From a virus: DNA of 64,000 bases. This document shows positions 1 to 64,000 of the stretch, piece by piece. The position numbers and the translations under genes were made by a program. A model generated the notes under the pieces. That model ran no database searches. It saw only the letters and a list, made by a program, of their open reading frames with translations, and was not told the DNA's origin. Numbering within the stretch: position 1 is the stretch's first letter; each line of letters starts with the position of its first letter. The DNA is taken from IMG/VR virus record IMGVR_UViG_3300020160_002696, positions 22,851 through 86,850 of that record; one strand, given 5' to 3'.

Positions 1-883
1 AGAAATCTGTTGAACAAGTTGGACATTTACCAGAATCATAAAGGTCAATTTCTCTTTGTACATTTCTAATGTCATTTTGAGTAGAACTTAGTTGTCTTTT
101 CTCAATATCTAACTCATCTGAAAGTATTGTTTCTTTTTCTTTAATTTTATCAACCTTTTCTTTAAGAAGCTTATAGTCATCTTTTTTAGAGTTCATTTCA
201 TCTGTAAGAGTATCAATTTCTTGTTGTAAATTTTCTTTCTCTTTTTCAATTGCTTTTTCAATAGATCTTTTAATAGAATCAATAGAGTCTTCTAATGTTC
301 TTATCTCTGAATCTAAAGAAGCTAATCTTATTTTATTGTTTTTATTTATATCTTTAAGAATACCATTAAGAATATTAATTACCTCTAAGTTAAATAACTT
401 ATCTAACAATAATTGTTTTTCTTCATTTGTTAATGATATAAAGTTTTTAAAGTCATTGATAGACATAGATATAAATGATTTGAATGTTTCAATATCTAAT
501 CCAATATACTTTTCAATTTTATCATCAATATTTGCTTTACCTGCTCTTTCATTAGGTACTCCATTTTCAATAAGGTTTAGAACACTTGGTCCAATACCTC
601 TTTGTATTTCAACATCTGTTCCATTAGCAACAAATTTTATTCTATTCAATAATTCACCATTGATTCTGTTTGGCAAGGAAGATAATTTATGCCATTTTTT
701 TGCTTTACCTGACTTTACTTTTCCATAAAGTGAGTATTCAAAGGATTCAAGTAATGAAGATTTACCATTACCATTGTTTCCTACAAGAAGAACTAACTCT
801 CCTTTTTCTGTATTTAATTTTAATACTTGTTCATTATTACCAAAAGATTTATAACCTCTAATTCCTATTTCACTTATTAACAT
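1..883 (-). CDS. T4 gp46/SbcC/Rad50-like recombination ATPase (5' part; runs off the window start)
   Basis: Not in the ORF track. Manual translation from ATG at 883: MLISEIGIRGYKSFGNNEQ..., Walker A GNNGNGKSS, coiled coil, zinc-hook GKCPTC near position 20. Confidence 0.92.
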   Translation of the reverse strand, partial: MLISEIGIRGYKSFGNNEQVLKLNTEKGELVLLVGNNGNGKSSLLESFEYSLYGKVKSGKAKKWHKLSSLPNRINGELLNRIKFVANGTDVEIQRGIGPSVLNLIENGVPNERAGKANIDDKIEKYIGLDIETFKSFISMSINDFKNFISLTNEEKQLLLDKLFNLEVINILNGILKDINKNNKIRLASLDSEIRTLEDSIDSIKRSIEKAIEKEKENLQQEIDTLTDEMNSKKDDYKLLKEKVDKIKEKETILSDELDIEKRQLSSTQNDIRNVQREIDLYDSGKCPTCSTDF

Positions 884-914
884 TTATTAGTTTGACTTTT
901 TCTTTTTATATAAA

Positions 915-938
915 AAAAGTCAACCTAAGTTGACTTTT
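915..938. terminator. Intrinsic terminator-like hairpin
   Basis: AAAAGTCAAC-CTAA-GTTGACTTTT inverted repeat with A/T tails at the end of ORF 937..1230. Confidence 0.6.
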
Positions 939-1230
939 ATTCTTCTGCTTCTCCAAAGTAATAATCTAAATCTATTTCATCTAAAGTATTTATAATTTCA
1001 TTGTAAGGCACTAGCTTTTCTACTATTTCTAAAACTAATTTGTTATAACCTTTCCAGTTTTCAATTGAACATCCAAGAATTTCTTCCAATGTTTCATCTA
1101 CTGTTAAGGTAACAAATTGATTCTTATAGTAAAAAGTGGCCTCATAGTATTCATCTTCATAATTCAATGATAGAATTACTAATACACCATCTTCTATTTT
1201 ACCTAAATATTCAATTATATCAAATTTCAT
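937..1230 (-). CDS. Hypothetical acidic protein
   Basis: 97-aa ORF, TAATG coupling with the upstream gene. Confidence 0.75.
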   Translation of the reverse strand: MKFDIIEYLGKIEDGVLVILSLNYEDEYYEATFYYKNQFVTLTVDETLEEILGCSIENWKGYNKLVLEIVEKLVPYNEIINTLDEIDLDYYFGEAEE

Positions 1231-1454
1231 TATCCTAAAATAGTTTCAATTTTTTCATCTCTTTCTTCTTGAGATAAATTTTTTAAAAATCCACCTCTTA
1301 TTAAAGTATTCATAATACTTATAGCTTGTTTTGTTCTACCATCAACATATGAACTCATCATATCTCTATAATAGTCATGTATATTTCTTCTCTCATCTTC
1401 TGTTTTCAGACTTGATACTTTATCAAGATCCAAATAATAATCTTCTAACTTCAT
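1230..1454 (-). CDS. Hypothetical protein with C-terminal RxxKIxxILG motif
   Basis: Likely start ATG 1454 (MKLEDYY), which avoids overlap with the upstream gene; ends EERDEKIETILG. Confidence 0.75.
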   Translation of the reverse strand: MKLEDYYLDLDKVSSLKTEDERRNIHDYYRDMMSSYVDGRTKQAISIMNTLIRGGFLKNLSQEERDEKIETILG

Positions 1455-1461
1455 TTTATAA

Positions 1462-1731
1462 TTATATTTTTTCTCCAACAACAAATTCCAATTTATGAAA
1501 TTTATTATCAGTTCCAGTAAATACAATTTGAATTTTGTCAACATCAACAAATTCTTTTGCCATACCAGTTACTTCATTAATCATAACATCTTTTTTATAG
1601 ACAACATCAATTGATGGTTCTTCTCCTAAAAATCTACGCATATCTTCTAATATCTTTGATATTTTCCAATCATCATTTTTGAAATCTATATTAGACATAT
1701 ATTGTCTAATTGAGTGTTCTTTTAAATCCAT
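1462..1731 (-). CDS. Hypothetical protein
   Basis: 89-aa ORF in a co-directional operon. Confidence 0.75.
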   Translation of the reverse strand: MDLKEHSIRQYMSNIDFKNDDWKISKILEDMRRFLGEEPSIDVVYKKDVMINEVTGMAKEFVDVDKIQIVFTGTDNKFHKLEFVVGEKI

Positions 1732-1747
1732 TTTTATATTTTATTTT

Positions 1748-2080
1748 TTAAAAACTACCTTTATCTAAGTAGTATGTATTGTTGTTTGTTATTAGTTCAA
1801 AGTTATCATGTAATGTTTGACAGCGTTCTTGGAATGATAATAAGTCTTCGTCAGTTAAATTAAACCATTCACCTCTTACTTTTTTGTTTTTAAAGGCTCT
1901 ATGTAAACTTGCTTCTATCTTTGTTCCCCACTTTGACCTAAAAGAGTCTATTATATAAAATTCTGATGCATTACCAGTCTTGAACTCTTTAATTCTTTCA
2001 TCTATACTTCTTTTTGTGTAACCTATTTTGTGTAGTTTCATACCATTAATTTCAGAACACACTAAGTAAATATTTATCAT
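1748..2080 (-). CDS. GIY-YIG superfamily (T5orf172/MUG113-like) protein
   Basis: IYLV..KIGYTK..ERIKEFKTGN..IEASLH..RGEWF pattern. Confidence 0.8.
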   Translation of the reverse strand: MINIYLVCSEINGMKLHKIGYTKRSIDERIKEFKTGNASEFYIIDSFRSKWGTKIEASLHRAFKNKKVRGEWFNLTDEDLLSFQERCQTLHDNFELITNNNTYYLDKGSF

Positions 2081-2093
2081 AAGGTATATATTA

Positions 2094-2486
2094 CTACCTC
2101 ATGACCCTCTTTTTAGTTTTCTTTATAGGTTTTCTATATATCTCTATTAATCCATTTGAATATTCAATTCTCTCATAAAAATATTTAATTGATACTAAAT
2201 TATGTTTTCTAACTATCTCTAATCTACCAATCACTTTAGCATCTTTTATATTTACTATGTAAGGTCCATTCTTTAATTTTCTATAGTTTCTCAAAACAGT
2301 ATCACAAACTTCTCTTCTTATAAGAGGTCTTGATTTATAATTAGAATAAACTACCATTGAATCAGAACCTCTGACATTACTTATACTTTCCATTCCATCA
2401 TAACCATGGTTATAATATTCAACTTTTTTCTGTGAATAAACAAATGTTGTTATAAACAAAAATAATAATATACTAATCTTTCTCAT
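2094..2486 (-). CDS. Putative exported protein with N-terminal signal peptide
   Basis: Likely start MRKISILLFLFITTFVYSQ (Bacteroidota-style signal peptide ending before Q). Confidence 0.65.
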   Translation of the reverse strand: MRKISILLFLFITTFVYSQKKVEYYNHGYDGMESISNVRGSDSMVVYSNYKSRPLIRREVCDTVLRNYRKLKNGPYIVNIKDAKVIGRLEIVRKHNLVSIKYFYERIEYSNGLIEIYRKPIKKTKKRVMR

Positions 2487-2643
2487 ATATGGAAACTCCA
2501 GGACTAATAAATATAGATTCATTCTTAGGTGGTAAACCTAATATTCTTCTTATTTTAATTTTACGTAAATTATTCTTAGGTATTCTGATGTATGTATTGT
2601 CAGAATAAGTGGTATAAACACCAGGTTTCATATAGACTGACAT
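2473..2643 (-). CDS. 56-aa mini-protein with sheath-like (S/K)PGV motifs and RKIKIRRILG
   Basis: Not in the ORF track: MSVYMKPGVYTTYSDNTYIRIPKNNLRKIKIRRILGLPPKNESIFISPGVSIYEKD; TAATG-coupled to the upstream gene and fills the gap exactly. Confidence 0.7.
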   Translation of the reverse strand: MSVYMKPGVYTTYSDNTYIRIPKNNLRKIKIRRILGLPPKNESIFISPGVSIYEKD

Positions 2644-3098
2644 TATATTGTAGTTGAATTTGTTGCACCATAAACAAAATCCATATAGAATAGGTGACCA
2701 CTTGGACCACTTGGTTTAATATAATCAGGATGATCCTCAGTCTTCATTTCCTCAAAATCTTTACCTTCAACAAGAGCATCAATTTTTCTATCTCTATTTT
2801 CTATCTTAACTTCTTGTTTGATTTTCTTCATTTCATCACCAGAATTACCACCACCTATTGGTGCTACTGATACTAAATCTTGTCCTATTGTTTGAGCAGC
2901 AACTCTCATTGCAATTGGTAGTAAACTACCATAATCAGGTTGTGAAGTTATTATACTATCTGGTGCAGTAACTATTTCATTAGTGGCATGTAGTTCAGCA
3001 TATTGTGACATCCACTCTTTTTTATCTTCTGAGATTTTCATACTATTAAGTACTGAATCCCATTTCTTTAGTGTTTCTTCTTTGTTTAATTTTTCCAT
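2643..3098 (-). CDS. Truncated major-capsid-protein (gp23-like) paralog, N-terminal fragment only
   Basis: KKWDSVL, LLPIAMRVAAQTIGQDLVSVAP and SGPSGHLFYMDFVYG resemble the gp23 N-terminal region; only 151 aa. Confidence 0.7.
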   Translation of the reverse strand: MEKLNKEETLKKWDSVLNSMKISEDKKEWMSQYAELHATNEIVTAPDSIITSQPDYGSLLPIAMRVAAQTIGQDLVSVAPIGGGNSGDEMKKIKQEVKIENRDRKIDALVEGKDFEEMKTEDHPDYIKPSGPSGHLFYMDFVYGATNSTTI

Positions 3099-3139
3099 AA
3101 AAAAAGTTTTCTATTTATATAGAAAACTTTATAATATGT

Positions 3140-3529
3140 TTATTCTAAACCATATTCTGATTTTATCTCATCAAATAATTCTGAGTAATCATCATCACTC
3201 ATATCTTTATCATAAGTACTTTTATACCAGCTAATCATTTCTCCAATAACAACATCTTGTGCTTCACCATTATTGTGGTCAATATACCAATCATATTCTG
3301 AATCATAATCTTCTTCCCAATCAGGATCTACCCATTCCATAATTTCAAGATCATATCTAGAAGCAACTTCATTATCAGAATATTCTTCTTTTATTCTTGT
3401 AATTGCCAAATCTAAGTCAAATTGACCTGTAGATGTTTCTTGTTTAGTATCATCTTTGTCATCAAATCCTAATACTGGGTTAATGTTTTCATCATCACTG
3501 ATGTCTTCAAATGTTTTTATGTATTTCAT
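3140..3529 (-). CDS. Acidic hypothetical protein with N-terminal leader motif
   Basis: Starts MKYIKTFED. Confidence 0.8.
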   Translation of the reverse strand: MKYIKTFEDISDDENINPVLGFDDKDDTKQETSTGQFDLDLAITRIKEEYSDNEVASRYDLEIMEWVDPDWEEDYDSEYDWYIDHNNGEAQDVVIGEMISWYKSTYDKDMSDDDYSELFDEIKSEYGLE

Positions 3530-3536
3530 AGTATTT

Positions 3537-4016
3537 TTATTTATGTTTTCCTTCTAATATCATTATATCAAACTCACTATCTTTCATAGCAAGTGCAAAT
3601 GTGTGTCCTAATTGTTCTACTTTATGTTGAACATCTTGTGCAACCTCCATAAACCCATAAGTCTTGGAAGTAGGTATTCCAAATGCTCTTCCATTTCTTT
3701 GTTGGTCAGCAGTCAATATATCATATGTTTCTCTAAATCTTATTATATAACCTTTGTAATAACCTTTTATATCTTTAATATTACCTGCTGCAGTTCTATC
3801 TTCATGTTCTTGATATAAATCATCAAAACTTTTATCAGATGTTCTAACTGCATATAAATCTCCACTCTCATCTTCTAAATTCCAACGTCTTTGTAAATGA
3901 TAGTTTATTGTATAAGTAAGATTATGGTCTCCAAACTCAGTTAGTAAAAATCTTAGTTTATCTTCATCTTCAAATATATCATTTGATAAACTCTCTGTAA
4001 ACTTTCTCATTCTCAT
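3537..4016 (-). CDS. Hypothetical protein with N-terminal leader motif
   Basis: Starts MRMRKFTES. Confidence 0.8.
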   Translation of the reverse strand: MRMRKFTESLSNDIFEDEDKLRFLLTEFGDHNLTYTINYHLQRRWNLEDESGDLYAVRTSDKSFDDLYQEHEDRTAAGNIKDIKGYYKGYIIRFRETYDILTADQQRNGRAFGIPTSKTYGFMEVAQDVQHKVEQLGHTFALAMKDSEFDIMILEGKHK

Positions 4017-4975
4017 TATTTCAATTTTATATGTATATTTAACCAGAATGATTGGGCTTTAACACTTATTAAAACTTTATCAGACCATTTTTTACTTAAT
4101 ATCCAGTTACTAAAGTTACCTTTAATATTAAATAATTCTCCTTCATCTAATTTACCATTATCCCATTTACCAATACCATAATAACCAAATGATAAAACTT
4201 TATCAACTAATGTTGGTTTTGACCTTTGTTCATGATAACCTGGTGTAAAATCTTTCATATCTGTTTTTATCTTACCTAATAAAAGAATATCTTGATATGA
4301 TAAATTAACTAACTCTTTTTTCAAAGAAGCTGCAGATTTTAAGTCTAATTGAACAATCCATTTAATTACAGATTGTGATAATTTGAATTGACCAATTGGT
4401 AATGATTCTTCATAAGAAATACCATACTCAAATTTACCATCACATTTAATACCAAAGTATAAATCAACTTCATTTTTTGCATAGTCAATCATCTCTACAT
4501 ATTTAGATAAAGATTTGAATCTACTAAATACTATCTTAACATCATCAGAAATCAATTTTGGATAGTGATAGAACAACAAAAACTCATCAGGTGACTTATC
4601 TAATGTTGGTTGTCCATTCTTCTGTCCTAAGGCAGTTAATGCTTTCAAAAAAGAATTAAATATACCTTTTCCTGCTAATGTAATTTCAGATTCTAAAAGG
4701 TCTTCAACTTCTGTAGAAGCAGATACTTTAGCTTCTGGATGTTCTTGTAAACCATTTTGTTGATAATCTTCAATTTGTTTCTTTATATCAGCTTGTTCTC
4801 TTGAATCTAATAGGTTAATAGCATTTGATAGTTTAATATCAGGTGTTATTTCACCTAAAAATCTATTTACTATATTTTTAATGTATTCATCATCATATAA
4901 TGATTCAACCCATTCTCCTATAGAGTTGAAGTCTTCTTTACTTTCTTTGATGAATTCTAAATATTTCTTTATCAT
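4016..4975 (-). CDS. Hypothetical protein with N-terminal leader motif
   Basis: Starts MIKKYLEFIKES; TAATATATA immediately upstream. Confidence 0.85.
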   Translation of the reverse strand: MIKKYLEFIKESKEDFNSIGEWVESLYDDEYIKNIVNRFLGEITPDIKLSNAINLLDSREQADIKKQIEDYQQNGLQEHPEAKVSASTEVEDLLESEITLAGKGIFNSFLKALTALGQKNGQPTLDKSPDEFLLFYHYPKLISDDVKIVFSRFKSLSKYVEMIDYAKNEVDLYFGIKCDGKFEYGISYEESLPIGQFKLSQSVIKWIVQLDLKSAASLKKELVNLSYQDILLLGKIKTDMKDFTPGYHEQRSKPTLVDKVLSFGYYGIGKWDNGKLDEGELFNIKGNFSNWILSKKWSDKVLISVKAQSFWLNIHIKLK

Positions 4976-5030
4976 AGTCTATATATTAAATTATATGATT
5001 ACTTTTTTACTTTGGTTGTGTACATGTATT

Positions 5031-5183
5031 TCAAACATTATTTATTAAATCTAATTGTTCTTGAGTTAATACTTCCATATTACAAGTAGTAATAAAAATA
5101 CTAAGATCTTGTGGATTATTAATTATTGAATTAAATTCATCTTCATTTAATCCTTGAATTTCTAAAAATTGATTTTCTTCCAT
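5031..5183 (-). CDS. Small acidic protein (50 aa), possible fibre chaperone
   Basis: Manual translation MEENQFLEIQGLNEDEF..., TAATG-coupled to the fibre operon. Confidence 0.55.
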   Translation of the reverse strand: MEENQFLEIQGLNEDEFNSIINNPQDLSIFITTCNMEVLTQEQLDLINNV

Positions 5184-6544
5184 TAGCTTATATTTATTTT
5201 GAATCTTCCACTATAAGTAACACCTGCAATTGTTGAGAATGTATATGAACTAATTTTCAAGTTTTGTGTTGTACTTAAAGTTAAATCTTGTAAAGTTATT
5301 GTTGTTGATGCATTGGCAAATCTACCAAATGTAGATAATAGTGATATATTTGCGGATGATCCTATACCAATTACATCAAAATCAATAGATGATCTTTGAG
5401 TTGTATCACCATATAATGAATATGAACTTGTTCCAACTCTAGTAAGAATTGGTGTAGTAGTTTTTATGGTATCTGTTTTGATTTTAAAATTGACTGGATT
5501 TCTTAATTCTGTATAACAAAATCTACCATCAGGTAAACTAATACCAGTAGTTCTTAAATCTAATGTGAATGAATCAGTTAAATTAAATTGTTCACTTACC
5601 ACCATCATATCAGGTGTAAAAACTATAGAATTTTCTGTAGTTGTAATAGGTAGTTCAACTATAAAACCCTGAAATACACCAAGTACACCAAGTGTTGATG
5701 TTGAGGTTGTGTTTGTATTTGGTGAGTATTGATTACTATAAAAATAACTACCACCAACGGATCCATTTGTTCTTAACCATTCATACATTATCCCAGTTAA
5801 AAATGAATTAGCACTCATAAATTTATTCATATCTATTGGAGCAGAATAAGGATTTGATATAAGTATATATGAAAGTGAATTAATTGAATTTTTCTCAAAA
5901 GGTATTCTTATAACACCAGAATTGAGCTTTCCAGTAACACTAACATTATTTGTAGTTATAGTCCAAGGTGCAGGTGTTAGTGAGAATGTATTTGGTGTTC
6001 TGATTAAAAATCCAGTTCCAGGTATAAATATACTTGCTGCAACATTAACACCCACATTGGTGGCATTAAAGTAGTAAAATTCAGAATGTAAATTTGAAAG
6101 AGGATTATATACATAAAATCTATTACTTAATGTTCCAGTTGATAGTGATTGTGTAGTTTTACCACCTATTGGATCACCCAATTGTCTATAATCTAATCTA
6201 GCTACATTAAAAGGTAAAGTTCTTGATATAGTAAGTTTAACACTTGTTGTATCAACATTAGGATTATATAAAGCCAATGCTCCATTACTGGATATGTTAA
6301 AAGTTACCCCAGAGGCAGCCTGTGTTATGTTTCTATTTACTCTAATATATGTATTTGTTGATATTGTAATTGTTCCACTATCTAAAAATAAATCTAAACA
6401 ACTTATACTACCATGAGTAGCTGTTGTATATGTACCAGCTATTCTTGCTATCATATTTACATTTGGAGTACCATTATTCCAAGAAGAACCATTCCAAGTT
6501 GTTGTAGTTCCAAATCCCAATGTAGATGGAGTAATATTTCTCAT
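5183..6544 (-). CDS. Putative virion adhesin / receptor-binding protein resembling Flavobacteriia surface proteins
   Basis: TTTWNGSSWNNGTP, LISNPYSAPIDMNKF and QGFIV motifs; S/T/N-rich beta protein at the end of the fibre operon. Confidence 0.55.
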   Translation of the reverse strand: MRNITPSTLGFGTTTTWNGSSWNNGTPNVNMIARIAGTYTTATHGSISCLDLFLDSGTITISTNTYIRVNRNITQAASGVTFNISSNGALALYNPNVDTTSVKLTISRTLPFNVARLDYRQLGDPIGGKTTQSLSTGTLSNRFYVYNPLSNLHSEFYYFNATNVGVNVAASIFIPGTGFLIRTPNTFSLTPAPWTITTNNVSVTGKLNSGVIRIPFEKNSINSLSYILISNPYSAPIDMNKFMSANSFLTGIMYEWLRTNGSVGGSYFYSNQYSPNTNTTSTSTLGVLGVFQGFIVELPITTTENSIVFTPDMMVVSEQFNLTDSFTLDLRTTGISLPDGRFCYTELRNPVNFKIKTDTIKTTTPILTRVGTSSYSLYGDTTQRSSIDFDVIGIGSSANISLLSTFGRFANASTTITLQDLTLSTTQNLKISSYTFSTIAGVTYSGRFKINIS

Positions 6545-8298
6545 TATGCAAATTTTAATTTTCCACTTACTATAACTTCTGGACTAGATGCAGAATAAAC
6601 TAATATATCTGCTAGTGAGTTAGCTCCATATGTAGTAGCAACAACATCACTTGTTGTACTAATAACTACACCTGATCCAACCACAGTTATTTGTCCTGAT
6701 GACTTTTGTAATAATGTAATTGATGTTCCTTCTACAAATGTTAAAGATGAGGTTAGTAGTAGGTTTATACTAGCAGTACCAGTATAAACTAATGTCTTTA
6801 AAAAATCATTATCTGTCACTGTGTAAGTTCCTGAAATAATACTTGAAGTTATGTTACTAAAAGAGTAATATTGACTTCCAGTTGGACCTTGACTTCCAGT
6901 TGGACCTTGACTTCCAGTTGGACCTTGACTTCCAGTTGGACCTTGACTTCCAGTTGGACCAATATCACCAGGTACACCAACTGCCCCGGATAAGTTAATT
7001 TGCCAATTAGAGTATGTTTGACCTGACAATCCATTATCCTCTGTACATGTAACACTCATTGTTCCAGTCAATGGAAAGTAACTATTAATAATAGCATGAA
7101 AATGGTCAGTTGGATTATCATTAGGTGATACTATTATAGTTTGTGATGGTGTATATGCTAATGATGTACCAACTAAAAAATCTCTCTCAAATCCAATTTC
7201 TGGTATAGTAAAAGTATCTGATGAAGTAGTTGAGTATCTATCACCATCAGCACCAGTAGGACCTTGTGGACCATCAGTACCAGTAGGACCTTGTGGACCA
7301 GTAGTACCTTGTGGACCAGTAGGACCATCAGCACCAGTAGGACCTTGTGGACCATCAGTACCAGTAGGACCTTGTGGACCATCAGCACCAGTAAGACCTT
7401 GTGGACCAGTAGGACCTTGTGGACCAGTAGGACCTTGTGGACCAGTTGCACCAATAAAAACACTATTATTTATTAATAAAGTATCTTGATTACTGGATAA
7501 AATTAAAGGAGATGCAGTTGTACCTAAATTAATATTACTTACAACTAATGATTCACCATCAGTTGATAAAGGAACACCACCAATATAAATTGTTTGTCCT
7601 GAAACATGTAAACTTTTCCATTGTGATGCACTTGTTCCTAAGTTGTATATACTATCTTGAGATGGTATAATATCAGTTATAATATTGGTAAATCTAGATT
7701 CTACATAATTTATGATATAATTTTGTACATTTTTATCAATTAACAAAGGAACTTTTTGAGTTAAAATATCTATTTGCTCTCTTAATTTAATTAATGATAA
7801 TTTTGACTCATTTGAAGTAGAAAACTCTAAAGTAATTATTCTATTACTCTTTAGATTTATTTTTAATAAATTACCAGATACATTAGTATTATTAATAGTA
7901 AATGGATCAATAGTATATTTTACAACTAAATCTATACCAAGTATTTTAATATTTCTATCTGATTGTGCTAAAGGTCTTAAAAAAGTATCATAACTATAAG
8001 GAGCAGTTGTATAACCAACTACAGGTTGTGAATTGTCAATATAATCATTTGTTTGTAACAATGTTGATATTTGTTCAAGTAATATAGATTTTGCTAAAAT
8101 AGGCTCATCAGTATTGATAAAGTCTAATTTAATTTCTTTACTACTTTTTAAGATAATTCTAAGTAAATTAACTTCGTCTATAACATCAGTTATAAATGTT
8201 GGTTTAACAGTATAAGTTAAACTACCAGTATTATCATAAAATTTAATGTTTTTATCAGAACCAATTGGCTTTAAGAAACTATTACTACTATAACTCAT
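6544..8298 (-). CDS. Collagen-like tail/capsid fibre protein
   Basis: Two Gly-X-Y tracts ([12 protein letters not shown]); duplicated N-terminal module. Confidence 0.8.
6871..6960. repeat. Five perfect 18-bp tandem repeats (encode GPTGSQ)
   Basis: TTGACTTCCAGTTGGACC x5. Confidence 0.95.
7242..7452. repeat. Collagen GXY-encoding 9/18/27-bp repeats
   Basis: Recurring CCAGTAGGACCTTGTGGA units. Confidence 0.9.
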
Positions 8299-8371
8299 TA
8301 TCTATAAATATTTTTATTAAAGTATATATAAAAAATTATAAGTCAAATTATAAGTCAATCTGATAGTATGT

Positions 8372-9853
8372 TTAATCAGTTGTTTTAGTATATTCTAAAA
8401 TTAAATAAAAATTTTCAACAAAATAAGAATAAATACCTTCAAATCTTAAAGAATTGCTAGTTGTACCTATAAAATTACCAGGATTACTTCCCAATTCAGT
8501 AGTTTGTGAATTTAATAATGCCACTGGTGATATAGAAGTTCTATCAGTTCCTGGGCCAATTGGTTGTAAGTTTACAATATCTGCTCTTAAATAAAATGCA
8601 ATAGATAAATTATGATTGATATTAACAGAGGTTTCTGATGAAGTGGCAGAAAATGAAATAACCTTTCTATAGATAGGTTTACCATCTATCCACATACCTC
8701 CTGTTAAAATCTCATTTGTTGAATATGATAGTGATGTAACTAAACCAGTATCTGTAGGACCTGTAGGACCAATTGGACCTTGTAAACCATCAGCACCTGT
8801 AGGACCAATTGGACCTTGTAAACCATCAGCACCTGTAGGACCAATTGGACCTTGTAAACCATCAGCACCTGTAGGACCTTGTATTTCTGTAAATGAACTA
8901 GTTGAACTAATTCCAGGTGTTCCACTTAAATTCATATACCAGTTACTATAAGTACCTGAACCTATAGAATTTTCAACAACTATTGAAATAAGTCCTGTTG
9001 AAAAGTCATAATAATCTACTTGTCCAGTAAAATAACCCCCTTCTGTCTCATAATCAAAGTCATATAAATTAGGTAAGTCACTATAAACAACAACATTTTG
9101 TGAACTTGAATAAGCTAAATATGGATTCACTTCTAAATCTACAACTTGTCCAATTTCAGGAACTGATAAAGTAGTAGAAGATGTGGTATAATATCTATCT
9201 GCTTGCCCTTTTTCACCACTTAAATTCATATACCAAAAACTAAATGTCTCTCCAGTTGTAATACTTGTTGAAAAATCAACAACTAGTGTCATTTGTCCAG
9301 TTGTTTTATTATAGGAATCTATTCTACTTATAAAATAGTCACCACCAACTTCATAGTTATCATCATATAAATTTGGAATATCATTATAAACAATAACACT
9401 TTGTGCAGGTGTATAGGCTAAACCGATTTGTGTTTCCAAATCTATTACTTCACCAACAATTGGTAATTGAAATGGTGTACTTGATGTTGCACTATATCTA
9501 TCTGCAGCACCTGTTGCACCAGTAGGACCTACAATAATAGAAACCTTACTAAAAATAGAGTCAACATAATTTTGTACATCTCTATCAATCAGATGTGGTA
9601 CATTTTTAATTAGTGTGTCTATTTGTATTTGTATTCTTGTTAAAGCAAGTTTTGCCTCATTTATAGTTGAGAAGTGTAATGATATTATTCTTTTGGATTT
9701 TAAGTTAATTTTAAGTATATTATTACTTATAGAAACATTTTGTATAGCAAATGGATCTATAGTATATTTAATATCATTAGTATCATCTAATATTTTTATA
9801 TTTTTATCAGATGATGTAATTGGTCTTAAAAATTTATTATAACTATAACTCAT
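8372..9853 (-). CDS. Collagen-like fibre protein, paralog of 6544..8298
   Basis: Shared N-terminus MSYSYNKFLRPI..SDKNIKI, GXY tract, C-terminal TGGMWIDGKPIYRKV fibre-tip motif. Confidence 0.8.
   Translation of the reverse strand: MSYSYNKFLRPITSSDKNIKILDDTNDIKYTIDPFAIQNVSISNNILKINLKSKRIISLHFSTINEAKLALTRIQIQIDTLIKNVPHLIDRDVQNYVDSIFSKVSIIVGPTGATGAADRYSATSSTPFQLPIVGEVIDLETQIGLAYTPAQSVIVYNDIPNLYDDNYEVGGDYFISRIDSYNKTTGQMTLVVDFSTSITTGETFSFWYMNLSGEKGQADRYYTTSSTTLSVPEIGQVVDLEVNPYLAYSSSQNVVVYSDLPNLYDFDYETEGGYFTGQVDYYDFSTGLISIVVENSIGSGTYSNWYMNLSGTPGISSTSSFTEIQGPTGADGLQGPIGPTGADGLQGPIGPTGADGLQGPIGPTGPTDTGLVTSLSYSTNEILTGGMWIDGKPIYRKVISFSATSSETSVNINHNLSIAFYLRADIVNLQPIGPGTDRTSISPVALLNSQTTELGSNPGNFIGTTSNSLRFEGIYSYFVENFYLILEYTKTTD
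8760..8867. repeat. Three 36-bp tandem repeats (collagen GADGLQGPIGPT)
   Basis: CCTGTAGGACCAATTGGACCTTGTAAACCATCAGCA x3. Confidence 0.95.
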
Positions 9854-9867
9854 TATTTATATTATTT

Positions 9868-10995
9868 TTATTCAACTATAATTTCAATATTAACACCATC
9901 CAATAAGTTATGTGCTATATCAGAGAAGTTAAATGTTACAGAATATGTACCAGGTGTTGTAATTAATGATAATTCTGTTGCAGTTGTGTCATGAATAATT
10001 AAGTTAGAAGGTTGCATTGACATAGTTCCTTCTCTGTTATCAACAATGTTATCAACTAATAAATTAATTAATTGTGGTTTATCTAAAACACTTGAAGTAC
10101 CATAAGTAACTAAGTTTATTGATGTAGAGAATGTTAATCCATCTGCAGTAGAGTAAGGACCATTAGTCAATCCATTAAATGCAATATAATCTCCATCACC
10201 ACCAACTTGATTATAGAATGTCAATACAGGATCTTGATTATCAGCAGGGTAACCATCAATAATGTTAGAATTTGGATTTTCAATAATAAAGTTTAGTAAT
10301 GAGTGTGCTTGATATGCATCATACTCTGTTAAAAATTGTAAGAATATTGTCCCATAACTTGCATCATCTATAATTAATATTGAACCGGTTTTTTCAATTG
10401 TTTCTATATTAGAAATCTCCATATAGATTAATGGTCTTGAAGGTGTTCCTTTATCCATAATCTTGATAGATTCTTCTTGTATATGAGTTTTAATATCTGT
10501 CCATTCTAAATTAGTGAATGATGTACTTGATTGATTAATTGAATCATTAAAGAAAGTATAACTATCATCAATAACACCAACCATTACTTCTAAAGTTACT
10601 GCATATTTTGTATTTGGATTTGTTAAGTATAATTGTTTAATTCTATTAGTAGAGTTACCTGTTAAACACATCATTTGTGCCATTGGATAAGTTTTTGTTA
10701 AATCATCATAAAAACTCCAAGTAATATAATTATCTTCTTCTATAACAGATGCACTATTATACATTGCCTTAATTGCTAAGAAAGTTGCATTATCTCCTAA
10801 ACCTAAGTGATTTAGTAAGTAATTTGTTTGACCTGCTTTAAGTAAAATTCTACTTTTAAGAAGTTGTTTGTAGGGCATTCTTAAATCTGATACTGTAAGT
10901 CTATCTACTATATTGGCACCATCAATTGCAATGAAATCACCACCATTTACTTTAATATATTGTGCACCACTACCAAATATTGTTCCACATCCCAT
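9868..10995 (-). CDS. Putative virion structural protein
   Basis: 375 aa, within the structural block, TAATATATA upstream. Confidence 0.6.
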   Translation of the reverse strand: MGCGTIFGSGAQYIKVNGGDFIAIDGANIVDRLTVSDLRMPYKQLLKSRILLKAGQTNYLLNHLGLGDNATFLAIKAMYNSASVIEEDNYITWSFYDDLTKTYPMAQMMCLTGNSTNRIKQLYLTNPNTKYAVTLEVMVGVIDDSYTFFNDSINQSSTSFTNLEWTDIKTHIQEESIKIMDKGTPSRPLIYMEISNIETIEKTGSILIIDDASYGTIFLQFLTEYDAYQAHSLLNFIIENPNSNIIDGYPADNQDPVLTFYNQVGGDGDYIAFNGLTNGPYSTADGLTFSTSINLVTYGTSSVLDKPQLINLLVDNIVDNREGTMSMQPSNLIIHDTTATELSLITTPGTYSVTFNFSDIAHNLLDGVNIEIIVE

Positions 10996-11043
10996 AATTA
11001 ATTATTAATTTTAATGTATATATTAAAAACTAAAAACTATTTA

Positions 11044-13665
11044 TTACAAATCAAGGACATTTACTGAATATCTTTCTTTAAGAACTGTTGAATCTGAAAC
11101 TCTTGTTAGTCTAATCTTTTTACCTTTATTCAAAGAGAAGTAAGGTATATTAGATAATAAAGAAGGTATTGTTGTACTATGTAATTTAATTGGATATACA
11201 TTTATACTTGTGGCATAATTTACTAAACTTAAATTTGAAGAAATATCAAATTCAACAAAGGAAGTATTTGCAATAACAGGATATTGTCCAGAATAATCAT
11301 AAACTGAAGCAGTACCAACAAATAGGTTATTTAGTGTTAATACATCTCCCACTTTTATAGAATTTGATACAATATTAGAATCCATATCAAAATAAACTCT
11401 AAGTTTATTTCCAGGCTCTAAAGTTATTTCTTTTGTAAAATCAATATTAAATTTGAAATCTTTCCATAGATAAGCAGAGTTAGGATTTTGTAAAGAAGTA
11501 TTGTAATAAACTGGTAAATCTATTCCACCAACAATAAGAACTTCTGTACTTTGATTGGTTGTATTTGAAATATTACTTCTCATATAAATATCTAACTTCT
11601 TATTTTGAGAAGAAAACTCTGATGCATCAATCATAAAATCAACTGATTGTCTATAATATAAATCCCTATCTAATACAAATGTTAAATTACTTGCAGTAAA
11701 TGAAAGTTGGACCTCATCATTATTAGTAAAATTGACTAAAAAATCTCTATTATTTGGTACTGCTAAATTAGCAGGTATAACACCTTGTGTATTATACATA
11801 TCAGTTGCATTATAAACATAAACTCTTTCATAAGATGTATTAACTGCACTTAATCTAATTGTTGGTGGTGTGCCAGTTACTGTACTAACCTCAATAGTAT
11901 CAGTAGATACAAGTTGATTTGTTGAATATAATCTTAATAAATTTTCAAGATTTTGAATTTTTGAATTTATTGTTGCTAAATCTGTTTGTGTATATACTAA
12001 TCCTTTTACTGCATTTAATTCATCTCTTATAGTTCCTTGCTCTGCAATTAGATTTAAGAAACTATCATTAGTTGAAGATAATCTACTCATTGATTGATTA
12101 AATAAGTTCATACTAAACATTGAATTGATTGCCTCAGGATTATAAGTATCAACTGGATTTTCATTAATTATATTAAAGTTTAAGTTTAAACTAAATGCAA
12201 ATGATGTACCATCTTGATTACCATTAGTTACAAACTTTTTATAACTTGGAAATCTCAATCCTCTTTCTTCTTCAATTACATTATTATCTGGATTGTCTAA
12301 GAAAGAAATTCCATACAAATTAGACTTTTGATTACCAGCAGAATCCTCAACTGTATAATACCATAAAATAGCATTAAACTCAAAATCAGATGGTGGTAAA
12401 TTATTAACTGAAAGTGCATTAAATTGGTCAAAGTTAGTTAAGTTTCTACCTAAAATATTCATCTTGACATAGTGAGCAGAGTTGAAATCCATTGTAATAC
12501 CATCAATAGTATTACCATTTACAATTGGTGTATTTGTATCACCAGAAACACCATAGTAAGCACCACTTCTTCTTATTGAATCTCCACCAGCTGTTTCATA
12601 AGTCCAATCTAATGTGTCAAATTGTCCTAAGTAAGAACCTGGATAGTTTAATGGAGAGTTAACAATTGGAGAACTGAATCCTTGATTCTCACCTGCACCC
12701 ATAATCTCTGCTTGATATTGAGATGGTATAATAGGAAATGATAAGTTTGGTTTATAATTTATATCATACATTGTTCTGAAAAGAATATCAGGTGTTTGAC
12801 CTGTATGATCTGGAATATGTGCATAAACTTCTGTATAAGAACGATTTGCTTCTTGTACATTAGATATACCATTTACTTCACCAATATATTGAACTAATCT
12901 ATTATAAACTAATTTAGCCTCACCACCATTATATTGATCAGTAAATTCAGTATTAAATGTAACTAATTGACCTAATGTTCCATCAGGTGCTATAATATTA
13001 TTGACCTTTACATTAATACCATCAGAAGAAGTTTTATAAATATTAACAATATCACCAACTCTAAAGTTTGTAGTTCCATTGAATTCTATTTGTAGTTGGT
13101 TATTATCATTATTTGATGTTTTAATGTCCCAAGCAGTTAATTCTCTTTCTTTCCATAAATATTCAGGAAAGTATTCAGGATCGTTAATATTAGCAGATTG
13201 AAATTCTGCAATTGAACTGAAATACTCATCATCTGGTATAGCTGGTTCAAAGTCAATAATATTTAATTTTTTAGCCCATTTGTAGAAAATCTTTTCTGTT
13301 GTAGTTTCTAATACATTATTATCATAGTAATAATTAGTATTATTTAATCTTGATTCTCTTATTACAACTTCTTGATTAGCAACATAATTTCTTAAAGACT
13401 CAATAATTTGATCTTTAAAATCTGTTGGTAATCCAGCAGTGACAGATTTCTTAAAAGCATTACCAAAGTCAAAGTAAACTGGTTTTGATGCAGTTCCTGA
13501 ACCTGTATTTAAGTTTTGTTTAGGTAAGTTAAGTAAAACATATTTAGAAAAATACATTTTGTAATTAGAGTTCTGATATGCTGCTGATATATCTTCTGCT
13601 GCACTTGGAAAGGCATAGAAGGATGTACCATTGGTTTTTACTGATTTATACAAGGGTGTTGACAT
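11044..13665 (-). CDS. Putative virion (baseplate/tail) protein
   Basis: 873 aa, N/T/S-rich with a central coiled coil, in the structural block. Confidence 0.6.
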   Translation of the reverse strand: MSTPLYKSVKTNGTSFYAFPSAAEDISAAYQNSNYKMYFSKYVLLNLPKQNLNTGSGTASKPVYFDFGNAFKKSVTAGLPTDFKDQIIESLRNYVANQEVVIRESRLNNTNYYYDNNVLETTTEKIFYKWAKKLNIIDFEPAIPDDEYFSSIAEFQSANINDPEYFPEYLWKERELTAWDIKTSNNDNNQLQIEFNGTTNFRVGDIVNIYKTSSDGINVKVNNIIAPDGTLGQLVTFNTEFTDQYNGGEAKLVYNRLVQYIGEVNGISNVQEANRSYTEVYAHIPDHTGQTPDILFRTMYDINYKPNLSFPIIPSQYQAEIMGAGENQGFSSPIVNSPLNYPGSYLGQFDTLDWTYETAGGDSIRRSGAYYGVSGDTNTPIVNGNTIDGITMDFNSAHYVKMNILGRNLTNFDQFNALSVNNLPPSDFEFNAILWYYTVEDSAGNQKSNLYGISFLDNPDNNVIEEERGLRFPSYKKFVTNGNQDGTSFAFSLNLNFNIINENPVDTYNPEAINSMFSMNLFNQSMSRLSSTNDSFLNLIAEQGTIRDELNAVKGLVYTQTDLATINSKIQNLENLLRLYSTNQLVSTDTIEVSTVTGTPPTIRLSAVNTSYERVYVYNATDMYNTQGVIPANLAVPNNRDFLVNFTNNDEVQLSFTASNLTFVLDRDLYYRQSVDFMIDASEFSSQNKKLDIYMRSNISNTTNQSTEVLIVGGIDLPVYYNTSLQNPNSAYLWKDFKFNIDFTKEITLEPGNKLRVYFDMDSNIVSNSIKVGDVLTLNNLFVGTASVYDYSGQYPVIANTSFVEFDISSNLSLVNYATSINVYPIKLHSTTIPSLLSNIPYFSLNKGKKIRLTRVSDSTVLKERYSVNVLDL

Positions 13666-13733
13666 AAAAAATACAATATAAGTTTTTCATATATATAAAA
13701 AAATGAAACCTCTTTAATATGAAAAAATCCTCA

Positions 13734-14141
13734 TTACTGAGGATTTGTTTGTAACATCTTAACTATTTCCATAAAGGCCTTTTCTGTACCTTTAATAGTA
13801 TATTCATATAAACCATATGCATTTACTTCTGTAGGTGCTTGGTCATAGAATTTAACACCATTGAGAACTTCATCTATATCATTTCGGTATTTAAGATAAA
13901 AATCATATATATCAGCATCATTTATAAATCCTTCAACTTTAACATCTTCTGGATTCTTTTCAAATGATTCAACAAAGGAAGCAAACTCTCCACCACTTTT
14001 AGTAATAGTATTATCAATCATCTTTTTTACTTCTTCTTTAAGTTCAGTAAACTTATTTGAATCTAATGATTTAACACCTGGTGTCTCATCAATATTGGCA
14101 TCATCTGCCTCATTTACAAATTGTGTATATCTTTTTATCAT
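13734..14141 (-). CDS. Hypothetical protein with N-terminal leader motif
   Basis: Starts MIKRYTQFVNEA; TAATATATA 4 nt upstream. Confidence 0.8.
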   Translation of the reverse strand: MIKRYTQFVNEADDANIDETPGVKSLDSNKFTELKEEVKKMIDNTITKSGGEFASFVESFEKNPEDVKVEGFINDADIYDFYLKYRNDIDEVLNGVKFYDQAPTEVNAYGLYEYTIKGTEKAFMEIVKMLQTNPQ

Positions 14142-14159
14142 AATCTATATATTAACTTT

Positions 14160-17100
14160 TTACATCCAATTTGCACCATCTTTAAATATTCCATTGTACC
14201 AAATACCACCTTCCCAAAGTCCAGTTTCATAAATACCATTTGTCCAAACACCTGATTTCCAGTTAGTGCTTCTAAATCTACTAACAACTCTTAATCCTGT
14301 TTCACTATCATTATCTATTGTATTGTAACCAGGTGAAATATTGATAAAAAGTTTAGTTATCTTATTAATTGAATCTACAAAACTAGGTTCTATAACCTTA
14401 TACTGACCTTCAATACTATTTGTAAGTCCAAAAGTATTTAAAATATTTATTTCATCATCAATATTAAAATCAAACTCTCCATTCAATGTAATATATCTAT
14501 CATCATCACTATTATAAGTAATTCCAATAACTTGAATATCCTCCAATATACCACCATACCAATTTCCAGATTGAAAATCCATATTATATGCGATACCACC
14601 ATACCAGTCACCAGTAAACCAAGCACCGGTTTTCCATATTGAATATTTATGAGATGTTGAAACTATGGGTAATCCATCATTGTTGGTAATCATTCTTGAA
14701 TAAAAACTTCCACTTAACCATTTACCAGCTCTCCAGTTTGCAGTTCTACTATTATATGCTTTAGTACCAAATCTTGCAAGTGAGTTTTTTTCCTCAAAAA
14801 TACCATCATACCAAATACCATTCTCAAAGTCTCCACCATTCCATTTACCTTTAAGCCAATATGCAGGATCATTATCACAATTAAATATTCCTCCATTCCA
14901 AGTACCATCATTCCAAATACCACCTGATAAAATACCATTATTCCATGTACCATCATTCCAAATTCCTCTATACCATTCACCATTATTCCAAGTACCACCA
15001 TACCATCTACCATCAACCCAAGTACCATTATTCCAAGTTCCATCATACCATCTACCACCAAACCAAGTTGATTGTATTGTATCTGATACACTATTATCTA
15101 CTTCAACTGATATTAAATTATCTGTTATTCTTTTAGAATTCCAAGTACCTTCATACCAGTCACCTGATTTCCAGGTACCTGATATCCAAGTTCCACCAAA
15201 CCATCTACCACATTCCCAATAACCCTTATACCAGACTAATCCATTTATATCAAGTCCCAATAAGGCACCTGAAACTTCTGCTTCTAACATCCAAGGATAT
15301 TGAAGTGATAGTGTTTCAATATTTAAACCATCAATTAATCTAAATCTATATTTGTTATAGTCAACATTTATTAGACTATAAACATCATTAGTTAATTTTA
15401 AGTTATCAATACTTAATTCAATTGCAATTTTACCTTTTTTATTTACACCAACATCAATTATATCAACAGGTTGATAATTAAAGAAAGGATCACTTTTAGT
15501 GTATTTCAAAAATCCTGTATCATTAACAATAGTGTTATTAATATATGGTATATCTATCCAAACCTTATATTCATCAACTACATTAACTATATGATAACCA
15601 AAGTATTGTTGATTTAAAAACTCAGAAGAGAATGTCCCACCATTAAATTCTAAAATAACACCATCACTATTTTTTAATTCATGTTTCTCACCACAAATTA
15701 TAAGTAGTTTATCATTATCTACATCAGTATCTGTTATTTTAATATTAAATTCTCTTGCAAGTTTTGTTATATTCATTGCCAATTCATTCTTATAATCAGT
15801 ATAAATAATTGCAGATAATTCTTTAATTGTATCTACATCAGATAATAAAATTTTAGTATATGAATCAGTTGATATTTTATAATTTGTAGTTCTATCATAG
15901 TTATAAAAGTTGTTATTTACATTATCTATAATCCTATTATTAAATCTTGGTCTATGTATATTGTTTAATTCTTGTAAATCCTCACTTATTTGTAATAATG
16001 TTCTTCTTGATAAAATATCAATAAATCTAGGTTGAATACCAATTGGAAATATTATACTTTTACCAAATTCAATATCATAAGTGTTATCTATACTATTGTA
16101 ATATTTTTTAGTTACTAATAATCTATCAGTACTATATGTAGTACCAACTGGAGGATTATAATAGTCATTATCAGAATACATTATTATATCTACAAATGTA
16201 TCTATAAATATACTTTCCCATTCCAATTCTAAATCTGTACCAAATTGTAATATATTACTTGGTTTTGTATTATTACTACTGAAATCAATACCATTAAAAT
16301 TAAAATAAGCCCCTGTTGAATTTGCACTAAGTGAAGCTTGCATAGGTATTGCCTTATAATGTGGCATTGCATAGTACTCTTTATCTACAGTAAATTTTGC
16401 TGTTGTTAAATTTGTAGTATCATTTAACCCTTCTAAGTAATCTAAAATATTATAAGTTGGTGTATATCCAAATTTTAAGAAACCATCTGTATAAATCATT
16501 TCTCTTTTAATAGTTATAGGAATATTTGCTTCATTAACTCCAGTTGCAATTACTTGTGTTGCTAAATTGTAATAAGATGTTATATTATTAAACTTAGCAT
16601 CTATTGTAATATTATTTGGATTATTATATGTTAATTGATAACCATGTGAAATTGGATGTATATTAAATCTTTCTTGTAACTGGTCTAAATTTTGAAACTT
16701 GTTTAAGTTGGTAATAGTAATAGGATCCTGAGTTTTTATTAATTCAGTAATTATATTATCATTAAAGTCCATATACATATAGAGATACTTACTTGTTCTA
16801 TTTATAGTTCTTAAAATTGGACTTAAATGTGTAAAATTGGTTATATTCTTAATTTTATTAACTACAAATTGACTATCCACAACAGAACTACTTAGGTTAA
16901 TTACATCACCAACACTAACAGGAAAACTAGTACTAACTCTAACTATCATTAAATAACCATAAAAGTAAATATCATATAATTCATTTGGTCCTGATATTGG
17001 TATTAGTCCTAAACCATTAAACCTACTTTGTGTACTATCTAATAGGGAAGGTGCTAATCTTGATATATTATCTAATGTATTAGTTATAGAGAATATACCT

Positions 17101-19937
17101 TTAGTTGATGCAATACTACTTTTACAAAAATCTGTTGATATTTCAACTTTGCTACTTTCATCTAAAGGCATATCAGAATAATACTCAAATGTCTTTTGTC
17201 TATCTTTCCAATATGTTAACCAATTGGTTTCTGATTGTGTCATAAAACTTGGTGCTGTTGCACCATAAACTAAAGGAGTAAATGATAAACAGTTTAAATC
17301 AATTTCATTTGGTTGTTTATAAACAAATTTTAAATCCCATCCAAAAAACTTTCCTACTAATAAGTTTCCAAGACCAATACCTTGAGTATTATTATTATTA
17401 TAATATGGTGAATTTGGTAAAAATATTCCTGCATTTACTTGGTCCCATTGTATGTATAATTCCCAATTACCTGTAAATCCACCATTAGAGTTTAATAGAG
17501 TTGATAAAATATTAGTATTTGCCTTAGGAATAAGTGTAAAAGTGTTACTCAGTTGTAATATTTTATCCATTTGATAAGTTTTATTACTATAAGGTGCAAA
17601 TGATTGTCTAAATTTAGTATAATCAAATGATGTGGTGAACTTCACATTTGAAAGTGTTGTACCTGTACCAGAACTAGCTCTTTTTAAATTTATTACTCTT
17701 CCATTAGGTGCTCTTAAATTAATTAATAAATTAGTTATACCAGCTGGATTTGTTAAATTTAGTTTAATCTCAATATCCATAGGATTTATATCAGAAATAT
17801 TATTAACATATATTCTGGATATTAAAAAACCTATAGTGTTTTGGTCAATATCTTGAAAAGTATTATTTGAATATGTAATATCATCTAAACTATTAACTAA
17901 ATTAAATGATGTTGAACTTGGTAATCTATAGTCACCTGTATCAGTAAAGAAATTTAATTTACTTGCAACATCATAATCAACAAATAACATTTTAGATTTT
18001 AATCTTGATTCAAAATTATCATCCAATAAATTAAAATTTAAAGGAGGACTACTATAAGTTGCAGATTGTAATAAAGAAGTATTTCCACATATAATTAATT
18101 CTTCTGAATTATAATCAAATATTTTGTTTACTGATAATCCATCATATAAAAATGCTTCTTCGCTACTAATTATAGTATTTGAGTATTGATTAAAAACACC
18201 ATTAGAAACACCTATATTAGTAAATTTATTTATATCAAGTCTTAATATACCATTATCTCCAGAAAAAAGAAAATAGTTTGAAGTTCCTTTTTGTTTTATA
18301 TTAGTTATATCACCATAAATTGAATTAAACTCTAAATAAATAAAATCAAAATTAGTTACAGAGTTTAAATCATTTGCAATTATCTTACCATCATTAGTAA
18401 CTAATAATAAAAATTCTTTGATTATTGTTGCACCAGAATCTCTTGATTGTTGTATATTTTCATTTGAACTTGATAAGTTCCAATAAACATTTGAATAAAT
18501 AATATCATTAATATTATCAACTAATAAATATTCTTCATAATCATCAATAAACTTTGATATTCTTCTTTTATATGCAGTCCATCCGGAAATATCTTCTTCT
18601 AATTCTATAAAAACTCCTGTATTACCTACAATATAAATTTTATCTTGAGATTGAAAAAGTACTTTATTATAATAATAAGATTCAAAATCATCCACAATTA
18701 TACTATCCCAGTTTAATCCACCATCATTAGTTATTAATATTGTATTTAAGTCACCAACCACAACACCTTTTAAATTATTGTAAAATGATATTGACTTTAA
18801 ATTCTTTGTTATATTAATATTAATTTTTTCTAATAAAAAATCATGTTTTCTAACTTTTAATAAAGTTCCATCATCTCCACATATCCAATAATACATTTCA
18901 GTTTGTGTAATTGCTCTTAAATTAACTTTATATTTATTAGGAATTATATTTGATGTGCCAGTTAGACCTGTAAATTGTTGTGTATTTAATATAACACCAA
19001 ATTCACCAACTGCAATAGTTCTCTGTGGAATACTATAAGTAATTGAATTAATTTTATAAGTTTGTGAATCATGTTTTAAAACATCATAATAGTTAATTTC
19101 AAATAGATTGTTATAATCTACTCTATTTCTTAATAACCAATTATGTTTTTCAATAAATTCAACAGGTTCATTCAAAGATGAAGTTGGGTAATATCCACTT
19201 AATAATCTACTTAAATGAAATTGTCTTTGTGTATTAATAGTACCTAACTTAACTGAAATACTATATCTTATACAATCTTCATATAATGATAAATCATCAG
19301 TTTTAGTCAAATAACCATTGTTAAACAGGTATATTCCATTTTCAGAATTATAATAGTTATATTCTATTGTTGTTCCATAATCTTGTACTAAAGTATAATT
19401 ACCCTTAAAGTATGTATTAGGATCAGTATCAAATGGTAATGTTTCAATTGATATTTGATCTTTAACTAAAAGTCTATGACCATTAAGTAATTTAACACCA
19501 TCAACAATAAGATTTGTATATCTTGTACTTAAATTTATTTGTTCAGTTGTAGCAACATCAACATATAAATAATTAATAGAATCCTTTATTAATCTATCAG
19601 GTGTAAATAAATTCTTTAATGTTAGTCCATACTCAGATAAATATTTTGTATAATAATTATTTGAAGTTATTGCATTGATTGGACTTGCATTTTGTGGAAT
19701 TGCAGTATAAGAATATTGAGAACCTGAACTATCTATGTACCAGTTTCTTGGCTCATATTCTCCTAAAATATCATAGATATTATCTACTGTATTAATTGGT
19801 AGATAAGTAGCACCACTAAGACACTTTGAATAGTATCTTGTAGAAACAAGTTCTTGTTTCAAGTAATCAAAATTACTTTTAGTTAATTGATCCTCTGTTA
19901 TAACCCATTTGTTATAATCTTTATTAAATATCCACAT
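14160..19937 (-). CDS. Large virion protein with BNR/YCF48-like propeller segment and C-terminal W-G pentapeptide repeats
   Basis: 1925 aa; VGDxGTILxTNDGGLNW-type repeats; many GxWxx repeats (GTWNN, GIWND) near the C-terminus. Confidence 0.7.
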   Translation of the reverse strand: MWIFNKDYNKWVITEDQLTKSNFDYLKQELVSTRYYSKCLSGATYLPINTVDNIYDILGEYEPRNWYIDSSGSQYSYTAIPQNASPINAITSNNYYTKYLSEYGLTLKNLFTPDRLIKDSINYLYVDVATTEQINLSTRYTNLIVDGVKLLNGHRLLVKDQISIETLPFDTDPNTYFKGNYTLVQDYGTTIEYNYYNSENGIYLFNNGYLTKTDDLSLYEDCIRYSISVKLGTINTQRQFHLSRLLSGYYPTSSLNEPVEFIEKHNWLLRNRVDYNNLFEINYYDVLKHDSQTYKINSITYSIPQRTIAVGEFGVILNTQQFTGLTGTSNIIPNKYKVNLRAITQTEMYYWICGDDGTLLKVRKHDFLLEKININITKNLKSISFYNNLKGVVVGDLNTILITNDGGLNWDSIIVDDFESYYYNKVLFQSQDKIYIVGNTGVFIELEEDISGWTAYKRRISKFIDDYEEYLLVDNINDIIYSNVYWNLSSSNENIQQSRDSGATIIKEFLLLVTNDGKIIANDLNSVTNFDFIYLEFNSIYGDITNIKQKGTSNYFLFSGDNGILRLDINKFTNIGVSNGVFNQYSNTIISSEEAFLYDGLSVNKIFDYNSEELIICGNTSLLQSATYSSPPLNFNLLDDNFESRLKSKMLFVDYDVASKLNFFTDTGDYRLPSSTSFNLVNSLDDITYSNNTFQDIDQNTIGFLISRIYVNNISDINPMDIEIKLNLTNPAGITNLLINLRAPNGRVINLKRASSGTGTTLSNVKFTTSFDYTKFRQSFAPYSNKTYQMDKILQLSNTFTLIPKANTNILSTLLNSNGGFTGNWELYIQWDQVNAGIFLPNSPYYNNNNTQGIGLGNLLVGKFFGWDLKFVYKQPNEIDLNCLSFTPLVYGATAPSFMTQSETNWLTYWKDRQKTFEYYSDMPLDESSKVEISTDFCKSSIASTKGIFSITNTLDNISRLAPSLLDSTQSRFNGLGLIPISGPNELYDIYFYGYLMIVRVSTSFPVSVGDVINLSSSVVDSQFVVNKIKNITNFTHLSPILRTINRTSKYLYMYMDFNDNIITELIKTQDPITITNLNKFQNLDQLQERFNIHPISHGYQLTYNNPNNITIDAKFNNITSYYNLATQVIATGVNEANIPITIKREMIYTDGFLKFGYTPTYNILDYLEGLNDTTNLTTAKFTVDKEYYAMPHYKAIPMQASLSANSTGAYFNFNGIDFSSNNTKPSNILQFGTDLELEWESIFIDTFVDIIMYSDNDYYNPPVGTTYSTDRLLVTKKYYNSIDNTYDIEFGKSIIFPIGIQPRFIDILSRRTLLQISEDLQELNNIHRPRFNNRIIDNVNNNFYNYDRTTNYKISTDSYTKILLSDVDTIKELSAIIYTDYKNELAMNITKLAREFNIKITDTDVDNDKLLIICGEKHELKNSDGVILEFNGGTFSSEFLNQQYFGYHIVNVVDEYKVWIDIPYINNTIVNDTGFLKYTKSDPFFNYQPVDIIDVGVNKKGKIAIELSIDNLKLTNDVYSLINVDYNKYRFRLIDGLNIETLSLQYPWMLEAEVSGALLGLDINGLVWYKGYWECGRWFGGTWISGTWKSGDWYEGTWNSKRITDNLISVEVDNSVSDTIQSTWFGGRWYDGTWNNGTWVDGRWYGGTWNNGEWYRGIWNDGTWNNGILSGGIWNDGTWNGGIFNCDNDPAYWLKGKWNGGDFENGIWYDGIFEEKNSLARFGTKAYNSRTANWRAGKWLSGSFYSRMITNNDGLPIVSTSHKYSIWKTGAWFTGDWYGGIAYNMDFQSGNWYGGILEDIQVIGITYNSDDDRYITLNGEFDFNIDDEINILNTFGLTNSIEGQYKVIEPSFVDSINKITKLFINISPGYNTIDNDSETGLRVVSRFRSTNWKSGVWTNGIYETGLWEGGIWYNGIFKDGANWM

Positions 19938-19940
19938 AAA

Positions 19941-20156
19941 TTATTTTCTTACTTTTAATTCCCACATAACTGTCTTGCTGTCAACCAAAACTTCATTTTT
20001 CACAATGTAAACTTTTGACTTTTTTAATATCTCTCTTAGTTTAATTATGAAATTTTCATATTGATATATGTCTTCTATATAATCTGAAATATCAATTAAA
20101 AAGTAAGTTTCCTTTGAGAATATTAAATCATAAATTAAATCGTCTGTTTTCTTCAC
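19941..20156 (-). CDS. Hypothetical protein
   Basis: 71-aa ORF with GTG start; exact start uncertain. Confidence 0.6.
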   Translation of the reverse strand: MKKTDDLIYDLIFSKETYFLIDISDYIEDIYQYENFIIKLREILKKSKVYIVKNEVLVDSKTVMWELKVRK

Positions 20157-20257
20157 AACAAAAAAATTTTTTTCATAATTATATATTAAATAATATAAGC
20201 TCTTTAAATATGAACAGAGAAATAAAGTAAATGAATATATAAAAGAAAAAACTATTT

Positions 20258-21013
20258 ATGAGAGGAAAAAAGTATTCTAAAAAGGAAGATGATGTTGTAA
20301 GTACACCTAAAACTATCTTACAACCTGAGATTCCTAAGTTTAATATTCAGAAAATATCATTTGAGTTGAAATGTAAAAATTCCTCTCAAAAAAAATTAGT
20401 CAATCTAATTAATAACAATGATATTACTATAAGTGCGGGTCCTGCAGGTACAGGTAAGACTTATCTTGCTTGTGCTCAAGCTCTGAAACTTTTAAAAAGT
20501 GATAAGAGATATGCAAAAATACTCTTAGTGAAAAGTGTTACTGTACTTGAAGGTGAAGATGTTGGATTTTTAAAAGGAGATTTAAAAGAGAAGATGTTTC
20601 CTTTTACAATCTCTTTTTTGGATAATTTCTATAAGTTAATTGGTGAAGATAATACAACTGCTATGTTAAATGAAGGTTTGATTGAAGTTTTACCACTTGC
20701 TTATATTAGAGGTAGAAGTATTGATAACTCAATTATTATTGTAGATGAAGCTCAAAATATTTCTCTTAAAAATATGAGAAGTACTTTAACAAGAATTGGT
20801 GATAATTCAAAAATGATTATTACTGGTGATACTAAACAAATTGATATTAAAAATAAAAGATTGTCTTCATTAGATACTGTAGTTTCTATATTCTCTGGTA
20901 AACCAAATATTGGTACTATGGAGTTTCAAACTAAAGATATTGTAAGAAATCCAATTGTTATGATGATTGAAGATGAATTTGATGCTTGGGAAGAAAATCA
21001 ACCTAAAAAATAA
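20258..21013 (+). CDS. phoH: PhoH-like ATPase
   Basis: GPAGTGKT, GFLKG, YIRGRS, DEAQN, TRIG, GDTKQID, DIVRNP. Confidence 0.95.
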   Translation: MRGKKYSKKEDDVVSTPKTILQPEIPKFNIQKISFELKCKNSSQKKLVNLINNNDITISAGPAGTGKTYLACAQALKLLKSDKRYAKILLVKSVTVLEGEDVGFLKGDLKEKMFPFTISFLDNFYKLIGEDNTTAMLNEGLIEVLPLAYIRGRSIDNSIIIVDEAQNISLKNMRSTLTRIGDNSKMIITGDTKQIDIKNKRLSSLDTVVSIFSGKPNIGTMEFQTKDIVRNPIVMMIEDEFDAWEENQPKK

Positions 21014-21036
21014 TATTGAAATTTAATATATACAAT

Positions 21037-21258
21037 ATGGAATTTATAGTAGAGTTTAAGTCTTTTTATAATGTTGGTGATATTGTTCTTATAGAATATT
21101 GGTATAATGACATGATAACACCCTGTAAGGTTGTAGAGAAGCTTTCTAAGACAAAATATAAAGTAAGTCATAATATTCCTCAATCAGAAATTAAAAATGC
21201 ACCAGATGAAGAAATTAAATCATCTGATATAATAGATAAATTAAAAAACCCATCATAA
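21037..21258 (+). CDS. Small hypothetical (SH3/Tudor-like) protein
   Basis: Likely ATG at 21037 after TAATATATA; YNVGDIVLIEYW pattern. Confidence 0.65.
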   Translation: MEFIVEFKSFYNVGDIVLIEYWYNDMITPCKVVEKLSKTKYKVSHNIPQSEIKNAPDEEIKSSDIIDKLKNPS

Positions 21259-21269
21259 GATGGGTTTTT
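21244..21269. terminator. Bidirectional intrinsic terminator
   Basis: AAAAACCCATC-ATAA-GATGGGTTTTT between convergent genes. Confidence 0.85.
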
Positions 21270-21270
21270 G

Positions 21271-22548
21271 TTATGTGAAAAAATGATATTCATCATCACC
21301 TAATAGTTCATCTACTAAATTCTCATAGAAGTATCTATCATAGTCATTCTCCATATCTAAGTATTGCTCTCTGACAATTTCAAGTTCTTCTTTATTTAGT
21401 TTGTTACTTGAAAATTTAGTCATTATCCAATCATAATGTTTTACACCAAACTCACTATCAAGTTCAATTAGTTTACCACCATTATCAAAGTAAGTTTTAG
21501 ATTTTTTTCCTCTTCTTGTTTTCTTTGGTTTGTCAAAAAAATCATCTGCTAATAAATCATTTCTATCTGTATAATGAGTATAATTACCATCTTCATCTTC
21601 TTCATCTAAATCTTCATAGTAATTGTAATCTCTTGTTTTAGTAACTCCACCTGTTCTACTCCAACCTGTACCTGTTGTTGGATAACTTCCAACACTTCTT
21701 CTTGAACCATGCCAATCCGCATCTTCATCATCCCATTCATCAAATCTACTACCACTATAAATACCACTCCATTTTGAAGTTTTGTATTCTTTAGCTTCAT
21801 AAACTAATGGATCTCTTTTAGTTGGTAAGTTTTCCCAATCTACTTTTAAACAAGCATTTGCTAATTTAACTAAGTGTTCTATATCTTGACTTTCATTGAA
21901 AGTATGTTCTTTGTAATATCCAACAGATACATTTGTACATTCTGGAATAAGGTCAACAAACTCAGCAGAGTCTGTATAAACTCCACCATCATCTTTTACA
22001 TAAGAAAGGCCTGATTTATTTAATTCTTGACAAAATGCATCTGCAAATTCATCTGAACAACATCTTGACCAAGACTGGTGTGTAATAATTGAAGTTGTTG
22101 CTCTTCTATCAAATGAAATTATTCTATCATAATCTTTGAAATCACCAGATTTTGCTGCAGCACTTGAACCAACACAACCTACTTCTTCACCAATAAAAAA
22201 GTAATATAATCCTGGAATTTTATTTTTCATCATCCAAGTAAGTATTGTAACACCTGCTTTATCATCTGCACCTAAAGTAGTAGTACCATCTGTTTTAATC
22301 ATAAATCCATCAAGTACATGAGTAACAGGTTCATGAACTTTTGAAACTGTATCAAGGTGAGAAGCAAAGATTGTTTTTGACTCACCAATTTTACAGAAAT
22401 AATTACCATGTTCATCCATATCTATTCCTTGTGGGAATAAACCAAGTTTGAACATCTTATCAGCAATAATATTCTCACTACCATGAGGATATGTATTCTT
22501 TGTAAGTTCAATAAAAACTTCTGGTATGAATTCTGTAGATTTTGTCAT
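21271..22548 (-). CDS. M28/M20-family zinc peptidase with acidic low-complexity C-terminus
   Basis: SHLDTV, LGADDKAG, GEEVG, SFDRR, YTDS, GYYKEHT metal-ligand motifs. Confidence 0.85.
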   Translation of the reverse strand: MTKSTEFIPEVFIELTKNTYPHGSENIIADKMFKLGLFPQGIDMDEHGNYFCKIGESKTIFASHLDTVSKVHEPVTHVLDGFMIKTDGTTTLGADDKAGVTILTWMMKNKIPGLYYFFIGEEVGCVGSSAAAKSGDFKDYDRIISFDRRATTSIITHQSWSRCCSDEFADAFCQELNKSGLSYVKDDGGVYTDSAEFVDLIPECTNVSVGYYKEHTFNESQDIEHLVKLANACLKVDWENLPTKRDPLVYEAKEYKTSKWSGIYSGSRFDEWDDEDADWHGSRRSVGSYPTTGTGWSRTGGVTKTRDYNYYEDLDEEDEDGNYTHYTDRNDLLADDFFDKPKKTRRGKKSKTYFDNGGKLIELDSEFGVKHYDWIMTKFSSNKLNKEELEIVREQYLDMENDYDRYFYENLVDELLGDDEYHFFT

Positions 22549-22566
22549 TATTTAGATTTATTTTAA

Positions 22567-22598
22567 CAAAGATAATACAATTAATTATTTTTTCCAAA
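22567..22598 (-). promoter_or_regulatory. Bacteroidota primary-sigma promoter (TTTG-N20-TATCTTTG)
   Basis: Matches the -33 TTTG / -7 TAnnTTTG consensus, upstream of the peptidase gene. Confidence 0.8.
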
Positions 22599-22626
22599 CA
22601 AAAGAATAAAAATCTAATATATAAAT

Positions 22627-22701
22627 TGTAGCTGTTATATAATTCATGTCGGGTATCAATAGGATACCATTGAGATTTTGAAAAGAATCAAAGATATGGA
22701 T
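22627..22701 (+). other. Candidate structured 5' leader RNA (three-way junction)
   Basis: Stem ATTCATGTC/GATATGGAT enclosing hairpins GGTATC-AATAG-GATACC and GATTTT-GAAA-AGAATC. Confidence 0.45.
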
Positions 22702-22721
22702 CCAAAAATAAATTAAAACAA

Positions 22722-23675
22722 ATGGCAAAAATGCTTAAAACAACTACCACTCCAAGTGCGTGGGTAGTTAACTCAAAAGATAGAGGAAGAAAATCTATCA
22801 AAAAAGGAAAAGTCTATCTACAAGACAAAGAAGAATTTCAAATTGAACTTTTCAATCCTTTACAAGACTGTGTACTAGCAGACATCAAATTAAATGGTAA
22901 ATCAATTTCACAAACAGGTTTGGTATTAAATCCAGGTCAAAGATTTTATTTAGATTGTTTTATTGATGATAAAAAGAAATTCATTTTCAATACTTATGAA
23001 GTTGAAGACACTACAGAAGTAGCAAATGCAATTGCAAAAAATGGTTTATTAGAAGTTTTCTTCTATAAAGAATCAGTAGTTACATTAGAAAATTGGAATA
23101 ATAAATTTAATCGTATTCTTACTGGTAGAACATATCCTTATTGGACTAGTTATCCTTGGGGTACAACAAATCCTTATACTGTTTATTATGGTAATGGTAT
23201 TACAAATACTAATTCATTTAATACAGGTACAGGTACATTAGGTAGTGGTTTAGTTACAACAACTGCAAATACAGGCAATGTTTATTGTTCAACAGGGGCA
23301 ATTGATTTAACAAATCTTAAATCAACAAATAATGCATACTATTCAAGTACAATTGATTCTATACCAATTAATAATTCTATTCAATCATCATATTCAAGTA
23401 CTATTGAAACTGGTAGAATAGAAAAAGGTGAAAAATCTAAACAAAAGTTTGAATCTGTTGATATGGACTTTGATAATTATTACATTGCATCAACTATAGT
23501 TCAATTACTACCAGATAGTAGAAAACCAGTTGAAACAAAAGAAATAAAAAGAACTACTACAATATCTCTTGATAGTATTGTTCTTTTGGAAAAACTTGGT
23601 GAACTTCATAAAGCAGGAATATTAACAGAAGAAGAGTTTACAACAAAGAAAGAAGAATTGCTTTCTAAAATATAA
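22722..23675 (+). CDS. Hypothetical protein with C-terminal SHOCT domain
   Basis: Ends LEKLGELHKAGILTEEEFTTKKEELL (SHOCT signature). Confidence 0.8.
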   Translation: MAKMLKTTTTPSAWVVNSKDRGRKSIKKGKVYLQDKEEFQIELFNPLQDCVLADIKLNGKSISQTGLVLNPGQRFYLDCFIDDKKKFIFNTYEVEDTTEVANAIAKNGLLEVFFYKESVVTLENWNNKFNRILTGRTYPYWTSYPWGTTNPYTVYYGNGITNTNSFNTGTGTLGSGLVTTTANTGNVYCSTGAIDLTNLKSTNNAYYSSTIDSIPINNSIQSSYSSTIETGRIEKGEKSKQKFESVDMDFDNYYIASTIVQLLPDSRKPVETKEIKRTTTISLDSIVLLEKLGELHKAGILTEEEFTTKKEELLSKI

Positions 23676-23697
23676 TTAAAAATAATAACAGCTATAT

Positions 23698-23724
23698 AAA
23701 AAGAGAGTTTTTAACTCTCTTTTT
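23698..23724 (+). terminator. Intrinsic terminator
   Basis: AAAAAGAGAGTT-TTT-AACTCTCTTTTT followed by T run. Confidence 0.8.
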
Positions 23725-23739
23725 TTTTATATATAAGTT

Positions 23740-25125
23740 ATGATAAAAAGATACTTACAATTTATTAAAGAACAACAATTGTCTTTATTCCCTATGGATG
23801 AAGTAATGAAACCTGTTGAAGAAATAAAAACATATAGACTTGAAGATGATAAGATTGAAGAACTATTTGTTGAAATGAGTGATGAGGGATATACAATTGA
23901 TATTGAAAGAGGTTTTGTAGAAACTGAATTTAGATATAGTGGTGGAAAGTATCACAATGATTATAAAGTATTTGGACAGAAATTAGTTAAAGGTGAGGTA
24001 ACTCCTGCATACTGGGTAAATATATATGATACAAAACCAACAAGTGATGATGTTACTGATGTTGTTTTAACTGCAATTGATTATTTTGAAGACCTTGGTT
24101 TTGAAGCTAAAGTATATGAAAATAAGAGTGAGGTAAATTTAGATGAATTATTAATACAAGGTGGGTTCTTTTTGAAAGATGAAAGTGGTGATATAACTAA
24201 AGATATACAAATAGATGATAATATCGGCTTATTTGTAATGGATAAGAAAGAAACAAAAATTGATGCTAAAGAACTTTGTGAGTATTATGAATGGTTGTCT
24301 GAAAAAGATAAAGATACTTTTATAGAAGGTGATGATATTTATATTGTTGTTGGAATGGAAGATTTGGCTGATATATTATTAGGTGATGAAAAAAGTTATA
24401 AAAGTCAATTAATTGATGGTATAGATGATGATTACTATTATAGTTCAGAATATTATCCAGATACAAATTCTTTACTTAGTCATGATTTGAATAAAGAAAA
24501 TGAAGTTCTATTAGTTAAAGCTTTAATTAAAGAATATGGTGGATTAGATGAACTTGTTAAAGAAGCAGATAATGATAAATTAGAAGGATTAACAGAAGAT
24601 GAAGTTATAGAATATCTAACTAAAGAAAGATATTACTATACATTAATTGAGTTATGTAAAAATTCTGATTTAGTACAAGATATTAAACAAACTTATGGTG
24701 ATTATGCAGTAAGTGCTCATCAAGATGCAAACTATCAAGAACTTGTTAATGAGTTTGATAATATTGTTGGTGATAGAAGTTATGGTGCAGAATTATCATA
24801 TAGTAAATATGATAAAGAAGTAGAAGTTAAAAAGACTTATACTAAACAAGATGGTACAAGAGAAACACATACTTATCCAGAAGTTCAAACATTTTATAAA
24901 ATAAAGTTTGATAATAAATGGCTTGAGAACTTTGATTATGACTTCTTACAAAATGAATCACTTTATGATATATTTAGAGAGTATTGTCAGGCTTGGTTAG
25001 GAACTTTTAAGTTTGAACCTCACTTTTCTGATTATGGTTCAGTTGATTTAAAAGAATTTAATGGTGATGTTACTTGGATGTTAAATAACAAACTTGGTAT
25101 AGAAAATAAAAGAAATCCTTCATAA
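23740..25125 (+). CDS. Acidic hypothetical protein with N-terminal leader motif
   Basis: Starts MIKRYLQFIKEQ; TTATATATA upstream. Confidence 0.85.
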   Translation: MIKRYLQFIKEQQLSLFPMDEVMKPVEEIKTYRLEDDKIEELFVEMSDEGYTIDIERGFVETEFRYSGGKYHNDYKVFGQKLVKGEVTPAYWVNIYDTKPTSDDVTDVVLTAIDYFEDLGFEAKVYENKSEVNLDELLIQGGFFLKDESGDITKDIQIDDNIGLFVMDKKETKIDAKELCEYYEWLSEKDKDTFIEGDDIYIVVGMEDLADILLGDEKSYKSQLIDGIDDDYYYSSEYYPDTNSLLSHDLNKENEVLLVKALIKEYGGLDELVKEADNDKLEGLTEDEVIEYLTKERYYYTLIELCKNSDLVQDIKQTYGDYAVSAHQDANYQELVNEFDNIVGDRSYGAELSYSKYDKEVEVKKTYTKQDGTRETHTYPEVQTFYKIKFDNKWLENFDYDFLQNESLYDIFREYCQAWLGTFKFEPHFSDYGSVDLKEFNGDVTWMLNNKLGIENKRNPS

Positions 25126-25138
25126 AGAAGGATTTTTT
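25113..25138. terminator. Intrinsic terminator between convergent genes
   Basis: AAATCCTTC-ATAAA-GAAGGATTT(TTT). Confidence 0.75.
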
Positions 25139-25141
25139 ATT

Positions 25142-25519
25142 TTAGTAACAATCTCTAACTATTTTAAATCCAATTGACTTTAATAGAGAGATTATTTCTT
25201 TAAATTTAGTATTTGCTTCTTCATCAGAACTAAAATATAATGTATGATGGTTTTCACTATCATTAATAGAATACTCACTAATAAGTAATTTATTTAATAT
25301 TTCTTCAAACCAATTGTCTTCAAGAAAGATATAATCTGATACACAATCATCATCTTTCTCAACAGGTCCCCAATAAATATCATAATACCTTTTATTTGTA
25401 CCATATTTTATTTCTCCCCAATTTTCTCCCTTTTCAATTGCAATTTTCTTGGTTTTTACTTCTGATATAAGTGATGAATCTTGTAAGTTGCTAATAGATA
25501 TTGGATATAGATTTGTCAT
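25142..25519 (-). CDS. Hypothetical protein (host-promoter driven)
   Basis: 125-aa ORF directly behind a Bacteroidota-type promoter. Confidence 0.75.
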   Translation of the reverse strand: MTNLYPISISNLQDSSLISEVKTKKIAIEKGENWGEIKYGTNKRYYDIYWGPVEKDDDCVSDYIFLEDNWFEEILNKLLISEYSINDSENHHTLYFSSDEEANTKFKEIISLLKSIGFKIVRDCY

Positions 25520-25541
25520 ATTTTAGTTTTTTAGTGAGTAA

Positions 25542-25573
25542 CAAAGATAATATAAATATATGATATAACCAAA
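25542..25573 (-). promoter_or_regulatory. Bacteroidota primary-sigma promoter (TTTG-N20-TATCTTTG)
   Basis: Both boxes present with 20-nt spacer. Confidence 0.8.
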
Positions 25574-25581
25574 AAGATTTT

Positions 25582-26154
25582 TTATTTTTGTAAGTTCATA
25601 TATTCTTTTAACTTCAATAACAAATAATCTGTTATTAAGTCTGATGTTTTTATTGAGTCAATAAATTTAGCACTTACTCTTACAGACTTACTCACCTTTT
25701 CTACTTCTGAACCATCACCAGTTGGAGTTACTTCTGAATATTCTCTTTCATTTAAAGGAATAATAAATGGATGATACTTTGATGTCATTCCCTTAGAGAT
25801 ATACAAAGGTTTTAATGGATCTAATTTATAATTCTCATTGACTACTATACCAGCTTCTTCTTCAAGTTCTCTTAACATAGCAGTTTCAATTGCTTCACCA
25901 GTTTCTACTTGTCCACCAACTACAGTTGCATGATATTCTTGACCATCAACATATTTATAAGTTGGGATATATTCATATCTTAAAATGAATTCATTTTTCT
26001 CAATTAAGTAAGGAATACAAACAACTAAGTCTCTTTCTTTTATAATTGACCAATCTTCAAAGTCAATAACTTTTATAGCTTCATCTGAGTAAAGAACTTT
26101 TTCTTTACCTTCTTCAAATTCATTTTTAGGTTTCATCTTTGAAAACTTATCCAT
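25582..26154 (-). CDS. NUDIX hydrolase (ADP-ribose pyrophosphatase-like)
   Basis: Nudix box GQVETGEAIETAMLRELEEEAG. Confidence 0.9.
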   Translation of the reverse strand: MDKFSKMKPKNEFEEGKEKVLYSDEAIKVIDFEDWSIIKERDLVVCIPYLIEKNEFILRYEYIPTYKYVDGQEYHATVVGGQVETGEAIETAMLRELEEEAGIVVNENYKLDPLKPLYISKGMTSKYHPFIIPLNEREYSEVTPTGDGSEVEKVSKSVRVSAKFIDSIKTSDLITDYLLLKLKEYMNLQK

Positions 26155-26171
26155 TTTATTTTATTTATTTT

Positions 26172-26619
26172 TTACATGAAAGGTTTTAATGCCTCTTCAT
26201 CAAGTTCTATTCCTAAGATAAACTTAAACTCACCACCTACTTTTTTAACATCTGATGATAAAGTACCATTATACATTATTTCTTTACCATTTTCTTTAAC
26301 TAAAATACTTGCTAATAATTTATATGTTCTCTTATCTGTTTCAGTTGAACCTTCATTATTATCTGCTTTTCTTATCCATTCATCATATTGGTCAAATTTA
26401 TCTTGTTTAAATCTAACTTCTTTATATACATCTAACTCTACCAAGTATTGAAAATTTTCATCTTTGGTCCAAGTTTTTAGTTTACGGTCATATTTAAGAT
26501 ATTTCTCAGTAAAGTTTGTTTGATAATCTTCTATTTCTCTTAGACATTGTATCTAATTCTTCTTTAGTAAGTCTTGTTAACTTTCTTGATTTATGTTGAT
26601 TAAAATTTTGTATCTTCAT
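26172..26619 (-). pseudogene. Frameshifted hypothetical gene (leader MKIQNFNQ)
   Basis: ATG at 26619 is TAATG-coupled to the upstream gene and stops after 37 aa; the +1 frame from about 26540 is open and continues into ORF 26172..26444. Confidence 0.55.
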
Positions 26620-26849
26620 TATTCTTTAGTTATTTTATAACCTAATTTTTTTATCATTTCAGTTACATCTAATATTAGATTTGTGGCTAAATCATGTGTC
26701 ATTACAAATCTACCATCATTATCATCTATAATAGATTTTATTTCACTTGTATAGTTCTTTCTAAAAGAAACATAGTCTTTATTAGAACTATCAAATTTAT
26801 TTAGTATTTCCTTGTTATCTATAACCTCATTAAATTTCTTTATCTTCAT
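26619..26849 (-). CDS. Small protein with N-terminal leader motif
   Basis: Starts MKIKKFNEV; TAATATATA upstream. Confidence 0.8.
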   Translation of the reverse strand: MKIKKFNEVIDNKEILNKFDSSNKDYVSFRKNYTSEIKSIIDDNDGRFVMTHDLATNLILDVTEMIKKLGYKITKE

Positions 26850-26866
26850 ATTATTATATATTAAAA

Positions 26867-27505
26867 TTAATAAGCATAGTTTTTGGTAGGTTTTCTACAT
26901 TTCAACTGAGACTTAACATTATTCATTTCATTTGTACCAAGTTCTAACTTAGCATTTTTTCTTTTCATAACTAAACCTTCATACATATCAATTTTTATCA
27001 AATCATTATATAAGTCTAAGAAACCACCATTGTAAGATTTTACTCTGTAGATGTTTTCTGAAATACCATACAAGTGTTCTTTCTCACAATCTACTTGACC
27101 ATATAAGTCATTTAAAATTGCAACTCTTTGTTCAAAAGTAGTTCCTACTAAATAGTTACCCTCAAGAACAAGAATATCAAAAATAACAAACTTATGATTA
27201 AATGGTCTACCAGTTTCATCATTCTGAGATTTGTTCATATACTCACCATTGATTACCATCCATTCACCATTACCTCTATACATAGAAGAAACTTCTTCAT
27301 CTGTTATTCTGAAATTAGTAAGTCTTTGATTGTGTCTATTCATTACAATGTGTTTTTCACCATTTGTATAAATAGTAGTATTAGAACCATTAAGTTTTGG
27401 TTGTCCTAATAATGAGTCATTGTCCCAAAAAGTTAACTCGTCCGAAGGAATTGCATTCTTTGGACGAGGTGGATAGATATAAATGAATTTTGAATATTGT
27501 GCCAT
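26867..27505 (-). CDS. Minimal ATP-dependent ligase-like nucleotidyltransferase (adenylation domain only)
   Basis: Motif I QPKLNG, NGE, FDIL, EGLVMK and C-terminal K-x-R; 212 aa, no OB domain. TATCTTTG at 27521-27528 upstream. Confidence 0.8.
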   Translation of the reverse strand: MAQYSKFIYIYPPRPKNAIPSDELTFWDNDSLLGQPKLNGSNTTIYTNGEKHIVMNRHNQRLTNFRITDEEVSSMYRGNGEWMVINGEYMNKSQNDETGRPFNHKFVIFDILVLEGNYLVGTTFEQRVAILNDLYGQVDCEKEHLYGISENIYRVKSYNGGFLDLYNDLIKIDMYEGLVMKRKNAKLELGTNEMNNVKSQLKCRKPTKNYAY

Positions 27506-27539
27506 ATCTTAATATTTCTACAAAGATAAGGATTATTTT

Positions 27540-28025
27540 TTAATAATTATATAAAGCTTGCATTTTTTCTGCAATTCTAATTCCAATTGGAGTATTCATC
27601 AAATCTGGTCTTGGAACATAACCACATCTAATTAATTCTATTCTATCTGCATCAAAACAAGCTCCTATTGTAATATCTTCTTTATTTACTACTCCTTTAT
27701 GATGATACTTACAAGCTTCCCATAACTGTTCTATTTGAGTTCTATTTAAGAAATTTTCTAATTCACTTTCAATCTCTCTAACATAATTGGCTGACCTGTC
27801 ACCATGTTCAGGGTCTTGGAAATCATCCAGTCTTTTACAATCATGAATATGTGCAAATAATCTAACAACAGTTAAATCAACACCAGGTTGATTAGCTAAC
27901 ATAATTCCATTCTTTTCAACTTCATCCCAATGGTCAAACCCATGTATATTATGGTCTTCCAAGATGAATTGTTCTTTTGCTAATTTTATAATTTTTTGAA
28001 TTGCTTCTTCTAATGATCCAGTCAT
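27540..28025 (-). CDS. HD-domain phosphohydrolase
   Basis: HGFDH, HD, EHG, HH and DADR motifs. Confidence 0.85.
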   Translation of the reverse strand: MTGSLEEAIQKIIKLAKEQFILEDHNIHGFDHWDEVEKNGIMLANQPGVDLTVVRLFAHIHDCKRLDDFQDPEHGDRSANYVREIESELENFLNRTQIEQLWEACKYHHKGVVNKEDITIGACFDADRIELIRCGYVPRPDLMNTPIGIRIAEKMQALYNY

Positions 28026-28068
28026 ATTTTTTTATATTATTTATTAAATTTTATGCGACATCATGATA

Positions 28069-28791
28069 CTATAATAAGATATTTTGTTCACTCTTACCTT
28101 TTTTAAAGAGATCAAAACTAATATTCTTGAATATTACAAATAAGTCTTTTTTATGTTTATTTTCTCTTGATAGATAATGTTGTGAATTTGTATCTTTTAG
28201 ATGCATATCTAATTTTTGATCCATTATCTGTAGAGGACAATGAATTTTATAAGTATGTCCTTTATATTCAAAGGTATTATATCTAACATCATTATCTAAG
28301 AAATAATCAACTTTGTAGATGTATTCATTACCAAATACTTTTATTAAGCAATTTACTACTAATATAAAGGGAAATAAAAAACTATTTAAAAATGAATTTA
28401 TAGTTACTTCTTTTCTATAAACATGTTGTTTATATCCTAATCTATTTTCAGAAAAACCAACATCACCACTATATGAGTGGTCATTATAATAATGTGCATT
28501 TGGATATCTGTCTTTATCTTTGATAAGAACATCAATATCATTACAACTTCTATTTATTAGACCATAAAGATTTAATGCAAAAGAACCTGTGATAACATCA
28601 TCAGGACAAACTATTTTTAAAAAATCAAGCTCATTTTCATGAACTTCCATATTCACAGGTGATACTGAAAATTTAACATCATCAGTAGTTATCACTTGTA
28701 TCTTTAAGTCTCTTAAAGCACTCTTTGGCTCAAAGTCTATTACCCAACTTGGGGTATCATATATTCCCATATCATCTGTAGTTTCAAACAT
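28069..28791 (-). CDS. Nucleotidyltransferase-fold protein
   Basis: ITGSFAL..LYG...DIDV (GS + DxD) and C-terminal KHKKDL. Confidence 0.65.
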   Translation of the reverse strand: MFETTDDMGIYDTPSWVIDFEPKSALRDLKIQVITTDDVKFSVSPVNMEVHENELDFLKIVCPDDVITGSFALNLYGLINRSCNDIDVLIKDKDRYPNAHYYNDHSYSGDVGFSENRLGYKQHVYRKEVTINSFLNSFLFPFILVVNCLIKVFGNEYIYKVDYFLDNDVRYNTFEYKGHTYKIHCPLQIMDQKLDMHLKDTNSQHYLSRENKHKKDLFVIFKNISFDLFKKGKSEQNILL

Positions 28792-28934
28792 TATTCTATT
28801 TTTGTTATGATATGTTTATTCCACCACTTAAAAAACTTATTCTCTTTGTCAAGATTAGGTATAATCAATCTGTCAATACTAATCATTAAGAAAAGTAAGA
28901 CACTCAAAGTCAAAAGTATTAAAGGTAATATCAT
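28791..28934 (-). CDS. Small membrane protein (47 aa)
   Basis: Manual translation MILPLILLTLSVLLFLMISIDRLIIPNLDKENKFFKWWNKHIITKIE; TAATG coupling. Confidence 0.6.
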   Translation of the reverse strand: MILPLILLTLSVLLFLMISIDRLIIPNLDKENKFFKWWNKHIITKIE

Positions 28935-28946
28935 AATATTGTTAAA

Positions 28947-29099
28947 TTAGAAAGGTAAGTCATTTATAGTCTCTTTCTCAACATTTGTTTGAAAATATTC
29001 AGACTGATTTTTAAAATCTTCTGCCATAATTAACAATTCATTTAATTGAGCTGGATCCATATTAGGATTTTCCATATAATCATTGATAGTCTCGTACAT
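28947..29099 (-). CDS. 50-aa acidic protein ending in DLPF
   Basis: Manual translation MYETINDYMENPNMDPAQLNELLIMAEDFKNQSEYFQTNVEKETINDLPF; TATATTTG box at 29118-29125 upstream. Confidence 0.65.
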   Translation of the reverse strand: MYETINDYMENPNMDPAQLNELLIMAEDFKNQSEYFQTNVEKETINDLPF

Positions 29100-29150
29100 A
29101 GTGTTTTATTTAGAATACAAATATAAGATAAAATTTTAATATATACAAAT

Positions 29151-29834
29151 ATGAAACACTTAAAAAAGTTTAATGAAAGTAAATCAGAAATGCCATTGGA
29201 AGACTACTTTGTAGAATTTGTAGATGAAGGGTTTACTATTGAAAGAGAGTTAAATCAATTCAAACTTAAATATACTGGAGAATATGATTTTAGTCAAACA
29301 CTTGAAATGTATAATGATGTAATCTCTAAATTACAAGCTTATGGTAGAGATATAACTAAAACAGACTTATCATATAGAAAATCTGTTACAAATATTCTTA
29401 TTGAAGTTAAGAATAATATTAAACCTAATGATGCTATTGAAATTACACTTAGAGGTGAAAAATTAAAACTAATACCACATGCTTATGCAGTATATGGTAG
29501 TCCACAACCTCAACAAAGTTATCATACTAATGATGCAGGTAGAACAGTAAAACTTGGTAAACCAAGACCACCATATGTTAATACTATAATATTATTCTGT
29601 AAAGATGAAAATAATAGAAACTATAATATAACTTGGGAAAATAGATATGGTAATGAACTTTCTAAAGAGGATATTAGAGCAAAAGTACAAAATACAAATA
29701 TTAATATTGATTTAGAAAATGCTTCTAAAGTAATAGAAACTATCAAAAAGAATGAAATTGAGGCAAGATATGGAACTGAAATAATGCTTGATGTATTTAC
29801 TGAAACAATTACTCCAGAATTACTTACTAGATAA
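29151..29834 (+). CDS. Hypothetical protein with N-terminal leader motif
   Basis: Starts MKHLKKFNES; TAATATATA at 29137-29145. Confidence 0.85.
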   Translation: MKHLKKFNESKSEMPLEDYFVEFVDEGFTIERELNQFKLKYTGEYDFSQTLEMYNDVISKLQAYGRDITKTDLSYRKSVTNILIEVKNNIKPNDAIEITLRGEKLKLIPHAYAVYGSPQPQQSYHTNDAGRTVKLGKPRPPYVNTIILFCKDENNRNYNITWENRYGNELSKEDIRAKVQNTNINIDLENASKVIETIKKNEIEARYGTEIMLDVFTETITPELLTR

Positions 29835-30261
29835 TCTGACTAATCTTATTGTATCTTGCTATTGACTTACTAAATACTGATGCTTGTTCAGCCATACTTT
29901 CACACTCTGATTTTACATATTGCATATCTCTATAAGTGCCACTTAATCCAAAGACACTATCTTCATTTAGTAAAAAATAAGGTGTTAAATCTCCATAATG
30001 TGCACAATCAAATCCAATGACCCAATTATTATTATCATCATATGAATTATATGTTAGACCACCATGTGCTCTTATATTAAGTTCATCATATCCAATACCA
30101 TATAAAGAACTATCTCGTGTTAAAGTAATATATCCACATAAAGCTTTTAATCCATTTCTATGTATAGAACACTCAATAATGACACCATTACTACAGGTAT
30201 AATTCCATAGTAATGTGTCACCTTCTTTTTCAATCAGTTCCTTTAATTGTTCTTTATTCAT
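29827..30261 (-). CDS. Conserved phage hypothetical protein (CGY..HGGLTY..GFDCAH family)
   Basis: Characteristic motifs; ends ARYNKISQII. Confidence 0.75.
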   Translation of the reverse strand: MNKEQLKELIEKEGDTLLWNYTCSNGVIIECSIHRNGLKALCGYITLTRDSSLYGIGYDELNIRAHGGLTYNSYDDNNNWVIGFDCAHYGDLTPYFLLNEDSVFGLSGTYRDMQYVKSECESMAEQASVFSKSIARYNKISQII

Positions 30262-30678
30262 ATAGTAAATCCTGTTTGTAAATTGTCAATAAACCTTTGT
30301 GGTAGATAAACATTCTTTAATCTGATTGCTGGTTTGAAAAGAGGTGCAATTTCCTCTACTGTAAAATAAGCTAAGTTACAACCTAACTCAACCACATAAA
30401 ATGTTAAGTGAGTATTTTCTTTGGCAAATATAATAAAATTATCTATACCTTGTTTAATTTCATCTAAAGTAACTGGATTATAATTACTTCTTAATTCTTT
30501 TGTTACTATGGCATATGATTGACCTTGTAAACCTTTAGATTGACCATAAATAGCACCAAATTTATTTCTTGCAGTTAATGCTGCTCCTCCGACCATGTCT
30601 TCCTTGTCGGTTAGATCCAAACGTGAAGACTTCATTTTCTTTTAATTCTTTAATATATTTAGGTGTTATTCTTTCCAT
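30258..30678 (-). pseudogene. A1S_2505-like (macrodomain-related) protein split by a +1 frameshift
   Basis: ATG 30678 gives MERITPKYIKELKENEVFTFGSNRQGRHG; the family continuation GGAALTARNKFGAIYGQSKGLQGQSYAI lies in the +1 frame. Confidence 0.7.
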
Positions 30679-31013
30679 ATATCTGCAAATGTTGGTTTAT
30701 AAGTAACTTTAGGATTTTCATAACCCAAAAGTTCATCAATCAATTTATTTCTTCTTTCTTGTTTTGAATAGAAAGAGTTCATATCAATTATTTGATATGG
30801 AAAGTATAGATTTATACTTTTTCTTCTTCTGAAAATTGGACCTGATATTATTTCTTCATAAAAATCCTTTTTTACATAAGAAAAATTATTACAATCATCA
30901 TAATACCAATCATAATCATCATAATAGTCATAATAGTCATACCACTGAATAAACTCAAGGTCTAATTCACGTCTAACTACATCATACTTATCTTTTTTAC
31001 TAGTCTTCTTCAT
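30666..31013 (-). CDS. Hypothetical protein (YD-rich) with RRNKLIDELLG motif
   Basis: 115-aa ORF in the operon. Confidence 0.7.
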   Translation of the reverse strand: MKKTSKKDKYDVVRRELDLEFIQWYDYYDYYDDYDWYYDDCNNFSYVKKDFYEEIISGPIFRRRKSINLYFPYQIIDMNSFYSKQERRNKLIDELLGYENPKVTYKPTFADIWKE

Positions 31014-31386
31014 TAAGATGTTTTACAATTTTGTCAATTCTCCAATCTCTTATGTTTATTTTGAAATCTTCAAATGAATTAGATTGTCCTAATACAGTAA
31101 TTCTTTCATTTATTTGTTCAATAAGTCCAGCAATTTCAACATCTTTAGTTTTGCCTTTACCATCATAAACACATTCAATTTTTGTTGGTTCATCAGTTGC
31201 TACAATCCACATTGTTATATTGCTATATATATCAAACTGATTTCTAACATCATGAATATATTCTTCTGCTCTTTGTCTTGACATACCATTTACACATATA
31301 TAAAATACAAAGATTGGATTATCTAAATTTAATTCAATTTTTGGTGGTTGTTGGTAGTTATATGCAAAATTAATTGATGCTGTCAT
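31000..31386 (-). CDS. Hypothetical protein
   Basis: 128 aa; near-terminal IRDWRIDKIV. Confidence 0.75.
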   Translation of the reverse strand: MTASINFAYNYQQPPKIELNLDNPIFVFYICVNGMSRQRAEEYIHDVRNQFDIYSNITMWIVATDEPTKIECVYDGKGKTKDVEIAGLIEQINERITVLGQSNSFEDFKINIRDWRIDKIVKHLNEED

Positions 31387-31414
31387 AATAAAGTTTTTCT
31401 TTATTATATCATAC

Positions 31415-31843
31415 TTAGTCTATTAAGTTTAGTAAGTGTTCTACTCTATAAAATATCTTAGTTTTAGCTTCTTCTTTTGTTAAAAAACCACACCAATCTA
31501 ATTCCTCAATCTGTAACATTTCTTTTGGTAAAGTTTCATCTGACAAATCAATCTCTGAAATATCATTGATATAAACTTTGAATAAATAAAGTTCTTTATA
31601 AATCTTACCTCTCTTATCATTATAAAGTATAACAATTGGTTCTTTATCAATGATTCTATCTTCTGTTATCTCAATAGAAGTTTCTTCTTTAAGTTCTCTT
31701 ATGGCAGCTTCTATTTGACTTTCACCTAATTCTATACCACCTTTAGGAAATGAATAGGTATTAGACCACCTTGCATTAGTTGGATGACTTAAAAGTAACT
31801 TGTTATTATTTAGAATAATTATTATTCCTGCTGATTTTTCCAT
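31415..31843 (-). CDS. NUDIX hydrolase
   Basis: PKGGIELGESQIEAAIRELKEETS. Confidence 0.9.
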   Translation of the reverse strand: MEKSAGIIIILNNNKLLLSHPTNARWSNTYSFPKGGIELGESQIEAAIRELKEETSIEITEDRIIDKEPIVILYNDKRGKIYKELYLFKVYINDISEIDLSDETLPKEMLQIEELDWCGFLTKEEAKTKIFYRVEHLLNLID

Positions 31844-32238
31844 TATATTCCTAAGTCATTTAATTTTGCTTCTCTTGATAATGCTTTTTTTGCATCTGCT
31901 GGTATATCACCAACAAATCCATCCCAGTTTTTGATTTTATTTATTGCTTGGTTTGCAACAATTACATTTTTAATTTCTCTTTTAACTTCATCTGCTTCAA
32001 GATTTATATTAACTAAAGCACCACTATTTTCATTTATACAGACAAGTTCACTGGTTACTTTTCTTTCAGTTGTACCAAGACCAAACCAAGTAGTTCTTTC
32101 AGTTACTTTTTCAACTTTATTATATACAAATACATAATGATAATTATTACTCCAACCCTTTTTAATATTAAAGTAATAGGTTTTACCATCTTCAAATAAG
32201 AATGGTGTCATTTCAACTATAATTTTATCTTTTTCCAT
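31843..32238 (-). CDS. Hypothetical protein with C-terminal REAKLNDLGI
   Basis: 131-aa ORF in the operon. Confidence 0.75.
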   Translation of the reverse strand: MEKDKIIVEMTPFLFEDGKTYYFNIKKGWSNNYHYVFVYNKVEKVTERTTWFGLGTTERKVTSELVCINENSGALVNINLEADEVKREIKNVIVANQAINKIKNWDGFVGDIPADAKKALSREAKLNDLGI

Positions 32239-32241
32239 GTT

Positions 32242-32859
32242 TTAATTAAATGTTAATTTATATATTTCTTCTATTGCTTTTATTCCATTAGGTTTTATCT
32301 CTCTTGTTCCAATACCTGCAAAGTTTTCATAACTTATTTTAAGAGGTTTTGTGACTTCAATAAACTTTAGTGAGGTATATGACCATCTAAACCATTTGTC
32401 TTTATCCTGGTCAAATACATAAACAAACTTACCATTATTTATGGCCATTTGAACTGCATAACCTGTACCACCATCAACTACTTGAAACTCTGATTTATTA
32501 TAAAATCCTTTTGAACCTTTTTTACCAGGTTCTACTATAGTTCCAATTGCAAATACTTCATCAGAATATTTTACTTGAGACCAGTTTCTTGCTAACAAGT
32601 TCATAAACTTATGAATACCATATCTACTTAAAACTCTATTTGCTTTAGTTATTTCTTTTACTCCTTCTTCATAATCAGTATCACTAATTTCTACTTTATT
32701 TTCAGTAGTATGATACTTTGTTTTGTAAGAATATGCCTTTGTCTTTACACCATAGTTGGCTCCTATGGTTTCAAAATAAGTATCACTTCCAATTGCTCCA
32801 CCAGAATGACAAACTAATCTGTCTAATCTGATTGGTGTATTTCCAAATATATCTATCAT
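32242..32859 (-). CDS. SLOG-like (DprA/YspA-related) Rossmannoid protein
   Basis: HSGGAIGSD, RN, GGTGYAV and AGIGTR motifs. Confidence 0.6.
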   Translation of the reverse strand: MIDIFGNTPIRLDRLVCHSGGAIGSDTYFETIGANYGVKTKAYSYKTKYHTTENKVEISDTDYEEGVKEITKANRVLSRYGIHKFMNLLARNWSQVKYSDEVFAIGTIVEPGKKGSKGFYNKSEFQVVDGGTGYAVQMAINNGKFVYVFDQDKDKWFRWSYTSLKFIEVTKPLKISYENFAGIGTREIKPNGIKAIEEIYKLTFN

Positions 32860-33197
32860 ATTCCCAATTCTTTTAATTTTATATCTCTTGTATATACTAC
32901 ATAGTCTTCTGCTTGTGTAATGAAGTATTCATTCATTTCTTGTTCAGTAAAGTAATACCATTTTACTCTTTCTGAGTATGGTTTATTCCACCAATCTTTC
33001 TTATCAGATCCAAAAAATTCATCTTCAACACAGAAACCATAACCTTCTTTATCAGTTGCAGCATTCCAAGTTAAGTCACCACAACCTTTTATCTTGTAGT
33101 GACTTTTTAGTTTTAATGTTTCATATTGTTTTATACAAACAACACTATCTCCCATTTCAAATCTATCTTCTTTATACATGGTGATCAACTTTAACAA
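32856..33197 (-). CDS. Hypothetical protein with C-terminal RDIKLKELGI
   Basis: Likely start at MYKEDRF; GDSVVCIK pattern. Confidence 0.7.
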   Translation of the reverse strand: MLKLITMYKEDRFEMGDSVVCIKQYETLKLKSHYKIKGCGDLTWNAATDKEGYGFCVEDEFFGSDKKDWWNKPYSERVKWYYFTEQEMNEYFITQAEDYVVYTRDIKLKELGI

Positions 33198-33762
33198 TTT
33201 CTCTTTTCTCCATTAATTGAAGTATTTCATTGATATGAAATGGTCTGAACTCTTTGTGTGCATCAATACCAACATCCATTGATTTACCATAATCTGGAAT
33301 GCTACCATGTGAGTGACCATAAAGATGAATTACACCTTTATGAGAACTTGGCCATACTCTGTGAGAATAGTGAGATAAGTGAAATTTGTTTTTTCCAATG
33401 TAACCTGTATAAGTATCTCTAACACTTACAAACAATTCAAATGGATCAAATGATAATCTTTGTCTTCTTTCTTCATTGAATTCATCAAAAATTTCATCAT
33501 GGTTTCCTTTTATTAAGTGAATAGTTTTACAGATTAAAGATTTTCTGAAATCATACATTTTTTGTGGTGAACCAAAAGAGAAATCACCAAGATGATAAAG
33601 AATATCATCTTCTTTTACATATTTGTTGATAGTATCAATCAAACACTCATTCATTTCCTGAACTGTTTTGAAAGTTCTGTAACCAGACTTCCATTTTGAC
33701 AATTCTGGACCTGCAATTCCTGAGTGATGATAGTGTGTATCAGATGTAAACCAAATGTTCAT
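33172..33762 (-). CDS. Calcineurin-like metallophosphoesterase
   Basis: SDTH, LGDF, GNHD, HY, GHSHG. Confidence 0.92.
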   Translation of the reverse strand: MNIWFTSDTHYHHSGIAGPELSKWKSGYRTFKTVQEMNECLIDTINKYVKEDDILYHLGDFSFGSPQKMYDFRKSLICKTIHLIKGNHDEIFDEFNEERRQRLSFDPFELFVSVRDTYTGYIGKNKFHLSHYSHRVWPSSHKGVIHLYGHSHGSIPDYGKSMDVGIDAHKEFRPFHINEILQLMEKREIVKVDHHV

Positions 33763-33785
33763 ATATTATTTATTTTTTAATTATA

Positions 33786-33817
33786 CAAAGATAGTAAATT
33801 ATTTTTATAATATCAAA
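33786..33817 (-). promoter_or_regulatory. Bacteroidota primary-sigma promoter (TTTG-N20-TATCTTTG)
   Basis: Both boxes, 20-nt spacer, heading the operon that starts at 33762. Confidence 0.8.
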
Positions 33818-33854
33818 AAATAATATATATGTAATAATAAAATAGAAATAAAAT

Positions 33855-34361
33855 ATGAGATACTTAAAATTATTTGAAGATATAGTTCCTGCACATCAAA
33901 GTGGGTCCGAATATAGAAACAGAAATACTGATGAAACAACAGATGTTACTAAATTAGATAGTATACCACTTAGGTCACCAGTGTATCAAAAAGGTGAAAT
34001 ACTTATCTTTTCAGAGGGTAGAGATGTTGATTATGAATTTGCAGAAAGGTTATTAAAAAGGTTAGGTCTTAAATTGATAGGTGAACCTTATGATAGAGGA
34101 TTTTTAGTTAAATGTGAGCCTGGTAAGGAAGTAGAAAGTGCCAAAATGGCAATTGCAAAATATCCTGATTTTTTTGATAGTTATGAAAGAGAAGATATTA
34201 GAATGCCTTATATATCAGATAAAGTTGATGTTTTAGTTGGAGAAGTTGAAGGTATAGTAGATTTCTTTGAAAGTACTTTACAAAGAAATGTAAATTCTAC
34301 TAAATATAATAAGTATATTGATGATATAATAAATGAACTGGATAAGTTAAAAATAAATTAA
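33855..34361 (+). CDS. Hypothetical protein with N-terminal leader motif
   Basis: Starts MRYLKLFED; TAATATATA upstream. Confidence 0.85.
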   Translation: MRYLKLFEDIVPAHQSGSEYRNRNTDETTDVTKLDSIPLRSPVYQKGEILIFSEGRDVDYEFAERLLKRLGLKLIGEPYDRGFLVKCEPGKEVESAKMAIAKYPDFFDSYEREDIRMPYISDKVDVLVGEVEGIVDFFESTLQRNVNSTKYNKYIDDIINELDKLKIN

Positions 34362-34363
34362 TT

Positions 34364-34684
34364 ATGAAACATATAAAAATATTTGAAGAGTTTAGAGAGA
34401 AAGTTGTAACTTTCACTAATAAAAGAAATCCAAGGTTAGTAATAAAAGTTACTAAAACACCTGATGGTAGAATAACTAATATTGATAATCCAAATGGAAT
34501 AAGATTTTGTTTCTCTGTAGGACAACTATTTAACAGAACTGCTGAGGTTTGGGCAAGTAATAATAACTACTTAATGGATGGACAAGATATGACACCAGAA
34601 GAGAAAATAATGGGAATTAAAGTATCTGATATACCACCAGGACATGAACTAAGAATGTTATATCCTGGAAAGTTTAAAAAGTAA
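34364..34684 (+). CDS. Hypothetical protein with N-terminal leader motif
   Basis: Starts MKHIKIFEEF. Confidence 0.85.
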   Translation: MKHIKIFEEFREKVVTFTNKRNPRLVIKVTKTPDGRITNIDNPNGIRFCFSVGQLFNRTAEVWASNNNYLMDGQDMTPEEKIMGIKVSDIPPGHELRMLYPGKFKK

Positions 34685-34694
34685 AAATATAGAA

Positions 34695-35480
34695 ATGAAA
34701 TACTTAAAATTATATGAAGAGTTTGTTAGTAAAGAAACTAAAGTAAACTGGGGAGAAGCTGAACTTGAAATCAAAGAAATGTTTAGAATCTTTAAAGAGT
34801 TAAAAGAAATACCAAATGAATTGACTGTTGATGGTGAGAAATTTAATATAGATAAATCTATCTTTGATGTTGAAGAACCTCAAGAGTTTGAACAACAAGT
34901 TGATGATATAAATGGTAAGCACACAGACTCTTCAAAGATTGGACCAACTGCAGATGAAATTCTATCAATGAAAGAGTTGACGGTTAGTGGTAAAAAGGTA
35001 GATGCAAAACCTTATTACAATTTTATTAAATTTTGTAAGAAGGTATTTTGGAAAGGTCAGAAAGTTCAATTAGATAAAACAACAATTCAAAAGTTAGCAG
35101 ATGATTCACAATCAATAGGTAGAGGTGAATTTTCAAAATTCATAAAAGATTCTAGTGAGTATCAAAGATTATCAAAAGCATATGATAATACTATGACTTT
35201 CTTGAAAGAAAAAGGAGCAGAAGATAAATTTAATACAACTGGTTTATTTAGTAAGTACCCGGATATCAATAAAAAAGACTACAATGACGCAGTTCATTAC
35301 TTTATTTACTATGGCAAATCTTATTTATTCTTTGAAGAACAAATAAAGAAAGGTGGTAAAATGCCAATAACATCAGCAATTGAAATTTCAGGTAAATGGT
35401 ATATTGTTGGTGGTAATAGAAGAATGAGTTTTTATGTATTAAGTGGTATAGACCCAGTGATATGGCTAACTAAGATTTAA
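34695..35480 (+). CDS. Protein with N-terminal leader motif and possible ParB/Srx-like C-terminus
   Basis: Starts MKYLKLYEEF; C-terminal WYIVGGNRR resembles the ParB GxxR motif. Confidence 0.65.
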   Translation: MKYLKLYEEFVSKETKVNWGEAELEIKEMFRIFKELKEIPNELTVDGEKFNIDKSIFDVEEPQEFEQQVDDINGKHTDSSKIGPTADEILSMKELTVSGKKVDAKPYYNFIKFCKKVFWKGQKVQLDKTTIQKLADDSQSIGRGEFSKFIKDSSEYQRLSKAYDNTMTFLKEKGAEDKFNTTGLFSKYPDINKKDYNDAVHYFIYYGKSYLFFEEQIKKGGKMPITSAIEISGKWYIVGGNRRMSFYVLSGIDPVIWLTKI

Positions 35481-35492
35481 TTAAAAAAGAAC

Positions 35493-36218
35493 TTAATTGG
35501 TCTTTTTTATTTTATGAGCTAAATTATCCCATAGTATTCTATAAATATCATCAATCTTATCATATTTAATTCTAACTAATTCAATATAGTGTTCTTCGCA
35601 ATATTCATTCTTTACTTTATCATTTGATTTAATACGTTCTAAAGTATCAACACCACCAAACCTTTCAATTGGTTCAAAATGTTGTCTACCATCAAACTCT
35701 ATACAAACTCTAAGAGTAGGTAAATAAAAATCAAATATAACATCATCTAATTTATGTTTTTCCTTAAATACAATTTTATATTTTCTTAAAAAATTATGTA
35801 TTTCTGTTTCACCAAACAAATCCATTTTCTTCATTTCATCATTGATAATAGATTCTTCTGTTCTTCTAAATTCTGGTGCCATTCCTTTTAAGTGTGAAGT
35901 TGGTCTTTGTAAATAAACTATACCATCATAAATGATTTTAACATCAATTAAAGCACCTTTATATTCAGTTAATGTATAATCATATTTATTACCCCAAACG
36001 TCTTTAGATTCACTTATAAATTGTTCTGTAGTTCTTGTTGGTGTATTCTTTTCAGGACATTTACCCATTAAATGCTTAGAAACTCTTTGCTCATATTTAA
36101 CATTATTATATTCAATAATAATTTTATCAGATAAAATTATCTTATCTGATAGATTTAAGTATTTGTATTTGTAACCATGTTGGTTATGAGCTCTTTCTAA
36201 AAATTCACTTCTTGTCAT
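35493..36218 (-). CDS. Free-standing endonuclease (DUF723-like repeats plus Vsr/DUF559-like PD-(D/E)XK domain), probable homing endonuclease
   Basis: Two F..[KR]A...HG.KY.Y repeats; FDFYLP..IEFDGRQH..DKVKNEYC..LVRIKY. Confidence 0.8.
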   Translation of the reverse strand: MTRSEFLERAHNQHGYKYKYLNLSDKIILSDKIIIEYNNVKYEQRVSKHLMGKCPEKNTPTRTTEQFISESKDVWGNKYDYTLTEYKGALIDVKIIYDGIVYLQRPTSHLKGMAPEFRRTEESIINDEMKKMDLFGETEIHNFLRKYKIVFKEKHKLDDVIFDFYLPTLRVCIEFDGRQHFEPIERFGGVDTLERIKSNDKVKNEYCEEHYIELVRIKYDKIDDIYRILWDNLAHKIKKTN

Positions 36219-36351
36219 TTCCTATATATTCCAATTTATTTATGATTTATATATTAGAAAGTTATACTCCCCTGCAAAACTTTTTTAAAAAATGTTGAAA
36301 GGGGAGAGAAATAACTTTATATATACTTTATAAAAATATTAGAAAATTAAA

Positions 36352-37575
36352 ATGGCTAAACAAGTTAAAGAAGGAAAAAAATTTGAATTCAGTAAAGTAG
36401 GTTCGATTTTGGATAACATAGCAAAATCTGTTCCAATTATTATTGAGAAGGAAGTTAAAGAAAAACAATTTATATCAACTGGTTGTTATTTATTAGATGC
36501 TGCATTATCTGCAAAATTAGTTGGTGGTGGAATCTTAGGTGGTCGTATCTTTGGTTTATTAGGAGAATCTGGAGCAGGTAAATCATTTATTGCTTACTCT
36601 ATTTGTAAGTCAGCTCAGAAATCAGGTGCATCAATTATTTATATTGATACTGAAAACTCAATTGATTTAGAAGGAATCACAAAATTTGGTATTGATAATG
36701 CACCAGATAAATTCAGATTAGTTAGATCTAATAAAGTTGAAGATATTAATATATTCTTAACTCAATTATTAGATGAATTAAAAGATGCTAAAATGGATGG
36801 TTTTGAAATTCCTAAAATTGTTATTGTACTTGATTCAATTGGTATGATGTCTTCTAATAAAGAGAAAGAAGATTTATTAAAAGGAGCAATGAAACAAGAT
36901 ATGACTAGAGCAAAAGGATTAAATGCACTTTTTAGAAGTATTAGTTCTGACTTAGGTTTCTTAGATATTCCAATGGTTTGTTGTAACCACACATACTTAT
37001 CTCAAGATTTATTTCCTAAAGAAATATCTAAAGGTGGTATGGGTCTTGTTTACTCTGCATCAGTATTAGGATTTTTAAGTAAATCAAAATTAAAAACTGG
37101 TGAAGAAGATGATATGGACTTAGGACAATCAGGTATTTCAGTTCTATTTAAAACACAAAAGAATAGATTGGCAAAACCTAAAAAGATTAGATTTGATATT
37201 TCATTTGCACATGGTATGAATCCTTATACTGGATTAGATGCTTTCTGTAGACCTGAATACTTTAATCAAATTGGTATTGCTAAAGGTAAAATGGAAGTTG
37301 ATAAATCAACAGGTGAAATGAAGTTCATACCAGGTGGCATTAGATGGTATGTTGACCACTTAAATAAATCAGTAACAACTAAACAATTATTCACACAAGA
37401 AGTATTCACACAAGAAGTATTGGAAAAAATGGCACCAATAGTTAATGATTATTTCAGATTTAAAAGTATTGATGAAATTGATGAAGTTGAAAAAGAATTT
37501 AATGCAATCATTGAGGAAGAAGATGATACAAACGGATTTACAGATGCAGCAGATGCAGATGATATTTTCGGATAA
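36352..37575 (+). CDS. recA: RecA/UvsX-like recombinase
   Basis: ISTG..LD.ALS, Walker A GESGAGKS, IDTE, VLDSIG, DMTRAK, NHTY, KGG, KNR. Confidence 0.93.
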   Translation: MAKQVKEGKKFEFSKVGSILDNIAKSVPIIIEKEVKEKQFISTGCYLLDAALSAKLVGGGILGGRIFGLLGESGAGKSFIAYSICKSAQKSGASIIYIDTENSIDLEGITKFGIDNAPDKFRLVRSNKVEDINIFLTQLLDELKDAKMDGFEIPKIVIVLDSIGMMSSNKEKEDLLKGAMKQDMTRAKGLNALFRSISSDLGFLDIPMVCCNHTYLSQDLFPKEISKGGMGLVYSASVLGFLSKSKLKTGEEDDMDLGQSGISVLFKTQKNRLAKPKKIRFDISFAHGMNPYTGLDAFCRPEYFNQIGIAKGKMEVDKSTGEMKFIPGGIRWYVDHLNKSVTTKQLFTQEVFTQEVLEKMAPIVNDYFRFKSIDEIDEVEKEFNAIIEEEDDTNGFTDAADADDIFG

Positions 37576-37632
37576 AAAAAGAAAACCTCTTTTATAAGTA
37601 GGTTTAAAAACAAAAAATAAAAATTAGAAATT

Positions 37633-37803
37633 ATGAACAAACAAGAAATTTTTGAACAATTAGCAACTTTATGGGCTTCTTTTGAAGAAAACCATGCTAA
37701 AACAACTAAAAAATCTGATGCTGATGCACGTAAAGCATTAGGAGAAATTAAAAAGTTGGTAACTCCTTATAGAGCAGCATCTGTAGCAGAAGCAAAAGCA
37801 TAA
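37633..37803 (+). CDS. Histone H1-like (Hc1-family) small protein
   Basis: Manual translation MNKQEIFEQLATLWASFEENHAKTTKKSDADARKALGEIKKLVTPYRAASVAEAKA; ARKA..EI.K....R..S pattern of the Bacteroidota Hc1-like family. Confidence 0.7.
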   Translation: MNKQEIFEQLATLWASFEENHAKTTKKSDADARKALGEIKKLVTPYRAASVAEAKA

Positions 37804-37877
37804 TAAGAATCTGTTTTTCCATATTTTGTAAAATATGGTGGTGGAAGTTGACAGTACCAGTGTCGACCCTTTATAAA

Positions 37878-37910
37878 GTAAAAACCTCTAAGAAATTAGA
37901 GGTTTACTTT
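37878..37910. terminator. Bidirectional terminator
   Basis: AAACCTCTAA-GAAA-TTAGAGGTTT at a convergent junction. Confidence 0.8.
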
Positions 37911-38423
37911 TTTTTCACCAAATGATAAACTCATTTTGTAATACCACACACACCAATAAAAAATAGTGTATAATGAGCCAATCATTGTACGTATATGAAA
38001 ATAATGTTTAATTAAACCATCAATTACTTGAAATACAATCATTAGTAAAAGCATTATAATCTGAACTTTATCTGACTTCTTTGAGTATAGTAATTTCTTT
38101 ATCTTATTAAGTCTATTACCATTAAAGAACTTATGACTTGTTATTCCTTCTAACTTATCATCCCTATTACAAGAAACACATAAATGAAAATCTTCTCTTT
38201 TTGGATCCTTTACTGCTTTTTTATATATTTCATCTAATTTATCATACTTTTCTTGTGTATCTAAATTTTCAGTTAAGTCAATTTTACAAGAATAACATCT
38301 TATACCTTGTTTAACATCCCAACTTACATTTTTTCTTTTCTTAAAAAGAATGTATAATCTTATACTTATTACTACTATACAAAGTAATGATATTGCAGAA
38401 ACTATTGTTGATAATATATCCAT
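37896..38423 (-). CDS. Membrane protein with CxxC..CxxC zinc finger
   Basis: N-terminal and two C-terminal hydrophobic helices; CYSC/CVSC followed by NRDDKLEGI. Confidence 0.7.
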   Translation of the reverse strand: MDILSTIVSAISLLCIVVISIRLYILFKKRKNVSWDVKQGIRCYSCKIDLTENLDTQEKYDKLDEIYKKAVKDPKREDFHLCVSCNRDDKLEGITSHKFFNGNRLNKIKKLLYSKKSDKVQIIMLLLMIVFQVIDGLIKHYFHIRTMIGSLYTIFYWCVWYYKMSLSFGEKKVNL

Positions 38424-38881
38424 TATCCTAAAATTAAAGATAAGAATTTATCTCTCTTTTCTTGTTTAGAAAGAGATTTAATACACTCTGGTCCTAAACC
38501 ATTTTCAATACTTGATGGAACTGTTAGAACTCTACCACATTTACCACAAGTACCTTCATGCCAAACTTCAACAAAGTCTTGAAGTTTACCTATTTTAAGT
38601 TTATTTAATACATAGTCAAATACTTTAACTGATTGAGCTTCTGATGAAACAGCAGATTTTTTACCATGTCTGTAAACACCTTCAACAGCAGTTCCTAAAT
38701 AAGTATAAGTATCTGGACCAGTTAATACACTAACAAAGAAAAGATTACTATCTTTGTCTTTAGATTTTTTTACTTTAAAAGTAAATCTGTTTTCAGTTTT
38801 GGTATTAACAACTGTAAATGTTGAATTACCTGCAAACATAAATTTTAAAGCATCTGTGTTATTTAATTTGTGTCCTGACAT
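38423..38881 (-). CDS. DUF6011-like zinc-binding protein
   Basis: CGKCGRVLTVPSSIENGLGPEC; TACTTTTG box at 38900-38907 upstream. Confidence 0.8.
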   Translation of the reverse strand: MSGHKLNNTDALKFMFAGNSTFTVVNTKTENRFTFKVKKSKDKDSNLFFVSVLTGPDTYTYLGTAVEGVYRHGKKSAVSSEAQSVKVFDYVLNKLKIGKLQDFVEVWHEGTCGKCGRVLTVPSSIENGLGPECIKSLSKQEKRDKFLSLILG

Positions 38882-38931
38882 ATATCTTATTTGTTTCTAC
38901 AAAAGTACAAAAAAACTTTTATATATACACT

Positions 38932-39555
38932 ATGAAAATTAAAAAATTTGGTATTTTTTTAGAAAGTTTAGCAAGACCTGATAGTAGTTTAAAAACACTA
39001 AAGAGAACTAAAGAACTTAATGGTTCTGACTTTTTAGAGATATTAAATGAAAATTGTAAAAATTTCTCTTTTGATAATACACAACTTTGGAGGTCAAAAA
39101 CAAAGAAATATAATTTAGAGTTATTTACACCTGCTCCAAGAAATGCAGATCCTCTCGCATTTAAAGATTTCTTTAATGAAATTGAACATAATACAGAAGA
39201 ATATCCAGTTGTTAGAAAAAACTCTTTAATTGGTGGAACTGATAAAGAAATTTGTAAGTTTTTAGTTGGTGGTGATATGTATTTAGTTATACCATTTGAT
39301 GATAGTGAAATAGTATTTTGTCCAATTATGGATATGTGGGCAATGTCAGATGATAGAAAAAACTTAACAGGTAAAAATATGTTGGTTAAAGGTAAACCAA
39401 TAAGTAAAGATGATTTTACAAAAGTTTCTTATACTAAAAACTTTAAATACTTAGATAAAGGTTGGAATGGTAAAGGTTGTGAGTTCTTTATATCAAGTCC
39501 TTGTTTATTAGTTCATGAAAGTAAAATAGATTGGTTAAAGAAAAACTTAAAATAG
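38932..39555 (+). CDS. Hypothetical protein with N-terminal leader motif
   Basis: Starts MKIKKFGIFLES; TTATATATA upstream. Confidence 0.8.
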   Translation: MKIKKFGIFLESLARPDSSLKTLKRTKELNGSDFLEILNENCKNFSFDNTQLWRSKTKKYNLELFTPAPRNADPLAFKDFFNEIEHNTEEYPVVRKNSLIGGTDKEICKFLVGGDMYLVIPFDDSEIVFCPIMDMWAMSDDRKNLTGKNMLVKGKPISKDDFTKVSYTKNFKYLDKGWNGKGCEFFISSPCLLVHESKIDWLKKNLK

Positions 39556-39576
39556 AGAACATGTAGTTTACTATAT

Positions 39577-40296
39577 ATGTTTATGAAATATAATATAGTA
39601 ACAATTGACCCCAGTTTAATCTCTACTGCATTAGTAGTATCATCAGGTGATACTTTTAAAATGTATAACTATTGTAGAGAATCAAGTGCCTTTGGTAAAA
39701 AAGGAATCACTAAATGGTTTGGTATGGCTGAACAACACATAACTTATAAATTTATTGAATATAGAAGTTTTAAAGACTATTCAGAAGGTGAGTTAATAAA
39801 ATTAAAAGATTATGATAAAATCAGTGATATGATTATTACTGATATTAAAGAAAATATTGATTCAAATAAACCAACTAAAATTGGTATAGAAGGATATTCA
39901 TTTTCATCTACTGCAGGTGACATAATTGATTTAGTTACATTTTCAACCATTTTAAGAAAGAAACTATTTGATTTAATATCAGAAGACATTACTATACTTT
40001 CTCCTTCAACCTTGAAGCTGGAATCTTGTAAATTGACTTATCCACCAATTAATATTGGTATTAAAAAAGAAAAATGGGTATATAGGAATAATATAGGAAT
40101 ATCAGGTGGTTCATTTACAAAAAGAGAAATATTTTTAACAATTATAGAAAATAATAATTGGTCTGACTACTGGACAAAACATTGCAAATTATCTAAGACT
40201 GATATTTTAGGAATTGCAAAGATACCAAAACCTTATGAAGATGTGAATGATGCATTTTTAATTTATAAATACTTAGAAAAACAAAACCCATCATAA
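39577..40296 (+). CDS. RuvC-like Holliday junction resolvase
   Basis: RNase H-fold pattern IDPSL..TA, IEGYSF, PSTLK, DVNDA. Confidence 0.75.
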   Translation: MFMKYNIVTIDPSLISTALVVSSGDTFKMYNYCRESSAFGKKGITKWFGMAEQHITYKFIEYRSFKDYSEGELIKLKDYDKISDMIITDIKENIDSNKPTKIGIEGYSFSSTAGDIIDLVTFSTILRKKLFDLISEDITILSPSTLKLESCKLTYPPINIGIKKEKWVYRNNIGISGGSFTKREIFLTIIENNNWSDYWTKHCKLSKTDILGIAKIPKPYEDVNDAFLIYKYLEKQNPS

Positions 40297-40308
40297 GATG
40301 GGTTTTGT
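40281..40308. terminator. Bidirectional terminator, same core as 21244-21269
   Basis: ACAAAACCCATC-ATAA-GATGGGTTTTGT. Confidence 0.85.
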
Positions 40309-40634
40309 TATATCTTTAATATTAAACTAATTACTTTATCAACCTCTGATATGGAATATATTCCTAAAGTATCAGTAATATTAAACTCTTCTTTTACTAT
40401 AGATAAATTTTTATCAATCAATGATATTGAAATAAAAGGTAGATTTTTTTCTTCTCTTAATCCTTCAAGAAAAAATTTTACATAGTTATGATTATAAGTA
40501 ATACCTATTAATTCACGATTCTTCTGTAATTCATTAACAATTTTATGTAAAATATCTACCTCTTCTTTTTCTAATTGATTTGGATTCCAACTCCCCATTG
40601 TATCAAACATTTCATTAAACTTCCTTAGTTTCAT
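40308..40634 (-). CDS. Hypothetical protein with N-terminal leader motif
   Basis: Starts MKLRKFNEM. Confidence 0.8.
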   Translation of the reverse strand: MKLRKFNEMFDTMGSWNPNQLEKEEVDILHKIVNELQKNRELIGITYNHNYVKFFLEGLREEKNLPFISISLIDKNLSIVKEEFNITDTLGIYSISEVDKVISLILKI

Positions 40635-40647
40635 TTACTTAGTTGTT

Positions 40648-42825
40648 TTATTTTATTGCAGATAATTCATACTTAGGTCTTTTACCTGAGTTTTTCATTA
40701 TCCAGTTTAATGTTTCTATTTTAGAATCTTTTAACCTTTTTCTACTAATTTTAATCCAAGTAAAAATATCATCCCAATCACCATCACTTATTTTCTCAAA
40801 TAAACCAGCTTCTTTGAAATATTCTAAACATTCAATTCTACCATATTCAGCAGCCCATTTAATTATTTGGTTTCCTTTACCATCTAATAAATCCTGCCAT
40901 AATTTTGTTTTCTTAATATACTCCATTAATAATAAAAATGGTTCATAATAAGATTTACCAACATTATCTACTTTTGACCAAGTTCCTTTGTAACAAGCTC
41001 TTAATGGTAATGATTGACCAAAGTTAGGATCCAATCCTGCAGATAAACAGAATTGTAATGGTTCAACTGCATTAACAACATTTTTAAATATTTCACCATT
41101 CATCTCAGCACCATAAGAAACTAATAATTTAATCATATCAATTCCTTTAGCTCTTAATAAAGGTCCTTCTTCTTTTTTCTTTAATGTAGTAAGTGCTCCT
41201 AATTTAAGAATTCCTTCTACTTTTTTAATATCATCTTCATCAACTGCATTTTCAAGACATTTACCATTGTCTTTATTAATATCAGCAGAATCTTCTTTAA
41301 CTAATTTAGTTATTTCTTCTAATGATAATCCTGGTTGAACAATTTTTCTATTGGCTTGTTTAGCTCTTTCTTTTCTATCAATTTCTTCTTGAGACATTGG
41401 TTTAAGTAATGACCAAAGATCAACATCAATATTGTGGTCATTTTCATAACCATTTAATATTTCTTTAAATCTTGAGGTATTAACATGTGTATCACGTCTA
41501 TTATGTGTAGCTCTAACACTTTGCCCTGGCTCAATAGTAGTACCAATTGTTGACCAGTCATCTGTAAGAGGTAAATTAAAGTCATAAATATAATATTGTT
41601 TATTATTATAATTACCAACATAACTATCCCAGTTACCTAAACTATCTTTAATACAGTGTGCAGTATGTCCATTTAACATAACATTTGCAGAGTATGATCT
41701 AACTTCAATAATTAAGATACCTTCTTTATTAATTTCTGGATCAAATCTATCTTCTGGTTTATATGGATAAACAAACTCAGCACCTGATGCACCAAGTTTT
41801 GCAACACACTCATCAACTTTTTTACAAAAATCTAAGTATCTTCTTCTTACAATTCTAATTCTTCTTTCTTCTGGAGATTCACCTTCAATAACTTCATCTT
41901 TACTCATTTCAATAGAAGTTAAATATTGTTTAGCTGCTTTTAAAAACTCTTCAATATTGTGGTATCTTGGAAGTGTACTCATAAAGTGATAAGTGTTATA
42001 TAATGGATTAGGAATATCACTAACTTGTCCATTAATCATTTTAAATTGGAATGTGTCTAATGTAATACCACCAAAGAAAGCTTCTACATCTTTATCTGCA
42101 AGTTTATCAAATCCTTCTGCAATCTCTGCAAACTTTTCAGCATTCATTTCTGATATAGTTGCATAACTGGCTTTTAATTCAGAACTAACACTTAACTTAT
42201 CTGCAATTCTTTTAACTTTTCTATATTGTGCTAATCTATCTAAACCATCAGATAATTGTTCCATATTATTTGTAATATTAGGATCAATAAAATTTAAGTC
42301 AAATGGTTTTTTAACCAAACTCGGTTTATCTGCAGTACCTTTATTTACAGTAAGATTTTGTAAAATATCTTTATTCTTTAATAATTTACCATAAAGTGAT
42401 GATAAATCTTCAAGTGTACCTCCTTCAAAGAAATAGAAATAAACAAAGGCTGATAGCCAACCCATATTATCTTTATCTAATTGATAAGTTTTCTCATTTC
42501 CATTAGACATTACAACTTTAGTTTTTAATTCTCTTAAAGCCTTTAATTGTGGGTCTCCTTCAACTTGTCTTAATTGTTCAGGAGTTAAACTGATTTCTCT
42601 TATTTTTAACTTAATTTGATTTCTTTCTTCTTCATTGAAATCATTCAATGTAACAGATTTTCTTTCACCATGTTTAAGTTGTTGACCTAATTCACCATTT
42701 AAAAGCCCTAATTGTTGAGCAGCAGTTTGAACAAGGTATCTATCTTTTAGATATTTTTTTGCCTTATCTAAGTTTTCATTGATTGAATCTAATCCTAAAA
42801 ATTGGTTATATTTAGCTAATTTCAT
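40648..42825 (-). CDS. Large protein with N-terminal leader and C-terminal ankyrin-like repeats
   Basis: Starts MKLAKYNQFL; IKLLVSYGA, LSAGLDPN and WAAEYGRIECLEYF ankyrin-like helices. Confidence 0.7.
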   Translation of the reverse strand: MKLAKYNQFLGLDSINENLDKAKKYLKDRYLVQTAAQQLGLLNGELGQQLKHGERKSVTLNDFNEEERNQIKLKIREISLTPEQLRQVEGDPQLKALRELKTKVVMSNGNEKTYQLDKDNMGWLSAFVYFYFFEGGTLEDLSSLYGKLLKNKDILQNLTVNKGTADKPSLVKKPFDLNFIDPNITNNMEQLSDGLDRLAQYRKVKRIADKLSVSSELKASYATISEMNAEKFAEIAEGFDKLADKDVEAFFGGITLDTFQFKMINGQVSDIPNPLYNTYHFMSTLPRYHNIEEFLKAAKQYLTSIEMSKDEVIEGESPEERRIRIVRRRYLDFCKKVDECVAKLGASGAEFVYPYKPEDRFDPEINKEGILIIEVRSYSANVMLNGHTAHCIKDSLGNWDSYVGNYNNKQYYIYDFNLPLTDDWSTIGTTIEPGQSVRATHNRRDTHVNTSRFKEILNGYENDHNIDVDLWSLLKPMSQEEIDRKERAKQANRKIVQPGLSLEEITKLVKEDSADINKDNGKCLENAVDEDDIKKVEGILKLGALTTLKKKEEGPLLRAKGIDMIKLLVSYGAEMNGEIFKNVVNAVEPLQFCLSAGLDPNFGQSLPLRACYKGTWSKVDNVGKSYYEPFLLLMEYIKKTKLWQDLLDGKGNQIIKWAAEYGRIECLEYFKEAGLFEKISDGDWDDIFTWIKISRKRLKDSKIETLNWIMKNSGKRPKYELSAIK

Positions 42826-42838
42826 TTATAATATAATT

Positions 42839-44473
42839 TTATTTTCTTCTGTTGTGATATTTTGTTGCTTCAAGTATTCTTTCTATTTCAATACCATATA
42901 TTCTTTTGCCATCTTCTGATAAAGATTCAGTTAGTTTATCTAACTTTTTCTTAATAGCAGCTCTTTCTTCTTCTGTTTTTGCATCAGATAATTTATCAAG
43001 TAATGTATCAACATCATCTTCTTCCTCTTCTTCTGTAGTTTCAACATCTTTTGCTTTACTAATTCCTAATCCTGATAAGTAATCATCAAAATCACCTTCA
43101 TCTTCATCAGAATAAGTAGGTTCTTCTTCTGAACCACCAAATTGTTGTTCCATTTCCCATTTAGATAATTCATCTTCATATTCTTTCTCTGCAGTAACAA
43201 TATCATTAATTATACCCTCAATTTTTTTCTTAGCAGAAGATGAATTAAATTTTTCTTCATTAAGTACAAACTCTAAGTTTTCTTCCTCAACAAGGTCAAA
43301 TGTAGAGAATATGTCTTTTGTTATCTCTAGAAATTCACCATCTGTAAAATCACCACCTCTATCTTTATCTAAAGCTAATTTACCATATACTCTTAATCTC
43401 ATTTGTGAATATTTATCTGAATCTTTACAAGCATTAATAAAATCTCTAAACATTGCTTGCATTGAAACACCATATCTAAAATCTTGTGATTCATCTTCAA
43501 ATGAAGATGTATTTTGTGCAATAAGTTTTGCCATTTCTTCATCATCCTTAATAGAACCAGATTTAATCAATGACCAAATACCTTTAACTGCTTCATGTAT
43601 TAACATTGGGAAGTCAATACCAACTGCTTTAATAGTAATTTTATCAAAATCTTCTTGGTCTCCAGTCATTACTGTACCATCTTCATCTTGATAACTATTT
43701 TCTTCTTCTTGTGCTTCTTCTTCATTATCTTCTTCATCATCCTTTTCCCATTTAACCTGACATGATCCAGCCATAAATTCTTGTGCATCTCTCATCATTT
43801 TGGATTTTATCTCTATAGGTGATGCCCAGTCCAATTTGTTAGCCATATCTGTTGTTTGTAACCAGATGTTATAAATAGTTTCCCAATTATTTCCAAATAT
43901 TTCACTTAACCCATCTTCAACAATACTCTTATCTTTTATTATATTCTTTGTTGCTTTAGCTTCACCTTGATTAATTACATTAAGTATTTTCTTTTTATCA
44001 ACTGCTTTTCTTAATTCAGGATCATTTATTTCTTCTTGTGATGGAAAAGATGGAATATCTTTCATTTCAGGTATCTCACTACTAACTTGTTTTCCAGGTC
44101 TAAGCATTTTAATATCTAAAACTATTGGTTTTTCAGATGCATCTAATATCTCACTATACTGATCTAATATAATTTTCTTAGCAAGTTGTTCAAGCTTAAT
44201 ATATTTATCTTCTAGTTGTTGAGGAACAGGTCCTCTACCTTGAAACATTGCCATAATTTGTTGAGGTGGTATTCCTTGAAACATAAAATCCATACCTTGA
44301 CTAACTAATCTACCTAATTGTGGTCCTATTTGTTGCTCAGATGCTCTATTGTCAATTTCTACACCAAGATTTTTTCTAGCTTGTCTATCAGCATCAGTAG
44401 TTAAATTATCTGGAATACCAGTATTTCCTTTTAAGTCTATTTCTTCTTTTAAAAATTGTGAAAAACTCTTCAT
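42839..44473 (-). CDS. Acidic hypothetical protein with N-terminal leader motif
   Basis: Starts MKSFSQFLKEE; contains FPMLIHEAVKG. Confidence 0.8.
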   Translation of the reverse strand: MKSFSQFLKEEIDLKGNTGIPDNLTTDADRQARKNLGVEIDNRASEQQIGPQLGRLVSQGMDFMFQGIPPQQIMAMFQGRGPVPQQLEDKYIKLEQLAKKIILDQYSEILDASEKPIVLDIKMLRPGKQVSSEIPEMKDIPSFPSQEEINDPELRKAVDKKKILNVINQGEAKATKNIIKDKSIVEDGLSEIFGNNWETIYNIWLQTTDMANKLDWASPIEIKSKMMRDAQEFMAGSCQVKWEKDDEEDNEEEAQEEENSYQDEDGTVMTGDQEDFDKITIKAVGIDFPMLIHEAVKGIWSLIKSGSIKDDEEMAKLIAQNTSSFEDESQDFRYGVSMQAMFRDFINACKDSDKYSQMRLRVYGKLALDKDRGGDFTDGEFLEITKDIFSTFDLVEEENLEFVLNEEKFNSSSAKKKIEGIINDIVTAEKEYEDELSKWEMEQQFGGSEEEPTYSDEDEGDFDDYLSGLGISKAKDVETTEEEEEDDVDTLLDKLSDAKTEEERAAIKKKLDKLTESLSEDGKRIYGIEIERILEATKYHNRRK

Positions 44474-44474
44474 A

Positions 44475-44741
44475 TTATTTAATTAAATTTTTAAGTTCTA
44501 TACCTTCTTCTTTAGTAACTCTAACTAATCTGTTAAAAACATCTTCTAAAGTTGCATCTTGTCCTGGTTGTTTTAGTTTTGCCAAAGGAGCATCTTCCTC
44601 ACTTGGTCTTTGTCCTGGTACTACACCTGGTCTTGAAGGTCTTGTTCTAGTTGGAGTATCTGTATCTGGTTTAACAACAGGTCTAGCTGGTGCAGTCATT
44701 GTAGATTCAACAAACTTTTCATATTTTCTGATATATTTCAT
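44475..44741 (-). CDS. Pro-rich small protein with N-terminal leader motif
   Basis: Starts MKYIRKYEKFVES. Confidence 0.8.
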   Translation of the reverse strand: MKYIRKYEKFVESTMTAPARPVVKPDTDTPTRTRPSRPGVVPGQRPSEEDAPLAKLKQPGQDATLEDVFNRLVRVTKEEGIELKNLIK

Positions 44742-44824
44742 AATTATGATTTTTATATTTTATATATATATTAAAAAGTTATATATCAAAAAATTATATA
44801 TAACAGAAAAAATAAAGATATTAT

Positions 44825-45355
44825 ATGAAAAAGTTCTCTTCTATTAGAAAAGTATATGAAGCTGAAGAAATGGCTTTGGCTAATCTTCCTCAGAATACTC
44901 AACAACCTGAAACGGTTATTGATCAAACAGGTAAAATTATACAACCTGAACCACAACCAGAAACTCAAGAAGGACCTGGAAGTCCAGTTTCACTTTTTTC
45001 TAAATTGTTTGAATCAAGAGAAATGGCACACATTTATCACTTACAAGTAAATGGTGAGCAAGGTTCACATGCAGCACATACTGCATTGAATGAGTACTAT
45101 GAAGGTGTATTAGATTTTATTGATGATTTAATTGAAACTTATCAAGGACAATATGGTATTGTTGATGGATATGATGTAATTGATACAAATGACACAAGAA
45201 CAAAAGAGAAAGTTGAATACTTTGAAGGATTAGTAGAGTTTGTAAAACATGCTAGAAAAGCCATCTCTGCAGAAGATACACACTTACAAAATATTATTGA
45301 TGAAGTTGTTGCTTTAATTTATAGAACACTTTACAAATTGAAATTTACTAAATAA
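44825..45355 (+). CDS. Ferritin/Dps-like (DUF5856-like) protein with N-terminal extension
   Basis: HIYHL..H.ALNEYYE...D.LIETYQG..LQNIIDE..TLYKL. Confidence 0.7.
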   Translation: MKKFSSIRKVYEAEEMALANLPQNTQQPETVIDQTGKIIQPEPQPETQEGPGSPVSLFSKLFESREMAHIYHLQVNGEQGSHAAHTALNEYYEGVLDFIDDLIETYQGQYGIVDGYDVIDTNDTRTKEKVEYFEGLVEFVKHARKAISAEDTHLQNIIDEVVALIYRTLYKLKFTK

Positions 45356-45359
45356 TAAA

Positions 45360-45384
45360 AAAACCACTCAAATTGAGTGGTTTT
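45360..45384. terminator. Bidirectional terminator
   Basis: AAAACCACTC-AAATT-GAGTGGTTTT. Confidence 0.85.
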
Positions 45385-45565
45385 CTTCTTTTAATATATT
45401 TCTAATCTTTCTTTTTCTTTTTTCATTCTTGGTTTCAATTATAAGAGTAGAATATCTACTTGTTATTGACTTACTTAGATTAGGAGTTCCTGACCAAGTT
45501 GCAGCCATTGTTTGTATTGTATATGGTAACCAAACAACTCCTATATTATTTGTTAAATTCTTCAC
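45368..45565 (-). CDS. Mini-protein resembling the gp23 capsid C-terminal segment plus KRKRKIRNIL
   Basis: GVVWLPY....P...ITSRYS pattern; GTG start overlapping the upstream ORF. Confidence 0.6.
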   Translation of the reverse strand: MKNLTNNIGVVWLPYTIQTMAATWSGTPNLSKSITSRYSTLIIETKNEKRKRKIRNILKEENHSI

Positions 45566-45701
45566 TATTAAGTATTTTCAATATTTTAATTTTTCTCCAG
45601 ACATTTCTATTTGACTTCCACAATTTCTTTACATAATTTGCAAAATCATCTTCTCTTCTGTGTTTATCACCATCTTTTCCCCAACCTCTTGCAAATGACA
45701 T
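45546..45701 (-). CDS. 51-aa basic protein with RKIKILKIL motif
   Basis: Manual translation MSFARGWGKDGDKHRREDDFANYVKKLWKSNRNVWRKIKILKILNSEEFNK. Confidence 0.6.
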   Translation of the reverse strand: MSFARGWGKDGDKHRREDDFANYVKKLWKSNRNVWRKIKILKILNSEEFNK

Positions 45702-45721
45702 ACTATTATATTATTAAAATA

Positions 45722-46042
45722 TTATTTGTTCTCAGTATATAAATATTTTCTACCTTCTTCATTATAGTTTTGAATATTTGTAATCACAGTATCCAATTTA
45801 TCAATACTATCATCAACATTCTTTTTAATTATCTGTAATGCTGCAATTGAATCATCTATTTGATCATTACTTTTATTTGATAAATTTTTATAGTTACTTA
45901 ACTCTGTTTCTAAGGAATCTGTAATTTTACTTTTCTCTTCTAATTGAGATGTAAACTCTTTTAGTTCTTTTAATATCTCATCAACTCTTTCAGTTGCTAT
46001 ATCTTTTTGTTCTTCTGCTTCAAAAAATCTTCTTATTTTCAT
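45722..46042 (-). CDS. Coiled-coil protein with N-terminal leader motif
   Basis: Starts MKIRRFFEA. Confidence 0.8.
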   Translation of the reverse strand: MKIRRFFEAEEQKDIATERVDEILKELKEFTSQLEEKSKITDSLETELSNYKNLSNKSNDQIDDSIAALQIIKKNVDDSIDKLDTVITNIQNYNEEGRKYLYTENK

Positions 46043-46059
46043 TTTACTAAAATATAATT

Positions 46060-46075
46060 TTAATATATATATTAA
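46060..46075. promoter_or_regulatory. Palindromic putative late promoter serving divergent genes
   Basis: TTAATATATATATTAA perfect palindrome with TAATATATA on both strands. Confidence 0.6.
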
Positions 46076-46077
46076 TT

Positions 46078-46761
46078 ATGAAAAAGACAAATAAACTTAT
46101 TTTAGAGTTTTCTGAATTTAATCTACAAAGAATGAATTCTGATAGTGTTCAAGCATCTACTCATGTTGATGATCCATCATTATCTACAAATGCCTTTGAT
46201 AAAGCACAGGACGCTATTAGACAAGCAATGTCACGTATTAATGACATTATGTATAATATTAAAGGAACTAATGCTTACAAGTCTCTTAGAAGTAAATTGG
46301 CATTGGAAGAACAAGATATTAAATCAATGAAGATATTAAGAATTGTTAAATCTGAAACTTTAGGATATGACATTTACTTAACTTTTGTTATTGGTGAAGA
46401 AGAATACTGGGGTAAATTAGAAGATGTATTGGGACAAAATCCTGAGTTAACATCAGAAGTATTTAAAGATGCAGACTTATATCAACCAAGAGAATGGATT
46501 ATAAAAATTACTGGATTGATTACTAAGACAATTAAAACTTGGTTAAAACCAGAACCAGGAGAATATAGATTAATAAACAATGAACTTACTTGTTACTCTG
46601 TTGAAACTGGTAAACAATTAAAGATGGAGAAAGGAATTGTTATAGATGTTGTTAGATCACATAATGATAAGATAATAATAAGATATGATAGTGATACATA
46701 TAACTTAGTTGGAGATAATTATATTTACTTTAACTGGTGGTTTGAGAAATTAGAGGAATAA
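46078..46761 (+). CDS. Hypothetical protein
   Basis: 227 aa; leader-like LILEFSEF. Confidence 0.8.
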   Translation: MKKTNKLILEFSEFNLQRMNSDSVQASTHVDDPSLSTNAFDKAQDAIRQAMSRINDIMYNIKGTNAYKSLRSKLALEEQDIKSMKILRIVKSETLGYDIYLTFVIGEEEYWGKLEDVLGQNPELTSEVFKDADLYQPREWIIKITGLITKTIKTWLKPEPGEYRLINNELTCYSVETGKQLKMEKGIVIDVVRSHNDKIIIRYDSDTYNLVGDNYIYFNWWFEKLEE

Positions 46762-46787
46762 AAAAAGAGACTTTAAGTCTCTTTTTT
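46761..46787. terminator. Bidirectional terminator
   Basis: AAAAAAGAGACT-TTA-AGTCTCTTTTTT at a convergent junction. Confidence 0.8.
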
Positions 46788-46804
46788 ATTATAAAACTTT
46801 ACTA

Positions 46805-49036
46805 CTAAGGTAATGTAGTAACTCCAATACAAAACATCCATCCTTCAGTAGAATCAAGTACAGCTCTAAATACATCAAAGGATGAAGTTACATTATTAAA
46901 ATATACTTGACCATGATTATATCCACTAGAACCAGAATTACCTCTATCAGAAGTTATTTGAAGAGAAAGACATGTTTTAATTGGCATTGGTAGACGATAG
47001 TTATTTGTACCATTTTTCATTTTACACCATTGTAAAATTAATCCATTTCCTAACCTTAGATAACCATTTCCATATGTTTGTGTATTTAATGGACTGGCAG
47101 GAGATCCTATAATAGTTGTTGTTGCTATAGGTGCTGCAGATGTTCCTACATTTAATTGTTCATCTATAGTAGTCAAATAACTAATCCATCCAAGAGGCCA
47201 TGATGTTGGGGCTAAATCTGATCTCCATGTATTAAGTGTCTTTGTAGTAGTATTATAAATAGTAAGGCCATCTTTTAAATTTCCAGTACCTAATAATGAT
47301 ATTGAAGATCTTTGTGTAGTTGTCATTCTTGGTGGTAAAATACCTTTTGTTGTACTTGTGAAGTCTGCAATAACATTATCTATAATTGTATTTGTACCAA
47401 CCAATAAATTACCAGTTCCTATAATATTACCATCTACTTTTACAAATGGACTTGTGCTAGAATTTATTGTTAGTGTTTTTCTATTATAAGATCCAAAATA
47501 TTGTTCATTCATATATGGATGTCTTTCCCAGAATGTAAGAGTTCCTGATGTAGAAAGTTGTCCACCATCAGGTCCATTGGGTGTATTGTAAACCCCATCA
47601 ATTGTAATACCATTATGATGTTTCCAAGTTAACCAAGAATCTTGTGAGTTTGCATTTGGTGTAAGTGTTTGACTTGCTCTAACAGACCAATCTTTTATTA
47701 CTACATTATTGCCACCAAGACCACCTGTATTTTGTATTGTAGATAAAACTCTATTATCATTAATTGCACTACCTAATGTCTCAATATTATTAATATTTAG
47801 TCTTGAGTTTATAGTTACATCATTAAACTCATCAACTTTTATTTTTAATCGACCTGTAATACCATCTGTTTCCATACCTGAAAATATATCAACTCCAAAA
47901 TAGCCTGAAATATATGTACCTCTACCTGGATTTGGACCTGCAGGTATTGAACTATTTGTTGGTATATGTGAACCTAAACCATAAAAGTTTAATCTTTGAC
48001 CATTATATACAAATCCATCATTAATATTAATATCATTTGATGGACCATTTGCCAACCAAACTATACCATATCCAACATCAGTATTATTAGATGTTGTAGG
48101 TATATAAATTCTATTATTTGTTACAAGTCCATATGTTCTAACACTTGTTATTTCATTACCTTGTACTGTAGTACTAACACCATTAGAATTAGAATAATAC
48201 ATACCTGATTTACCAACTCCATTAGATGCACTACTTAGAAATGTGTAAGTTGGTTCTGATACACTACCATCACTTAAAAATAATTGACCATTACTAGGTT
48301 TAAATTGCATCTTAGATGAATTTATTCTAAGTGGTAATTGACCATTAGTATTATTTACAAATGTAATGTAGTGTTGAGTAGTAGAATCAAATTCCTCAGT
48401 TATATTTATATTTGTTGTATTTGTAGAACTCAATACAGATAAACCACTTGCAGGTGACCAGGTAACACTAGAACCAACCCCAAAATTAGTTAAGACATAA
48501 TTTTGACTGGATAGACCAGTACCAGTATTTGATAGATGTGATATTCTAGATATATTAAGTAAACCATTATTTATATTACTTGCGTTTATATCTGTAACAT
48601 GAAGGCCACTTCCAACAAAAGAAGCATTAGTTCTGATATTACCTGCAACATGTAGACCATTTACTAAAGATGGTCCAGATGGCACATTTGCTAAAATGGC
48701 ATTTCCAACAAGACCTATACCAATTTGATTTGATGCAGGATTTTGATATATTATACTTTTACCCAAAACAGTTGGTCCTAATGTGAATACAGGTAAATAA
48801 CCAGGTGATGTAGTTCCATCAACTGATACACCAACTGCATTTTCACTTGACCAAGTAGCACCTGTCCAGTAATAAGGACCTGCACCTGGTATATTCAAAT
48901 CCCATATTCTAAGACCTTGGTACTTGTGTTGTATAGCATCTCTATTGGAGTAAAATGAATCTGTTCCACCAACAACAAATCTGTTGTCAATTGGTGCATC
49001 TATTCTTACGTGAAAATTGTCTATTATAATTGGCAT
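46805..49036 (-). CDS. Tail fibre protein with gp53-like C-terminal domain
   Basis: G/N/T/S-rich; STTKGILPPRMTTTQR..GLTIYNTT; C-terminal GYLRLGNGLILQW. Confidence 0.75.
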   Translation of the reverse strand: MPIIIDNFHVRIDAPIDNRFVVGGTDSFYSNRDAIQHKYQGLRIWDLNIPGAGPYYWTGATWSSENAVGVSVDGTTSPGYLPVFTLGPTVLGKSIIYQNPASNQIGIGLVGNAILANVPSGPSLVNGLHVAGNIRTNASFVGSGLHVTDINASNINNGLLNISRISHLSNTGTGLSSQNYVLTNFGVGSSVTWSPASGLSVLSSTNTTNINITEEFDSTTQHYITFVNNTNGQLPLRINSSKMQFKPSNGQLFLSDGSVSEPTYTFLSSASNGVGKSGMYYSNSNGVSTTVQGNEITSVRTYGLVTNNRIYIPTTSNNTDVGYGIVWLANGPSNDININDGFVYNGQRLNFYGLGSHIPTNSSIPAGPNPGRGTYISGYFGVDIFSGMETDGITGRLKIKVDEFNDVTINSRLNINNIETLGSAINDNRVLSTIQNTGGLGGNNVVIKDWSVRASQTLTPNANSQDSWLTWKHHNGITIDGVYNTPNGPDGGQLSTSGTLTFWERHPYMNEQYFGSYNRKTLTINSSTSPFVKVDGNIIGTGNLLVGTNTIIDNVIADFTSTTKGILPPRMTTTQRSSISLLGTGNLKDGLTIYNTTTKTLNTWRSDLAPTSWPLGWISYLTTIDEQLNVGTSAAPIATTTIIGSPASPLNTQTYGNGYLRLGNGLILQWCKMKNGTNNYRLPMPIKTCLSLQITSDRGNSGSSGYNHGQVYFNNVTSSFDVFRAVLDSTEGWMFCIGVTTLP

Positions 49037-49054
49037 AATCTATATATAATTTTT

Positions 49055-50608
49055 TTAATACTTGAATTGATAATTTATTGATGGAGGTCCTATTTGACTA
49101 ACATTATTCCATTGATAAACTAAAAACTCTTTAGTTGCCCAAGGAAATTTTGATAATGTCCTTGTACTAACACTGAAATTCACTAAATAATCTAAACCAT
49201 AATCATCTAATATTTCTGTCAATGGTCCATATGAACTATCATAAACAAAATAATAATTACCAGAACCTGATATATCTATTATTTTATCTGACTTATATTC
49301 TACCATTTTTGTTAATGAATTTAATGTATTATTATCAATAACATCTATATTACTAAATCCATAGAAATATGGATAAATACCTTGAACACTTACACTTGCA
49401 GTACTTGTTGTAGTACCATCACCTACTGTAATTGTAAATAATGTTAAAGATGTGTCTATTGGAGAAATAACTATTCCACTTGATGTTCCAGTTATTGTTG
49501 TTTGTCCATCTGTTGTTATTTGTGGATAAACTCCAGGTATCATATTAGTTAATCCAGTTGGTAGTGTATTTTCAGTTCTCTTTGTAATTGTGTAAGTTAA
49601 TGTTGGAGTTGGATAAGTTCCTACCTCATAATATTGTTGGTCTACTGATATTGTACAAAGTGGACCTAAATAAGTATATAACATACCTCTTAAAACTTCA
49701 CTTATTGAAATATTATTAAATGAATTACCCATTGGTAATCCACCTATTGTCATAGGCATATATCTATCATCATCTAATTCTAAAGAATATCCATTTACAT
49801 TAACTGGTGTTCCAAAAATTTGTATTTCTGAACCAGTTACACCAATAGTATCTAATGGAGGTAGTGTTAGTTCATCCCATACAACTTTACCATCTCTCCA
49901 GAACCATATATTACTATCTAATGCTGCATTTGAATAGGTTCCATCTCCATTAACATTTATATCAATATTAGGTAATGGTATTCCATTTAGATTAAAACTA
50001 CCAGTTGCTGTATTAAGAGTATCAACTATATTTCCAATTGTAACATTACCTGACCTAGCAACAAAATCTATTGAAACAGATTCTGTTACTCCAGACACTC
50101 TTTGACTTTGTATAAAGGGTGCATTTGAATATAAACTTGGTTTTTTACCTGAAAGAATTGACATTCTTGTTATTGTATTTGATACAACATCTGACTTTGT
50201 ATTATAAAGGAAAATATCAACCTCACTATCAAGTAATGTTGAACTTGTTACTCCACCAAAGGCCATAATATCATGTGAATTATCATATGAATAAGTACCT
50301 GAGAAAGACCTCTTACCAATGAATATAGTTCTTTTTAAATCATTATCTGTTGGATCTAATGTATCAACACCTATATAAGAATTGGTTGCTAACGTACTTA
50401 TAGTTTCTTTAAATGGTACACTTGTCCATAATGATAGAATTGCATTTCTTAATGCAATTGGATTTATTAATTTTTCTTCATTATCCAATAAAGGAAATAA
50501 TAAATCAGTATCAGGTGTAACTGATGAAGTCAAAGATAAATAATCTTGAACTGGGTAATTTATTACCTCTGTTATTGTACCTGAATTAAAACTAAATGTA
50601 CCTACCAT
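49055..50608 (-). CDS. Putative virion structural protein, paralog of 50611..52134
   Basis: Shared LxDNxxKLIxPxxxRxAxLSxW, YIGxD, IxxGKR, VNGYSxE, YxExGT and YPYxYGF segments. Confidence 0.7.
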   Translation of the reverse strand: MVGTFSFNSGTITEVINYPVQDYLSLTSSVTPDTDLLFPLLDNEEKLINPIALRNAILSLWTSVPFKETISTLATNSYIGVDTLDPTDNDLKRTIFIGKRSFSGTYSYDNSHDIMAFGGVTSSTLLDSEVDIFLYNTKSDVVSNTITRMSILSGKKPSLYSNAPFIQSQRVSGVTESVSIDFVARSGNVTIGNIVDTLNTATGSFNLNGIPLPNIDINVNGDGTYSNAALDSNIWFWRDGKVVWDELTLPPLDTIGVTGSEIQIFGTPVNVNGYSLELDDDRYMPMTIGGLPMGNSFNNISISEVLRGMLYTYLGPLCTISVDQQYYEVGTYPTPTLTYTITKRTENTLPTGLTNMIPGVYPQITTDGQTTITGTSSGIVISPIDTSLTLFTITVGDGTTTSTASVSVQGIYPYFYGFSNIDVIDNNTLNSLTKMVEYKSDKIIDISGSGNYYFVYDSSYGPLTEILDDYGLDYLVNFSVSTRTLSKFPWATKEFLVYQWNNVSQIGPPSINYQFKY

Positions 50609-50610
50609 TA

Positions 50611-52134
50611 TTAAAATATAAATTTAAAATCACTATTTTGACTAGCAAATCCACCAGGATAATCACATTCTAATTTAGTTCTCCAAACAATGTATTGACC
50701 TTGTGTTGAATATGTAAATGCTGATAATTGTGGATAATCAGAATCATATATTATAAATCCATTTGGATCTTGTATTTGTGATAATGTAGTAAATGTTGCT
50801 GGATAAACAAAATATAAATAACCAGAACCATTATAAGTAAATGATATTGAATTACTTAATCCTGGATAAGGTGTTACAGATTTTATTAAAGGAGTATAGT
50901 TATTTGTCAATACTGAGCTTGTAAATCCATAATAAACAGGTCTTATAAAGTTAATTGAAGCAGTTAAACTATATATACCAATACTATCATTAACACTTAA
51001 TACCCAATTTTTAGGACCAGTTGTTGAACTAAATGTAGAAGTATTAAATGTACTACTGATTGATGAACCTGGTAAACCAGAAAATGATAATCCTGTTACA
51101 CTTGTATTTGATATACTATATGGATTAATCTTTTCTGACTCATTTCTAGCATAAGTTGTAATTGAATAAGTTAAACTAATAGAAGGTGTTGTACCAATTT
51201 CTGCATATGATGGATTACTAGGATTGTTATTATTAATTGCTGTGATTTGTAGAACTGGTGGAGCATAAGGATAAAGAACTTTTCTTAATACTTCTGTAAC
51301 TGGCCAATTTTGAAAGCCTGGTCCATTATCAAATGAATTAACTGAAAATGATGAACCCATTGTAACACCACCTAAAGTTACAGGTGTTAAATTATCATCA
51401 ATAAACTCTATTGAATATCCATTTACACTAACAGTACTTCCATAAATATTTGTAGGATAACCTGGTGTACCAATGTTATTTAATGATATAGTTGGTTGTT
51501 CCCATTTAAAATATCCATCTGGATATGTTCCTCTATATCTTAAAATCATTCCATTAGATGCACTACCAGAAGTTTCTGCTACAGTTGGAAATATAACTCC
51601 ATTTATTGCAACTCTACCACTTGTTGAAAGTAAGTTAATTCCACCATTATCTGCAGGATTTACAATGTTTAAATCAATTGCAGATTCATCATTATTTACT
51701 TTAGACTCAATGTAAGGAGCAACTAAATGTAAACTTGAAAGAGTACCTGCTAAAATTGCTAACCTTGTTATACTTTGTGATGCAGAATCAGGTTTAGTAT
51801 TAAATAAAAAAATATCAGTTTGTGAACTTAAAAGTTGAGAAGTCATTACATCTAAACCACCAAAATTTCTTTTACCTAATAATATTTTTTGTTTAATATC
51901 TCTATTACCTGGATTACTTGAATCAATACCAATATATTCATAATTTGATAATGAATTTGGTGTTGTAACTTTAAAGGGAGTATTTGCCCAAGTTGATAAA
52001 ACCGCATCTCTAACATCTCTTGGAGATATTAATTTTTGAGTGTTATCTTGTATATCATTTAAAACACTGAAAATATCTGTTTTTCTAGTGGCTTCTGTTA
52101 ATTGACCTATATTAATACTAAAAGTAGCTGACAT
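50611..52134 (-). CDS. Putative virion structural protein
   Basis: Paralog of the downstream gene; TAATATATA upstream. Confidence 0.7.
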   Translation of the reverse strand: MSATFSINIGQLTEATRKTDIFSVLNDIQDNTQKLISPRDVRDAVLSTWANTPFKVTTPNSLSNYEYIGIDSSNPGNRDIKQKILLGKRNFGGLDVMTSQLLSSQTDIFLFNTKPDSASQSITRLAILAGTLSSLHLVAPYIESKVNNDESAIDLNIVNPADNGGINLLSTSGRVAINGVIFPTVAETSGSASNGMILRYRGTYPDGYFKWEQPTISLNNIGTPGYPTNIYGSTVSVNGYSIEFIDDNLTPVTLGGVTMGSSFSVNSFDNGPGFQNWPVTEVLRKVLYPYAPPVLQITAINNNNPSNPSYAEIGTTPSISLTYSITTYARNESEKINPYSISNTSVTGLSFSGLPGSSISSTFNTSTFSSTTGPKNWVLSVNDSIGIYSLTASINFIRPVYYGFTSSVLTNNYTPLIKSVTPYPGLSNSISFTYNGSGYLYFVYPATFTTLSQIQDPNGFIIYDSDYPQLSAFTYSTQGQYIVWRTKLECDYPGGFASQNSDFKFIF

Positions 52135-52184
52135 TTATAAAATACTTTTTTAGTATATATTAAAAATATATTATCACTTATAAA

Positions 52185-52211
52185 AAAAGTCCAATTTAAA
52201 ATTGGACTTTT
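52185..52211 (-). terminator. Intrinsic terminator
   Basis: AAAAGTCCAATTT..AAATTGGACTTTT inverted repeat. Confidence 0.75.
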
Positions 52212-52214
52212 AGA

Positions 52215-52616
52215 TTAAGAGAATAAGAACTCTACTTTGATTAAATCTTTAACTTTTGCAGTTGTTAGACCTAAATCTTCAAACTGAATTGCATCAAATG
52301 GAATTTCATTTTCAACTTCCATTAATTCACTCATTTCTTTTGTAAACTCTTCAACATTTGTAATGTTTACTGCACCTTCAACTGGAGATCCATCTGCATT
52401 TTTTGGAATAACTGGTTCTCCATTTTCATCTTTTTCAACCCATTTATCAAAAATTTTCTTTTCCATTTTTAACTTGTCATCAACAATAGAAGATAATTCT
52501 TTTATTATTCTAGTTAATTTAAAAGCAGTTCCTGCATTAATATCTAACTCAATTAGTGTATTAAGTGCACCAATTGTATCATTAGTAAGTTGTGAATTTT
52601 TTACAATTATACTCAT
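52215..52616 (-). CDS. Hypothetical protein
   Basis: Likely start MSIIVKNSQ at 52616. Confidence 0.75.
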   Translation of the reverse strand: MSIIVKNSQLTNDTIGALNTLIELDINAGTAFKLTRIIKELSSIVDDKLKMEKKIFDKWVEKDENGEPVIPKNADGSPVEGAVNITNVEEFTKEMSELMEVENEIPFDAIQFEDLGLTTAKVKDLIKVEFLFS

Positions 52617-52644
52617 TTTTAATTTAATTTTATTTTTTATATGA

Positions 52645-53376
52645 TTATATATCAACTTTGTTGAGTTCCTCTAATCTATTTTTTATTATTTCAAAATACT
52701 TTTCATCTTTCTCAACTAAAATATATTTTCTTTCTAATAAAACTGCTGCATGACCAGTTGTACCAGTTCCTGCAAATGTATCTAAAACTAAATCTCCTAC
52801 ATTTGAGTGTTTTTTAATCAAGTCTTTAATCAACTCTAATGGTTTTTGTGTAGGATGTTCATATCTCTCTTTACCATGACACAGAGGATATTTATAGATA
52901 CCATTATCATAAACTGAATTGAATGTAGGTTTACTTACTTTAGTAAATGTAAAAAAGAACTCTACTGCATTTGATAAATAATTTAACTTTGAATTAACAG
53001 GTACAGGATTATTCTTAACCCATTGACAAACTCTTGGTTGTTTGAACTTACTTAATTCAGCAGCTTCTTTTATTATAGTAGATTTCCATATATCAAAAAA
53101 GAAAATAAGTGTTCCTCCTTTCTTTAGTATTCTATAATACTCTTTGAATAGTAAATTCCAATCTATCTCATCTTTATCCCATTGTCCAAAGTCTATTGAT
53201 AACTTACCATACTTTGATTTCATTTCATCATTTGTATCTTCTGAATAATTTGTAAATCCTGATGAACGTGATATTAAATAGGGAGGATCTGTTAGGATTA
53301 AATCAATAGAATTACTCTTAATTTTAATTAATTCTTGAAAACAATCACCATTTATTATATTAGATGAAATATTCAT
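52645..53376 (-). CDS. DNA N6-adenine/N4-cytosine methyltransferase (beta class), orphan
   Basis: GDC, TDPPY, HPTQKP, LDTFAGTGTT in beta-class order. Confidence 0.93.
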   Translation of the reverse strand: MNISSNIINGDCFQELIKIKSNSIDLILTDPPYLISRSSGFTNYSEDTNDEMKSKYGKLSIDFGQWDKDEIDWNLLFKEYYRILKKGGTLIFFFDIWKSTIIKEAAELSKFKQPRVCQWVKNNPVPVNSKLNYLSNAVEFFFTFTKVSKPTFNSVYDNGIYKYPLCHGKERYEHPTQKPLELIKDLIKKHSNVGDLVLDTFAGTGTTGHAAVLLERKYILVEKDEKYFEIIKNRLEELNKVDI

Positions 53377-53998
53377 TTATATTCTCTTTCATTTTTATCC
53401 ACACATTATGAGGTATATCATTTTTGGATCTATTTTCAAACCAAGTTAGAAATTGAAAATTTGACAACTCATTTCTTCTATTATTAGAATCAATATGATC
53501 AATAGATGGTTTCTTCCACTTATCTTTGGTGATGATCCAATTAGTATATAATTCATTAAACTTCTTATCATAATAGAATTTTTCTATAAAGTCTATATAA
53601 AAATCGGTTTCCCAACTATCATTCTTATTATGTTTTCTTACATTAGAAACTATTTTATTTAAAAACTTTAATTTATCTATATCTTCAAATTTACAGAGCC
53701 AATCCAATTCAACATCAAATAATAGGTGACTTTTCATATTTTTAAAATTATTTAATTTACTTCTTTTAATACCCAATGAATTTTTTTTACCCATCAATCC
53801 TTTAGAAATATTATTCTTATGTTCTTCTGAAAAAGGTTTTGGTTTTCTAATAACATTAATACCCTCATCCTTTAAAATTCTACTAATATTTACTCTACAT
53901 ATATTACATATTTTTGATATTTCTTTAATAATTAAACCTTCTTTGTATAATTTTACCACACTATCAATAGTTTCTTTGTCATATATAACCTTACTCAT
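53360..53998 (-). CDS. HNH homing endonuclease with HTH and NUMOD3-like segments
   Basis: N-terminal HTH, SEEHKNNISKGLMG, KPSIDHID..NFQFLTWFENRSK. Confidence 0.8.
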   Translation of the reverse strand: MSKVIYDKETIDSVVKLYKEGLIIKEISKICNICRVNISRILKDEGINVIRKPKPFSEEHKNNISKGLMGKKNSLGIKRSKLNNFKNMKSHLLFDVELDWLCKFEDIDKLKFLNKIVSNVRKHNKNDSWETDFYIDFIEKFYYDKKFNELYTNWIITKDKWKKPSIDHIDSNNRRNELSNFQFLTWFENRSKNDIPHNVWIKMKENINEYFI

Positions 53999-54144
53999 CT
54001 TTGATTTATTTTTAATTATATATTAAAATGGAAAAATGGAAAATCTACTGAAATTAAGTCAAACCAATTAATAATCATAATGTATATATATATGTCAACA
54101 TGAAGTCCCTCAAAATAAATATATAAAAGAAAAATATTGGAAAT

Positions 54145-54909
54145 ATGATAGATTTTTTTAGAGAATTATTTGTTAAGAGAATTAAATTAGATACTAAATT
54201 TTTACCATCTCAAGGACTATTTTATAAAAAGGACTTTGAGATTAGTATTAAGAAAGCAAGTAAAGAAGATATATTAGACTATGAGAAAAACTATGTTAAA
54301 GATGATATAGGAACTGTAATTTATCTAATAAAAAAGATAGTAGAAAAAAATATTAAACTTAGTGATGGTTATGTATATGAAGATATTAAAAGTATTGATA
54401 TAATATTCATTTTTCTAGAAATTGTTAAAATAACAAAAGGTAAACCTATTAATCTACTTTATTTTGACAAAGAAACTGATAGTGAAGGTAAAATTGAATT
54501 TGGTTCTAAATACTTTAATTACTTTCAATTTACCAATAAATTGTTACAAAATTATAGTAGTGAAGACAGAAGTTTTACAATAAATGGATATAAATATACT
54601 TTACCTTCAATTGGTGTTGAAAACTCACTGACTAATTTTCTTATAGTAAAATCAAATGAAGAAGATGCTTTTAACTATAACAACTATACTTATGATTTTA
54701 CATATTTTGTAGGTGATAAAAACAATTTGAAGTTTAAAGAAATTGAAAATTTAATACAAATATTCAATTTTGATATGGATAAAGATGAGATGAAAAAAAT
54801 GAAAGAAGTTATCAAAACATTTTTACCATTACAAAGATATTCATTGAAGAAAGATGGTAGAGTTGTAGAGATGAATAGTAAGATTAACCTTGAGAAAATT
54901 TGGAAATGA
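54145..54909 (+). CDS. T4 gp26-like baseplate hub / tail assembly protein (tentative)
   Basis: LPSQGLFY..ISIK and D..FIFL motifs. Confidence 0.5.
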   Translation: MIDFFRELFVKRIKLDTKFLPSQGLFYKKDFEISIKKASKEDILDYEKNYVKDDIGTVIYLIKKIVEKNIKLSDGYVYEDIKSIDIIFIFLEIVKITKGKPINLLYFDKETDSEGKIEFGSKYFNYFQFTNKLLQNYSSEDRSFTINGYKYTLPSIGVENSLTNFLIVKSNEEDAFNYNNYTYDFTYFVGDKNNLKFKEIENLIQIFNFDMDKDEMKKMKEVIKTFLPLQRYSLKKDGRVVEMNSKINLEKIWK

Positions 54910-54926
54910 TACTTAATATATAGTTT

Positions 54927-55760
54927 ATGAGAATATTAAACTGGGAATTATTCCTTGAAGAATTAGTTGGAGATACTGAAATATCAAACTATCAGACTTA
55001 TGCAGATGGTATGGAAAAGTCAATGGATGATAAACTATTCTTTGTTAATAATATTGATTTTGATGTTATTGTAGATTTTGGATGTGCTAATGGTATATTT
55101 CTTTCTAAAGTTCAAACAATGAAACCTAATGTTAAGATAATAGGTTATGACTTAGATGATGTTATGTTATCTAAAGCAAGAGTTATTTTAGGTGAAGAAG
55201 CTTTACTTACAAGTTCTTGGGATGAAGTGGTTAATGAATTAAGTAACTATGAAAATCCTTTACTTAATTTAAGCTCAGTTATACATGAAGTTTATTCCTA
55301 CTCACACTCATCTGTTATTAAAAAGTTCTGGGAAAAACAAGTATTTGGTGGAAACTTCAAATGGATTACTATTAGAGATATGATACCTTCTTCTGATATT
55401 CATAAAAATGAATTAGAAAATTTTAAACAAGATGTTAAAAAAGTAAGAAAAAGAGCTAATAACTCCTTTCTAAATGATTTTGAAAAAAGATGGGGTTCAA
55501 TTGATGATAATTATAGAACTTTTTGTCACTTTTTGTTAAAATATAGATATATTGATAACTGGGAAAGAGAAGTAAAAGAAAACTATCTACCAGTATCTTT
55601 AGAAACGGTTAAGACAAAAATACCTTCAAGTTATAGTATTGAGTATGAACAAGACTTTATAGTTCCTTTTATTAAAGATAAAGTTGGTAAAGATTTTGGT
55701 GTTAAAATTACACATTCTACTCATGTTAAAATGGTGTTAAAAAATAATAATTTTAAATGA
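54927..55760 (+). CDS. Class I SAM-dependent methyltransferase with N-terminal leader motif
   Basis: VDFGCANG, IIGYD, LSSVIHEVYSY, IRD; starts MRILNWELFLEE; TAATATATA upstream. Confidence 0.85.
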   Translation: MRILNWELFLEELVGDTEISNYQTYADGMEKSMDDKLFFVNNIDFDVIVDFGCANGIFLSKVQTMKPNVKIIGYDLDDVMLSKARVILGEEALLTSSWDEVVNELSNYENPLLNLSSVIHEVYSYSHSSVIKKFWEKQVFGGNFKWITIRDMIPSSDIHKNELENFKQDVKKVRKRANNSFLNDFEKRWGSIDDNYRTFCHFLLKYRYIDNWEREVKENYLPVSLETVKTKIPSSYSIEYEQDFIVPFIKDKVGKDFGVKITHSTHVKMVLKNNNFK

Positions 55761-56002
55761 AAAAGTTTAGTGAGAGTACAGGTCATAGAGAAAATGGTGA
55801 ATGGATAAATGAAACACCACAAGCAAAATTGAGAAATCAATTAGGTCCATTTTGGACTTTAGTGAGTATATTATCAGAAGAAAGATTAGATAAATTATTA
55901 AATCATCCTGATGGATTAGAAATGATAAAAAAGTGTTTAGAACAATGTAAAGATAGTCAACAAAGAATACTTGACTTAATAAAAGAAACAGAAAATAAAT
56001 AA
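55757..56002 (+). CDS. Small protein with leader motif
   Basis: Starts MKKFSES; ATGA overlap with the upstream gene. Confidence 0.75.
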   Translation: MKKFSESTGHRENGEWINETPQAKLRNQLGPFWTLVSILSEERLDKLLNHPDGLEMIKKCLEQCKDSQQRILDLIKETENK

Positions 56003-56010
56003 TTAAAACA

Positions 56011-56244
56011 ATGAGTAAAATTAGAAAATTTAATGAAAACCTTACAGAAGGTTTAAGTGAGTCTGAGGCAGAACAATTATGGAGTGAAGTTGAAAACCAA
56101 GGATTTGGATATTGGGTTCAACATTATGGATATGATGGAACAGAAGATCCAAAATTAGTAGAACTATGTGAAAATGCTAAATTTGCAATGAATGAACTTG
56201 ATACACACATGCAAGCTATTTTTGATAAATATGATATTGGATAA
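56011..56244 (+). CDS. Small protein with leader motif
   Basis: Starts MSKIRKFNEN. Confidence 0.8.
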   Translation: MSKIRKFNENLTEGLSESEAEQLWSEVENQGFGYWVQHYGYDGTEDPKLVELCENAKFAMNELDTHMQAIFDKYDIG

Positions 56245-56249
56245 AAACT

Positions 56250-56278
56250 AAAAACCACTCAAATGAGTGGTTTTTTTT
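56250..56278. terminator. Bidirectional terminator, same stem as 45360
   Basis: AAAAACCACTC-AAAT-GAGTGGTTTTT. Confidence 0.85.
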
Positions 56279-56531
56279 ATATTGTTTTGAAATCTTTTAT
56301 CTCAACACACATATCTACATTTTCATATGAATATCCATCTTCAACATCACTACCATTTTCAACTAAGAACTTTTGTAACTCTTCTCTTGTTGGCATTTCT
56401 GGATGTTCAATAAAATAAATATAGTGATCTGAACTTTCACTAGTTGTTGTTAAAACAAATTGTTTCATTGGTCTGTGAGGATTAGGATAACTTGGATTCC
56501 CAATTTCCTCATTAAATTTTTTTATTTTCAT
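56277..56531 (-). CDS. Small protein with leader motif
   Basis: Starts MKIKKFNEE. Confidence 0.8.
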   Translation of the reverse strand: MKIKKFNEEIGNPSYPNPHRPMKQFVLTTTSESSDHYIYFIEHPEMPTREELQKFLVENGSDVEDGYSYENVDMCVEIKDFKTI

Positions 56532-56761
56532 TATTTATTATTTTTTAAGAATTTTTTGTAAAGACCCATTTCATCTTTTCTGACCTCAAAATCAGAATCT
56601 ACACCAGTAATAATTTCTTGTTCTTCTGGTTTATATGAATCTTCCATTGCACATTTTGCTTCTTCTAAATTATCAAATGTTCCTAAATATTCTTTAGTTT
56701 CTTTATCTACTAAATAGATTTTAGTATTATTGTTCTCATTAAATTTTTTTAAGTATTTCAT
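56531..56761 (-). CDS. Small protein with leader motif
   Basis: Starts MKYLKKFNEN. Confidence 0.8.
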   Translation of the reverse strand: MKYLKKFNENNNTKIYLVDKETKEYLGTFDNLEEAKCAMEDSYKPEEQEIITGVDSDFEVRKDEMGLYKKFLKNNK

Positions 56762-56774
56762 AATACTATATATA

Positions 56775-56803
56775 AAAAAATCCTCTTAAAAAAGAGGATT
56801 TTT
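56775..56803 (-). terminator. Intrinsic terminator downstream of nrdA
   Basis: AAAAAATCCTCTT..AAGAGGATTTTTT. Confidence 0.8.
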
Positions 56804-56815
56804 TGTTTTATTTTT

Positions 56816-59365
56816 CTAAGATCCACATGCAATGCAATCATCAGGTGAATCCAAGGAACAGCTTATCTCAGCCATTTGCTCTTCAACAGTTTTTACTTCT
56901 GCTTGTGTAGTGAATTTAATAGCATCACCTGCTGCTTTATTTCTCAAGTAATAGATACCAGTTTTTAATGCTGATTTCTTTTCTCTGTAAAATCTTGGTT
57001 TTCCTGTTTTGTCATAAACAACTTCAACATTATCACCTTGTGGAATTATTGCAACACCACTCTCATCTAATATAAGATTTCTTCTTCCCCAACCATAGAA
57101 ATGCATTGCTGTTAACTTTGCAAAGTTTGGTGAATCCATAAAGATATTCATTGATTGTGTTTGATCAATAAATGCTCCTCTATCTGCAGCCATATCAATA
57201 ACATCTTTTTGTTTAATCTCATAAACAGTTTTGAATACTTCTTTCACATGAGTTGGTATTTCAGGTATGTTTTGAACAGAACCATTTTCAACAATGATTT
57301 TCTTTCTAATTGAATCAGACCAAATACCTAATTTAACTAATTCTTTTACAAGGTATTTATTTACAAGTATAAAAGTACCAGATAAAACACCTCTTGTGTA
57401 CATATTTGAAGTTTGTGCTTCACAACTTGCTTCATTTCCTAAGATAGATGCGGTTGATGCAGTTGGCATAATACAAGTAGTTAAAGAGTTTCTAACACCA
57501 TGTTTTTTAATATCTTCTCTTAATTTATCCCAATCCCATCTTTTTGTTGGTTTTGTACCCCATAAATCAAATTGAAATTTTCCTTGTGATATTGGAGAAC
57601 CAGCATAAGTAGCATAGGCACCATCAACTTTAGCTAAGTCACAAGAAGCTTTGATTGAAGCATAATAAATAGTTTCAAATATCTCTTTGTTAAGTGATTT
57701 TGCTTCATCAGAATCATATGCAAATCCAACTTGAAAAAATACATCTGCTAACCCTTGAACACCTAAACCAATTGGTCTGTGTAACAAGTTTGAGAATCTT
57801 GCAACTGGTGATGGATAGTAATTCACATCAATAACTTTATTCAAGTTAATAGTAGCACTATAAGCAACATCATATAACTTATTAAAGTTGTAAGTTTTGT
57901 TTTTATTAACAAACTTAGGAAGTGCAATAGAAGCTAAGTTACAAACTGCAGTTTCATTAACAGATTCTTGTCCAAAGAATTCACCTAATCCAAGTTTCTC
58001 TAATAACTCTTTATTTTGTAATATCTCACCTTGTGTTTTAGTAATTCCTGTTGCTTCAACAATTTCAGCACATAGATTAGAACTTCTAACTACACCAATG
58101 TTTGCTTGATTAGACTTCTCATTAATAGAGTCTTTGTATAAAATATAAGGAGTTCCAGTTTCAATTTGAGATTCAAGAATTTTGTTCCATACATCTCTTG
58201 CCTTTACCACTTTTTTGAATCTACCTTGTGCTTCATATCCTGTATATAATTCTTTAAATTCTTTACCATAAGTCTCAGTTAATCCAGGACATTCATGTGG
58301 ACACATTAAAGACCAGTCTTCATCTAAGTCAACTCTTTCCATAAATAAATCATTAGTCCACATAGCTAAGAATAAATCTCTTGCTCTTAATTCTTCAGCA
58401 CCTTGATTTTTTCTTAAATCTAAGAAATCCATAATATCAGCATGCCAAGGTTCCATATAAATTGCTATTGAACCTTTTCTTTTTCCTCCACCTTGGTCAA
58501 CTGCTCTTGCAGTTTCATTGTAGATTTTTAAGAAAGGAATAATACCATTTGAAGTACCATTAGTTCCTGCAATATAAGTTCCTTTTGCTCTTACTTTTGT
58601 AAAAGAAATACCAATACCACCTGCATTTTTAGAAATTTGTGCAGACTCTTTTAGTGTATTGAAGATACCTTCAATTGAATCATTCTCAACATCTAATAAG
58701 AAACAAGATGATAATTGTGGTCTACCTGTTCCTGAGTTGAATAAAGTTGGAGTTGCATGAGTATAGTAACCTTCTGATAATAATTTGTAAGTTTCAATAG
58801 CTCCTTCAATGTCTTCACCACATATTTGTAGTGCAGTTCTCATATACATATATTGTGGTCTTTCTGCCACTTTACCATTAACTTTTAATAAGTATGATTT
58901 TTCTAATGTTTTAAAACCAAAGTAATCAAAGTTGTGGTCTCTTGAGTGTACAATTGCAGAGTCTAATTCATCAGCATGTTTTAACACTAATTTGTGAAAT
59001 TGCTCTGATACAATTGGTGAATGTTTTCTAGTTTTAGGATCTACATATTTGTATAATTCTGTAACTGTTTCTGAGAAACTTTTCTTAGTTTCTTTATGTA
59101 ATGCAGTAATTGCTAATCTTGCTGCTAATGTTGAATAATCTGGATGTTTTGTTGTAAGAGAAGCTGCAGTTTCCATTGCTAACTGATCTAAAACAGAAGT
59201 CTGAATATCAGGCATAATACCTTCAATTACTTTTTGTGCAACTTCAAATGGTACAATCCATTTCTGGTCTAAACCATAGGTTTGTTGGGTTATTCTATCT
59301 AAGATTTTGTCTAACATGACTGGCTCTTTCTTACCATTTCTTTTTATTACTTTTATCATGCTCAT
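56816..59365 (-). CDS. nrdA: Ribonucleoside-diphosphate reductase class Ia, alpha subunit, with ATP cone
   Basis: VIKRNG ATP cone, ATPTLFN, QLSSCFL, SNLCAEI, CNLAS, MPTAST, LKTGIYY, C-terminal CIAC. Confidence 0.97.
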   Translation of the reverse strand: MSMIKVIKRNGKKEPVMLDKILDRITQQTYGLDQKWIVPFEVAQKVIEGIMPDIQTSVLDQLAMETAASLTTKHPDYSTLAARLAITALHKETKKSFSETVTELYKYVDPKTRKHSPIVSEQFHKLVLKHADELDSAIVHSRDHNFDYFGFKTLEKSYLLKVNGKVAERPQYMYMRTALQICGEDIEGAIETYKLLSEGYYTHATPTLFNSGTGRPQLSSCFLLDVENDSIEGIFNTLKESAQISKNAGGIGISFTKVRAKGTYIAGTNGTSNGIIPFLKIYNETARAVDQGGGKRKGSIAIYMEPWHADIMDFLDLRKNQGAEELRARDLFLAMWTNDLFMERVDLDEDWSLMCPHECPGLTETYGKEFKELYTGYEAQGRFKKVVKARDVWNKILESQIETGTPYILYKDSINEKSNQANIGVVRSSNLCAEIVEATGITKTQGEILQNKELLEKLGLGEFFGQESVNETAVCNLASIALPKFVNKNKTYNFNKLYDVAYSATINLNKVIDVNYYPSPVARFSNLLHRPIGLGVQGLADVFFQVGFAYDSDEAKSLNKEIFETIYYASIKASCDLAKVDGAYATYAGSPISQGKFQFDLWGTKPTKRWDWDKLREDIKKHGVRNSLTTCIMPTASTASILGNEASCEAQTSNMYTRGVLSGTFILVNKYLVKELVKLGIWSDSIRKKIIVENGSVQNIPEIPTHVKEVFKTVYEIKQKDVIDMAADRGAFIDQTQSMNIFMDSPNFAKLTAMHFYGWGRRNLILDESGVAIIPQGDNVEVVYDKTGKPRFYREKKSALKTGIYYLRNKAAGDAIKFTTQAEVKTVEEQMAEISCSLDSPDDCIACGS

Positions 59366-59467
59366 TTATTAATTTTTTGTTTTTTATATATTGAATTAAT
59401 TTTCTCTGTAAAAAAATCAATATTTTGTTTTTTATTGGTTTTTTATAATACAAAAAATAATTTATTT

Positions 59468-60415
59468 TTATAAAAAATCTATGTTATTCAGTTTGTTTAA
59501 GTTATACTTAAATTTTGTATTATTTAATATTTTGGTTATTTGTTTAATATTTACATTATAAATATTTTCATAAGAATCCACCTTAAAAGAATTTTCTTCA
59601 TAGTGTGTTTCCATTACAACACCTGTTATTATTTTTTCTTCTTCTGTGATTTGGTCAATCCAAAAGAATTCTACTTCTGTTCCTTCATAGATATTTCTAT
59701 TTGTAATATCTTTAGAATTGAAGTTTTTACCAATATGGTCTTGTAGTTCATTTATAATCATATTTCTCCATTTGTTGTCTAATAACTTAAACATATTAAA
59801 CAAATTATCAGAAAAGTAAACTGATAATTCATTGAAAAGTTCAACATTAGTAAAACTCTCATCTTTAAGATGACTTTTCAATAGAGAATAGTAATTATTA
59901 AAATCTACTCTTGATGGTTTTCTTCTATTATTTAAAAAGTTAATAGAAGTATGTTCTCCTAAGATAGCATAAACTCTTTCTTTAACTAATTTAGATCTAA
60001 CATACATCTCATTATCAATAGATTCAAAGTGGTAATTAGAACCTCTATCTACCTCTATTGTTTCTTTATAATATCCTGAGAATAAATCTGCGGTATCATC
60101 TTCATCTACAGGATCATCTTTTTTACCTTTAAATATGGAGTCATATTTCAAAGAGTGTTTACCTTCTATTTTATGTTTAGAAAGTACAATATCATCATTT
60201 TCAGAAGTAGTAGGTTTTACTTCTTCTATTAAGTCAAGTTCATCTTCATTAATCTCAATAATAATATCTAAATTATCATCATCATCTTCAAAATCTAAAC
60301 CACCTGAACTTGAGTCATCTGAATCATCTTCATCAAATTCCTCCATTGAAGGTCCTTCAAAATCACTTTCAAAGTCATTTTCAAAGTCATCATCTTCATC
60401 TATAATCTTGGTCAT
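59468..60415 (-). CDS. Hypothetical protein with very acidic N-terminus
   Basis: 315 aa between the helicase and nrdA. Confidence 0.8.
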   Translation of the reverse strand: MTKIIDEDDDFENDFESDFEGPSMEEFDEDDSDDSSSGGLDFEDDDDNLDIIIEINEDELDLIEEVKPTTSENDDIVLSKHKIEGKHSLKYDSIFKGKKDDPVDEDDTADLFSGYYKETIEVDRGSNYHFESIDNEMYVRSKLVKERVYAILGEHTSINFLNNRRKPSRVDFNNYYSLLKSHLKDESFTNVELFNELSVYFSDNLFNMFKLLDNKWRNMIINELQDHIGKNFNSKDITNRNIYEGTEVEFFWIDQITEEEKIITGVVMETHYEENSFKVDSYENIYNVNIKQITKILNNTKFKYNLNKLNNIDFL

Positions 60416-60436
60416 AGTTTAATTTTATTTTATCTT

Positions 60437-61768
60437 TTATACAGCATCAATAAACTGGTCTCCTTCTAAAGTTAAGTAGGTAGGATTTAAGTTTACTCTA
60501 ATTTGGGATTGTGAGAAATCACCATCTCTCTGTTTTAAGAGTTTGAATCTGTATAAATTCTGTCTTTTCATTTCTTCTGTTCTAATAATAACAAAGAAAC
60601 TATCAGCAGTTTCTGCAATTGCTTTAGACTCTGGTATACTTTCAAGTGTAATATCTGATGCATTCCAAGCATCCTTAGCAACTTGTACAGCACTTAGTAC
60701 TGGACACTTCCATTTTGCAGCAAGGCCTCTTAAACCCTCTGCAAGTTGTTTACCTTTAGTGTAAAGGTTATCTGAACCAATCCCTTTGATTGGTGCAATA
60801 AGAGTAATGTAATCAACTATAACAAAGTCAATCTTAACATCTTTCTTTTCTTTTAATTTCTGTAAATAATTGTCAAAGTCATTAACTGTTGCAGTTCCTG
60901 CTGCCCAGAATTTACAAAGGATTTTACCAACTTTCTTGTTGAAAATATCCCCGCCTTCTGCTTGACTTAAAGCATCAATTCGTTTCTTAATGAAAGAACC
61001 ATCCTTAGATATATTATCATAATCATTAATAGGAATTCTCAAACGCATAGAACCTAAACGTTTCATTACTTTCTTCTCAGTCATTTCTAATGAAATATAT
61101 AAAACATTGTAACCCATATCTGCTGCCTTAACTGCAAAGTTTTGCATCCATAAACTTTTACCTGCATTTGTAGCAGCCATAATTAAGTTCAATGATGCTT
61201 GGTCCCAACCACCACCTAACATATGGTCAATAGTTTCAAATCCACTTTTTACTTTTAGAGCAGATGTATTTTGATTATGAGATTCAGGATCATCAAAGTC
61301 AGAACCCATATCTTCATCATCAACAAAGTTAGTACTTGACATTTCATCTACAATAGCTTTAATTCTATTTGCAGCATCCATTGCTTTTTCAAAATCATTA
61401 ATTGAATCAAGTCCTCTTGTTTCATCAATGATGTCAACTGTTCCAGTTTTAAGACGATTTGATAAAACCCATGCATTAAACTTTGGTTCAATAAATTTCT
61501 TTTCATCATATTCTTTAAGATCTACTTGTAAAATTGATTTTAATATATCTTTAGTAATAATACCATCTTTGTCTTCTAATGTTACCATATCAAGAATTTG
61601 TCTTGGAGAAGGTATGGCAGTATCAGAAGCTTTTAACATATAATCTCTGACAACATTATACACAAATTGTATCTCAGCATTTCTGTAAAAGAATGGTTTG
61701 ACCACATCAAAGAACTTTTTATTCTTTAATATGTAGCTGAAAAAAATTTTTTCTAATTGTGGTGTCAT
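60437..61768 (-). CDS. dnaB: Replicative DNA helicase (T4 gp41/DnaB family)
   Basis: Walker A AATNAGKS, ISLEM, VDYI, AVQ, ESKAIAETAD, KQR. Confidence 0.92.
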   Translation of the reverse strand: MTPQLEKIFFSYILKNKKFFDVVKPFFYRNAEIQFVYNVVRDYMLKASDTAIPSPRQILDMVTLEDKDGIITKDILKSILQVDLKEYDEKKFIEPKFNAWVLSNRLKTGTVDIIDETRGLDSINDFEKAMDAANRIKAIVDEMSSTNFVDDEDMGSDFDDPESHNQNTSALKVKSGFETIDHMLGGGWDQASLNLIMAATNAGKSLWMQNFAVKAADMGYNVLYISLEMTEKKVMKRLGSMRLRIPINDYDNISKDGSFIKKRIDALSQAEGGDIFNKKVGKILCKFWAAGTATVNDFDNYLQKLKEKKDVKIDFVIVDYITLIAPIKGIGSDNLYTKGKQLAEGLRGLAAKWKCPVLSAVQVAKDAWNASDITLESIPESKAIAETADSFFVIIRTEEMKRQNLYRFKLLKQRDGDFSQSQIRVNLNPTYLTLEGDQFIDAV

Positions 61769-61828
61769 TTATTTGGTTATTTACTTATTTATTATTATAT
61801 AAAAAGTAATACCTAAGTTTACAAATAA

Positions 61829-62629
61829 TTACTGTTCATTAATCATTTCACCTTCTTTTGGATCAGTTCCAAAAGTTGAAAGCTTTTTAATACTAGTGGT
61901 TTCTAATTCATCAATGATTTCTTTCTCATCTTTATTACTAATATTAAGTCTTCTTTTTAGCTTATGTACTAATTCTGTAATACCATGTTTAGTTACTATT
62001 GTTGCAATACCCAATGATAATCCTAAAAAGTTTGCCAAAAAAGTTTGTAAGTTCATATCATATTTACCAACAATATATGAAATACCATTTAAGACAGGTA
62101 TTAAAATTGTAGTGTATGCAAACATATCAATAAATCCATTTACCACAGTATTTATATGCTTACCTATTAATTGAAAAATATTTTTGATTGATTGAAATGC
62201 TTTAATAACATCTTTAACTATTCCATTTCCAATACCCATCATTCTCAATTCTTCTAACATAGATTTGGAATCTTTTGTCAAAATATCTTCTTCTTCACCA
62301 TCTTTAAACTTTTTCTCTTCTAAATAAATTATAGAAAATGCACAAATAGTAAGAAGTACAACTTTACTTGGATCCATTTCAATTGAATCAATATTCATAT
62401 TTTTTAATAAACTATCAACTATAGGATAAAAAGCAGTCATACCAGTACCAAATGTAGAAATTAAACGAGTATTTAATCTCAAATCTTTCATAGTCTTAGT
62501 TTGAATTCTCTTATATGACGGTTTTCTAACACCACCACTTGATTCTTTTATTGGCATATCAAATGAATCTAAGAAATCTTGTGCCATCTTGTCATAAAGA
62601 GCATACTCTTCTAATCTTTGTATCTTCAT
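61829..62629 (-). CDS. Hypothetical protein with several hydrophobic helices
   Basis: 266 aa; TAATATATA upstream. Confidence 0.75.
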   Translation of the reverse strand: MKIQRLEEYALYDKMAQDFLDSFDMPIKESSGGVRKPSYKRIQTKTMKDLRLNTRLISTFGTGMTAFYPIVDSLLKNMNIDSIEMDPSKVVLLTICAFSIIYLEEKKFKDGEEEDILTKDSKSMLEELRMMGIGNGIVKDVIKAFQSIKNIFQLIGKHINTVVNGFIDMFAYTTILIPVLNGISYIVGKYDMNLQTFLANFLGLSLGIATIVTKHGITELVHKLKRRLNISNKDEKEIIDELETTSIKKLSTFGTDPKEGEMINEQ

Positions 62630-62726
62630 AGACTTATATATTAAAATATTTTTTCATTTTTATTAAAAAAGCAGGAAAAGCAGAAAAAAACATTAATATA
62701 TATACTAAAATAAAATAGCTAAAACC

Positions 62727-63233
62727 ATGAAACACATAAAAAAATTTGAAAACTTTGATTTTGGAAGATTCAATGATGAAGACGAAGTAAAAGATCCAAA
62801 CTTTGAAGAACAAGACTTTACTGACTCTGACTCAGAAGAGGAAGAATTTGCTAATGAAGTAGAAGATGAGGATGAAGAAAGATATGAAGATGAAGAACAA
62901 GAAGAACAAGAAGAAGATGATCACAGAATCAGAAGATGGGGTGATGAAGAAGTAGTGGAAAAGAAAAAAGTTAATCCAGGTTTTCAAGCTTATTTAGATA
63001 AACAAAAAGGTAAAAAGGCAGATAAAGGCAATGATAAAAAAGGTGGTAAAAAAGGTAAACCAGATTTCTTAGATATTGATAAAGATGGTGATAAAAAAGA
63101 AACTATGAAGAAAGCAACCAAAGATGCTAAAGATGATAAAAAAGATGATAAAGGTGGTAAAAAAGGTTTAACAGCTGGTCAAAAGAAATTACCAGAAGCA
63201 ATGCAAAAAGCTATTTTGAAAAAACAAAAATAA
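62727..63233 (+). CDS. Bipartite acidic/basic protein with leader motif (putative internal head protein)
   Basis: MKHIKKFENF; D/E-rich N half, K-rich C half with PDFLDIDKDGDKKE. Confidence 0.8.
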   Translation: MKHIKKFENFDFGRFNDEDEVKDPNFEEQDFTDSDSEEEEFANEVEDEDEERYEDEEQEEQEEDDHRIRRWGDEEVVEKKKVNPGFQAYLDKQKGKKADKGNDKKGGKKGKPDFLDIDKDGDKKETMKKATKDAKDDKKDDKGGKKGLTAGQKKLPEAMQKAILKKQK

Positions 63234-63235
63234 GA

Positions 63236-63419
63236 ATGAAACATTTAGTAAAGTTTAATGAAGATATTAAAGTAGATTCTAGAAAAATTAAAGATATTCT
63301 TAGTAGTGATATAATTAAAAAAATTAAAAAATTACGTTGTATGGGGGTCTAATGTTGAATGTGTTGGATATGAGGATGCAAAAAAAGATATTATAGAACT
63401 TATAAAAAAAGAAAAATAA
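63236..63419 (+). pseudogene. Small leader-motif gene with apparent +1 frameshift in an A-run
   Basis: MKHLVKFNED... stops after 38 aa; removing one A near 63325-63331 extends it to a stop just before the next gene. Confidence 0.5.
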
Positions 63420-63424
63420 TAATT

Positions 63425-63601
63425 ATGAAGATTAAGAAATTTAATGAAGAATTCTTTGGTGGTGCAGAAGGTCAGGTAAATATTAATATTGATGGTGATG
63501 GACTAGTTAAAGAAGCAGTTATTAATGAAATTAAAAAATTATTAAAAAATATGGGTGGTGATATAAATCTATCAGTTGATGGTGAAAAAATTAACATATA
63601 A
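63425..63601 (+). CDS. 58-aa protein with leader motif
   Basis: Manual translation MKIKKFNEEFFGGAEGQVNINIDGDG... Confidence 0.7.
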   Translation: MKIKKFNEEFFGGAEGQVNINIDGDGLVKEAVINEIKKLLKNMGGDINLSVDGEKINI

Positions 63602-63623
63602 TAATAATAATAAATTTAAAAAC

Positions 63624-63651
63624 AAAAAAGACCCAAATTGGGTCTTTTTTT
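63624..63651. terminator. Bidirectional terminator
   Basis: AAAAAAGACCC-AAATT-GGGTCTTTTTT. Confidence 0.85.
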
Positions 63652-64000
63652 ATGAAGTAACTTTAATGTTAATTCTCTTTATTGCATTTTGTACCCAATC
63701 AGGTAAAAATTGTGAACTATGTTTCATCACATCACCAAATGAACCATCTATAATAATAGTATCTGCATAATCCTTATTAGATCTAACTGGTCTACCACTC
63801 ATCTGAATAATTCCAGAAACTGTCTTCCAAGAATACCAATCAGGATTATTACTTTGTCTCATTTTGTTTTTCTGAGATCCTAAAGTTGGATAAGGAATTT
63901 TGGCTATAATTTGAAATCTTGCCAAATCATCATCAAAAGAAACTCCAGTGTCCATAGATGGTGAAACTATTACAGTAGGTTTATCACTCTCACAATGCAT
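63650..64000 (-). CDS. DinG/XPD-family helicase, C-terminal part (partial)
   Basis: SPSMDTGVSF, IIAKIPYP, IQMSGRPVRS..DYA..IIID. Confidence 0.88.
   Translation of the reverse strand: MHCESDKPTVIVSPSMDTGVSFDDDLARFQIIAKIPYPTLGSQKNKMRQSNNPDWYSWKTVSGIIQMSGRPVRSNKDYADTIIIDGSFGDVMKHSSQFLPDWVQNAIKRINIKVTS

Follow-up and report, generated by a model that had tools for sequence, protein, structure and literature searches.

An arginine-anchored C-terminal tag on unrelated small proteins in a subclade of Mahaphage-type huge phages

We found that a short C-terminal peptide tag recurs on small, mutually unrelated proteins in a subclade of Mahaphage-type huge phages, to which it is restricted. The window, i.e. 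the whole 64,000-nucleotide stretch analysed here, is part of an 87-kb fragment from such a phage. The core of the tag is R-x-x-x-[IL]-x-x-[IL] and its usual form is R-[DNE]-x-K-[IL]-x-x-[IL]-[LG]. With the invariant arginine as position 0, −1 is hydrophobic, +3 is K or hydrophobic, +4 and +7 are I or L and +8 is L or G. It is very probable that the tag is functional at the protein level. Our best explanation as a whole, to which sequence comparison and structure prediction lead us to give about even weight, is a protein-level docking helix with one common, probably phage-encoded reader. We found no published description of the tag in the literature.

For the window we compared the motif counts in 82 greedy ORFs (20,232 aa) with those in 500 within-protein shuffles. 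The strict motif R..K[IL]..[IL][LG] occurred 7 times compared to 0.18 ± 0.43 times in the shuffles, and 0 of the 500 shuffles reached 7. Leaving out the last residue, R..K[IL]..[IL] was observed 13 times versus 1.46 times after shuffling. The reversed motifs were not enriched in the window, with 0 versus 0.20 for the strict form and 1 versus 1.50 for the form without the last residue. As a control for the arrangement, the motif's four residue classes were distributed over 8 positions in 180 ways, the target being one of them. Across the 86,850-bp contig (105 ORFs) the target arrangement ranked at the top of the 180 with a count of 19 versus a mean of 2.9, and within the last 25 residues it was found 11 times versus a mean of 0.58. 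Shuffling only these last 25 residues yielded 0.41 ± 0.62 matches, with a maximum of 3 in 2000 shuffles. In the complete relative LR756502, R..K[IL]..[IL] occurred 135 times versus a mean of 21.6 over the 180 scrambled arrangements; for the last 25 residues the values were 111 and 5.6. The enrichment of the tag goes beyond chance or composition, and the composition-matched shuffle that the first-pass annotation had proposed as a check places the motif far above background, with the C-terminal enrichment present. The tag usually ends 0 to 3 residues from the stop. In LR756502 and a second complete relative, LR756504, the spread is 0 to 10 variable residues: 49 of 107 LR756502 tags stop 2 residues before the stop codon and 35 of 99 LR756504 tags 1 residue before it. 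The residue at the chain end after the tag varies (I, K, N, D, E, S or G).

The first-pass annotation had listed 13 peptides under the strict pattern, naming each by the low coordinate of its ORF, and all 13 are present in the translations of the minus-strand ORFs at these coordinates. R-x-x-x-[IL]-x-x-[ILV], a looser form of the core, fits all of them. The strict pattern itself holds for 6 of the 13 (1230, 2473, 31843, 32856, 45368 and 45546), and the other 7 fit only the looser core. The peptides of 30666 and 38423 seem off-register but keep the register, as K stands at +2 and is followed by a hydrophobic residue at +3. An unlisted seventh strict match in the window is the second motif of ORF 37896-38423. 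The five peptides that had been marked as lying at the extreme C-terminus are indeed followed by only 0 or 1 residue. A C-terminal position can be upheld for 8 of the 13, which lie within 10 residues of the end, and not for the 5 internal ones (2473, 2643, 28069, 30666 and 37896).

All carriers in the window are encoded on the minus strand. Strict tags are found at 1236-1262 in ORF 1230-1550 (106 aa; residues 97-105 with 1 residue after), at 31849-31875 in ORF 31843-32238 (131 aa; 1 residue after; kept in 7 of 9 homologues) and at 32862-32888 at the C-terminal end of ORF 32856-33197 (113 aa). The last of these is kept in 18 of 19 homologues, among which the endings ...LGI and ...ILN or ...VLS swap. 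Two further strict tags are very basic: one of the R-K-x-K type at 45392-45418 in ORF 45368-45565 (65 aa; 7 residues after; kept in 3 of 3 homologues) and one at 45570-45596 in ORF 45546-45701 (51 aa; 7 residues after; kept in 2 of 2 homologues). The LR756502 homologue of ORF 45368-45565 is located two small ORFs downstream of a DUF444/YeaH gene. A tag with R for K at +3 (31024-31050) is followed by 7 residues in ORF 31000-31386 (128 aa) and kept in 13 of 14 homologues. At 29830-29856 the tag forms the last 9 residues of ORF 29827-30261, a 144-aa phrog_2164 protein, and at 38429-38455 a tag with F at +3 forms the C-terminal end of ORF 38423-38881, a 152-aa DUF6011 protein.

The internal copies are more varied. 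A strict motif at 2539-2565 occupies residues 27-35 of ORF 2473-2643 (56 aa) with 21 residues after it; this ORF is uncertain as a gene because 50 nt of it overlap ORF 2094-2522 and the sampled loci contain no homologue. ORF 2643-3098 (151 aa) is a truncated paralogue of the N-terminus of the major capsid protein and carries the core motif at 2769-2795 within a 48-aa insertion. The insertion motif is kept in the LR756502 orthologue, whereas the full-length capsid homologues of 556-571 aa do not have the insertion. The core motif at 28687-28713 lies near the N-terminus of ORF 28069-28791 (240 aa; residues 27-35) and is kept in 8 of 8 homologues. Another one, with K at +2 and L at +3, is found at 30726-30755 in ORF 30666-31013 (115 aa; residues 87-96 with 19 after). 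ORF 37896-38423 (175 aa) contains two motifs at 38088-38165 (residues 87-95 and 104-112), between a zinc-ribbon-like part and a C-terminal hydrophobic part, and 19 of 22 homologues have at least one motif. Three more matches within larger proteins of the window (6544-8298, 20258-21013 and 29151-29834) are compatible with background.

To describe the spread across genomes we counted ORFs in which the core lies no more than 10 residues from the end. The window's own contig has 13 among 105 ORFs, LR756502 has 183 among 1002 and LR756504 has 159 among 956. The count of about 13 proteins in the first-pass annotation thus referred to a real tag but underestimated its scale, which is clade-wide and comprises roughly 12-18% of all ORFs. 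In seven related, more distant jumbo and huge phages the core is at a background of 1-3.5% of ORFs: LR756500 (15/705), Lak-B1 (8/665), PTm1 (5/325), MaF61 (7/199), MA9V-2 (9/275), PAU (6/299) and LR756501 (8/568, for a sample of 400 of 735 kb). The cultured relatives among them, PTm1, PAU, MA9V-2 and MaF61, are without the tag, and the tag-positive clade itself has no cultured representative. The reversed motif amounts to 1-4% in every genome examined. We also observed a clear size bias, with about 30% of the proteins of 60-150 aa tagged versus 0-4% of those above 250 aa. Position 0 is Arg 158 times in LR756502, where Lys is not among the eight commonest residues (each found at least 8 times), and in LR756504 it is Arg 104 times versus Lys 15 times; the tag-negative genomes show no Arg enrichment at this position. 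The consensus differs between the lineages, with D, N or E at +1 and K at +3 in LR756502 and K at +1 and I, K or R at +3 in LR756504. The Arg preference together with the lineage-specific consensus suggests specific recognition. The tag outlives its carrier genes: of the 183 tagged proteins in LR756502, only 2 are matched by a homologue in LR756504, and that genome carries its own set of 159.

The bodies of the tagged proteins have little in common. From 106 tagged bodies we obtained 104 BLASTP clusters, and a Pfam scan of 107 tagged LR756502 proteins assigned any family to only 6, all different. The carriers include soluble enzyme domains (riboflavin kinase, BtpA), and a single weak PolB-like match was seen among the 107. 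For these 107 proteins and the window carriers, none of the profile matches in Pfam-A, NCBIfam and PHROGs covers the tag segment. The earlier claim that the tag is appended past recognisable domains was borne out, as the DUF6011 match covers its 152-aa protein only up to residue 137 and the phrog_2164 match its 144-aa protein up to residue 126. Comparison with homologues agreed with it as well. Distant homologues are without the tail, with the Staphylococcus phage homologues of ORF 29827-30261 aligning to residue 125 only, and even inside the clade 4 of 20 DUF6011 homologues stop just past the zinc motif; the other 16 have the tail, and the phrog_2164 tag is kept in 3 of 4 clade homologues. 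By these alignments the tag is accreted onto known domains, lying beyond DUF6011 and phrog_2164 and missing in distant homologues.

AlphaFold2 predicts the tag to be helical, as had been proposed, with one conserved face. The helix is either detached (pLDDT about 50) or terminates a long confident helix. In the DUF6011 protein, helix 139-151 (pLDDT about 48-59) follows a low-confidence linker. In a 107-aa form of the 32856 family the tag lies within the C-terminal helix 89-104 at pLDDT 86-89, at the end of a long helix of pLDDT 86-95; given this confidence it may pack on its own protein. Helical-wheel arithmetic on the LR756502 logo places R0 and K+3 at the centre of the conserved face. Against all PDB chain sequences, a profile built from 49 tags matched a single protein, which is unrelated (E=1.3). 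The conserved face, the accretion and the absence from distant homologues fit a docking helix.

We then considered readings in which no protein reads the tag. That the peptide is a mere translation of the next gene's A-rich initiation region, or of a cassette recombination joint, is very unlikely, even though DNA-level signals are present. A same-strand gene follows within 10 nt in 70 of 107 tagged genes compared to 255 of 631 small untagged ones, and tagged genes occur in runs of up to 18 consecutive genes. In the window GGA stands 5-7 nt ahead of the next ATG, and GGA makes up 70% of the Gly codons at +8, versus 36% at baseline and 53% for the generic end-of-gene bias; this excess indicates that the last residues are partly shaped by the start region of the next gene. 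The nucleotide identity among tags is slightly raised (a mean of 17.4/30 versus 16.4 ± 0.13 after codon resampling), and 54 pairs of tags share at least 24 of 30 nucleotides versus 16.5 expected, so that some DNA-level process contributes, be it recent duplication, gene conversion or position-specific codon bias. However, the Arg codons of the tags (AGA.73, AGG.18, CGN.09) are at the genome baseline (.71,.15 and.14), and the bias towards A at third codon positions is the same as in the last 12 codons of untagged genes whose downstream neighbour starts close by. There is no close same-strand downstream gene for 21 of the 107 tagged genes, including some with perfect copies of the motif. Internal and N-terminal copies are conserved in homologues, related Bacteroidota jumbo phages of similar G+C (0.30-0.37) are without the motif, and the amino-acid identity of R0 far exceeds what a nucleotide requirement would explain. 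In orthologues the tag is retained while the x positions and the ending vary. Judged from these comparisons, the tag is under purifying selection, which works on the protein and not on the DNA. A signal of the nascent peptide, acting in the ribosome tunnel at termination, e.g. in re-initiation on the next overlapping gene, would suit the rather constant stop distance and the tight coupling of the genes. It is highly improbable, as the same distance ranges from 0 to 10 residues, those 21 genes are without a downstream gene and the internal copies are conserved.

Two further readings accept a helix but dispense with a dedicated reader. The short membrane-targeting sequence of MinD and FtsA is a basic amphipathic helix at the extreme C-terminus, and the MinD-type sequence has an uninterrupted hydrophobic face with interchangeable basic flanks. 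A phage tag of this kind would take small proteins to the inner membrane. The extreme C-terminal position, the predicted helix and the hydrophobic residues at +4, +7 and +8 flanked by basic ones are all in keeping with it; the frequent Ile at +3 in LR756504 even creates a hydrophobic face at i, i+1, i+4 and i+5, and the change from D to K at +1 between the lineages would be easily tolerated. We nevertheless consider it unlikely. Arg and Lys are not interchangeable at position 0, R0 and K+3 occupy the centre of the conserved face, the tag has just 3-4 aliphatic residues and zero aromatics, the lineage of the window conserves an acidic or amide residue at +1, and soluble enzyme domains are among the carriers. 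In the other reading, which is quite unlikely, the helix caps small domains or makes them more stable, or tags pair with one another so that tagged proteins co-assemble. The confident helix of the 32856 family argues for this, and adjacent R and D/E could form inter-helix salt bridges. But one identical capping face is unlikely to suit more than 100 unrelated bodies, the DUF6011 tail is detached and of low confidence, and random heteromers among at least 150 proteins would be of no obvious use.

For the docking helix, the subclade would keep adding the tag to fast-evolving, mutually unrelated small accessory proteins, the conserved face would dock into a groove of a single putative reader, and the whole tagged repertoire would be handled as one class. 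That the tag is read by one common partner may well be true, with the chances evenly balanced. The reader is more likely to be encoded by the phage than by the host since the consensus shifts between phage lineages; that it is phage-encoded is still a tentative assignment. A protease or chaperone system is the leading but weak guess for its nature, with ClpS, a Clp ATPase with ClpP, PrkA with YeaH/DUF444, or Hsp70 with J proteins as candidates, and the tag would then be a turnover or handling signal. The protease adaptor, compartment or hub protein named in the first-pass annotation are likewise guesses. The relatives encode Hsp70, J proteins, ClpP, a Clp ATPase without Clp_N, and ClpS. ClpS was found in 3 of 3 tag-positive huge genomes and in 0 of 7 tag-negative genomes searched, and PrkA in 3 of 3 tag-positive huge genomes and, in a family-model search, in 0 of 3 tag-negative ones; as this match rests on one clade it counts as about one independent event. 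BLAST found no homologue of the LR756502 PrkA in the four cultured relatives. Another 70-odd proteins show the same phyletic pattern, PrkA is common in viral contigs with untagged flanks, and tag-negative relatives also have handling genes (a two-ring Clp ATPase in LR756501, Hsp70 in Lak-B1). A bolder version, which we regard as doubtful, is that one Arg-anchored helix marks a fast-turnover accessory ("effector") repertoire, comprising roughly every sixth gene, to be recognised by a single phage-encoded reader that co-evolves with the tag. This would serve capsid loading for co-injection, or scheduled destruction or handling by a phage AAA+ protein (Clp, or PrkA with YeaH). If true, it would be a proteome-wide address system in a subclade of the largest known phages, and would parallel, on the phage side, the effector arsenals with shared signals that secretion systems use.

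Several known systems resemble the tag in part. Like clamp-binding motifs and the replication tails of T4 and T7, it is a short peptide at the extreme C-terminus of unrelated proteins, which there serve one hub. Clamp-binding motifs (PIP box, beta-clamp motif, T4 gp45-binding tail) have a conserved Gln and/or paired aromatics, whereas 107 and 99 tags of the two relatives show conserved R, K, I and L, with no Gln and no aromatic pair. The phage carriers are mostly ORFans and not DNA enzymes, and they number at least 150 per genome as opposed to a handful. DNA_pol3_beta had no match in the 3 records searched, and the gp45 clamp model had none in the relatives or in any control genome. The degrons of the ssrA type and the basic ClpX type are likewise appended C-terminal peptides marking unrelated proteins for one machine, and the relatives encode ClpP, a Clp ATPase and ClpS. 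In the tag, however, the last residues and the free carboxylate are unconserved, the peptide is predicted to be helical and is also conserved at internal positions, and Clp genes are present in tag-negative relatives too. The MinD/FtsA sequence shares the short, basic and (in the phage, predicted) amphipathic helix at the extreme C-terminus, but the tag is Arg-specific, has charged residues in its conserved face and is without aromatics.

Type IV secretion effectors form large repertoires with C-terminal signals that are loose and compositional. The likeness lies in a large, fast-evolving, unrelated and mostly ORFan repertoire of at least 10% of genes with one C-terminal signal that outlives them; the tag differs as a sharply defined, Arg-anchored helix, and no secretion or packaging apparatus is linked to it. 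Encapsulin cargo-loading peptides and the C-terminal helices of scaffolding proteins are also short C-terminal elements, sometimes after a flexible linker, that dock on an HK97-fold shell, and one phage carrier (ORF 2643-3098) is a capsid-protein fragment. The tag differs from them in having no solved relative in the PDB search. The tagged phages also have a T4-like N-terminal leader, separate from the tag, on other proteins, and the first-pass annotation had combined leader and tag into a two-address sorting system. We found no support for this, as the two co-occur about as often as independence predicts: scored with a crude regex, which may differ from that annotation's exact leader definition, both were present in 5 proteins of LR756502 versus 7.9 expected (p=0.3), in 4 versus 4.7 of LR756504 and in 1 versus 1.0 of the window's own contig.

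All 13 peptides which the first-pass annotation had listed as carrying a shared tag were present in the window where it had placed them. Its strict pattern, R-x-x-K-[IL]-x-x-[IL]-[LG], held for only six of them. The other seven fit the core R-x-x-x-[IL]-x-x-[ILV] alone, which is common to all 13. A seventh strict match had gone unlisted and is a second copy in ORF 37896-38423. Five of the peptides sit inside their proteins; the other eight are no more than 10 residues away from the C-terminus. We counted the strict motif seven times in the window compared to 0.18 ± 0.43 times after shuffling, which rules out background frequency. Without its last residue the motif occurred 13 times (1.46 in shuffles), and reversed motifs were at background. 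For the whole contig we compared 180 arrangements of the same residue classes: the target arrangement was the commonest, with 19 occurrences against a mean of 2.9, and across the last 25 residues of the ORFs there were 11 against 0.58. When only these last 25 residues were shuffled, the mean was 0.41 ± 0.62 and the highest count among 2000 shuffles was 3. Five more copies, all C-terminal or near-C-terminal, were found on the contig outside the window. An origin by chance or composition is ruled out by the within-protein and local C-terminal shuffles, the 180 scrambled arrangements and the reversed motifs.

The window covers bases 22,851-86,850 of a viral contig of 86,850 bp, which is linear by its IMG/VR class and has an estimated completeness of 15% (CheckV). 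The G+C content of the window is ∼25-30% and its genes include those for very large virion proteins, tail-fibre-like proteins, RNR, a DnaB-type helicase, a UvsX-like recombinase and an SbcC-like protein. With megablast, 12 kb of window sequence had no match in the phage collection, and PHROG and Pfam scans yielded few assignments for the large window proteins. Two uncultured huge phages, LR745206.1 (634,780 bp) and LR756502.1 (642,428 bp), are the nearest database relatives of the contig, with which both are syntenic. According to PMC7162821, genomes of 634, 636, 642 and 735 kb are members of the "Mahaphage" clade, with Bacteroidetes as predicted hosts. For all relatives we used a single greedy calling procedure (at least 40 aa, longest first), so that the counts refer to ORFs and not to curated genes. 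Homologues in LR756504 (1e-10) were found for only 166 of the 1002 LR756502 proteins. The identity of the major capsid protein to that of LR756502 is 51% for LR756501, 36% for LR756500 and 30% for Lak-B1 (MK250020.1). In Lak-B1 the ORF coverage rose from 0.74 with code 11 to 0.92 when TAG was read as Gln, consistent with reports that Lak phages recode stop codons.

The comparison with these genomes confirms the tag and greatly extends its scale. In LR756502 the pattern R..K[IL]..[IL], with K at +3 from the Arg, occurred 135 times as opposed to 21.6 ± 11.6 for scrambled arrangements, and 111 of the 135 lay in the last 25 residues, where 5.6 were obtained for scrambled arrangements. The core was found within 10 residues of the end in 183 of 1002 ORFs of LR756502, 159 of 956 of LR756504 and 13 of 105 of our contig. 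The corresponding numbers were 15/705 for LR756500, 8/665 for Lak-B1 (TAG read as Q), 8/568 for LR756501 (400 of its 735 kb sampled), 5/325 for Tenacibaculum phage PTm1, 7/199 for Flavobacterium phage MaF61, 9/275 for Chryseobacterium phage MA9V-2 and 6/299 for Sphingomonas phage PAU. All of these, including the sampled part of LR756501, are at background, and therefore the tag defines a subclade and is not a trait of AT-rich phage proteomes or of Bacteroidota jumbo phages in general. Among 50 IMG/VR loci found via the UvsX-like protein (54-100% identity), 31 have one or more C-terminal tags with K at +3, the other 19 none.

The tag is associated with protein size: ∼30% of the proteins of 60-150 aa are tagged, compared to 0-4% of those above 250 aa. 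Its density along the complete LR756502 and LR756504 records peaks in the first and last 50 kb, where 32 of 114 and 52 of 91 ORFs are tagged in LR756502 and 51 of 150 and 30 of 84 in LR756504; elsewhere it is ∼10-15%. Consecutive tagged genes form runs of up to 18. The listed tagged genes of LR756502 lie mostly on the plus strand at the low end of the record and mostly on the minus strand at the high end.

We then derived a sequence logo from the 107 C-terminal copies of LR756502 with K at +3. Relative to the Arg at position 0, position -4 is K or hydrophobic, -1 is I, L or V, +1 is D (53), N (22) or E (15), +3 is K, +4 is L (63) or I (44), +7 is I (69) or L (38) and +8 is mainly L (58) or G (30). 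Positions +2, +5, +6 and +9 are variable and polar, and the stop codon most often follows directly after +9 (49 of 107). The consensus of LR756504 differs, with K at +1 (60 of 99), I, K or R at +3, almost exclusively I at +4, L at +7 and the stop one residue earlier. Arg was observed 158 times at position 0 in LR756502, where Lys is not among the eight commonest residues, and 104 times in LR756504 compared to 15 for Lys. Arg at this position is specific in both lineages and shows no enrichment in the tag-negative genomes. On a helical wheel, computed from the logo, positions -1, 0, +3, +4, +7 and +8 share one face. AlphaFold2 predicted the tag region as helical in both proteins modelled. In the protein of ORF 32856-33197, helix 89-104 takes in the tag (mean pLDDT 90.5); in the DUF6011 protein (ORF 38423-38881), helix 139-151 has a pLDDT of ∼48-59 and is preceded by a low-confidence linker. 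Searches of Pfam, NCBIfam and the PDB found no known family or solved structure for the tag segment, and the tag profile itself had no relative in the PDB.

The proteins carrying the tag are diverse. Without their tags, 106 LR756502 carriers fall into 104 BLASTP clusters (E 1e-3), which rules out paralogy of the carriers as the source of the tag. Six of the 107 carriers have a Pfam family, each a different one: riboflavin kinase, DUF6011, BtpA, a weak PolB match, DUF2158 and a Zn ribbon. The earlier claim that the tag is appended to known domains was borne out: it lies past the DUF6011 and phrog_2164 matches, and the alignment of distant homologues ends before it. Among the DUF6011 homologues of the clade, 4 of 20 terminate directly after the zinc motif, and another one has a canonical tail of the R-x-x-K-L type. 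Its position beyond the domain matches and its absence from distant and some clade homologues exclude the tag as an integral part of these domains; it is an accretion onto the carrier proteins. The tag was kept by 18 of 19, 13 of 14, 8 of 8, 7 of 9 and 19 of 22 orthologues in five families, with substitutions at its variable positions and with ...LGI endings that alternate with ...ILN and ...VLS. LR756504 has homologues of just 2 of the 183 tagged LR756502 proteins, and thus the tagged repertoire has almost wholly turned over between the lineages with the tag itself being kept.

The last Gly codon of the tag (GGA) precedes the next ATG by 5-7 nt in the window, so that overlap with the initiation region of the next gene needed testing. 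Three results speak for selection on the protein. Arg codons in the tag are at the genome baseline. The third position is biased towards A (AAA.82, ATA.75-.92, TTA.5-.66), and untagged genes that are closely followed by another start show the same bias over their last 12 codons (AAA.80, ATA.60, TTA.52). The bias weakens in the 21 tags that have no close downstream neighbour. Some of these 21 are perfect copies that precede convergent genes or gaps of at least 100 nt. Two signals at the DNA level remain: GGA accounts for 70% at +8 compared to 53% at gene ends in general, and nucleotide identity among tags is ∼1 nt in 30 above the prediction from codon resampling. We conclude that selection probably acts on the tag as a peptide, that its last codons additionally bear a generic initiation-region overlay, and that duplication or gene conversion may have made some contribution; a nucleotide-level constraint behind the tag is the less likely explanation. 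For LR756502 genes in general, the last 12 codons showed more A-ending codons if a same-strand gene followed within 10 nt (AAA.80 vs.61, GGA.53 vs.36, TTA.52 vs.38). Bacteroidota initiate translation from A-rich, Shine-Dalgarno-poor regions, and initiation regions of this type would fit the excess.

The best reading of the tag is a clade-specific, Arg-anchored C-terminal docking helix that would be read by a putative common partner. Targeting of the carriers to a membrane, self-association or intramolecular capping by the tag, and a role in the nascent chain are each less likely than such docking. We found no published description of the tag in the literature searched, including the main text of PMC7162821, in which "C-terminal", "chaperone" and "Clp" have no occurrences.

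As possible readers of the docking helix we considered the protein-handling genes of the relatives. LR745206, LR756502 and LR756504 encode Hsp70 (E 1e-255), two to three J proteins, two to three ClpP paralogues, one two-ring Clp ATPase (707 aa, without Clp_N) and ClpS (94 aa). Our contig contributes one J protein with a J domain and CxxCxGxG zinc-finger repeats (contig positions 20761-21483, outside the window). Lon was looked for among the relatives and not found. The Clp ATPase also occurs in tag-negative LR756501 and Hsp70 in Lak-B1 (there split over two ORFs), and neither is a tag-specific correlate. ClpS is present in 3/3 tag-positive and 0/7 tag-negative genomes, PrkA in 3/3 tag-positive and 0/3 tag-negative huge genomes. 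The clade-specific untagged proteins with the highest conservation are PrkA (AAA_PrkA and PrkA_C) and DUF444/YeaH; between lineages with 51% identity of the capsid protein, PrkA still shows 67%. At 273831-277446 of LR756502, three tagged mini-ORFs (47, 40 and 61 aa), one of them a homologue of window ORF 45368-45565, are interleaved with the genes for PrkA (641 aa) and DUF444/YeaH (420 aa). This conservation and interleaving made the pair a candidate. PrkA of Bacillus subtilis is reported as an ATP-dependent protease (PMC9512850). The idea was weakened because PrkA is widespread beside tag-poor flanks and the gene order around it is not conserved within the clade: PrkA relatives were seen on at least 132 viral stretches of IMG/VR, frequently within the canonical trio of PrkA, a DUF444-sized and a SpoVR-sized protein, and among the 80 loci kept, those below 80% identity have 0-2 tags in their ∼20-kb flanks. 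The same phyletic pattern is common to 73 proteins. The correlations of ClpS and PrkA with the tag represent a single evolutionary event. The search for a reader among these genes identified none.

Of the hundreds of small, functionally unassigned genes that huge phages carry, the tag groups ∼150-180 per genome into one functional class. It offers a common handle for their joint study, with one pull-down peptide, one reporter fusion and one point mutation (the Arg at position 0). If a single reader exists, its discovery would reveal how a 640-kb phage manages its accessory proteome (timing, packaging or localisation) and would provide an orthogonal tagging system for Bacteroidota. For annotation, the tag flags real small genes and true stop positions where most ORFs of the clade have no homologues, and it could act as a signature for clade fragments in metagenomes.

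The first-pass annotation had further combined the tag with an N-terminal leader into a two-address sorting system. With a crude regular expression (M-x-[IK]-K-[KR]-[FY]-x-[EQ]-F type) we detected leader-like starts in 43 of 1002 LR756502 ORFs (15 when the pattern was placed at residues 30-44 instead) and in 8 of the 105 ORFs on our contig. Those in the window are 13734-14141, 26619-26849, 40308-40634, 40648-42825, 44825-45355 and 62727-63233; the others lie outside. By this pattern a T4-like N-terminal leader seems to exist in these phages. Exclusivity of leader and tag therefore lends the two-address scheme no support: both occur on the same protein about as frequently as independence predicts, and they are neither significantly exclusive nor linked.

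Some proteins have tag-like segments in other settings. The Nudix-like protein at 31415-31843 (minus strand, 142 aa) ends in R-x-x-x-L-x-x-L-I-D, which could be either a tag or the enzyme's own last helix, and its LR756502 counterpart has the same tag-like ending. The 151-aa protein at 2643-3098 (minus strand) is a truncated paralogue that corresponds to the first ∼130 residues of the major capsid protein of the clade (556-571 aa), as which the homologues in PTm1, MA9V-2 and MaF61 are annotated; its tag sits within a 48-aa insertion. LR756502 has the same capsid mini-gene (165 aa). The family-B DNA polymerase signal of LR756502 is split between 120483-121919 and 254948-255340 in distant ORFs (∼474 and ∼515 aa), with stop codons inside one of the two matches, and the 474-aa piece has the tag-like start M-T-R-D-E-K-I-K-K-I.

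Follow-up and report, generated by a model that had tools for sequence, protein, structure and literature searches.

A 56-residue mini-protein encoded by a huge phage, here called ORF56, appears to be a remodeled piece of a contractile tail. Profile and pairwise comparisons indicate that its family descends from the beginning of the tail sheath protein, a stretch of about 60 residues. The inherited part is the N-terminal arm, often together with the GP.N.P...DF..FG segment that follows it, with the piece between the two replaced by a helix of the motif R..KI..(I/L)L. We propose, with a probability of roughly 0.4, that the arm mimics the "handshake" strand through which sheath subunits are joined and that the helix, a tag found in many other small proteins of these phages, is a common handle. 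If the mini-proteins are mimics, the largest phages would be making an undescribed use of cut-outs of their own building blocks, whether for assembly control, for the sabotage of rival phages, or for blinding immune receptors that read conserved phage proteins. A literature search, with most subscription journals outside its reach, found no description of mini-genes that join a structural fragment to a tag or of mimics of the sheath arm.

The window, that is, the whole 64,000-nucleotide stretch of DNA analyzed here, has a G+C content of 24-32% and belongs to an 86,850-base virus record rated 15% complete, which puts the full genome at roughly 600 kb. Among named records, the nearest are the uncultured phage genomes LR756502.1 (642,428 bases) and LR745206.1 (634,780 bases), which match a quarter of a 2.4-kb query at 73-75% identity. 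According to passages of PMC7162821, the four largest complete phage genomes include ones of 634 and 642 kb, and genomes of >634 kb fall in a "Mahaphage" clade and have predicted hosts in the Bacteroidetes. The features around ORF56 are as follows.

2473..2643, minus strand: ORF56, a 56-aa mini-protein with the putative layout sheath arm, helix tag, sheath arm (ORF list, conservation, pN/pS)
2596..2640, minus strand: N-terminal arm, residues 2-16 (SVYMKPGVYTTYSDN), a putative diverged copy of the sheath "handshake" strand (hhalign, PDB matches, AlphaFold2)
2536..2577, minus strand: shared tag, residues 23-36 (KNNLRKIKIRRILG), motif R..KI..(I/L)L (AlphaFold2, motif census, codon use)
2476..2511, minus strand: putative second arm at the C-terminus, residues 45-56 (FISPGVSIYEKD) (conservation in the close-family alignment A1, homologues with the order tag then arm)
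2643..3098, minus strand: 151-aa copy of the N-terminus of the major capsid protein with a tag-bearing insert, upstream of ORF56 and coupled to it
2094..2486, minus strand: downstream gene with a signal-peptide-like start (MRKISILLFLFITTFVYSQ) that overlaps the 3' end of ORF56 (ORF lists)

A coupled mini-gene and its neighbors

Judged by its own sequence and those of its relatives, ORF56 is a genuine gene of a huge phage and is translationally coupled to its neighbor. Its 56-aa product is MSVYMKPGVYTTYSDNTYIRIPKNNLRKIKIRRILGLPPKNESIFISPGVSIYEKD, and the reading frame ends at a TAG stop. The ATG (2643-2641) and the TAA stop of the 151-aa ORF have one base in common, forming a TAATG junction that recurs in L015, L016, L148, L149, and L150; in L002, L142, L143, and L144, the mini-gene and its neighbor overlap by 4 to 14 nt. 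The initial annotation had described the mini-gene as coupled directly behind a capsid fragment, and both the junction and the identity of the neighbor bear this out. The 151-aa protein matches the N-terminus of the gp23-type major capsid protein of relatives with E values of 7.4e-8 and 1.3e-7, that capsid protein being itself identified by PF07068 (E 4.5e-28; also 6.8e-26). No Pfam or PHROG family was found for the 151-aa protein, and its gene is syntenic in L002, L003, L015, L016, L142, L143, and L144. The order of the two genes, with the mini-gene behind the capsid-fragment gene and the stop and start overlapping, holds in L015, L016, L148-L150, and LR756502, and the same syntenic order is present in three near-complete genomes of 385-476 kb (G001, G002, and G004).

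At its 3' end, ORF56 runs for its final 14 nt inside the likely start (MRKISILLF, 2486) of the downstream gene, and its final four codons (YEKD) are common to the start of that gene. The downstream gene occurs in the closest relatives only (L015 and L016), with no counterpart in L002 or L003, and lies between the mini-gene and a T5orf172 gene. The latter, a T5orf172/MUG113-domain gene at 1748-2080 on the minus strand (PF13455, E 1.4e-18), comes after the mini-gene pair in the window and also in L002, L003, L015, L016, L142, and L143, but not in L144.

The standard genetic code applies to these reading frames. Among stop-to-stop frames of at least 150 aa, TAA ends 42 of 50, TAG five, and TGA three, and reading TAG or TGA as sense yields only 4 or 8 extra long frames. 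An alternative code for the window was ruled out, given that stop usage and ORF lengths fit table 11.

Conservation in relatives, which the initial annotation had named as a check, proved extensive. A search of 5.8 billion proteins retrieved 29 close clusters of 45-60 aa (E 5e-26 to 1.6e-10), some on contigs that reach 656 kb, and their alignment contains in-frame indels of 5 aa and 2 aa. An exhaustive profile search of 1.84 billion representatives extended the family to 61 clusters at 50% identity (E<=1e-3); 59 of these measure 32-100 aa, and the remaining two, both long and repetitive, match at the basic stretch only. Scans with profile A1 gave just two loci in viral contigs and four in metagenomes. 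In the close-family alignment A1, P7, G8, V9, Y10, K23, N24, R27, I31, L35, G49, and E54 are invariant, and P48 and V50 are at least 90% conserved; moreover, P7, G8, and V9 stay invariant even across distant family members. The description of a 56-aa mini-protein with PGV motifs flanking an RxxKI stretch therefore stands, as both PGV motifs and the stretch between them are conserved. Among the window, L015, L016, L150, and L151, pN/pS is 0.16-0.53 in 10 of 10 pairs, and third codon positions differ most often, with ties in one pair.

The gene is not universal in the group. A search with the wider profile found no family member in G003 (98% complete) or in G005, and in LR745206, a different 84-aa ORF occupies the syntenic place. 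These absences argue against an essential role in the assembly of the phage's own sheath.

It is highly implausible that ORF56 is not a gene at all, that is, a chance ORF, what is left of a dead sheath gene, or a signal in the nucleic acid that happens to read as RxxKI. Its small size would fit such a reading, as would the lack of any match among Pfam and PHROG families (0 in either) and the two metatranscriptome runs (X17 and X19) that leave it uncovered, with contigs that span the capsid-fragment gene only in part. ORF56 is covered in two further runs, X15 and X16, whose kind is uncertain, and this coverage speaks neither for nor against expression. Some sources label its homologues "hypothetical protein." Against the reading as a nongene stand the pN/pS below 1 in every pair, the in-frame indels, the 61 divergent clusters that keep size and architecture, and tag codons that vary like those of the genome at large.

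An arm cut from the tail sheath

The sheath protein of the relatives is 1283-1332 aa long and of the gp18 type (PF04984, E 1.3e-7; PDB 9mkb, E 3.5e-10), and 297 stretches were confirmed as encoding relatives of the sheath query. Its N-terminus reads MA(I/V)QIGKYKRPGIF(I/L)EE(F/Y)D in 80 of 80 sequences, taken as the best 80 of the 297 loci. Six independent comparisons connect the mini-proteins to this N-terminus and bear out the sheath-arm likeness noticed in the initial annotation. First, an hhalign comparison of 8 diverse minis with 13 sheath N-termini gave a probability of 81.5 (E 1.1e-5), pairing residues 2-57 of the mini with residues 6-49 of the sheath and leaving a 10-residue gap at the tag. 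Second, among 221 LR756502 ORF products of at least 250 aa, the sheath ranked first (score 29.4; runner-up 23.5), in a match that runs from N-terminus to N-terminus. Third, an alignment of the family member P0047 (MGKYKRPGIYIEEHD...) with the 1296-aa sheath of G001 spans sheath residues 5-62 at E 4e-9, with 24 of 73 residues identical and gaps at the tag only.

Further searches point the same way. The wider profile A8 gave four matches among 177,635 PDB entries at E<=10, all of them tail sheath proteins aligned at residues 1-15 (best 9ezm_A, E 0.0037), with a weak second stretch on P..I.N..DF..FG. A8 also recovers the N-terminus of the sheath gene in every related genome searched (5 of 5), as two separate matches that leave out the tag (arm, E 6e-4 to 4e-3; second segment, E 0.004 to 0.146). 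The pattern PG[VI][FY]..E.D, which was picked after viewing both sequences, occurs in 2 of 15,678 six-frame LR756502 ORFs, namely, the sheath N-terminus and the mini. Not every search recovered the relationship. The close-family profile A1 matched no sheath in the PDB and produced only a chance nitroreductase match (E 1.6), and when tagged small ORFs were compared by BLASTP with the large LR756502 proteins, no link between the 65-aa mini and the sheath emerged, the top match of that mini being spurious (E 0.01).

The initial annotation had expected an SPGV arm on the phage's own sheath. The sheath of the lineage is indeed the best match, but its arm reads KYKRPGIF(I/L)EE(F/Y)D rather than SPGV. 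A capsid origin of the PGV motif, from the C-terminal QPGIIFVPY that appears in the L021 mini, was ruled out for ORF56 because the sheath is the top match and because the two share a D at +8.

The likeness to known contractile sheaths (T4 gp18 type; PF04984; 9ezm_A, 7adz, 8bky_A, 8bl4_V, and 9mkb) covers the first ~15 residues (M..Y.SPGVY..E.D), which are homologous, and in many family members extends to the P..I.N..DF..FG segment. ORF56 is nevertheless only 56 residues long against about 1,300 for the sheath, with a helix tag spliced in and, in the window's subgroup, a second arm at the C-terminus. It has no sheath body or lattice-forming C-terminal domain and so is not a sheath protein.

Whether one arm or two are present depends on the subgroup. 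By regular expression, an arm-like motif is present in 58 of the 59 small representatives and a tag-like motif in 52, and in 47 the arm precedes the tag. Most distant members follow the order arm, tag, next sheath segment (...TSTPKGPNNFP..., ...NNYDDFE..FG), whereas members of the window's subgroup end in FISPGV(S/Y/P)..EKD instead. Four representatives have a clear arm (ISPGVY..E.D) behind the same ...ILGLP(P/E)KN tag; in P0076, one arm precedes the tag and another follows it, and P0077, P0079, and P0087 have the tag followed by an arm. These four identify the C-terminal FISPGVSIYEKD of ORF56 as a second arm, and the earlier picture of two arms joined by the tag thus holds for the window's subgroup. 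L015 is without the second arm. Also, the N-terminal arm of the window's subgroup lacks the acidic pattern (PGVYTTYSD).

A tag shared with capsid-derived mini-proteins

The LRKIKIRRIL stretch of ORF56 falls under the motif R..KI..(I/L)L, and the tag is predicted to be a helix. AlphaFold2, run on a 29-row alignment (mean pLDDT 66.8), places a helix at residues 23-35, with block means of 76 for residues 21-30 and 89 for residues 31-40, and short strands at residues 2-6 and 9-12, both within the N-terminal arm, and at 18-20 and 45-47.

A census of six-frame ORFs of at least 30 aa found the motif 42 times in LR756502 against 7 for a reversed-motif control, and it lies within 8 residues of the C-terminus in 33 of the 42 (3 of 7 for the control). 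In the record that contains the window, the counts are 9 and 1. This shorter motif with its reversed control proved informative where a strict full-tag HMM did not: the latter placed only its own three training members above shuffled noise. Arginine codons at the fixed tag positions (AGA 36, AGG 9, CGT 5, and CGA 1; n=51) vary as they do in long ORFs (AGA/AGG/CGT/CGA = 0.74/0.14/0.06/0.04), which indicates selection on the peptide rather than the nucleic acid. This codon variety disfavors the idea that the tag arose at the DNA or RNA level.

LR756502 has 35 motif-bearing products of at least 60 aa, and 32 were scanned, leaving aside one over a tile end and two fragment minis; none of the 32 scored above the Pfam cutoff, and 2 matched PHROGs, both of unknown function. 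The carriers elsewhere in the window include the following.

1230..1550, minus strand: ordinary 106-aa protein with the canonical acidic tag form (ERDEKIETILG) at its end (ORF list, census)
37896-38423, minus strand: 175-aa protein with an internal RLNKIKKLL motif (motif carrier)
45368..45565, minus strand: 65-aa mini, a copy of capsid C-terminal strands with a tag (KRKRKIRNIL), ending in KRKRKIRNILKEENHSI (motif census)
45546..45701, minus strand: 51-aa tagged mini-gene (RKIKILKIL), just upstream of the 65-aa mini (motif census)

The closest parallels to ORF56 are mini-genes that combine the tag with pieces of the capsid. In the 151-aa neighbor, the canonical acidic tag NRDRKIDALVEG occupies residues 101-112 (nt 2763-2798) within an insert, about 45 residues long, that separates two conserved capsid strands; as read from the sequence, this is the same design of a tag spliced into a loop as in ORF56. 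The locus at 45368-45701 consists of chained minis, is syntenic with loci of LR756502 and LR745206, and lies beside a gene of the phrog_858 family. The LR756502 homologue of 45368..45565, at 277261-277446, matches residues 513-546 of the capsid protein by BLASTP (E 3.7e-6), and another tagged LR756502 mini matches capsid residues 421-451 (BLASTP, E 0.003). Tagged minis that copy a helix region of the capsid protein are present in L011 and L012, with counterparts in LR745206. Like ORF56, these are small conserved ORFs, chained or coupled, in which a piece of a virion protein is joined to the shared short tag; they differ in their donor, which is a head protein for them and a tail protein, the sheath, for ORF56.

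Capsid C-terminal minis were also observed at L163 1432-1719 and L164 1393-1674 (G001 and G004), where the tag RKRKINKIF sits between the two conserved strands and not at the end. Within the 151-aa gene, positions 2864-2937 of the window, which encode LLPIAMRVAAQTIG, show a contig depth peak of about five-fold in several metagenome and metatranscriptome runs, probably because the true capsid genes of many related phages match this DNA.

In another reading, the tag alone does the work and the likeness to the sheath is ancestry only. ORF56 would then act like the ~40 other tagged proteins, as cargo, degradation substrate, or regulator, and would have no sheath-related partners. The tag is the most confidently modeled and best conserved element of ORF56, the N-terminal arm has drifted in the window's subgroup, and one close relative (L015) lacks the second arm. 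Nevertheless, we consider this reading unlikely: the PGV that is invariant in distant members and the arm-like motif kept by 58 of 59 representatives are hard to explain without selection on the arm.

Proposed handshake mimicry and competing functions

We favor the reading in which the arm of ORF56 mimics the "handshake" strand. Passages of PMC10457771 on solved sheaths describe how the N-terminal strand of one subunit pairs with the C-terminal strand of its neighbor in this "handshake," extending the C-terminal domain sheet of a subunit in the adjacent ring. ORF56 would present a strand arm, a basic helix, and a second strand arm. As a mimic of the handshake strand, the mini-protein would therefore sit, by its free arm, in the site that normally reads the sheath arm; the simplest candidate is the C-terminal domain of a sheath subunit. 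Such occupancy would cap or hold back sheath polymerization. The helix would be the handle for one reader common to all tagged proteins. Some 40 other small proteins per genome terminate in this helix, and it also marks the capsid-derived minis. Possible targets are the phage's own sheath, the sheath of a rival, or a host sensor. Points against mimicry are the generic-looking arms, the lost acidic pattern of the N-terminal arm, and the fact that the last four codons of the C-terminal arm lie within the next gene.

The initial annotation had suggested modeling the peptide with the sheath. For the cognate pair of G001, residues 22-345 and 930-1296 of the sheath were supplied as two chains together with the 61-aa mini of that genome, and the alignment was without the LR756502 row. 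The prediction scored 0.57/0.57/0.58, graded as weak support, compared with 0.00 and 0.00 for unrelated partners and 0.12, the best control, when the C-terminal part of the sheath was replaced. The partner pLDDT was 40-42, and the runs agreed in at least 40% of contacts. When the method was calibrated, 116 of 157 solved complexes and 2 of 215 mismatches attained the mark; at scores of 0.60 or lower, only 18 of the 157 solved complexes did so, along with both mismatches. Also, sheath lattices have already been solved, and the score may therefore show likeness, a memory of those lattices, instead of binding.

Small proteins derived from larger ones offer useful comparisons. microProteins of plants and animals are small paralogues of an interaction domain that act as dominant negatives. 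ORF56 likewise comes from a contact-making piece of a larger protein and is too small for the job of its parent; it differs in being a phage protein, in carrying a shared tag that has no counterpart there, and in that its binding to the parent is only predicted here. Strand addition offers a second comparison, as in the donor-strand complementation of chaperone-usher pili and in the capping of FtsZ by MciZ. The mechanism proposed for ORF56, a short strand placed in the groove of the next subunit, would resemble these by analogy of mechanism only, as they have no relation to ORF56 in sequence or fold. If the handshake reading is right, ORF56 would be a natural peptide template for capping contractile sheaths, and the 56-residue peptide and the sheath C-terminal domain make up a concrete, testable pair.

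The sequence of the arms bears on who the target might be. Arms of the minis (KYVSPGVYVKEVDIS type) are nearer to the generic N-termini of solved sheaths (MSEYQSPGVYVEEV) than to the invariant arm of their own lineage (KYKRPGIFIEEFD), and they turn over fast between sub-lineages. Both observations would suit a weapon against competitors, in which a generic arm poisons sheath formation by prophages, tailocins, or co-infecting myophages and leaves unharmed the phage itself, whose arm and site have diverged. We regard such a weapon as very unlikely, since the sheath C-terminal domain on which the arm would dock shows high conservation, and it is not obvious how the phage would spare itself.

Arms that are generic rather than lineage-specific would also serve a decoy against host immunity. 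Here, the arm on its common handle would be offered to a bacterial sensor of the sheath N-terminus, the neighboring capsid fragments would do likewise for capsid sensors, and abortive infection would be blunted. Consistent with this reading, the mini-genes keep the most conserved pieces of virion proteins (the sheath arm and, from the capsid, the N-arm, helix, and C-terminal strands); some near-complete relatives lack the gene, which marks it as accessory; the tagged proteins belong to no known family, as is typical of host-takeover genes; and STAND receptors of bacteria sense many core phage proteins, according to passages of PMC13581612. However, there is no known sheath sensor, those passages (2026) name the sheath only as a possible further target, and a decoy could equally trigger a sensor. 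On balance, we find a decoy function doubtful.

We tentatively raise, as a minor possibility, a modular "bait and handle" system in which short interface pieces of the most conserved virion proteins, among them the sheath handshake arm alongside capsid pieces, are each fused to a lineage-specific helix that delivers them to a common reader. The reader might be a protease, a chaperone, or a packaging or sequestration machine, and the system might disarm host sensors of the core phage proteome or else police or sabotage virion assembly; to the same tentative degree, ORF56 would be its first tail-derived bait. The shared tag implies a reader handling roughly 40 proteins per genome.

Two tagged frames outside the window were noted in passing. 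In LR745206, at about 482 kb, a 54-aa frame (L157 1456-1620) combines an arm-like FITPGIWGYPDDFS with the tag ALRKSKIKKIF. It lies away from the syntenic site, ahead of an overlapping long ORF, and may be a second, relocated sheath-arm mini. Just beyond the window, on the minus strand of the same record (G000:C1:21912-22049), a 45-aa frame joins a collagen-like GPTGSSGPVGVTGIP to the tag RMIKIRKIL and may be a fragment of the collagen-repeat tail-fiber proteins encoded at 6544-9853 of the window.

Follow-up and report, generated by a model that had tools for sequence, protein, structure and literature searches.

Why should two dozen proteins encoded within one stretch of a phage genome begin with variants of a single short peptide, when their bodies are unrelated? 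The window analysed here, a stretch of 64,000 nucleotides, is part of an 86,850-bp contig from an AT-rich phage of the Mahaphage type with a genome of ~0.6 Mb, and a complete relative, LR745206.1, has counterparts of 61 of the 104 contig genes. A preliminary description of this DNA listed the leader-bearing proteins (carriers) and proposed that their leader is a capsid-loading address resembling that of phage T4. All 24 listed starts proved to be ATG-initiated ORFs with N-termini as quoted, and the size range given there, 58-725 aa, is corrected to 38-725 aa because the ORF at 63236 (plus strand) encodes 38 aa. The leader occurs in a short flavour, M-K-[YH]-[LI]-[KR]-x-[FY]-(N)-E (16 genes in the window), and a long flavour, M-I-K-[KR]-Y-x-x-F-[ILV]-x-E with its variants (8 genes), with weak members at 55757 and 42825. 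A literature search found no paper describing this leader. The carriers, and the boxes that precede them, are as follows.

3140-3529, minus strand: 129-aa carrier, short leader MKYIKTFE, two genes downstream of the box at 4980-4988
3537-4016, minus strand: 159-aa carrier, short leader MRMRKFTE, in a box-headed unit
4016-4975, minus strand: 319-aa carrier, long leader MIKKYLEFIKE, strongly conserved protein
4980-4988, minus strand: TAATATATA box, 4 nt ahead of the ATG at 4975
13734-14141, minus strand: 135-aa carrier, long leader MIKRYTQFVNE, flanked by two giant structural-type genes
14146-14154, minus strand: TAATATATA box, 4 nt ahead of the ATG of the 135-aa carrier
23740-25125, plus strand: 461-aa carrier, long leader MIKRYLQFIKE, box at 23727-23735
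26619-26849, minus strand: 76-aa carrier, MKIKKFNE, box at 26855-26863
29151-29834, plus strand: 227-aa carrier, MKHLKKFNE, box at 29137-29145
33855-34361, plus strand: 168-aa carrier, MRYLKLFE, box at 33821-33829, 25 nt upstream
34364-34684, plus strand: 106-aa carrier, MKHIKIFEE, in a box-headed unit
34695-35480, plus strand: 261-aa carrier, MKYLKLYEE, in a box-headed unit
38932-39555, plus strand: 207-aa carrier, MKIKKFGIFLE, box at 38919-38927
40308-40634, minus strand: 108-aa carrier, MKLRKFNE, in a box-headed unit
40648-42825, minus strand: 725-aa protein, leader-like start MKLAKYNQFLG (Gly at the expected Glu position), in a box-headed unit
42839-44473, minus strand: 544-aa carrier, MKSFSQFLKE, orthologue starting MKNFKDFMNE
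44475-44741, minus strand: 88-aa carrier, MKYIRKYEKFVE, box at 44765-44773
45722-46042, minus strand: 106-aa carrier, MKIRRFFE, box at 46066-46074
54927-55760, plus strand: 277-aa carrier, MRILNWELFLEE, box at 54914-54922
55757-56002, plus strand: 81-aa weak carrier, MKKFSE, in a box-headed unit
56011-56244, plus strand: 77-aa carrier, MSKIRKFNE, in a box-headed unit
56277-56531, minus strand: 84-aa carrier, MKIKKFNE, in a box-headed unit
56531-56761, minus strand: 76-aa carrier, MKYLKKFNE, box at 56767-56775
62727-63233, plus strand: 168-aa carrier, MKHIKKFEN, box at 62694-62702
63236-63352, plus strand: 38-aa carrier, MKHLVKFNE, ATG-initiated ORF
63425-63601, plus strand: 58-aa carrier, MKIKKFNE, in a box-headed unit

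Chance is excluded as the source of the leader excess. With the pattern K/R-x(0-1)-F/Y-x(0-1)-E starting at residues 2-6, and the internal rate of the pattern as expectation, 19 of the 104 contig ORFs match versus 1.56 expected, while the regular expression of the preliminary description itself matches 8 of 104 versus 0.06 expected. In LR745206.1, the leader is present on 111 of 963 ORFs (~17 expected; 16.8), and the controls gave 3 of 866 shadow ORFs and 54 of 3170 internal-Met pseudo-N-termini. The same pattern is found on 9 of 277 T4 ORFs (5.0 expected), IPI, IPII and IPIII being among the nine, and on 5 of 325 ORFs of the AT-rich Tenacibaculum phage PTm1 (6.6 expected). Composition therefore does not explain the excess, and the concern that the motif might be no commoner than AT-rich starts would give is removed by the PTm1 count. 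The tag is absent from cultured members, with 0-1 strict leader matches in PTm1, pT24, MaF61 and MA9V-2.

The carriers share a T[AT]ATATATA box, behind which most of them had been placed by the preliminary description. The association holds for 24 of 24, since 12 carriers have a box of their own and 12 lie downstream within a box-headed unit, versus 29 of 54 non-carriers of at least 50 aa in such units (Fisher p 1.2e-5). In LR745206.1, the portal, protease-scaffold and capsid genes have this box upstream as well. Judged from sequence, the carriers are predicted late genes that use the head-gene promoter.

The position of this box raises the question of whether the leader serves translation, as an optimal coding start for leaderless late mRNAs, with a peptide that has no sorting role. 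Of the 12 window carriers that have a box to themselves, 8 have it ending 4-5 nt ahead of the ATG, and 4 nt is the commonest distance in LR745206.1, so that transcripts would have almost no 5' leader. However, synonymous codon use inside the leaders equals genome-wide use (e.g., Lys AAA, 73% versus 74-76%) and K/R, Y/H, L/I and F/Y exchange freely, non-carriers with the box at the same 4-5 nt start ordinarily, operon-internal carriers without their own box retain the peptide, and the capsid gene of LR745206.1, for which the highest expression is expected, has no leader. A purely translational role is accordingly assigned a very slight probability, and the leader is selected as a peptide, not as RNA.

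This peptide is portable. After removal of the first 15 residues, no BLASTP match with E<1e-3 was found among the 24 carriers, in agreement with the unrelated bodies noted earlier, and the 111 carriers of LR745206.1 form 104 BLAST components. That the carriers are one huge, fast-diverging paralogue family, of which a functionless leader is the sole conserved remnant, is most improbable. Tandem runs of carriers are common (e.g., 55757-56761 and 62727-63601) and many carriers are small and predicted to be disordered, as such a family might be, but bodies of 38-725 aa without detectable similarity speak against common descent, as does the presence of the tag on established unrelated families in LR745206.1: a T4-type RNA ligase, a 2H phosphoesterase plus exonuclease and an NFACT-R domain protein. 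Furthermore, the leader is better conserved among orthologues than the linker behind it: in 11 orthologous carrier pairs, identity is 58% in the leader, 37% in the linker (residues 12-40) and 51% in the rest.

Two families illustrate this conservation. The 319-aa protein (4016-4975) has 668 homologues, and among the matches listed 120 of 120 start with the leader, one of them with a short-type leader. In its AF2 model (mean pLDDT 80), residues 1-14 and 78-100 fall below 50 and residues 1-14 lie outside the fold, for which fold comparison gave no match. The 168-aa carrier at 62727-63233, predicted to be largely disordered, consists of the leader, a variable acidic linker and a conserved basic C-terminal part, and the leader is kept in 114 of 120 homologues among the matches listed. 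Among the replication and fibre genes tested, RNR, DnaB, RecA, PhoH, N6-methylase and collagen fibres are without the leader, as had been claimed.

The closest known counterpart is the capsid-targeting sequence (CTS) of the T4 internal proteins IPI, IPII and IPIII, likewise a tag of about 10 N-terminal residues that is carried by otherwise unrelated proteins, ends in Glu and is removed by gp21. The passages of PMC9026906 on this tag place it in the first 10 residues of IPIII, assign targeting to residues 4 and 7 and processing to residues 8 and 10, give the gp21 cleavage motif as L/I-X-E, and report that the tag brings foreign proteins into heads (PMC9026906). The leader is hydrophobic or aromatic at the targeting positions named in those passages, positions 4 and 7 in the short flavour and 5 and 8 (Y5, F8) in the long. 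Of the 111 carriers of LR745206.1, 48 have L and 16 have I at position 4; at position 7, 53 have F and 20 have Y. The long leader and MKTYQEFIAE of the T4 record share Y-x-x-F-I-x-E with the same spacing.

Because the head module is absent from the 86,850-bp contig, the head machinery was inferred from LR745206.1, where a T4-like set is predicted: a gp21-type protease, a gp23-type capsid protein (E 6.8e-26) and a scaffold with [LI]-x-E cut sites. The protease matches Pfam Peptidase_S77 with E 1.1e-4, which is below the Pfam cut-off, and in alignment with T4 gp21 the motifs GExxHP and SSRGxG are invariant, as are H85 and S140 (T4 numbering), which we take to be the catalytic residues. Unlike in T4, the scaffold is fused to the protease, forming the C-terminal part of the fusion, and is made of tag-like repeats, 11 copies of YSEY[LI]AE being accompanied by numerous further [LIV]-x-E sites. 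The repeat has the pattern of both the long leader (Y-x-x-F-[ILV]-x-E) and the T4 tag. Throughout LR745206.1, 25 N-termini show aromatic-x-x-aromatic-[ILVM]-x-E and the scaffold has it 11 times; 52 further occurrences are spread over 47 proteins. The scaffold repeat is kept in LR756502, LR756501 and LR756504, and overall in four of the five Mahaphage records examined. LR756504 has it 11 times, yet shows only one short-type and two long-type strict leader matches, so an expanded leader set does not strictly go with the scaffold repeat. A predicted capsid-protein maturation site, ...EFHSINE|N, analogous to ...SFLTE|A of T4 gp23, is kept in five Mahaphages and PTm1, and the start of the LR745206.1 protease, MKPVLIIE|N, resembles LLIE of T4 gp21.

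In T4 itself, the starts of gp22 (MLKEQLIAEA) and gp24 (MAKINELLRES) in the T4 record are CTS-like and have [LI]-x-E at their end, which parallels the likeness of leader and scaffold repeat described here; these are structural head proteins of one phage (scaffold and vertex), not bearers of a portable tag found on dozens of proteins. T4 gp61.1 also has a tag-like start, but its gene adjoins the primase gene and it is not a known head protein, so a tag-like start alone does not prove packaging.

The fit to cleavage differs between flavours. Long leaders, ending F-[ILV]-x-E, fit the gp21 motif L/I-X-E. Short leaders, a flavour, MK[YH]LKxF(N)E, without counterpart in T4, often have the cleavage spacing off: F-N-E endings put Phe at P3, and many short leaders end in x-F-E-[SN], whose P3 residue, Thr or Lys, does not fit hydrophobic-x-Glu. 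The T4 reading of the preliminary description is partly supported, by long-leader spacing, the gp21-type protease of the clade, the scaffold repeat, the predicted capsid site and the shared box, and is weakened by the many short leaders that fit poorly. Circumstances may favour capsid loading, with head genes taken from the relative, and we give about an even chance to the leader being a T4-type capsid-targeting propeptide at the N-terminus.

Two known classes of N-terminal extension were rejected. In phiKZ, 201phi2-1 and SPN3US, a diverged gp21 homologue cuts many head-internal proteins behind a Glu, and 19 of the 89 virion proteins of 201phi2-1 are processed; the propeptides are long and variable, the motif is S/A-X-E, and the passages of PMC9026906 on phiKZ-type propeptides describe no common short N-terminal address (PMC9026906). 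In contrast, the capsid gene of the phage clade considered here is of the T4 type and the leader pattern is I/L/V/F-x-E, and the hydrophobic P3 of the leaders and the gp23-type capsid protein do not agree with a phiKZ-type head propeptide. Sec, Tat and lipoprotein signal peptides were rejected because nearly all carriers lack the hydrophobic core, at least 10 residues long, that follows the basic N-region of such peptides: only one of the 24 contig carriers and four of the 111 in LR745206.1 have a hydrophobic stretch within the first 40 residues (Kyte-Doolittle 11-residue mean at least 1.6).

The same scarcity of hydrophobic stretches bears on whether the leader is an amphipathic membrane-binding helix that brings small acidic proteins to the inner membrane. 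N-terminal amphipathic helices bind membrane in some bacterial cytoskeletal proteins, and the basic-then-hydrophobic K-[YH]-[LI]-K-K-F, hydrophobic at positions 3, 4 and 7, has some likeness to them. Against this, the leader makes only about two turns of helix, in which three residues are hydrophobic, its acidic Glu is the most conserved residue besides Phe, and the scaffold-repeat match and the F-[ILV]-x-E ending would go unexplained. Membrane attachment is thus quite improbable.

A sorting or docking peptide for a destination other than the capsid, such as a phage chaperone, an AAA+ machine, a replication factory or other compartment built by the phage, or a different virion part, with the likeness to T4 arising by convergence of short amphipathic helices, is a more serious rival, though still unlikely. 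It would suit a portable, conserved, peptide-selected leader whose short form often lacks cleavage spacing, and some carriers in LR745206.1 that are ordinary cytoplasmic enzymes, namely the three families named above. In addition, a second, different tag, R-x-x-K-[IL]-x-x-[IL], is found near the C-terminus of 12 other small ORFs of the same contig, so the phage may use more than one address. However, it would have to posit a compartment or receptor of its own, both the scaffold repeat and the predicted site of capsid-protein cleavage in the clade are matched by the long leader, and the carriers appear to be late genes with the head-gene promoter.

If capsid targeting is correct, late proteins made from TAATATATA-box promoters would bear an amphipathic start of 8-12 residues, which would dock through its conserved hydrophobic and aromatic positions on the scaffold core while the prohead assembles; for this clade, that core would presumably be the YSEY[LI]AE repeats in the C-terminal part of the protease-scaffold fusion. 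The gp21-type serine protease domain of the fusion would then cut after the leader Glu, at any rate in long leaders with F-[ILV]-x-E, leaving the cargo free inside the head to depart with the DNA at infection. We infer docking, cleavage, packaging and ejection of the carriers from the pattern described above.

The scale would also differ, with 24 genes in 64 kb and ~100 per genome here versus three known, plus one look-alike, among 277 ORFs in T4; to our knowledge, capsid loading by a tag on ~10% of all genes, as in the relative, would be beyond any known case. A bolder proposal, possible but doubtful, is that the clade, by a T4-style tag derived from or mimicking the scaffold repeat, packs roughly a hundred different proteins per genome into its proheads. 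Enzymes of RNA repair and of cyclic-nucleotide degradation would be part of this load, as would ankyrin-like proteins and numerous small, acidic, disordered ones. Together with its DNA, the virion would thereby deliver a ready counter-defence and takeover proteome, and a 10-codon graft would turn a captured gene into cargo.

Should the tag load capsids, sequence alone would show which proteins uncultured half-megabase phages package and inject, the three-protein T4 system would scale to about a hundred cargo species, and hundreds of dark-matter proteins would be marked as first-minute infection factors. A scaffold made of tag-like repeats suggests an origin for such tags and their binding partner, and the leader is a compact candidate tag for loading foreign proteins into large capsids. 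Should it have another role, an address peptide conserved on one tenth of the genes of a phage would still point to an unknown sorting system.

As for the carriers themselves, the label 'effector' given to them earlier is unsupported for most, which have no recognisable domain. Searches gave no match for the 129-aa carrier at 3140-3529 (Pfam and PHROG) or the 461-aa carrier at 23740-25125 (Pfam, PHROG and Atlas). The 725-aa protein at 40648-42825, without a match in Pfam, is ankyrin-like from language-model features only (Atlas 0.98 to viral ankyrin clusters). The 227-aa carrier at 29151-29834 has a weak PHROG match to a head-tail adaptor (E 1.8e-4), and the 277-aa carrier at 54927-55760 a weak SAM-methyltransferase similarity under the Pfam cut-off. 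Carrier bodies are acidic (median pI 4.96 versus 5.52; 21% Asp plus Glu at residues 11-30), unlike the internal proteins of T4, which are basic. The LR745206.1 orthologue of the 135-aa carrier (13734-14141) starts MIKKYLQFIKE, and the best LR745206.1 match of the 58-aa carrier (63425-63601) starts with a long-type leader, MIKKWNQFNE.

At all 24 ORFs of the window for which an N-terminal leader had been reported (the carriers), the start is an ATG followed by the peptide as quoted, so that the observation of a shared leader, likened to the T4 capsid-targeting sequence MKTYQEFIAE, is confirmed; its interpretation is partly supported. Sixteen genes carry the leader in a short form, M-K-[YH]-[LI]-[KR]-x-[FY]-(N)-E, and eight in a long form, M-I-K-[KR]-Y-x-x-F-[ILV]-x-E with variants. 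The weak ones among the 24 are 55757 (MKKFSE) and 42825, which has Gly at the expected Glu. The bodies behind the leader are unrelated, as had been proposed, with no BLASTP match at E<1e-3 among the 24 carriers.

The contig, the 86,850-bp IMG/VR record of which the window is positions 22851-86850 (GC 25-30%), is 15% complete according to CheckV, which puts the whole genome at roughly 0.6 Mb. Among GenBank phages, DNA matches were found only to LR745206.1 (634,780 bp) and LR756502.1 (642,428 bp), both uncultured. The capsid protein of LR745206.1 clusters with other genomes above 460 kb of the Al-Shayeb 2020 set, and next-closest are the Tenacibaculum phages PTm1 and PTm5, Lak phages, PAU, MaF61, pT24, and MA9V. 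The Al-Shayeb survey assigns every one of its genomes above 634 kb to the Mahaphage clade and predicts Bacteroidetes as hosts (PMC7162821). LR745206.1 supplies reciprocal best hits for 61 of the 104 contig ORFs in mostly conserved order and, thus, stands in for parts of the genome absent from the contig.

The leader might have been a by-product of AT-rich start regions or of a general N-terminal bias. On the contig, 19 of 104 ORFs have K/R-x(0-1)-F/Y-x(0-1)-E with its first residue between positions 2 and 6, against 1.56 expected from the rate of this motif inside proteins, and the stricter regex of the preliminary description gave eight against 0.06. In LR745206.1 (963 called ORFs), a combined regex matched 111 N-termini versus 16.8 expected, compared with 3/866 shadow ORFs and 54/3170 internal-Met pseudo-starts; these 111 carriers fall into 104 BLAST components. 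The same regex matched 5/325 proteins of PTm1 (6.6 expected, no enrichment), a jumbo phage of 29.7% GC with a Bacteroidota host and a head module related to that of the clade, and 9/277 proteins of T4 (5.0 expected), where four of the nine matches are tag-like: IPI, IPII, IPIII, and hypothetical gp61.1. Lack of excess in AT-rich PTm1, together with the T4 counts, excludes composition and generic N-terminal bias, and AT-richness as the cause is ruled out by the PTm1 and shadow-ORF figures. The T4 gp61.1 protein (AF158101 18966-19130), a 54-aa hypothetical protein encoded next to the primase gene, starts MKTFKEFIKE, very like the internal-protein tag, and shows that a tag-like start is possible on a protein not known from heads.

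Codon use within the leader equals that of the genome (Lys AAA 73% vs 74-76%, Glu GAA 77% vs 72-80%, Phe TTT 75% vs 71-74%) and the exchanges are conservative in protein terms (K/R, Y/H, L/I, F/Y), which together indicate that the constraint acts on the peptide; an RNA-level signal in the leader was ruled out by the codon-usage test. Eleven carriers of the contig could be paired with orthologous carriers of LR745206.1; over these pairs, residues 1-11 are 58% identical, residues 12-40 are 37% identical, and the rest 51%. The stretch behind the leader is acidic (Asp+Glu 21% vs 14% in non-carriers). A carrier thus starts with a conserved tag, behind which comes a linker of low conservation. The 168-aa carrier (62727) has 538 homologues; the leader stands at the start of 114 of the 120 listed, and the remaining six look mis-started or truncated. 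The 319-aa carrier (4016-4975) has 668, and all 120 listed bear the leader, nearly all as MIK[RK]Y[LI][ED]FI[KN]E and one as the short type. An AlphaFold2 model of the latter (mean pLDDT 80) leaves residues 1-14 below 50 and outside the fold.

Searches with protease and capsid profiles recovered no head module on the contig. In LR745206.1, the T4 gene order of portal, a 707-aa protein, and a gp23-type capsid protein (E 6.8e-26) is found. The first ~200 residues of the 707-aa protein match Peptidase_S77 at E 1.1e-4, under the Pfam cut-off, while its PTm1 homologue exceeds the cut-off and carries the annotation 'prohead core scaffolding protein and protease'. Alignment of both with T4 gp21 shows that NRNxRxY, GExxHP, and SSRGxG are kept and that H85 and S140 (T4 numbering), which we take to be the catalytic pair of gp21-type proteases, are invariant. 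The gene is as follows.

LR745206.1 198546-200669, protease-scaffold fusion, 707 aa, with eleven 14-residue repeats YSEY[LI]AENLDKNI, followed by an acidic tail

The fusion is also present in LR756502, LR756501, and LR756504, and in PTm1 with other repeats.

The cleavage site of T4 gp23 is known. Near residue 44, the capsid proteins from PTm1 and from five Mahaphage records share the sequence ...WMSEYAEFHS[IM]NE/N..., analogous to gp23 ...SFLTE/AEIGG, from which we infer their cleavage positions (slash). The LR745206.1 protease begins MKPVLIIE/N, resembling the ...LLIE of gp21, a site that conforms to the cleavage logo (PMC9026906). From these two T4-like features, the clade very probably keeps the T4 hydrophobic-x-Glu specificity. 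A look around 209-232 kb of LR745206.1 for a vertex protein of the gp24 type whose propeptide resembles the tag identified none. Separately, a 151-aa ORF in the window resembles part of the capsid protein.

2643-3098 (-), 36% identity to residues 5-109 of the LR745206.1 gp23-type capsid protein, a match that takes in the propeptide with its site ...ELHATNE; located just downstream of the operon of three carriers at 3140-4975

A single pattern, aromatic-x-x-aromatic-[ILVM]-x-E, fits the T4 tag (YQEFIAE), the long leader (YLEFIKE, YTQFVNE), and the scaffold repeat (YSEYIAE). Its matches in LR745206.1 number 25 at N-termini, 11 in the scaffold protein, and 52 elsewhere, scattered over 47 proteins, a background rate of roughly 0.0003 per position. 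The same logic is seen on a smaller scale in T4, whose scaffold protein gp22 has a tag-like beginning, MLKEQLIAEA. Since the leader resembles one scaffold unit and ends at the bond that the scaffold's protease would cut, its likeness to the scaffold is the strongest in-silico argument that it acts with the prohead core. The preliminary description had proposed a T4-type capsid-targeting and cleavage tag; this is the best explanation, one that we hold with middling confidence. The cleavage part fares less well for the short leaders, which are often off-spacing: position 8 is Glu in 45/111 (~40%), straight after Phe, which puts Thr, Lys, or Leu at P3 and no fixed hydrophobic residue. These Phe-Glu leaders may serve targeting without a cut, be cut elsewhere, or have another role. 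That about a hundred protein species form a packaged and injected payload seems rather doubtful.

Carriers were said to lie mostly behind a T[AT]ATATATA box. All 24 are in box-headed units (runs of genes behind one box), compared with 29 of 54 non-carriers of ≥50 aa (Fisher p 1.2e-5); 12 have their own box and 12 lie downstream within such units. The box ends 23-25 nt before the ATG in four of the former and 4-5 nt before it in the eight below.

Boxes ending 4-5 nt before a carrier ATG (window)
4980-4988
14146-14154
23727-23735
26855-26863
29137-29145
38919-38927
54914-54922
56767-56775

In LR745206.1, the 4-5 nt distance applies to 27 carriers and 48 non-carriers, with a second preferred distance of 19-25 nt; with a box as close as 4-5 nt, many late transcripts would have little or no 5' leader. 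Because an identical box stands 22-35 nt upstream of each of the portal, protease-scaffold, and capsid genes of LR745206.1, it is best read as a late promoter. It is not carrier-specific, being found also ahead of fibre genes, giant structural-type genes, and recA. TAnnTTTG, which we take to be the Bacteroidota housekeeping -7 promoter element, precedes 13 non-carriers and none of the 24 carriers, in agreement with the proposal that host-promoter genes lack the leader. Its presence is consistent with a host among the Bacteroidota and with an early class of genes.

Genes without leader preceded by TAnnTTTG (examples, window)
21271-22548
25142-25519
26867-27505
33172-33762
38423-38881

Pfam gave nothing above cut-off for 20 window carriers, and PHROGs gave weak or unnamed matches only for 17 carriers and three large non-carriers. 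In Atlas, the 461-aa carrier had no match, and an ankyrin-like match of the 725-aa protein is a lead only. The model of the 168-aa carrier is poor (pLDDT 60, mostly disordered). That of the 319-aa carrier had no Foldseek match in the PDB at E<=0.001, and its best Z of 6.9 in a wide VIA-align search, over ~75 residues of the last sub-domain, is inside the tool's stated noise range. In LR745206.1, a carrier with an NFACT-R domain is encoded directly downstream of the capsid gene, and two further leader-bearing proteins have recognisable domains.

448257-449573, fusion of a 2H phosphoesterase (weakly Acb1-like) with an RNase T-type exonuclease
470485-471747, T4 Rnl1-type RNA ligase (E 8e-21; catalytic domain from residue 77)

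These domain-bearing carriers would make sense as pre-packed counter-defence factors; the ligase, phosphoesterase-exonuclease, and NFACT-R proteins could equally act in the cytoplasm. Carriers are more acidic than the remaining proteome, which counts against a T4-type tag.

A strict 27-nt back-translation of MK[YH]hK[KR]FNE matched at least 119 stretches in IMG/VR; among the matches listed, 118 loci have 23-35% GC and one 42%, and the leader regex is present in 312/1442 ORFs. A gp23-type capsid gene over cut-off was found in one of the five larger tag-carrying IMG/VR contigs, a count of little weight because all five are fragments. Individual records were counted with a broader fixed short leader.

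Short leaders, M-K-x-h-[KR]-x-[FY]-x-E, per record
LR745206.1: 33
LR756502: 30
LR756500: 10 (variant MKYIKEYEE)
Contig: 4
LR756504: 1
LR756501: 0
Lak-A1: 0
T4: 1
PTm1: 1
MaF61, pT24, MA9V-2: 0 each
Reversed-pattern controls: 0

The scaffold repeat has 11-14 copies in LR756502, LR756501, and LR756504, two in LR756500, and none in PTm1. LR756504 has the repeat, yet its strict leaders number one short and two long; LR756501 has no short and 13 long, with looser forms near the capsid gene; and LR756500 has the short-leader variant, but its repeat is degenerate. No leaders were found in Lak-A1, and no cultured phage among the capsid-protein relatives has the leader system. Judged from these genomes, leader expansion is lineage-specific and its coupling to the scaffold repeat partial rather than simple.

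The T4 tag and its use for loading foreign proteins are textbook matter (PMC3012670, PMC9026906). No paper was found joining 'capsid targeting' with huge phage or megaphage, and among the papers listed 'capsid targeting sequence' was met only in those on SPN3US; the search covered articles, and supplements might list N-terminal motifs. The terms 'leader', 'propeptide', and 'internal protein' are absent from the term-searched text of a jumbo-phage overview (PMC7824862). In the articles searched, no precedent was met for an expansion across a megaphage genome to about a hundred proteins, for the short flavour, or for a scaffold composed of tag-like repeats.

Two further features concern non-carriers. 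A paralogous pair, both with MSYS... starts and collagen triple-helix repeats, are probably fibres.

6544-8298 (-), collagen repeats, Pfam E 4.6e-18
8372-9853 (-), collagen repeats, Pfam E 1.8e-5

Twelve small non-carrier ORFs have the motif R-x-x-K-[IL]-x-x-[IL]-[LG], in most of them no more than about 10 residues from the C-terminus; others lie in the window and in the contig upstream of it, in addition to those below.

1230-1544
31843-32238
32856-33179
45368-45508
45546-45701

Several end ...ILG or ...LGI just ahead of the ATG of the next gene (e.g. TTAGGATA-ATG), which suggests that part of this C-terminal 'tag' may be an RNA-level coupling signal rather than a peptide.
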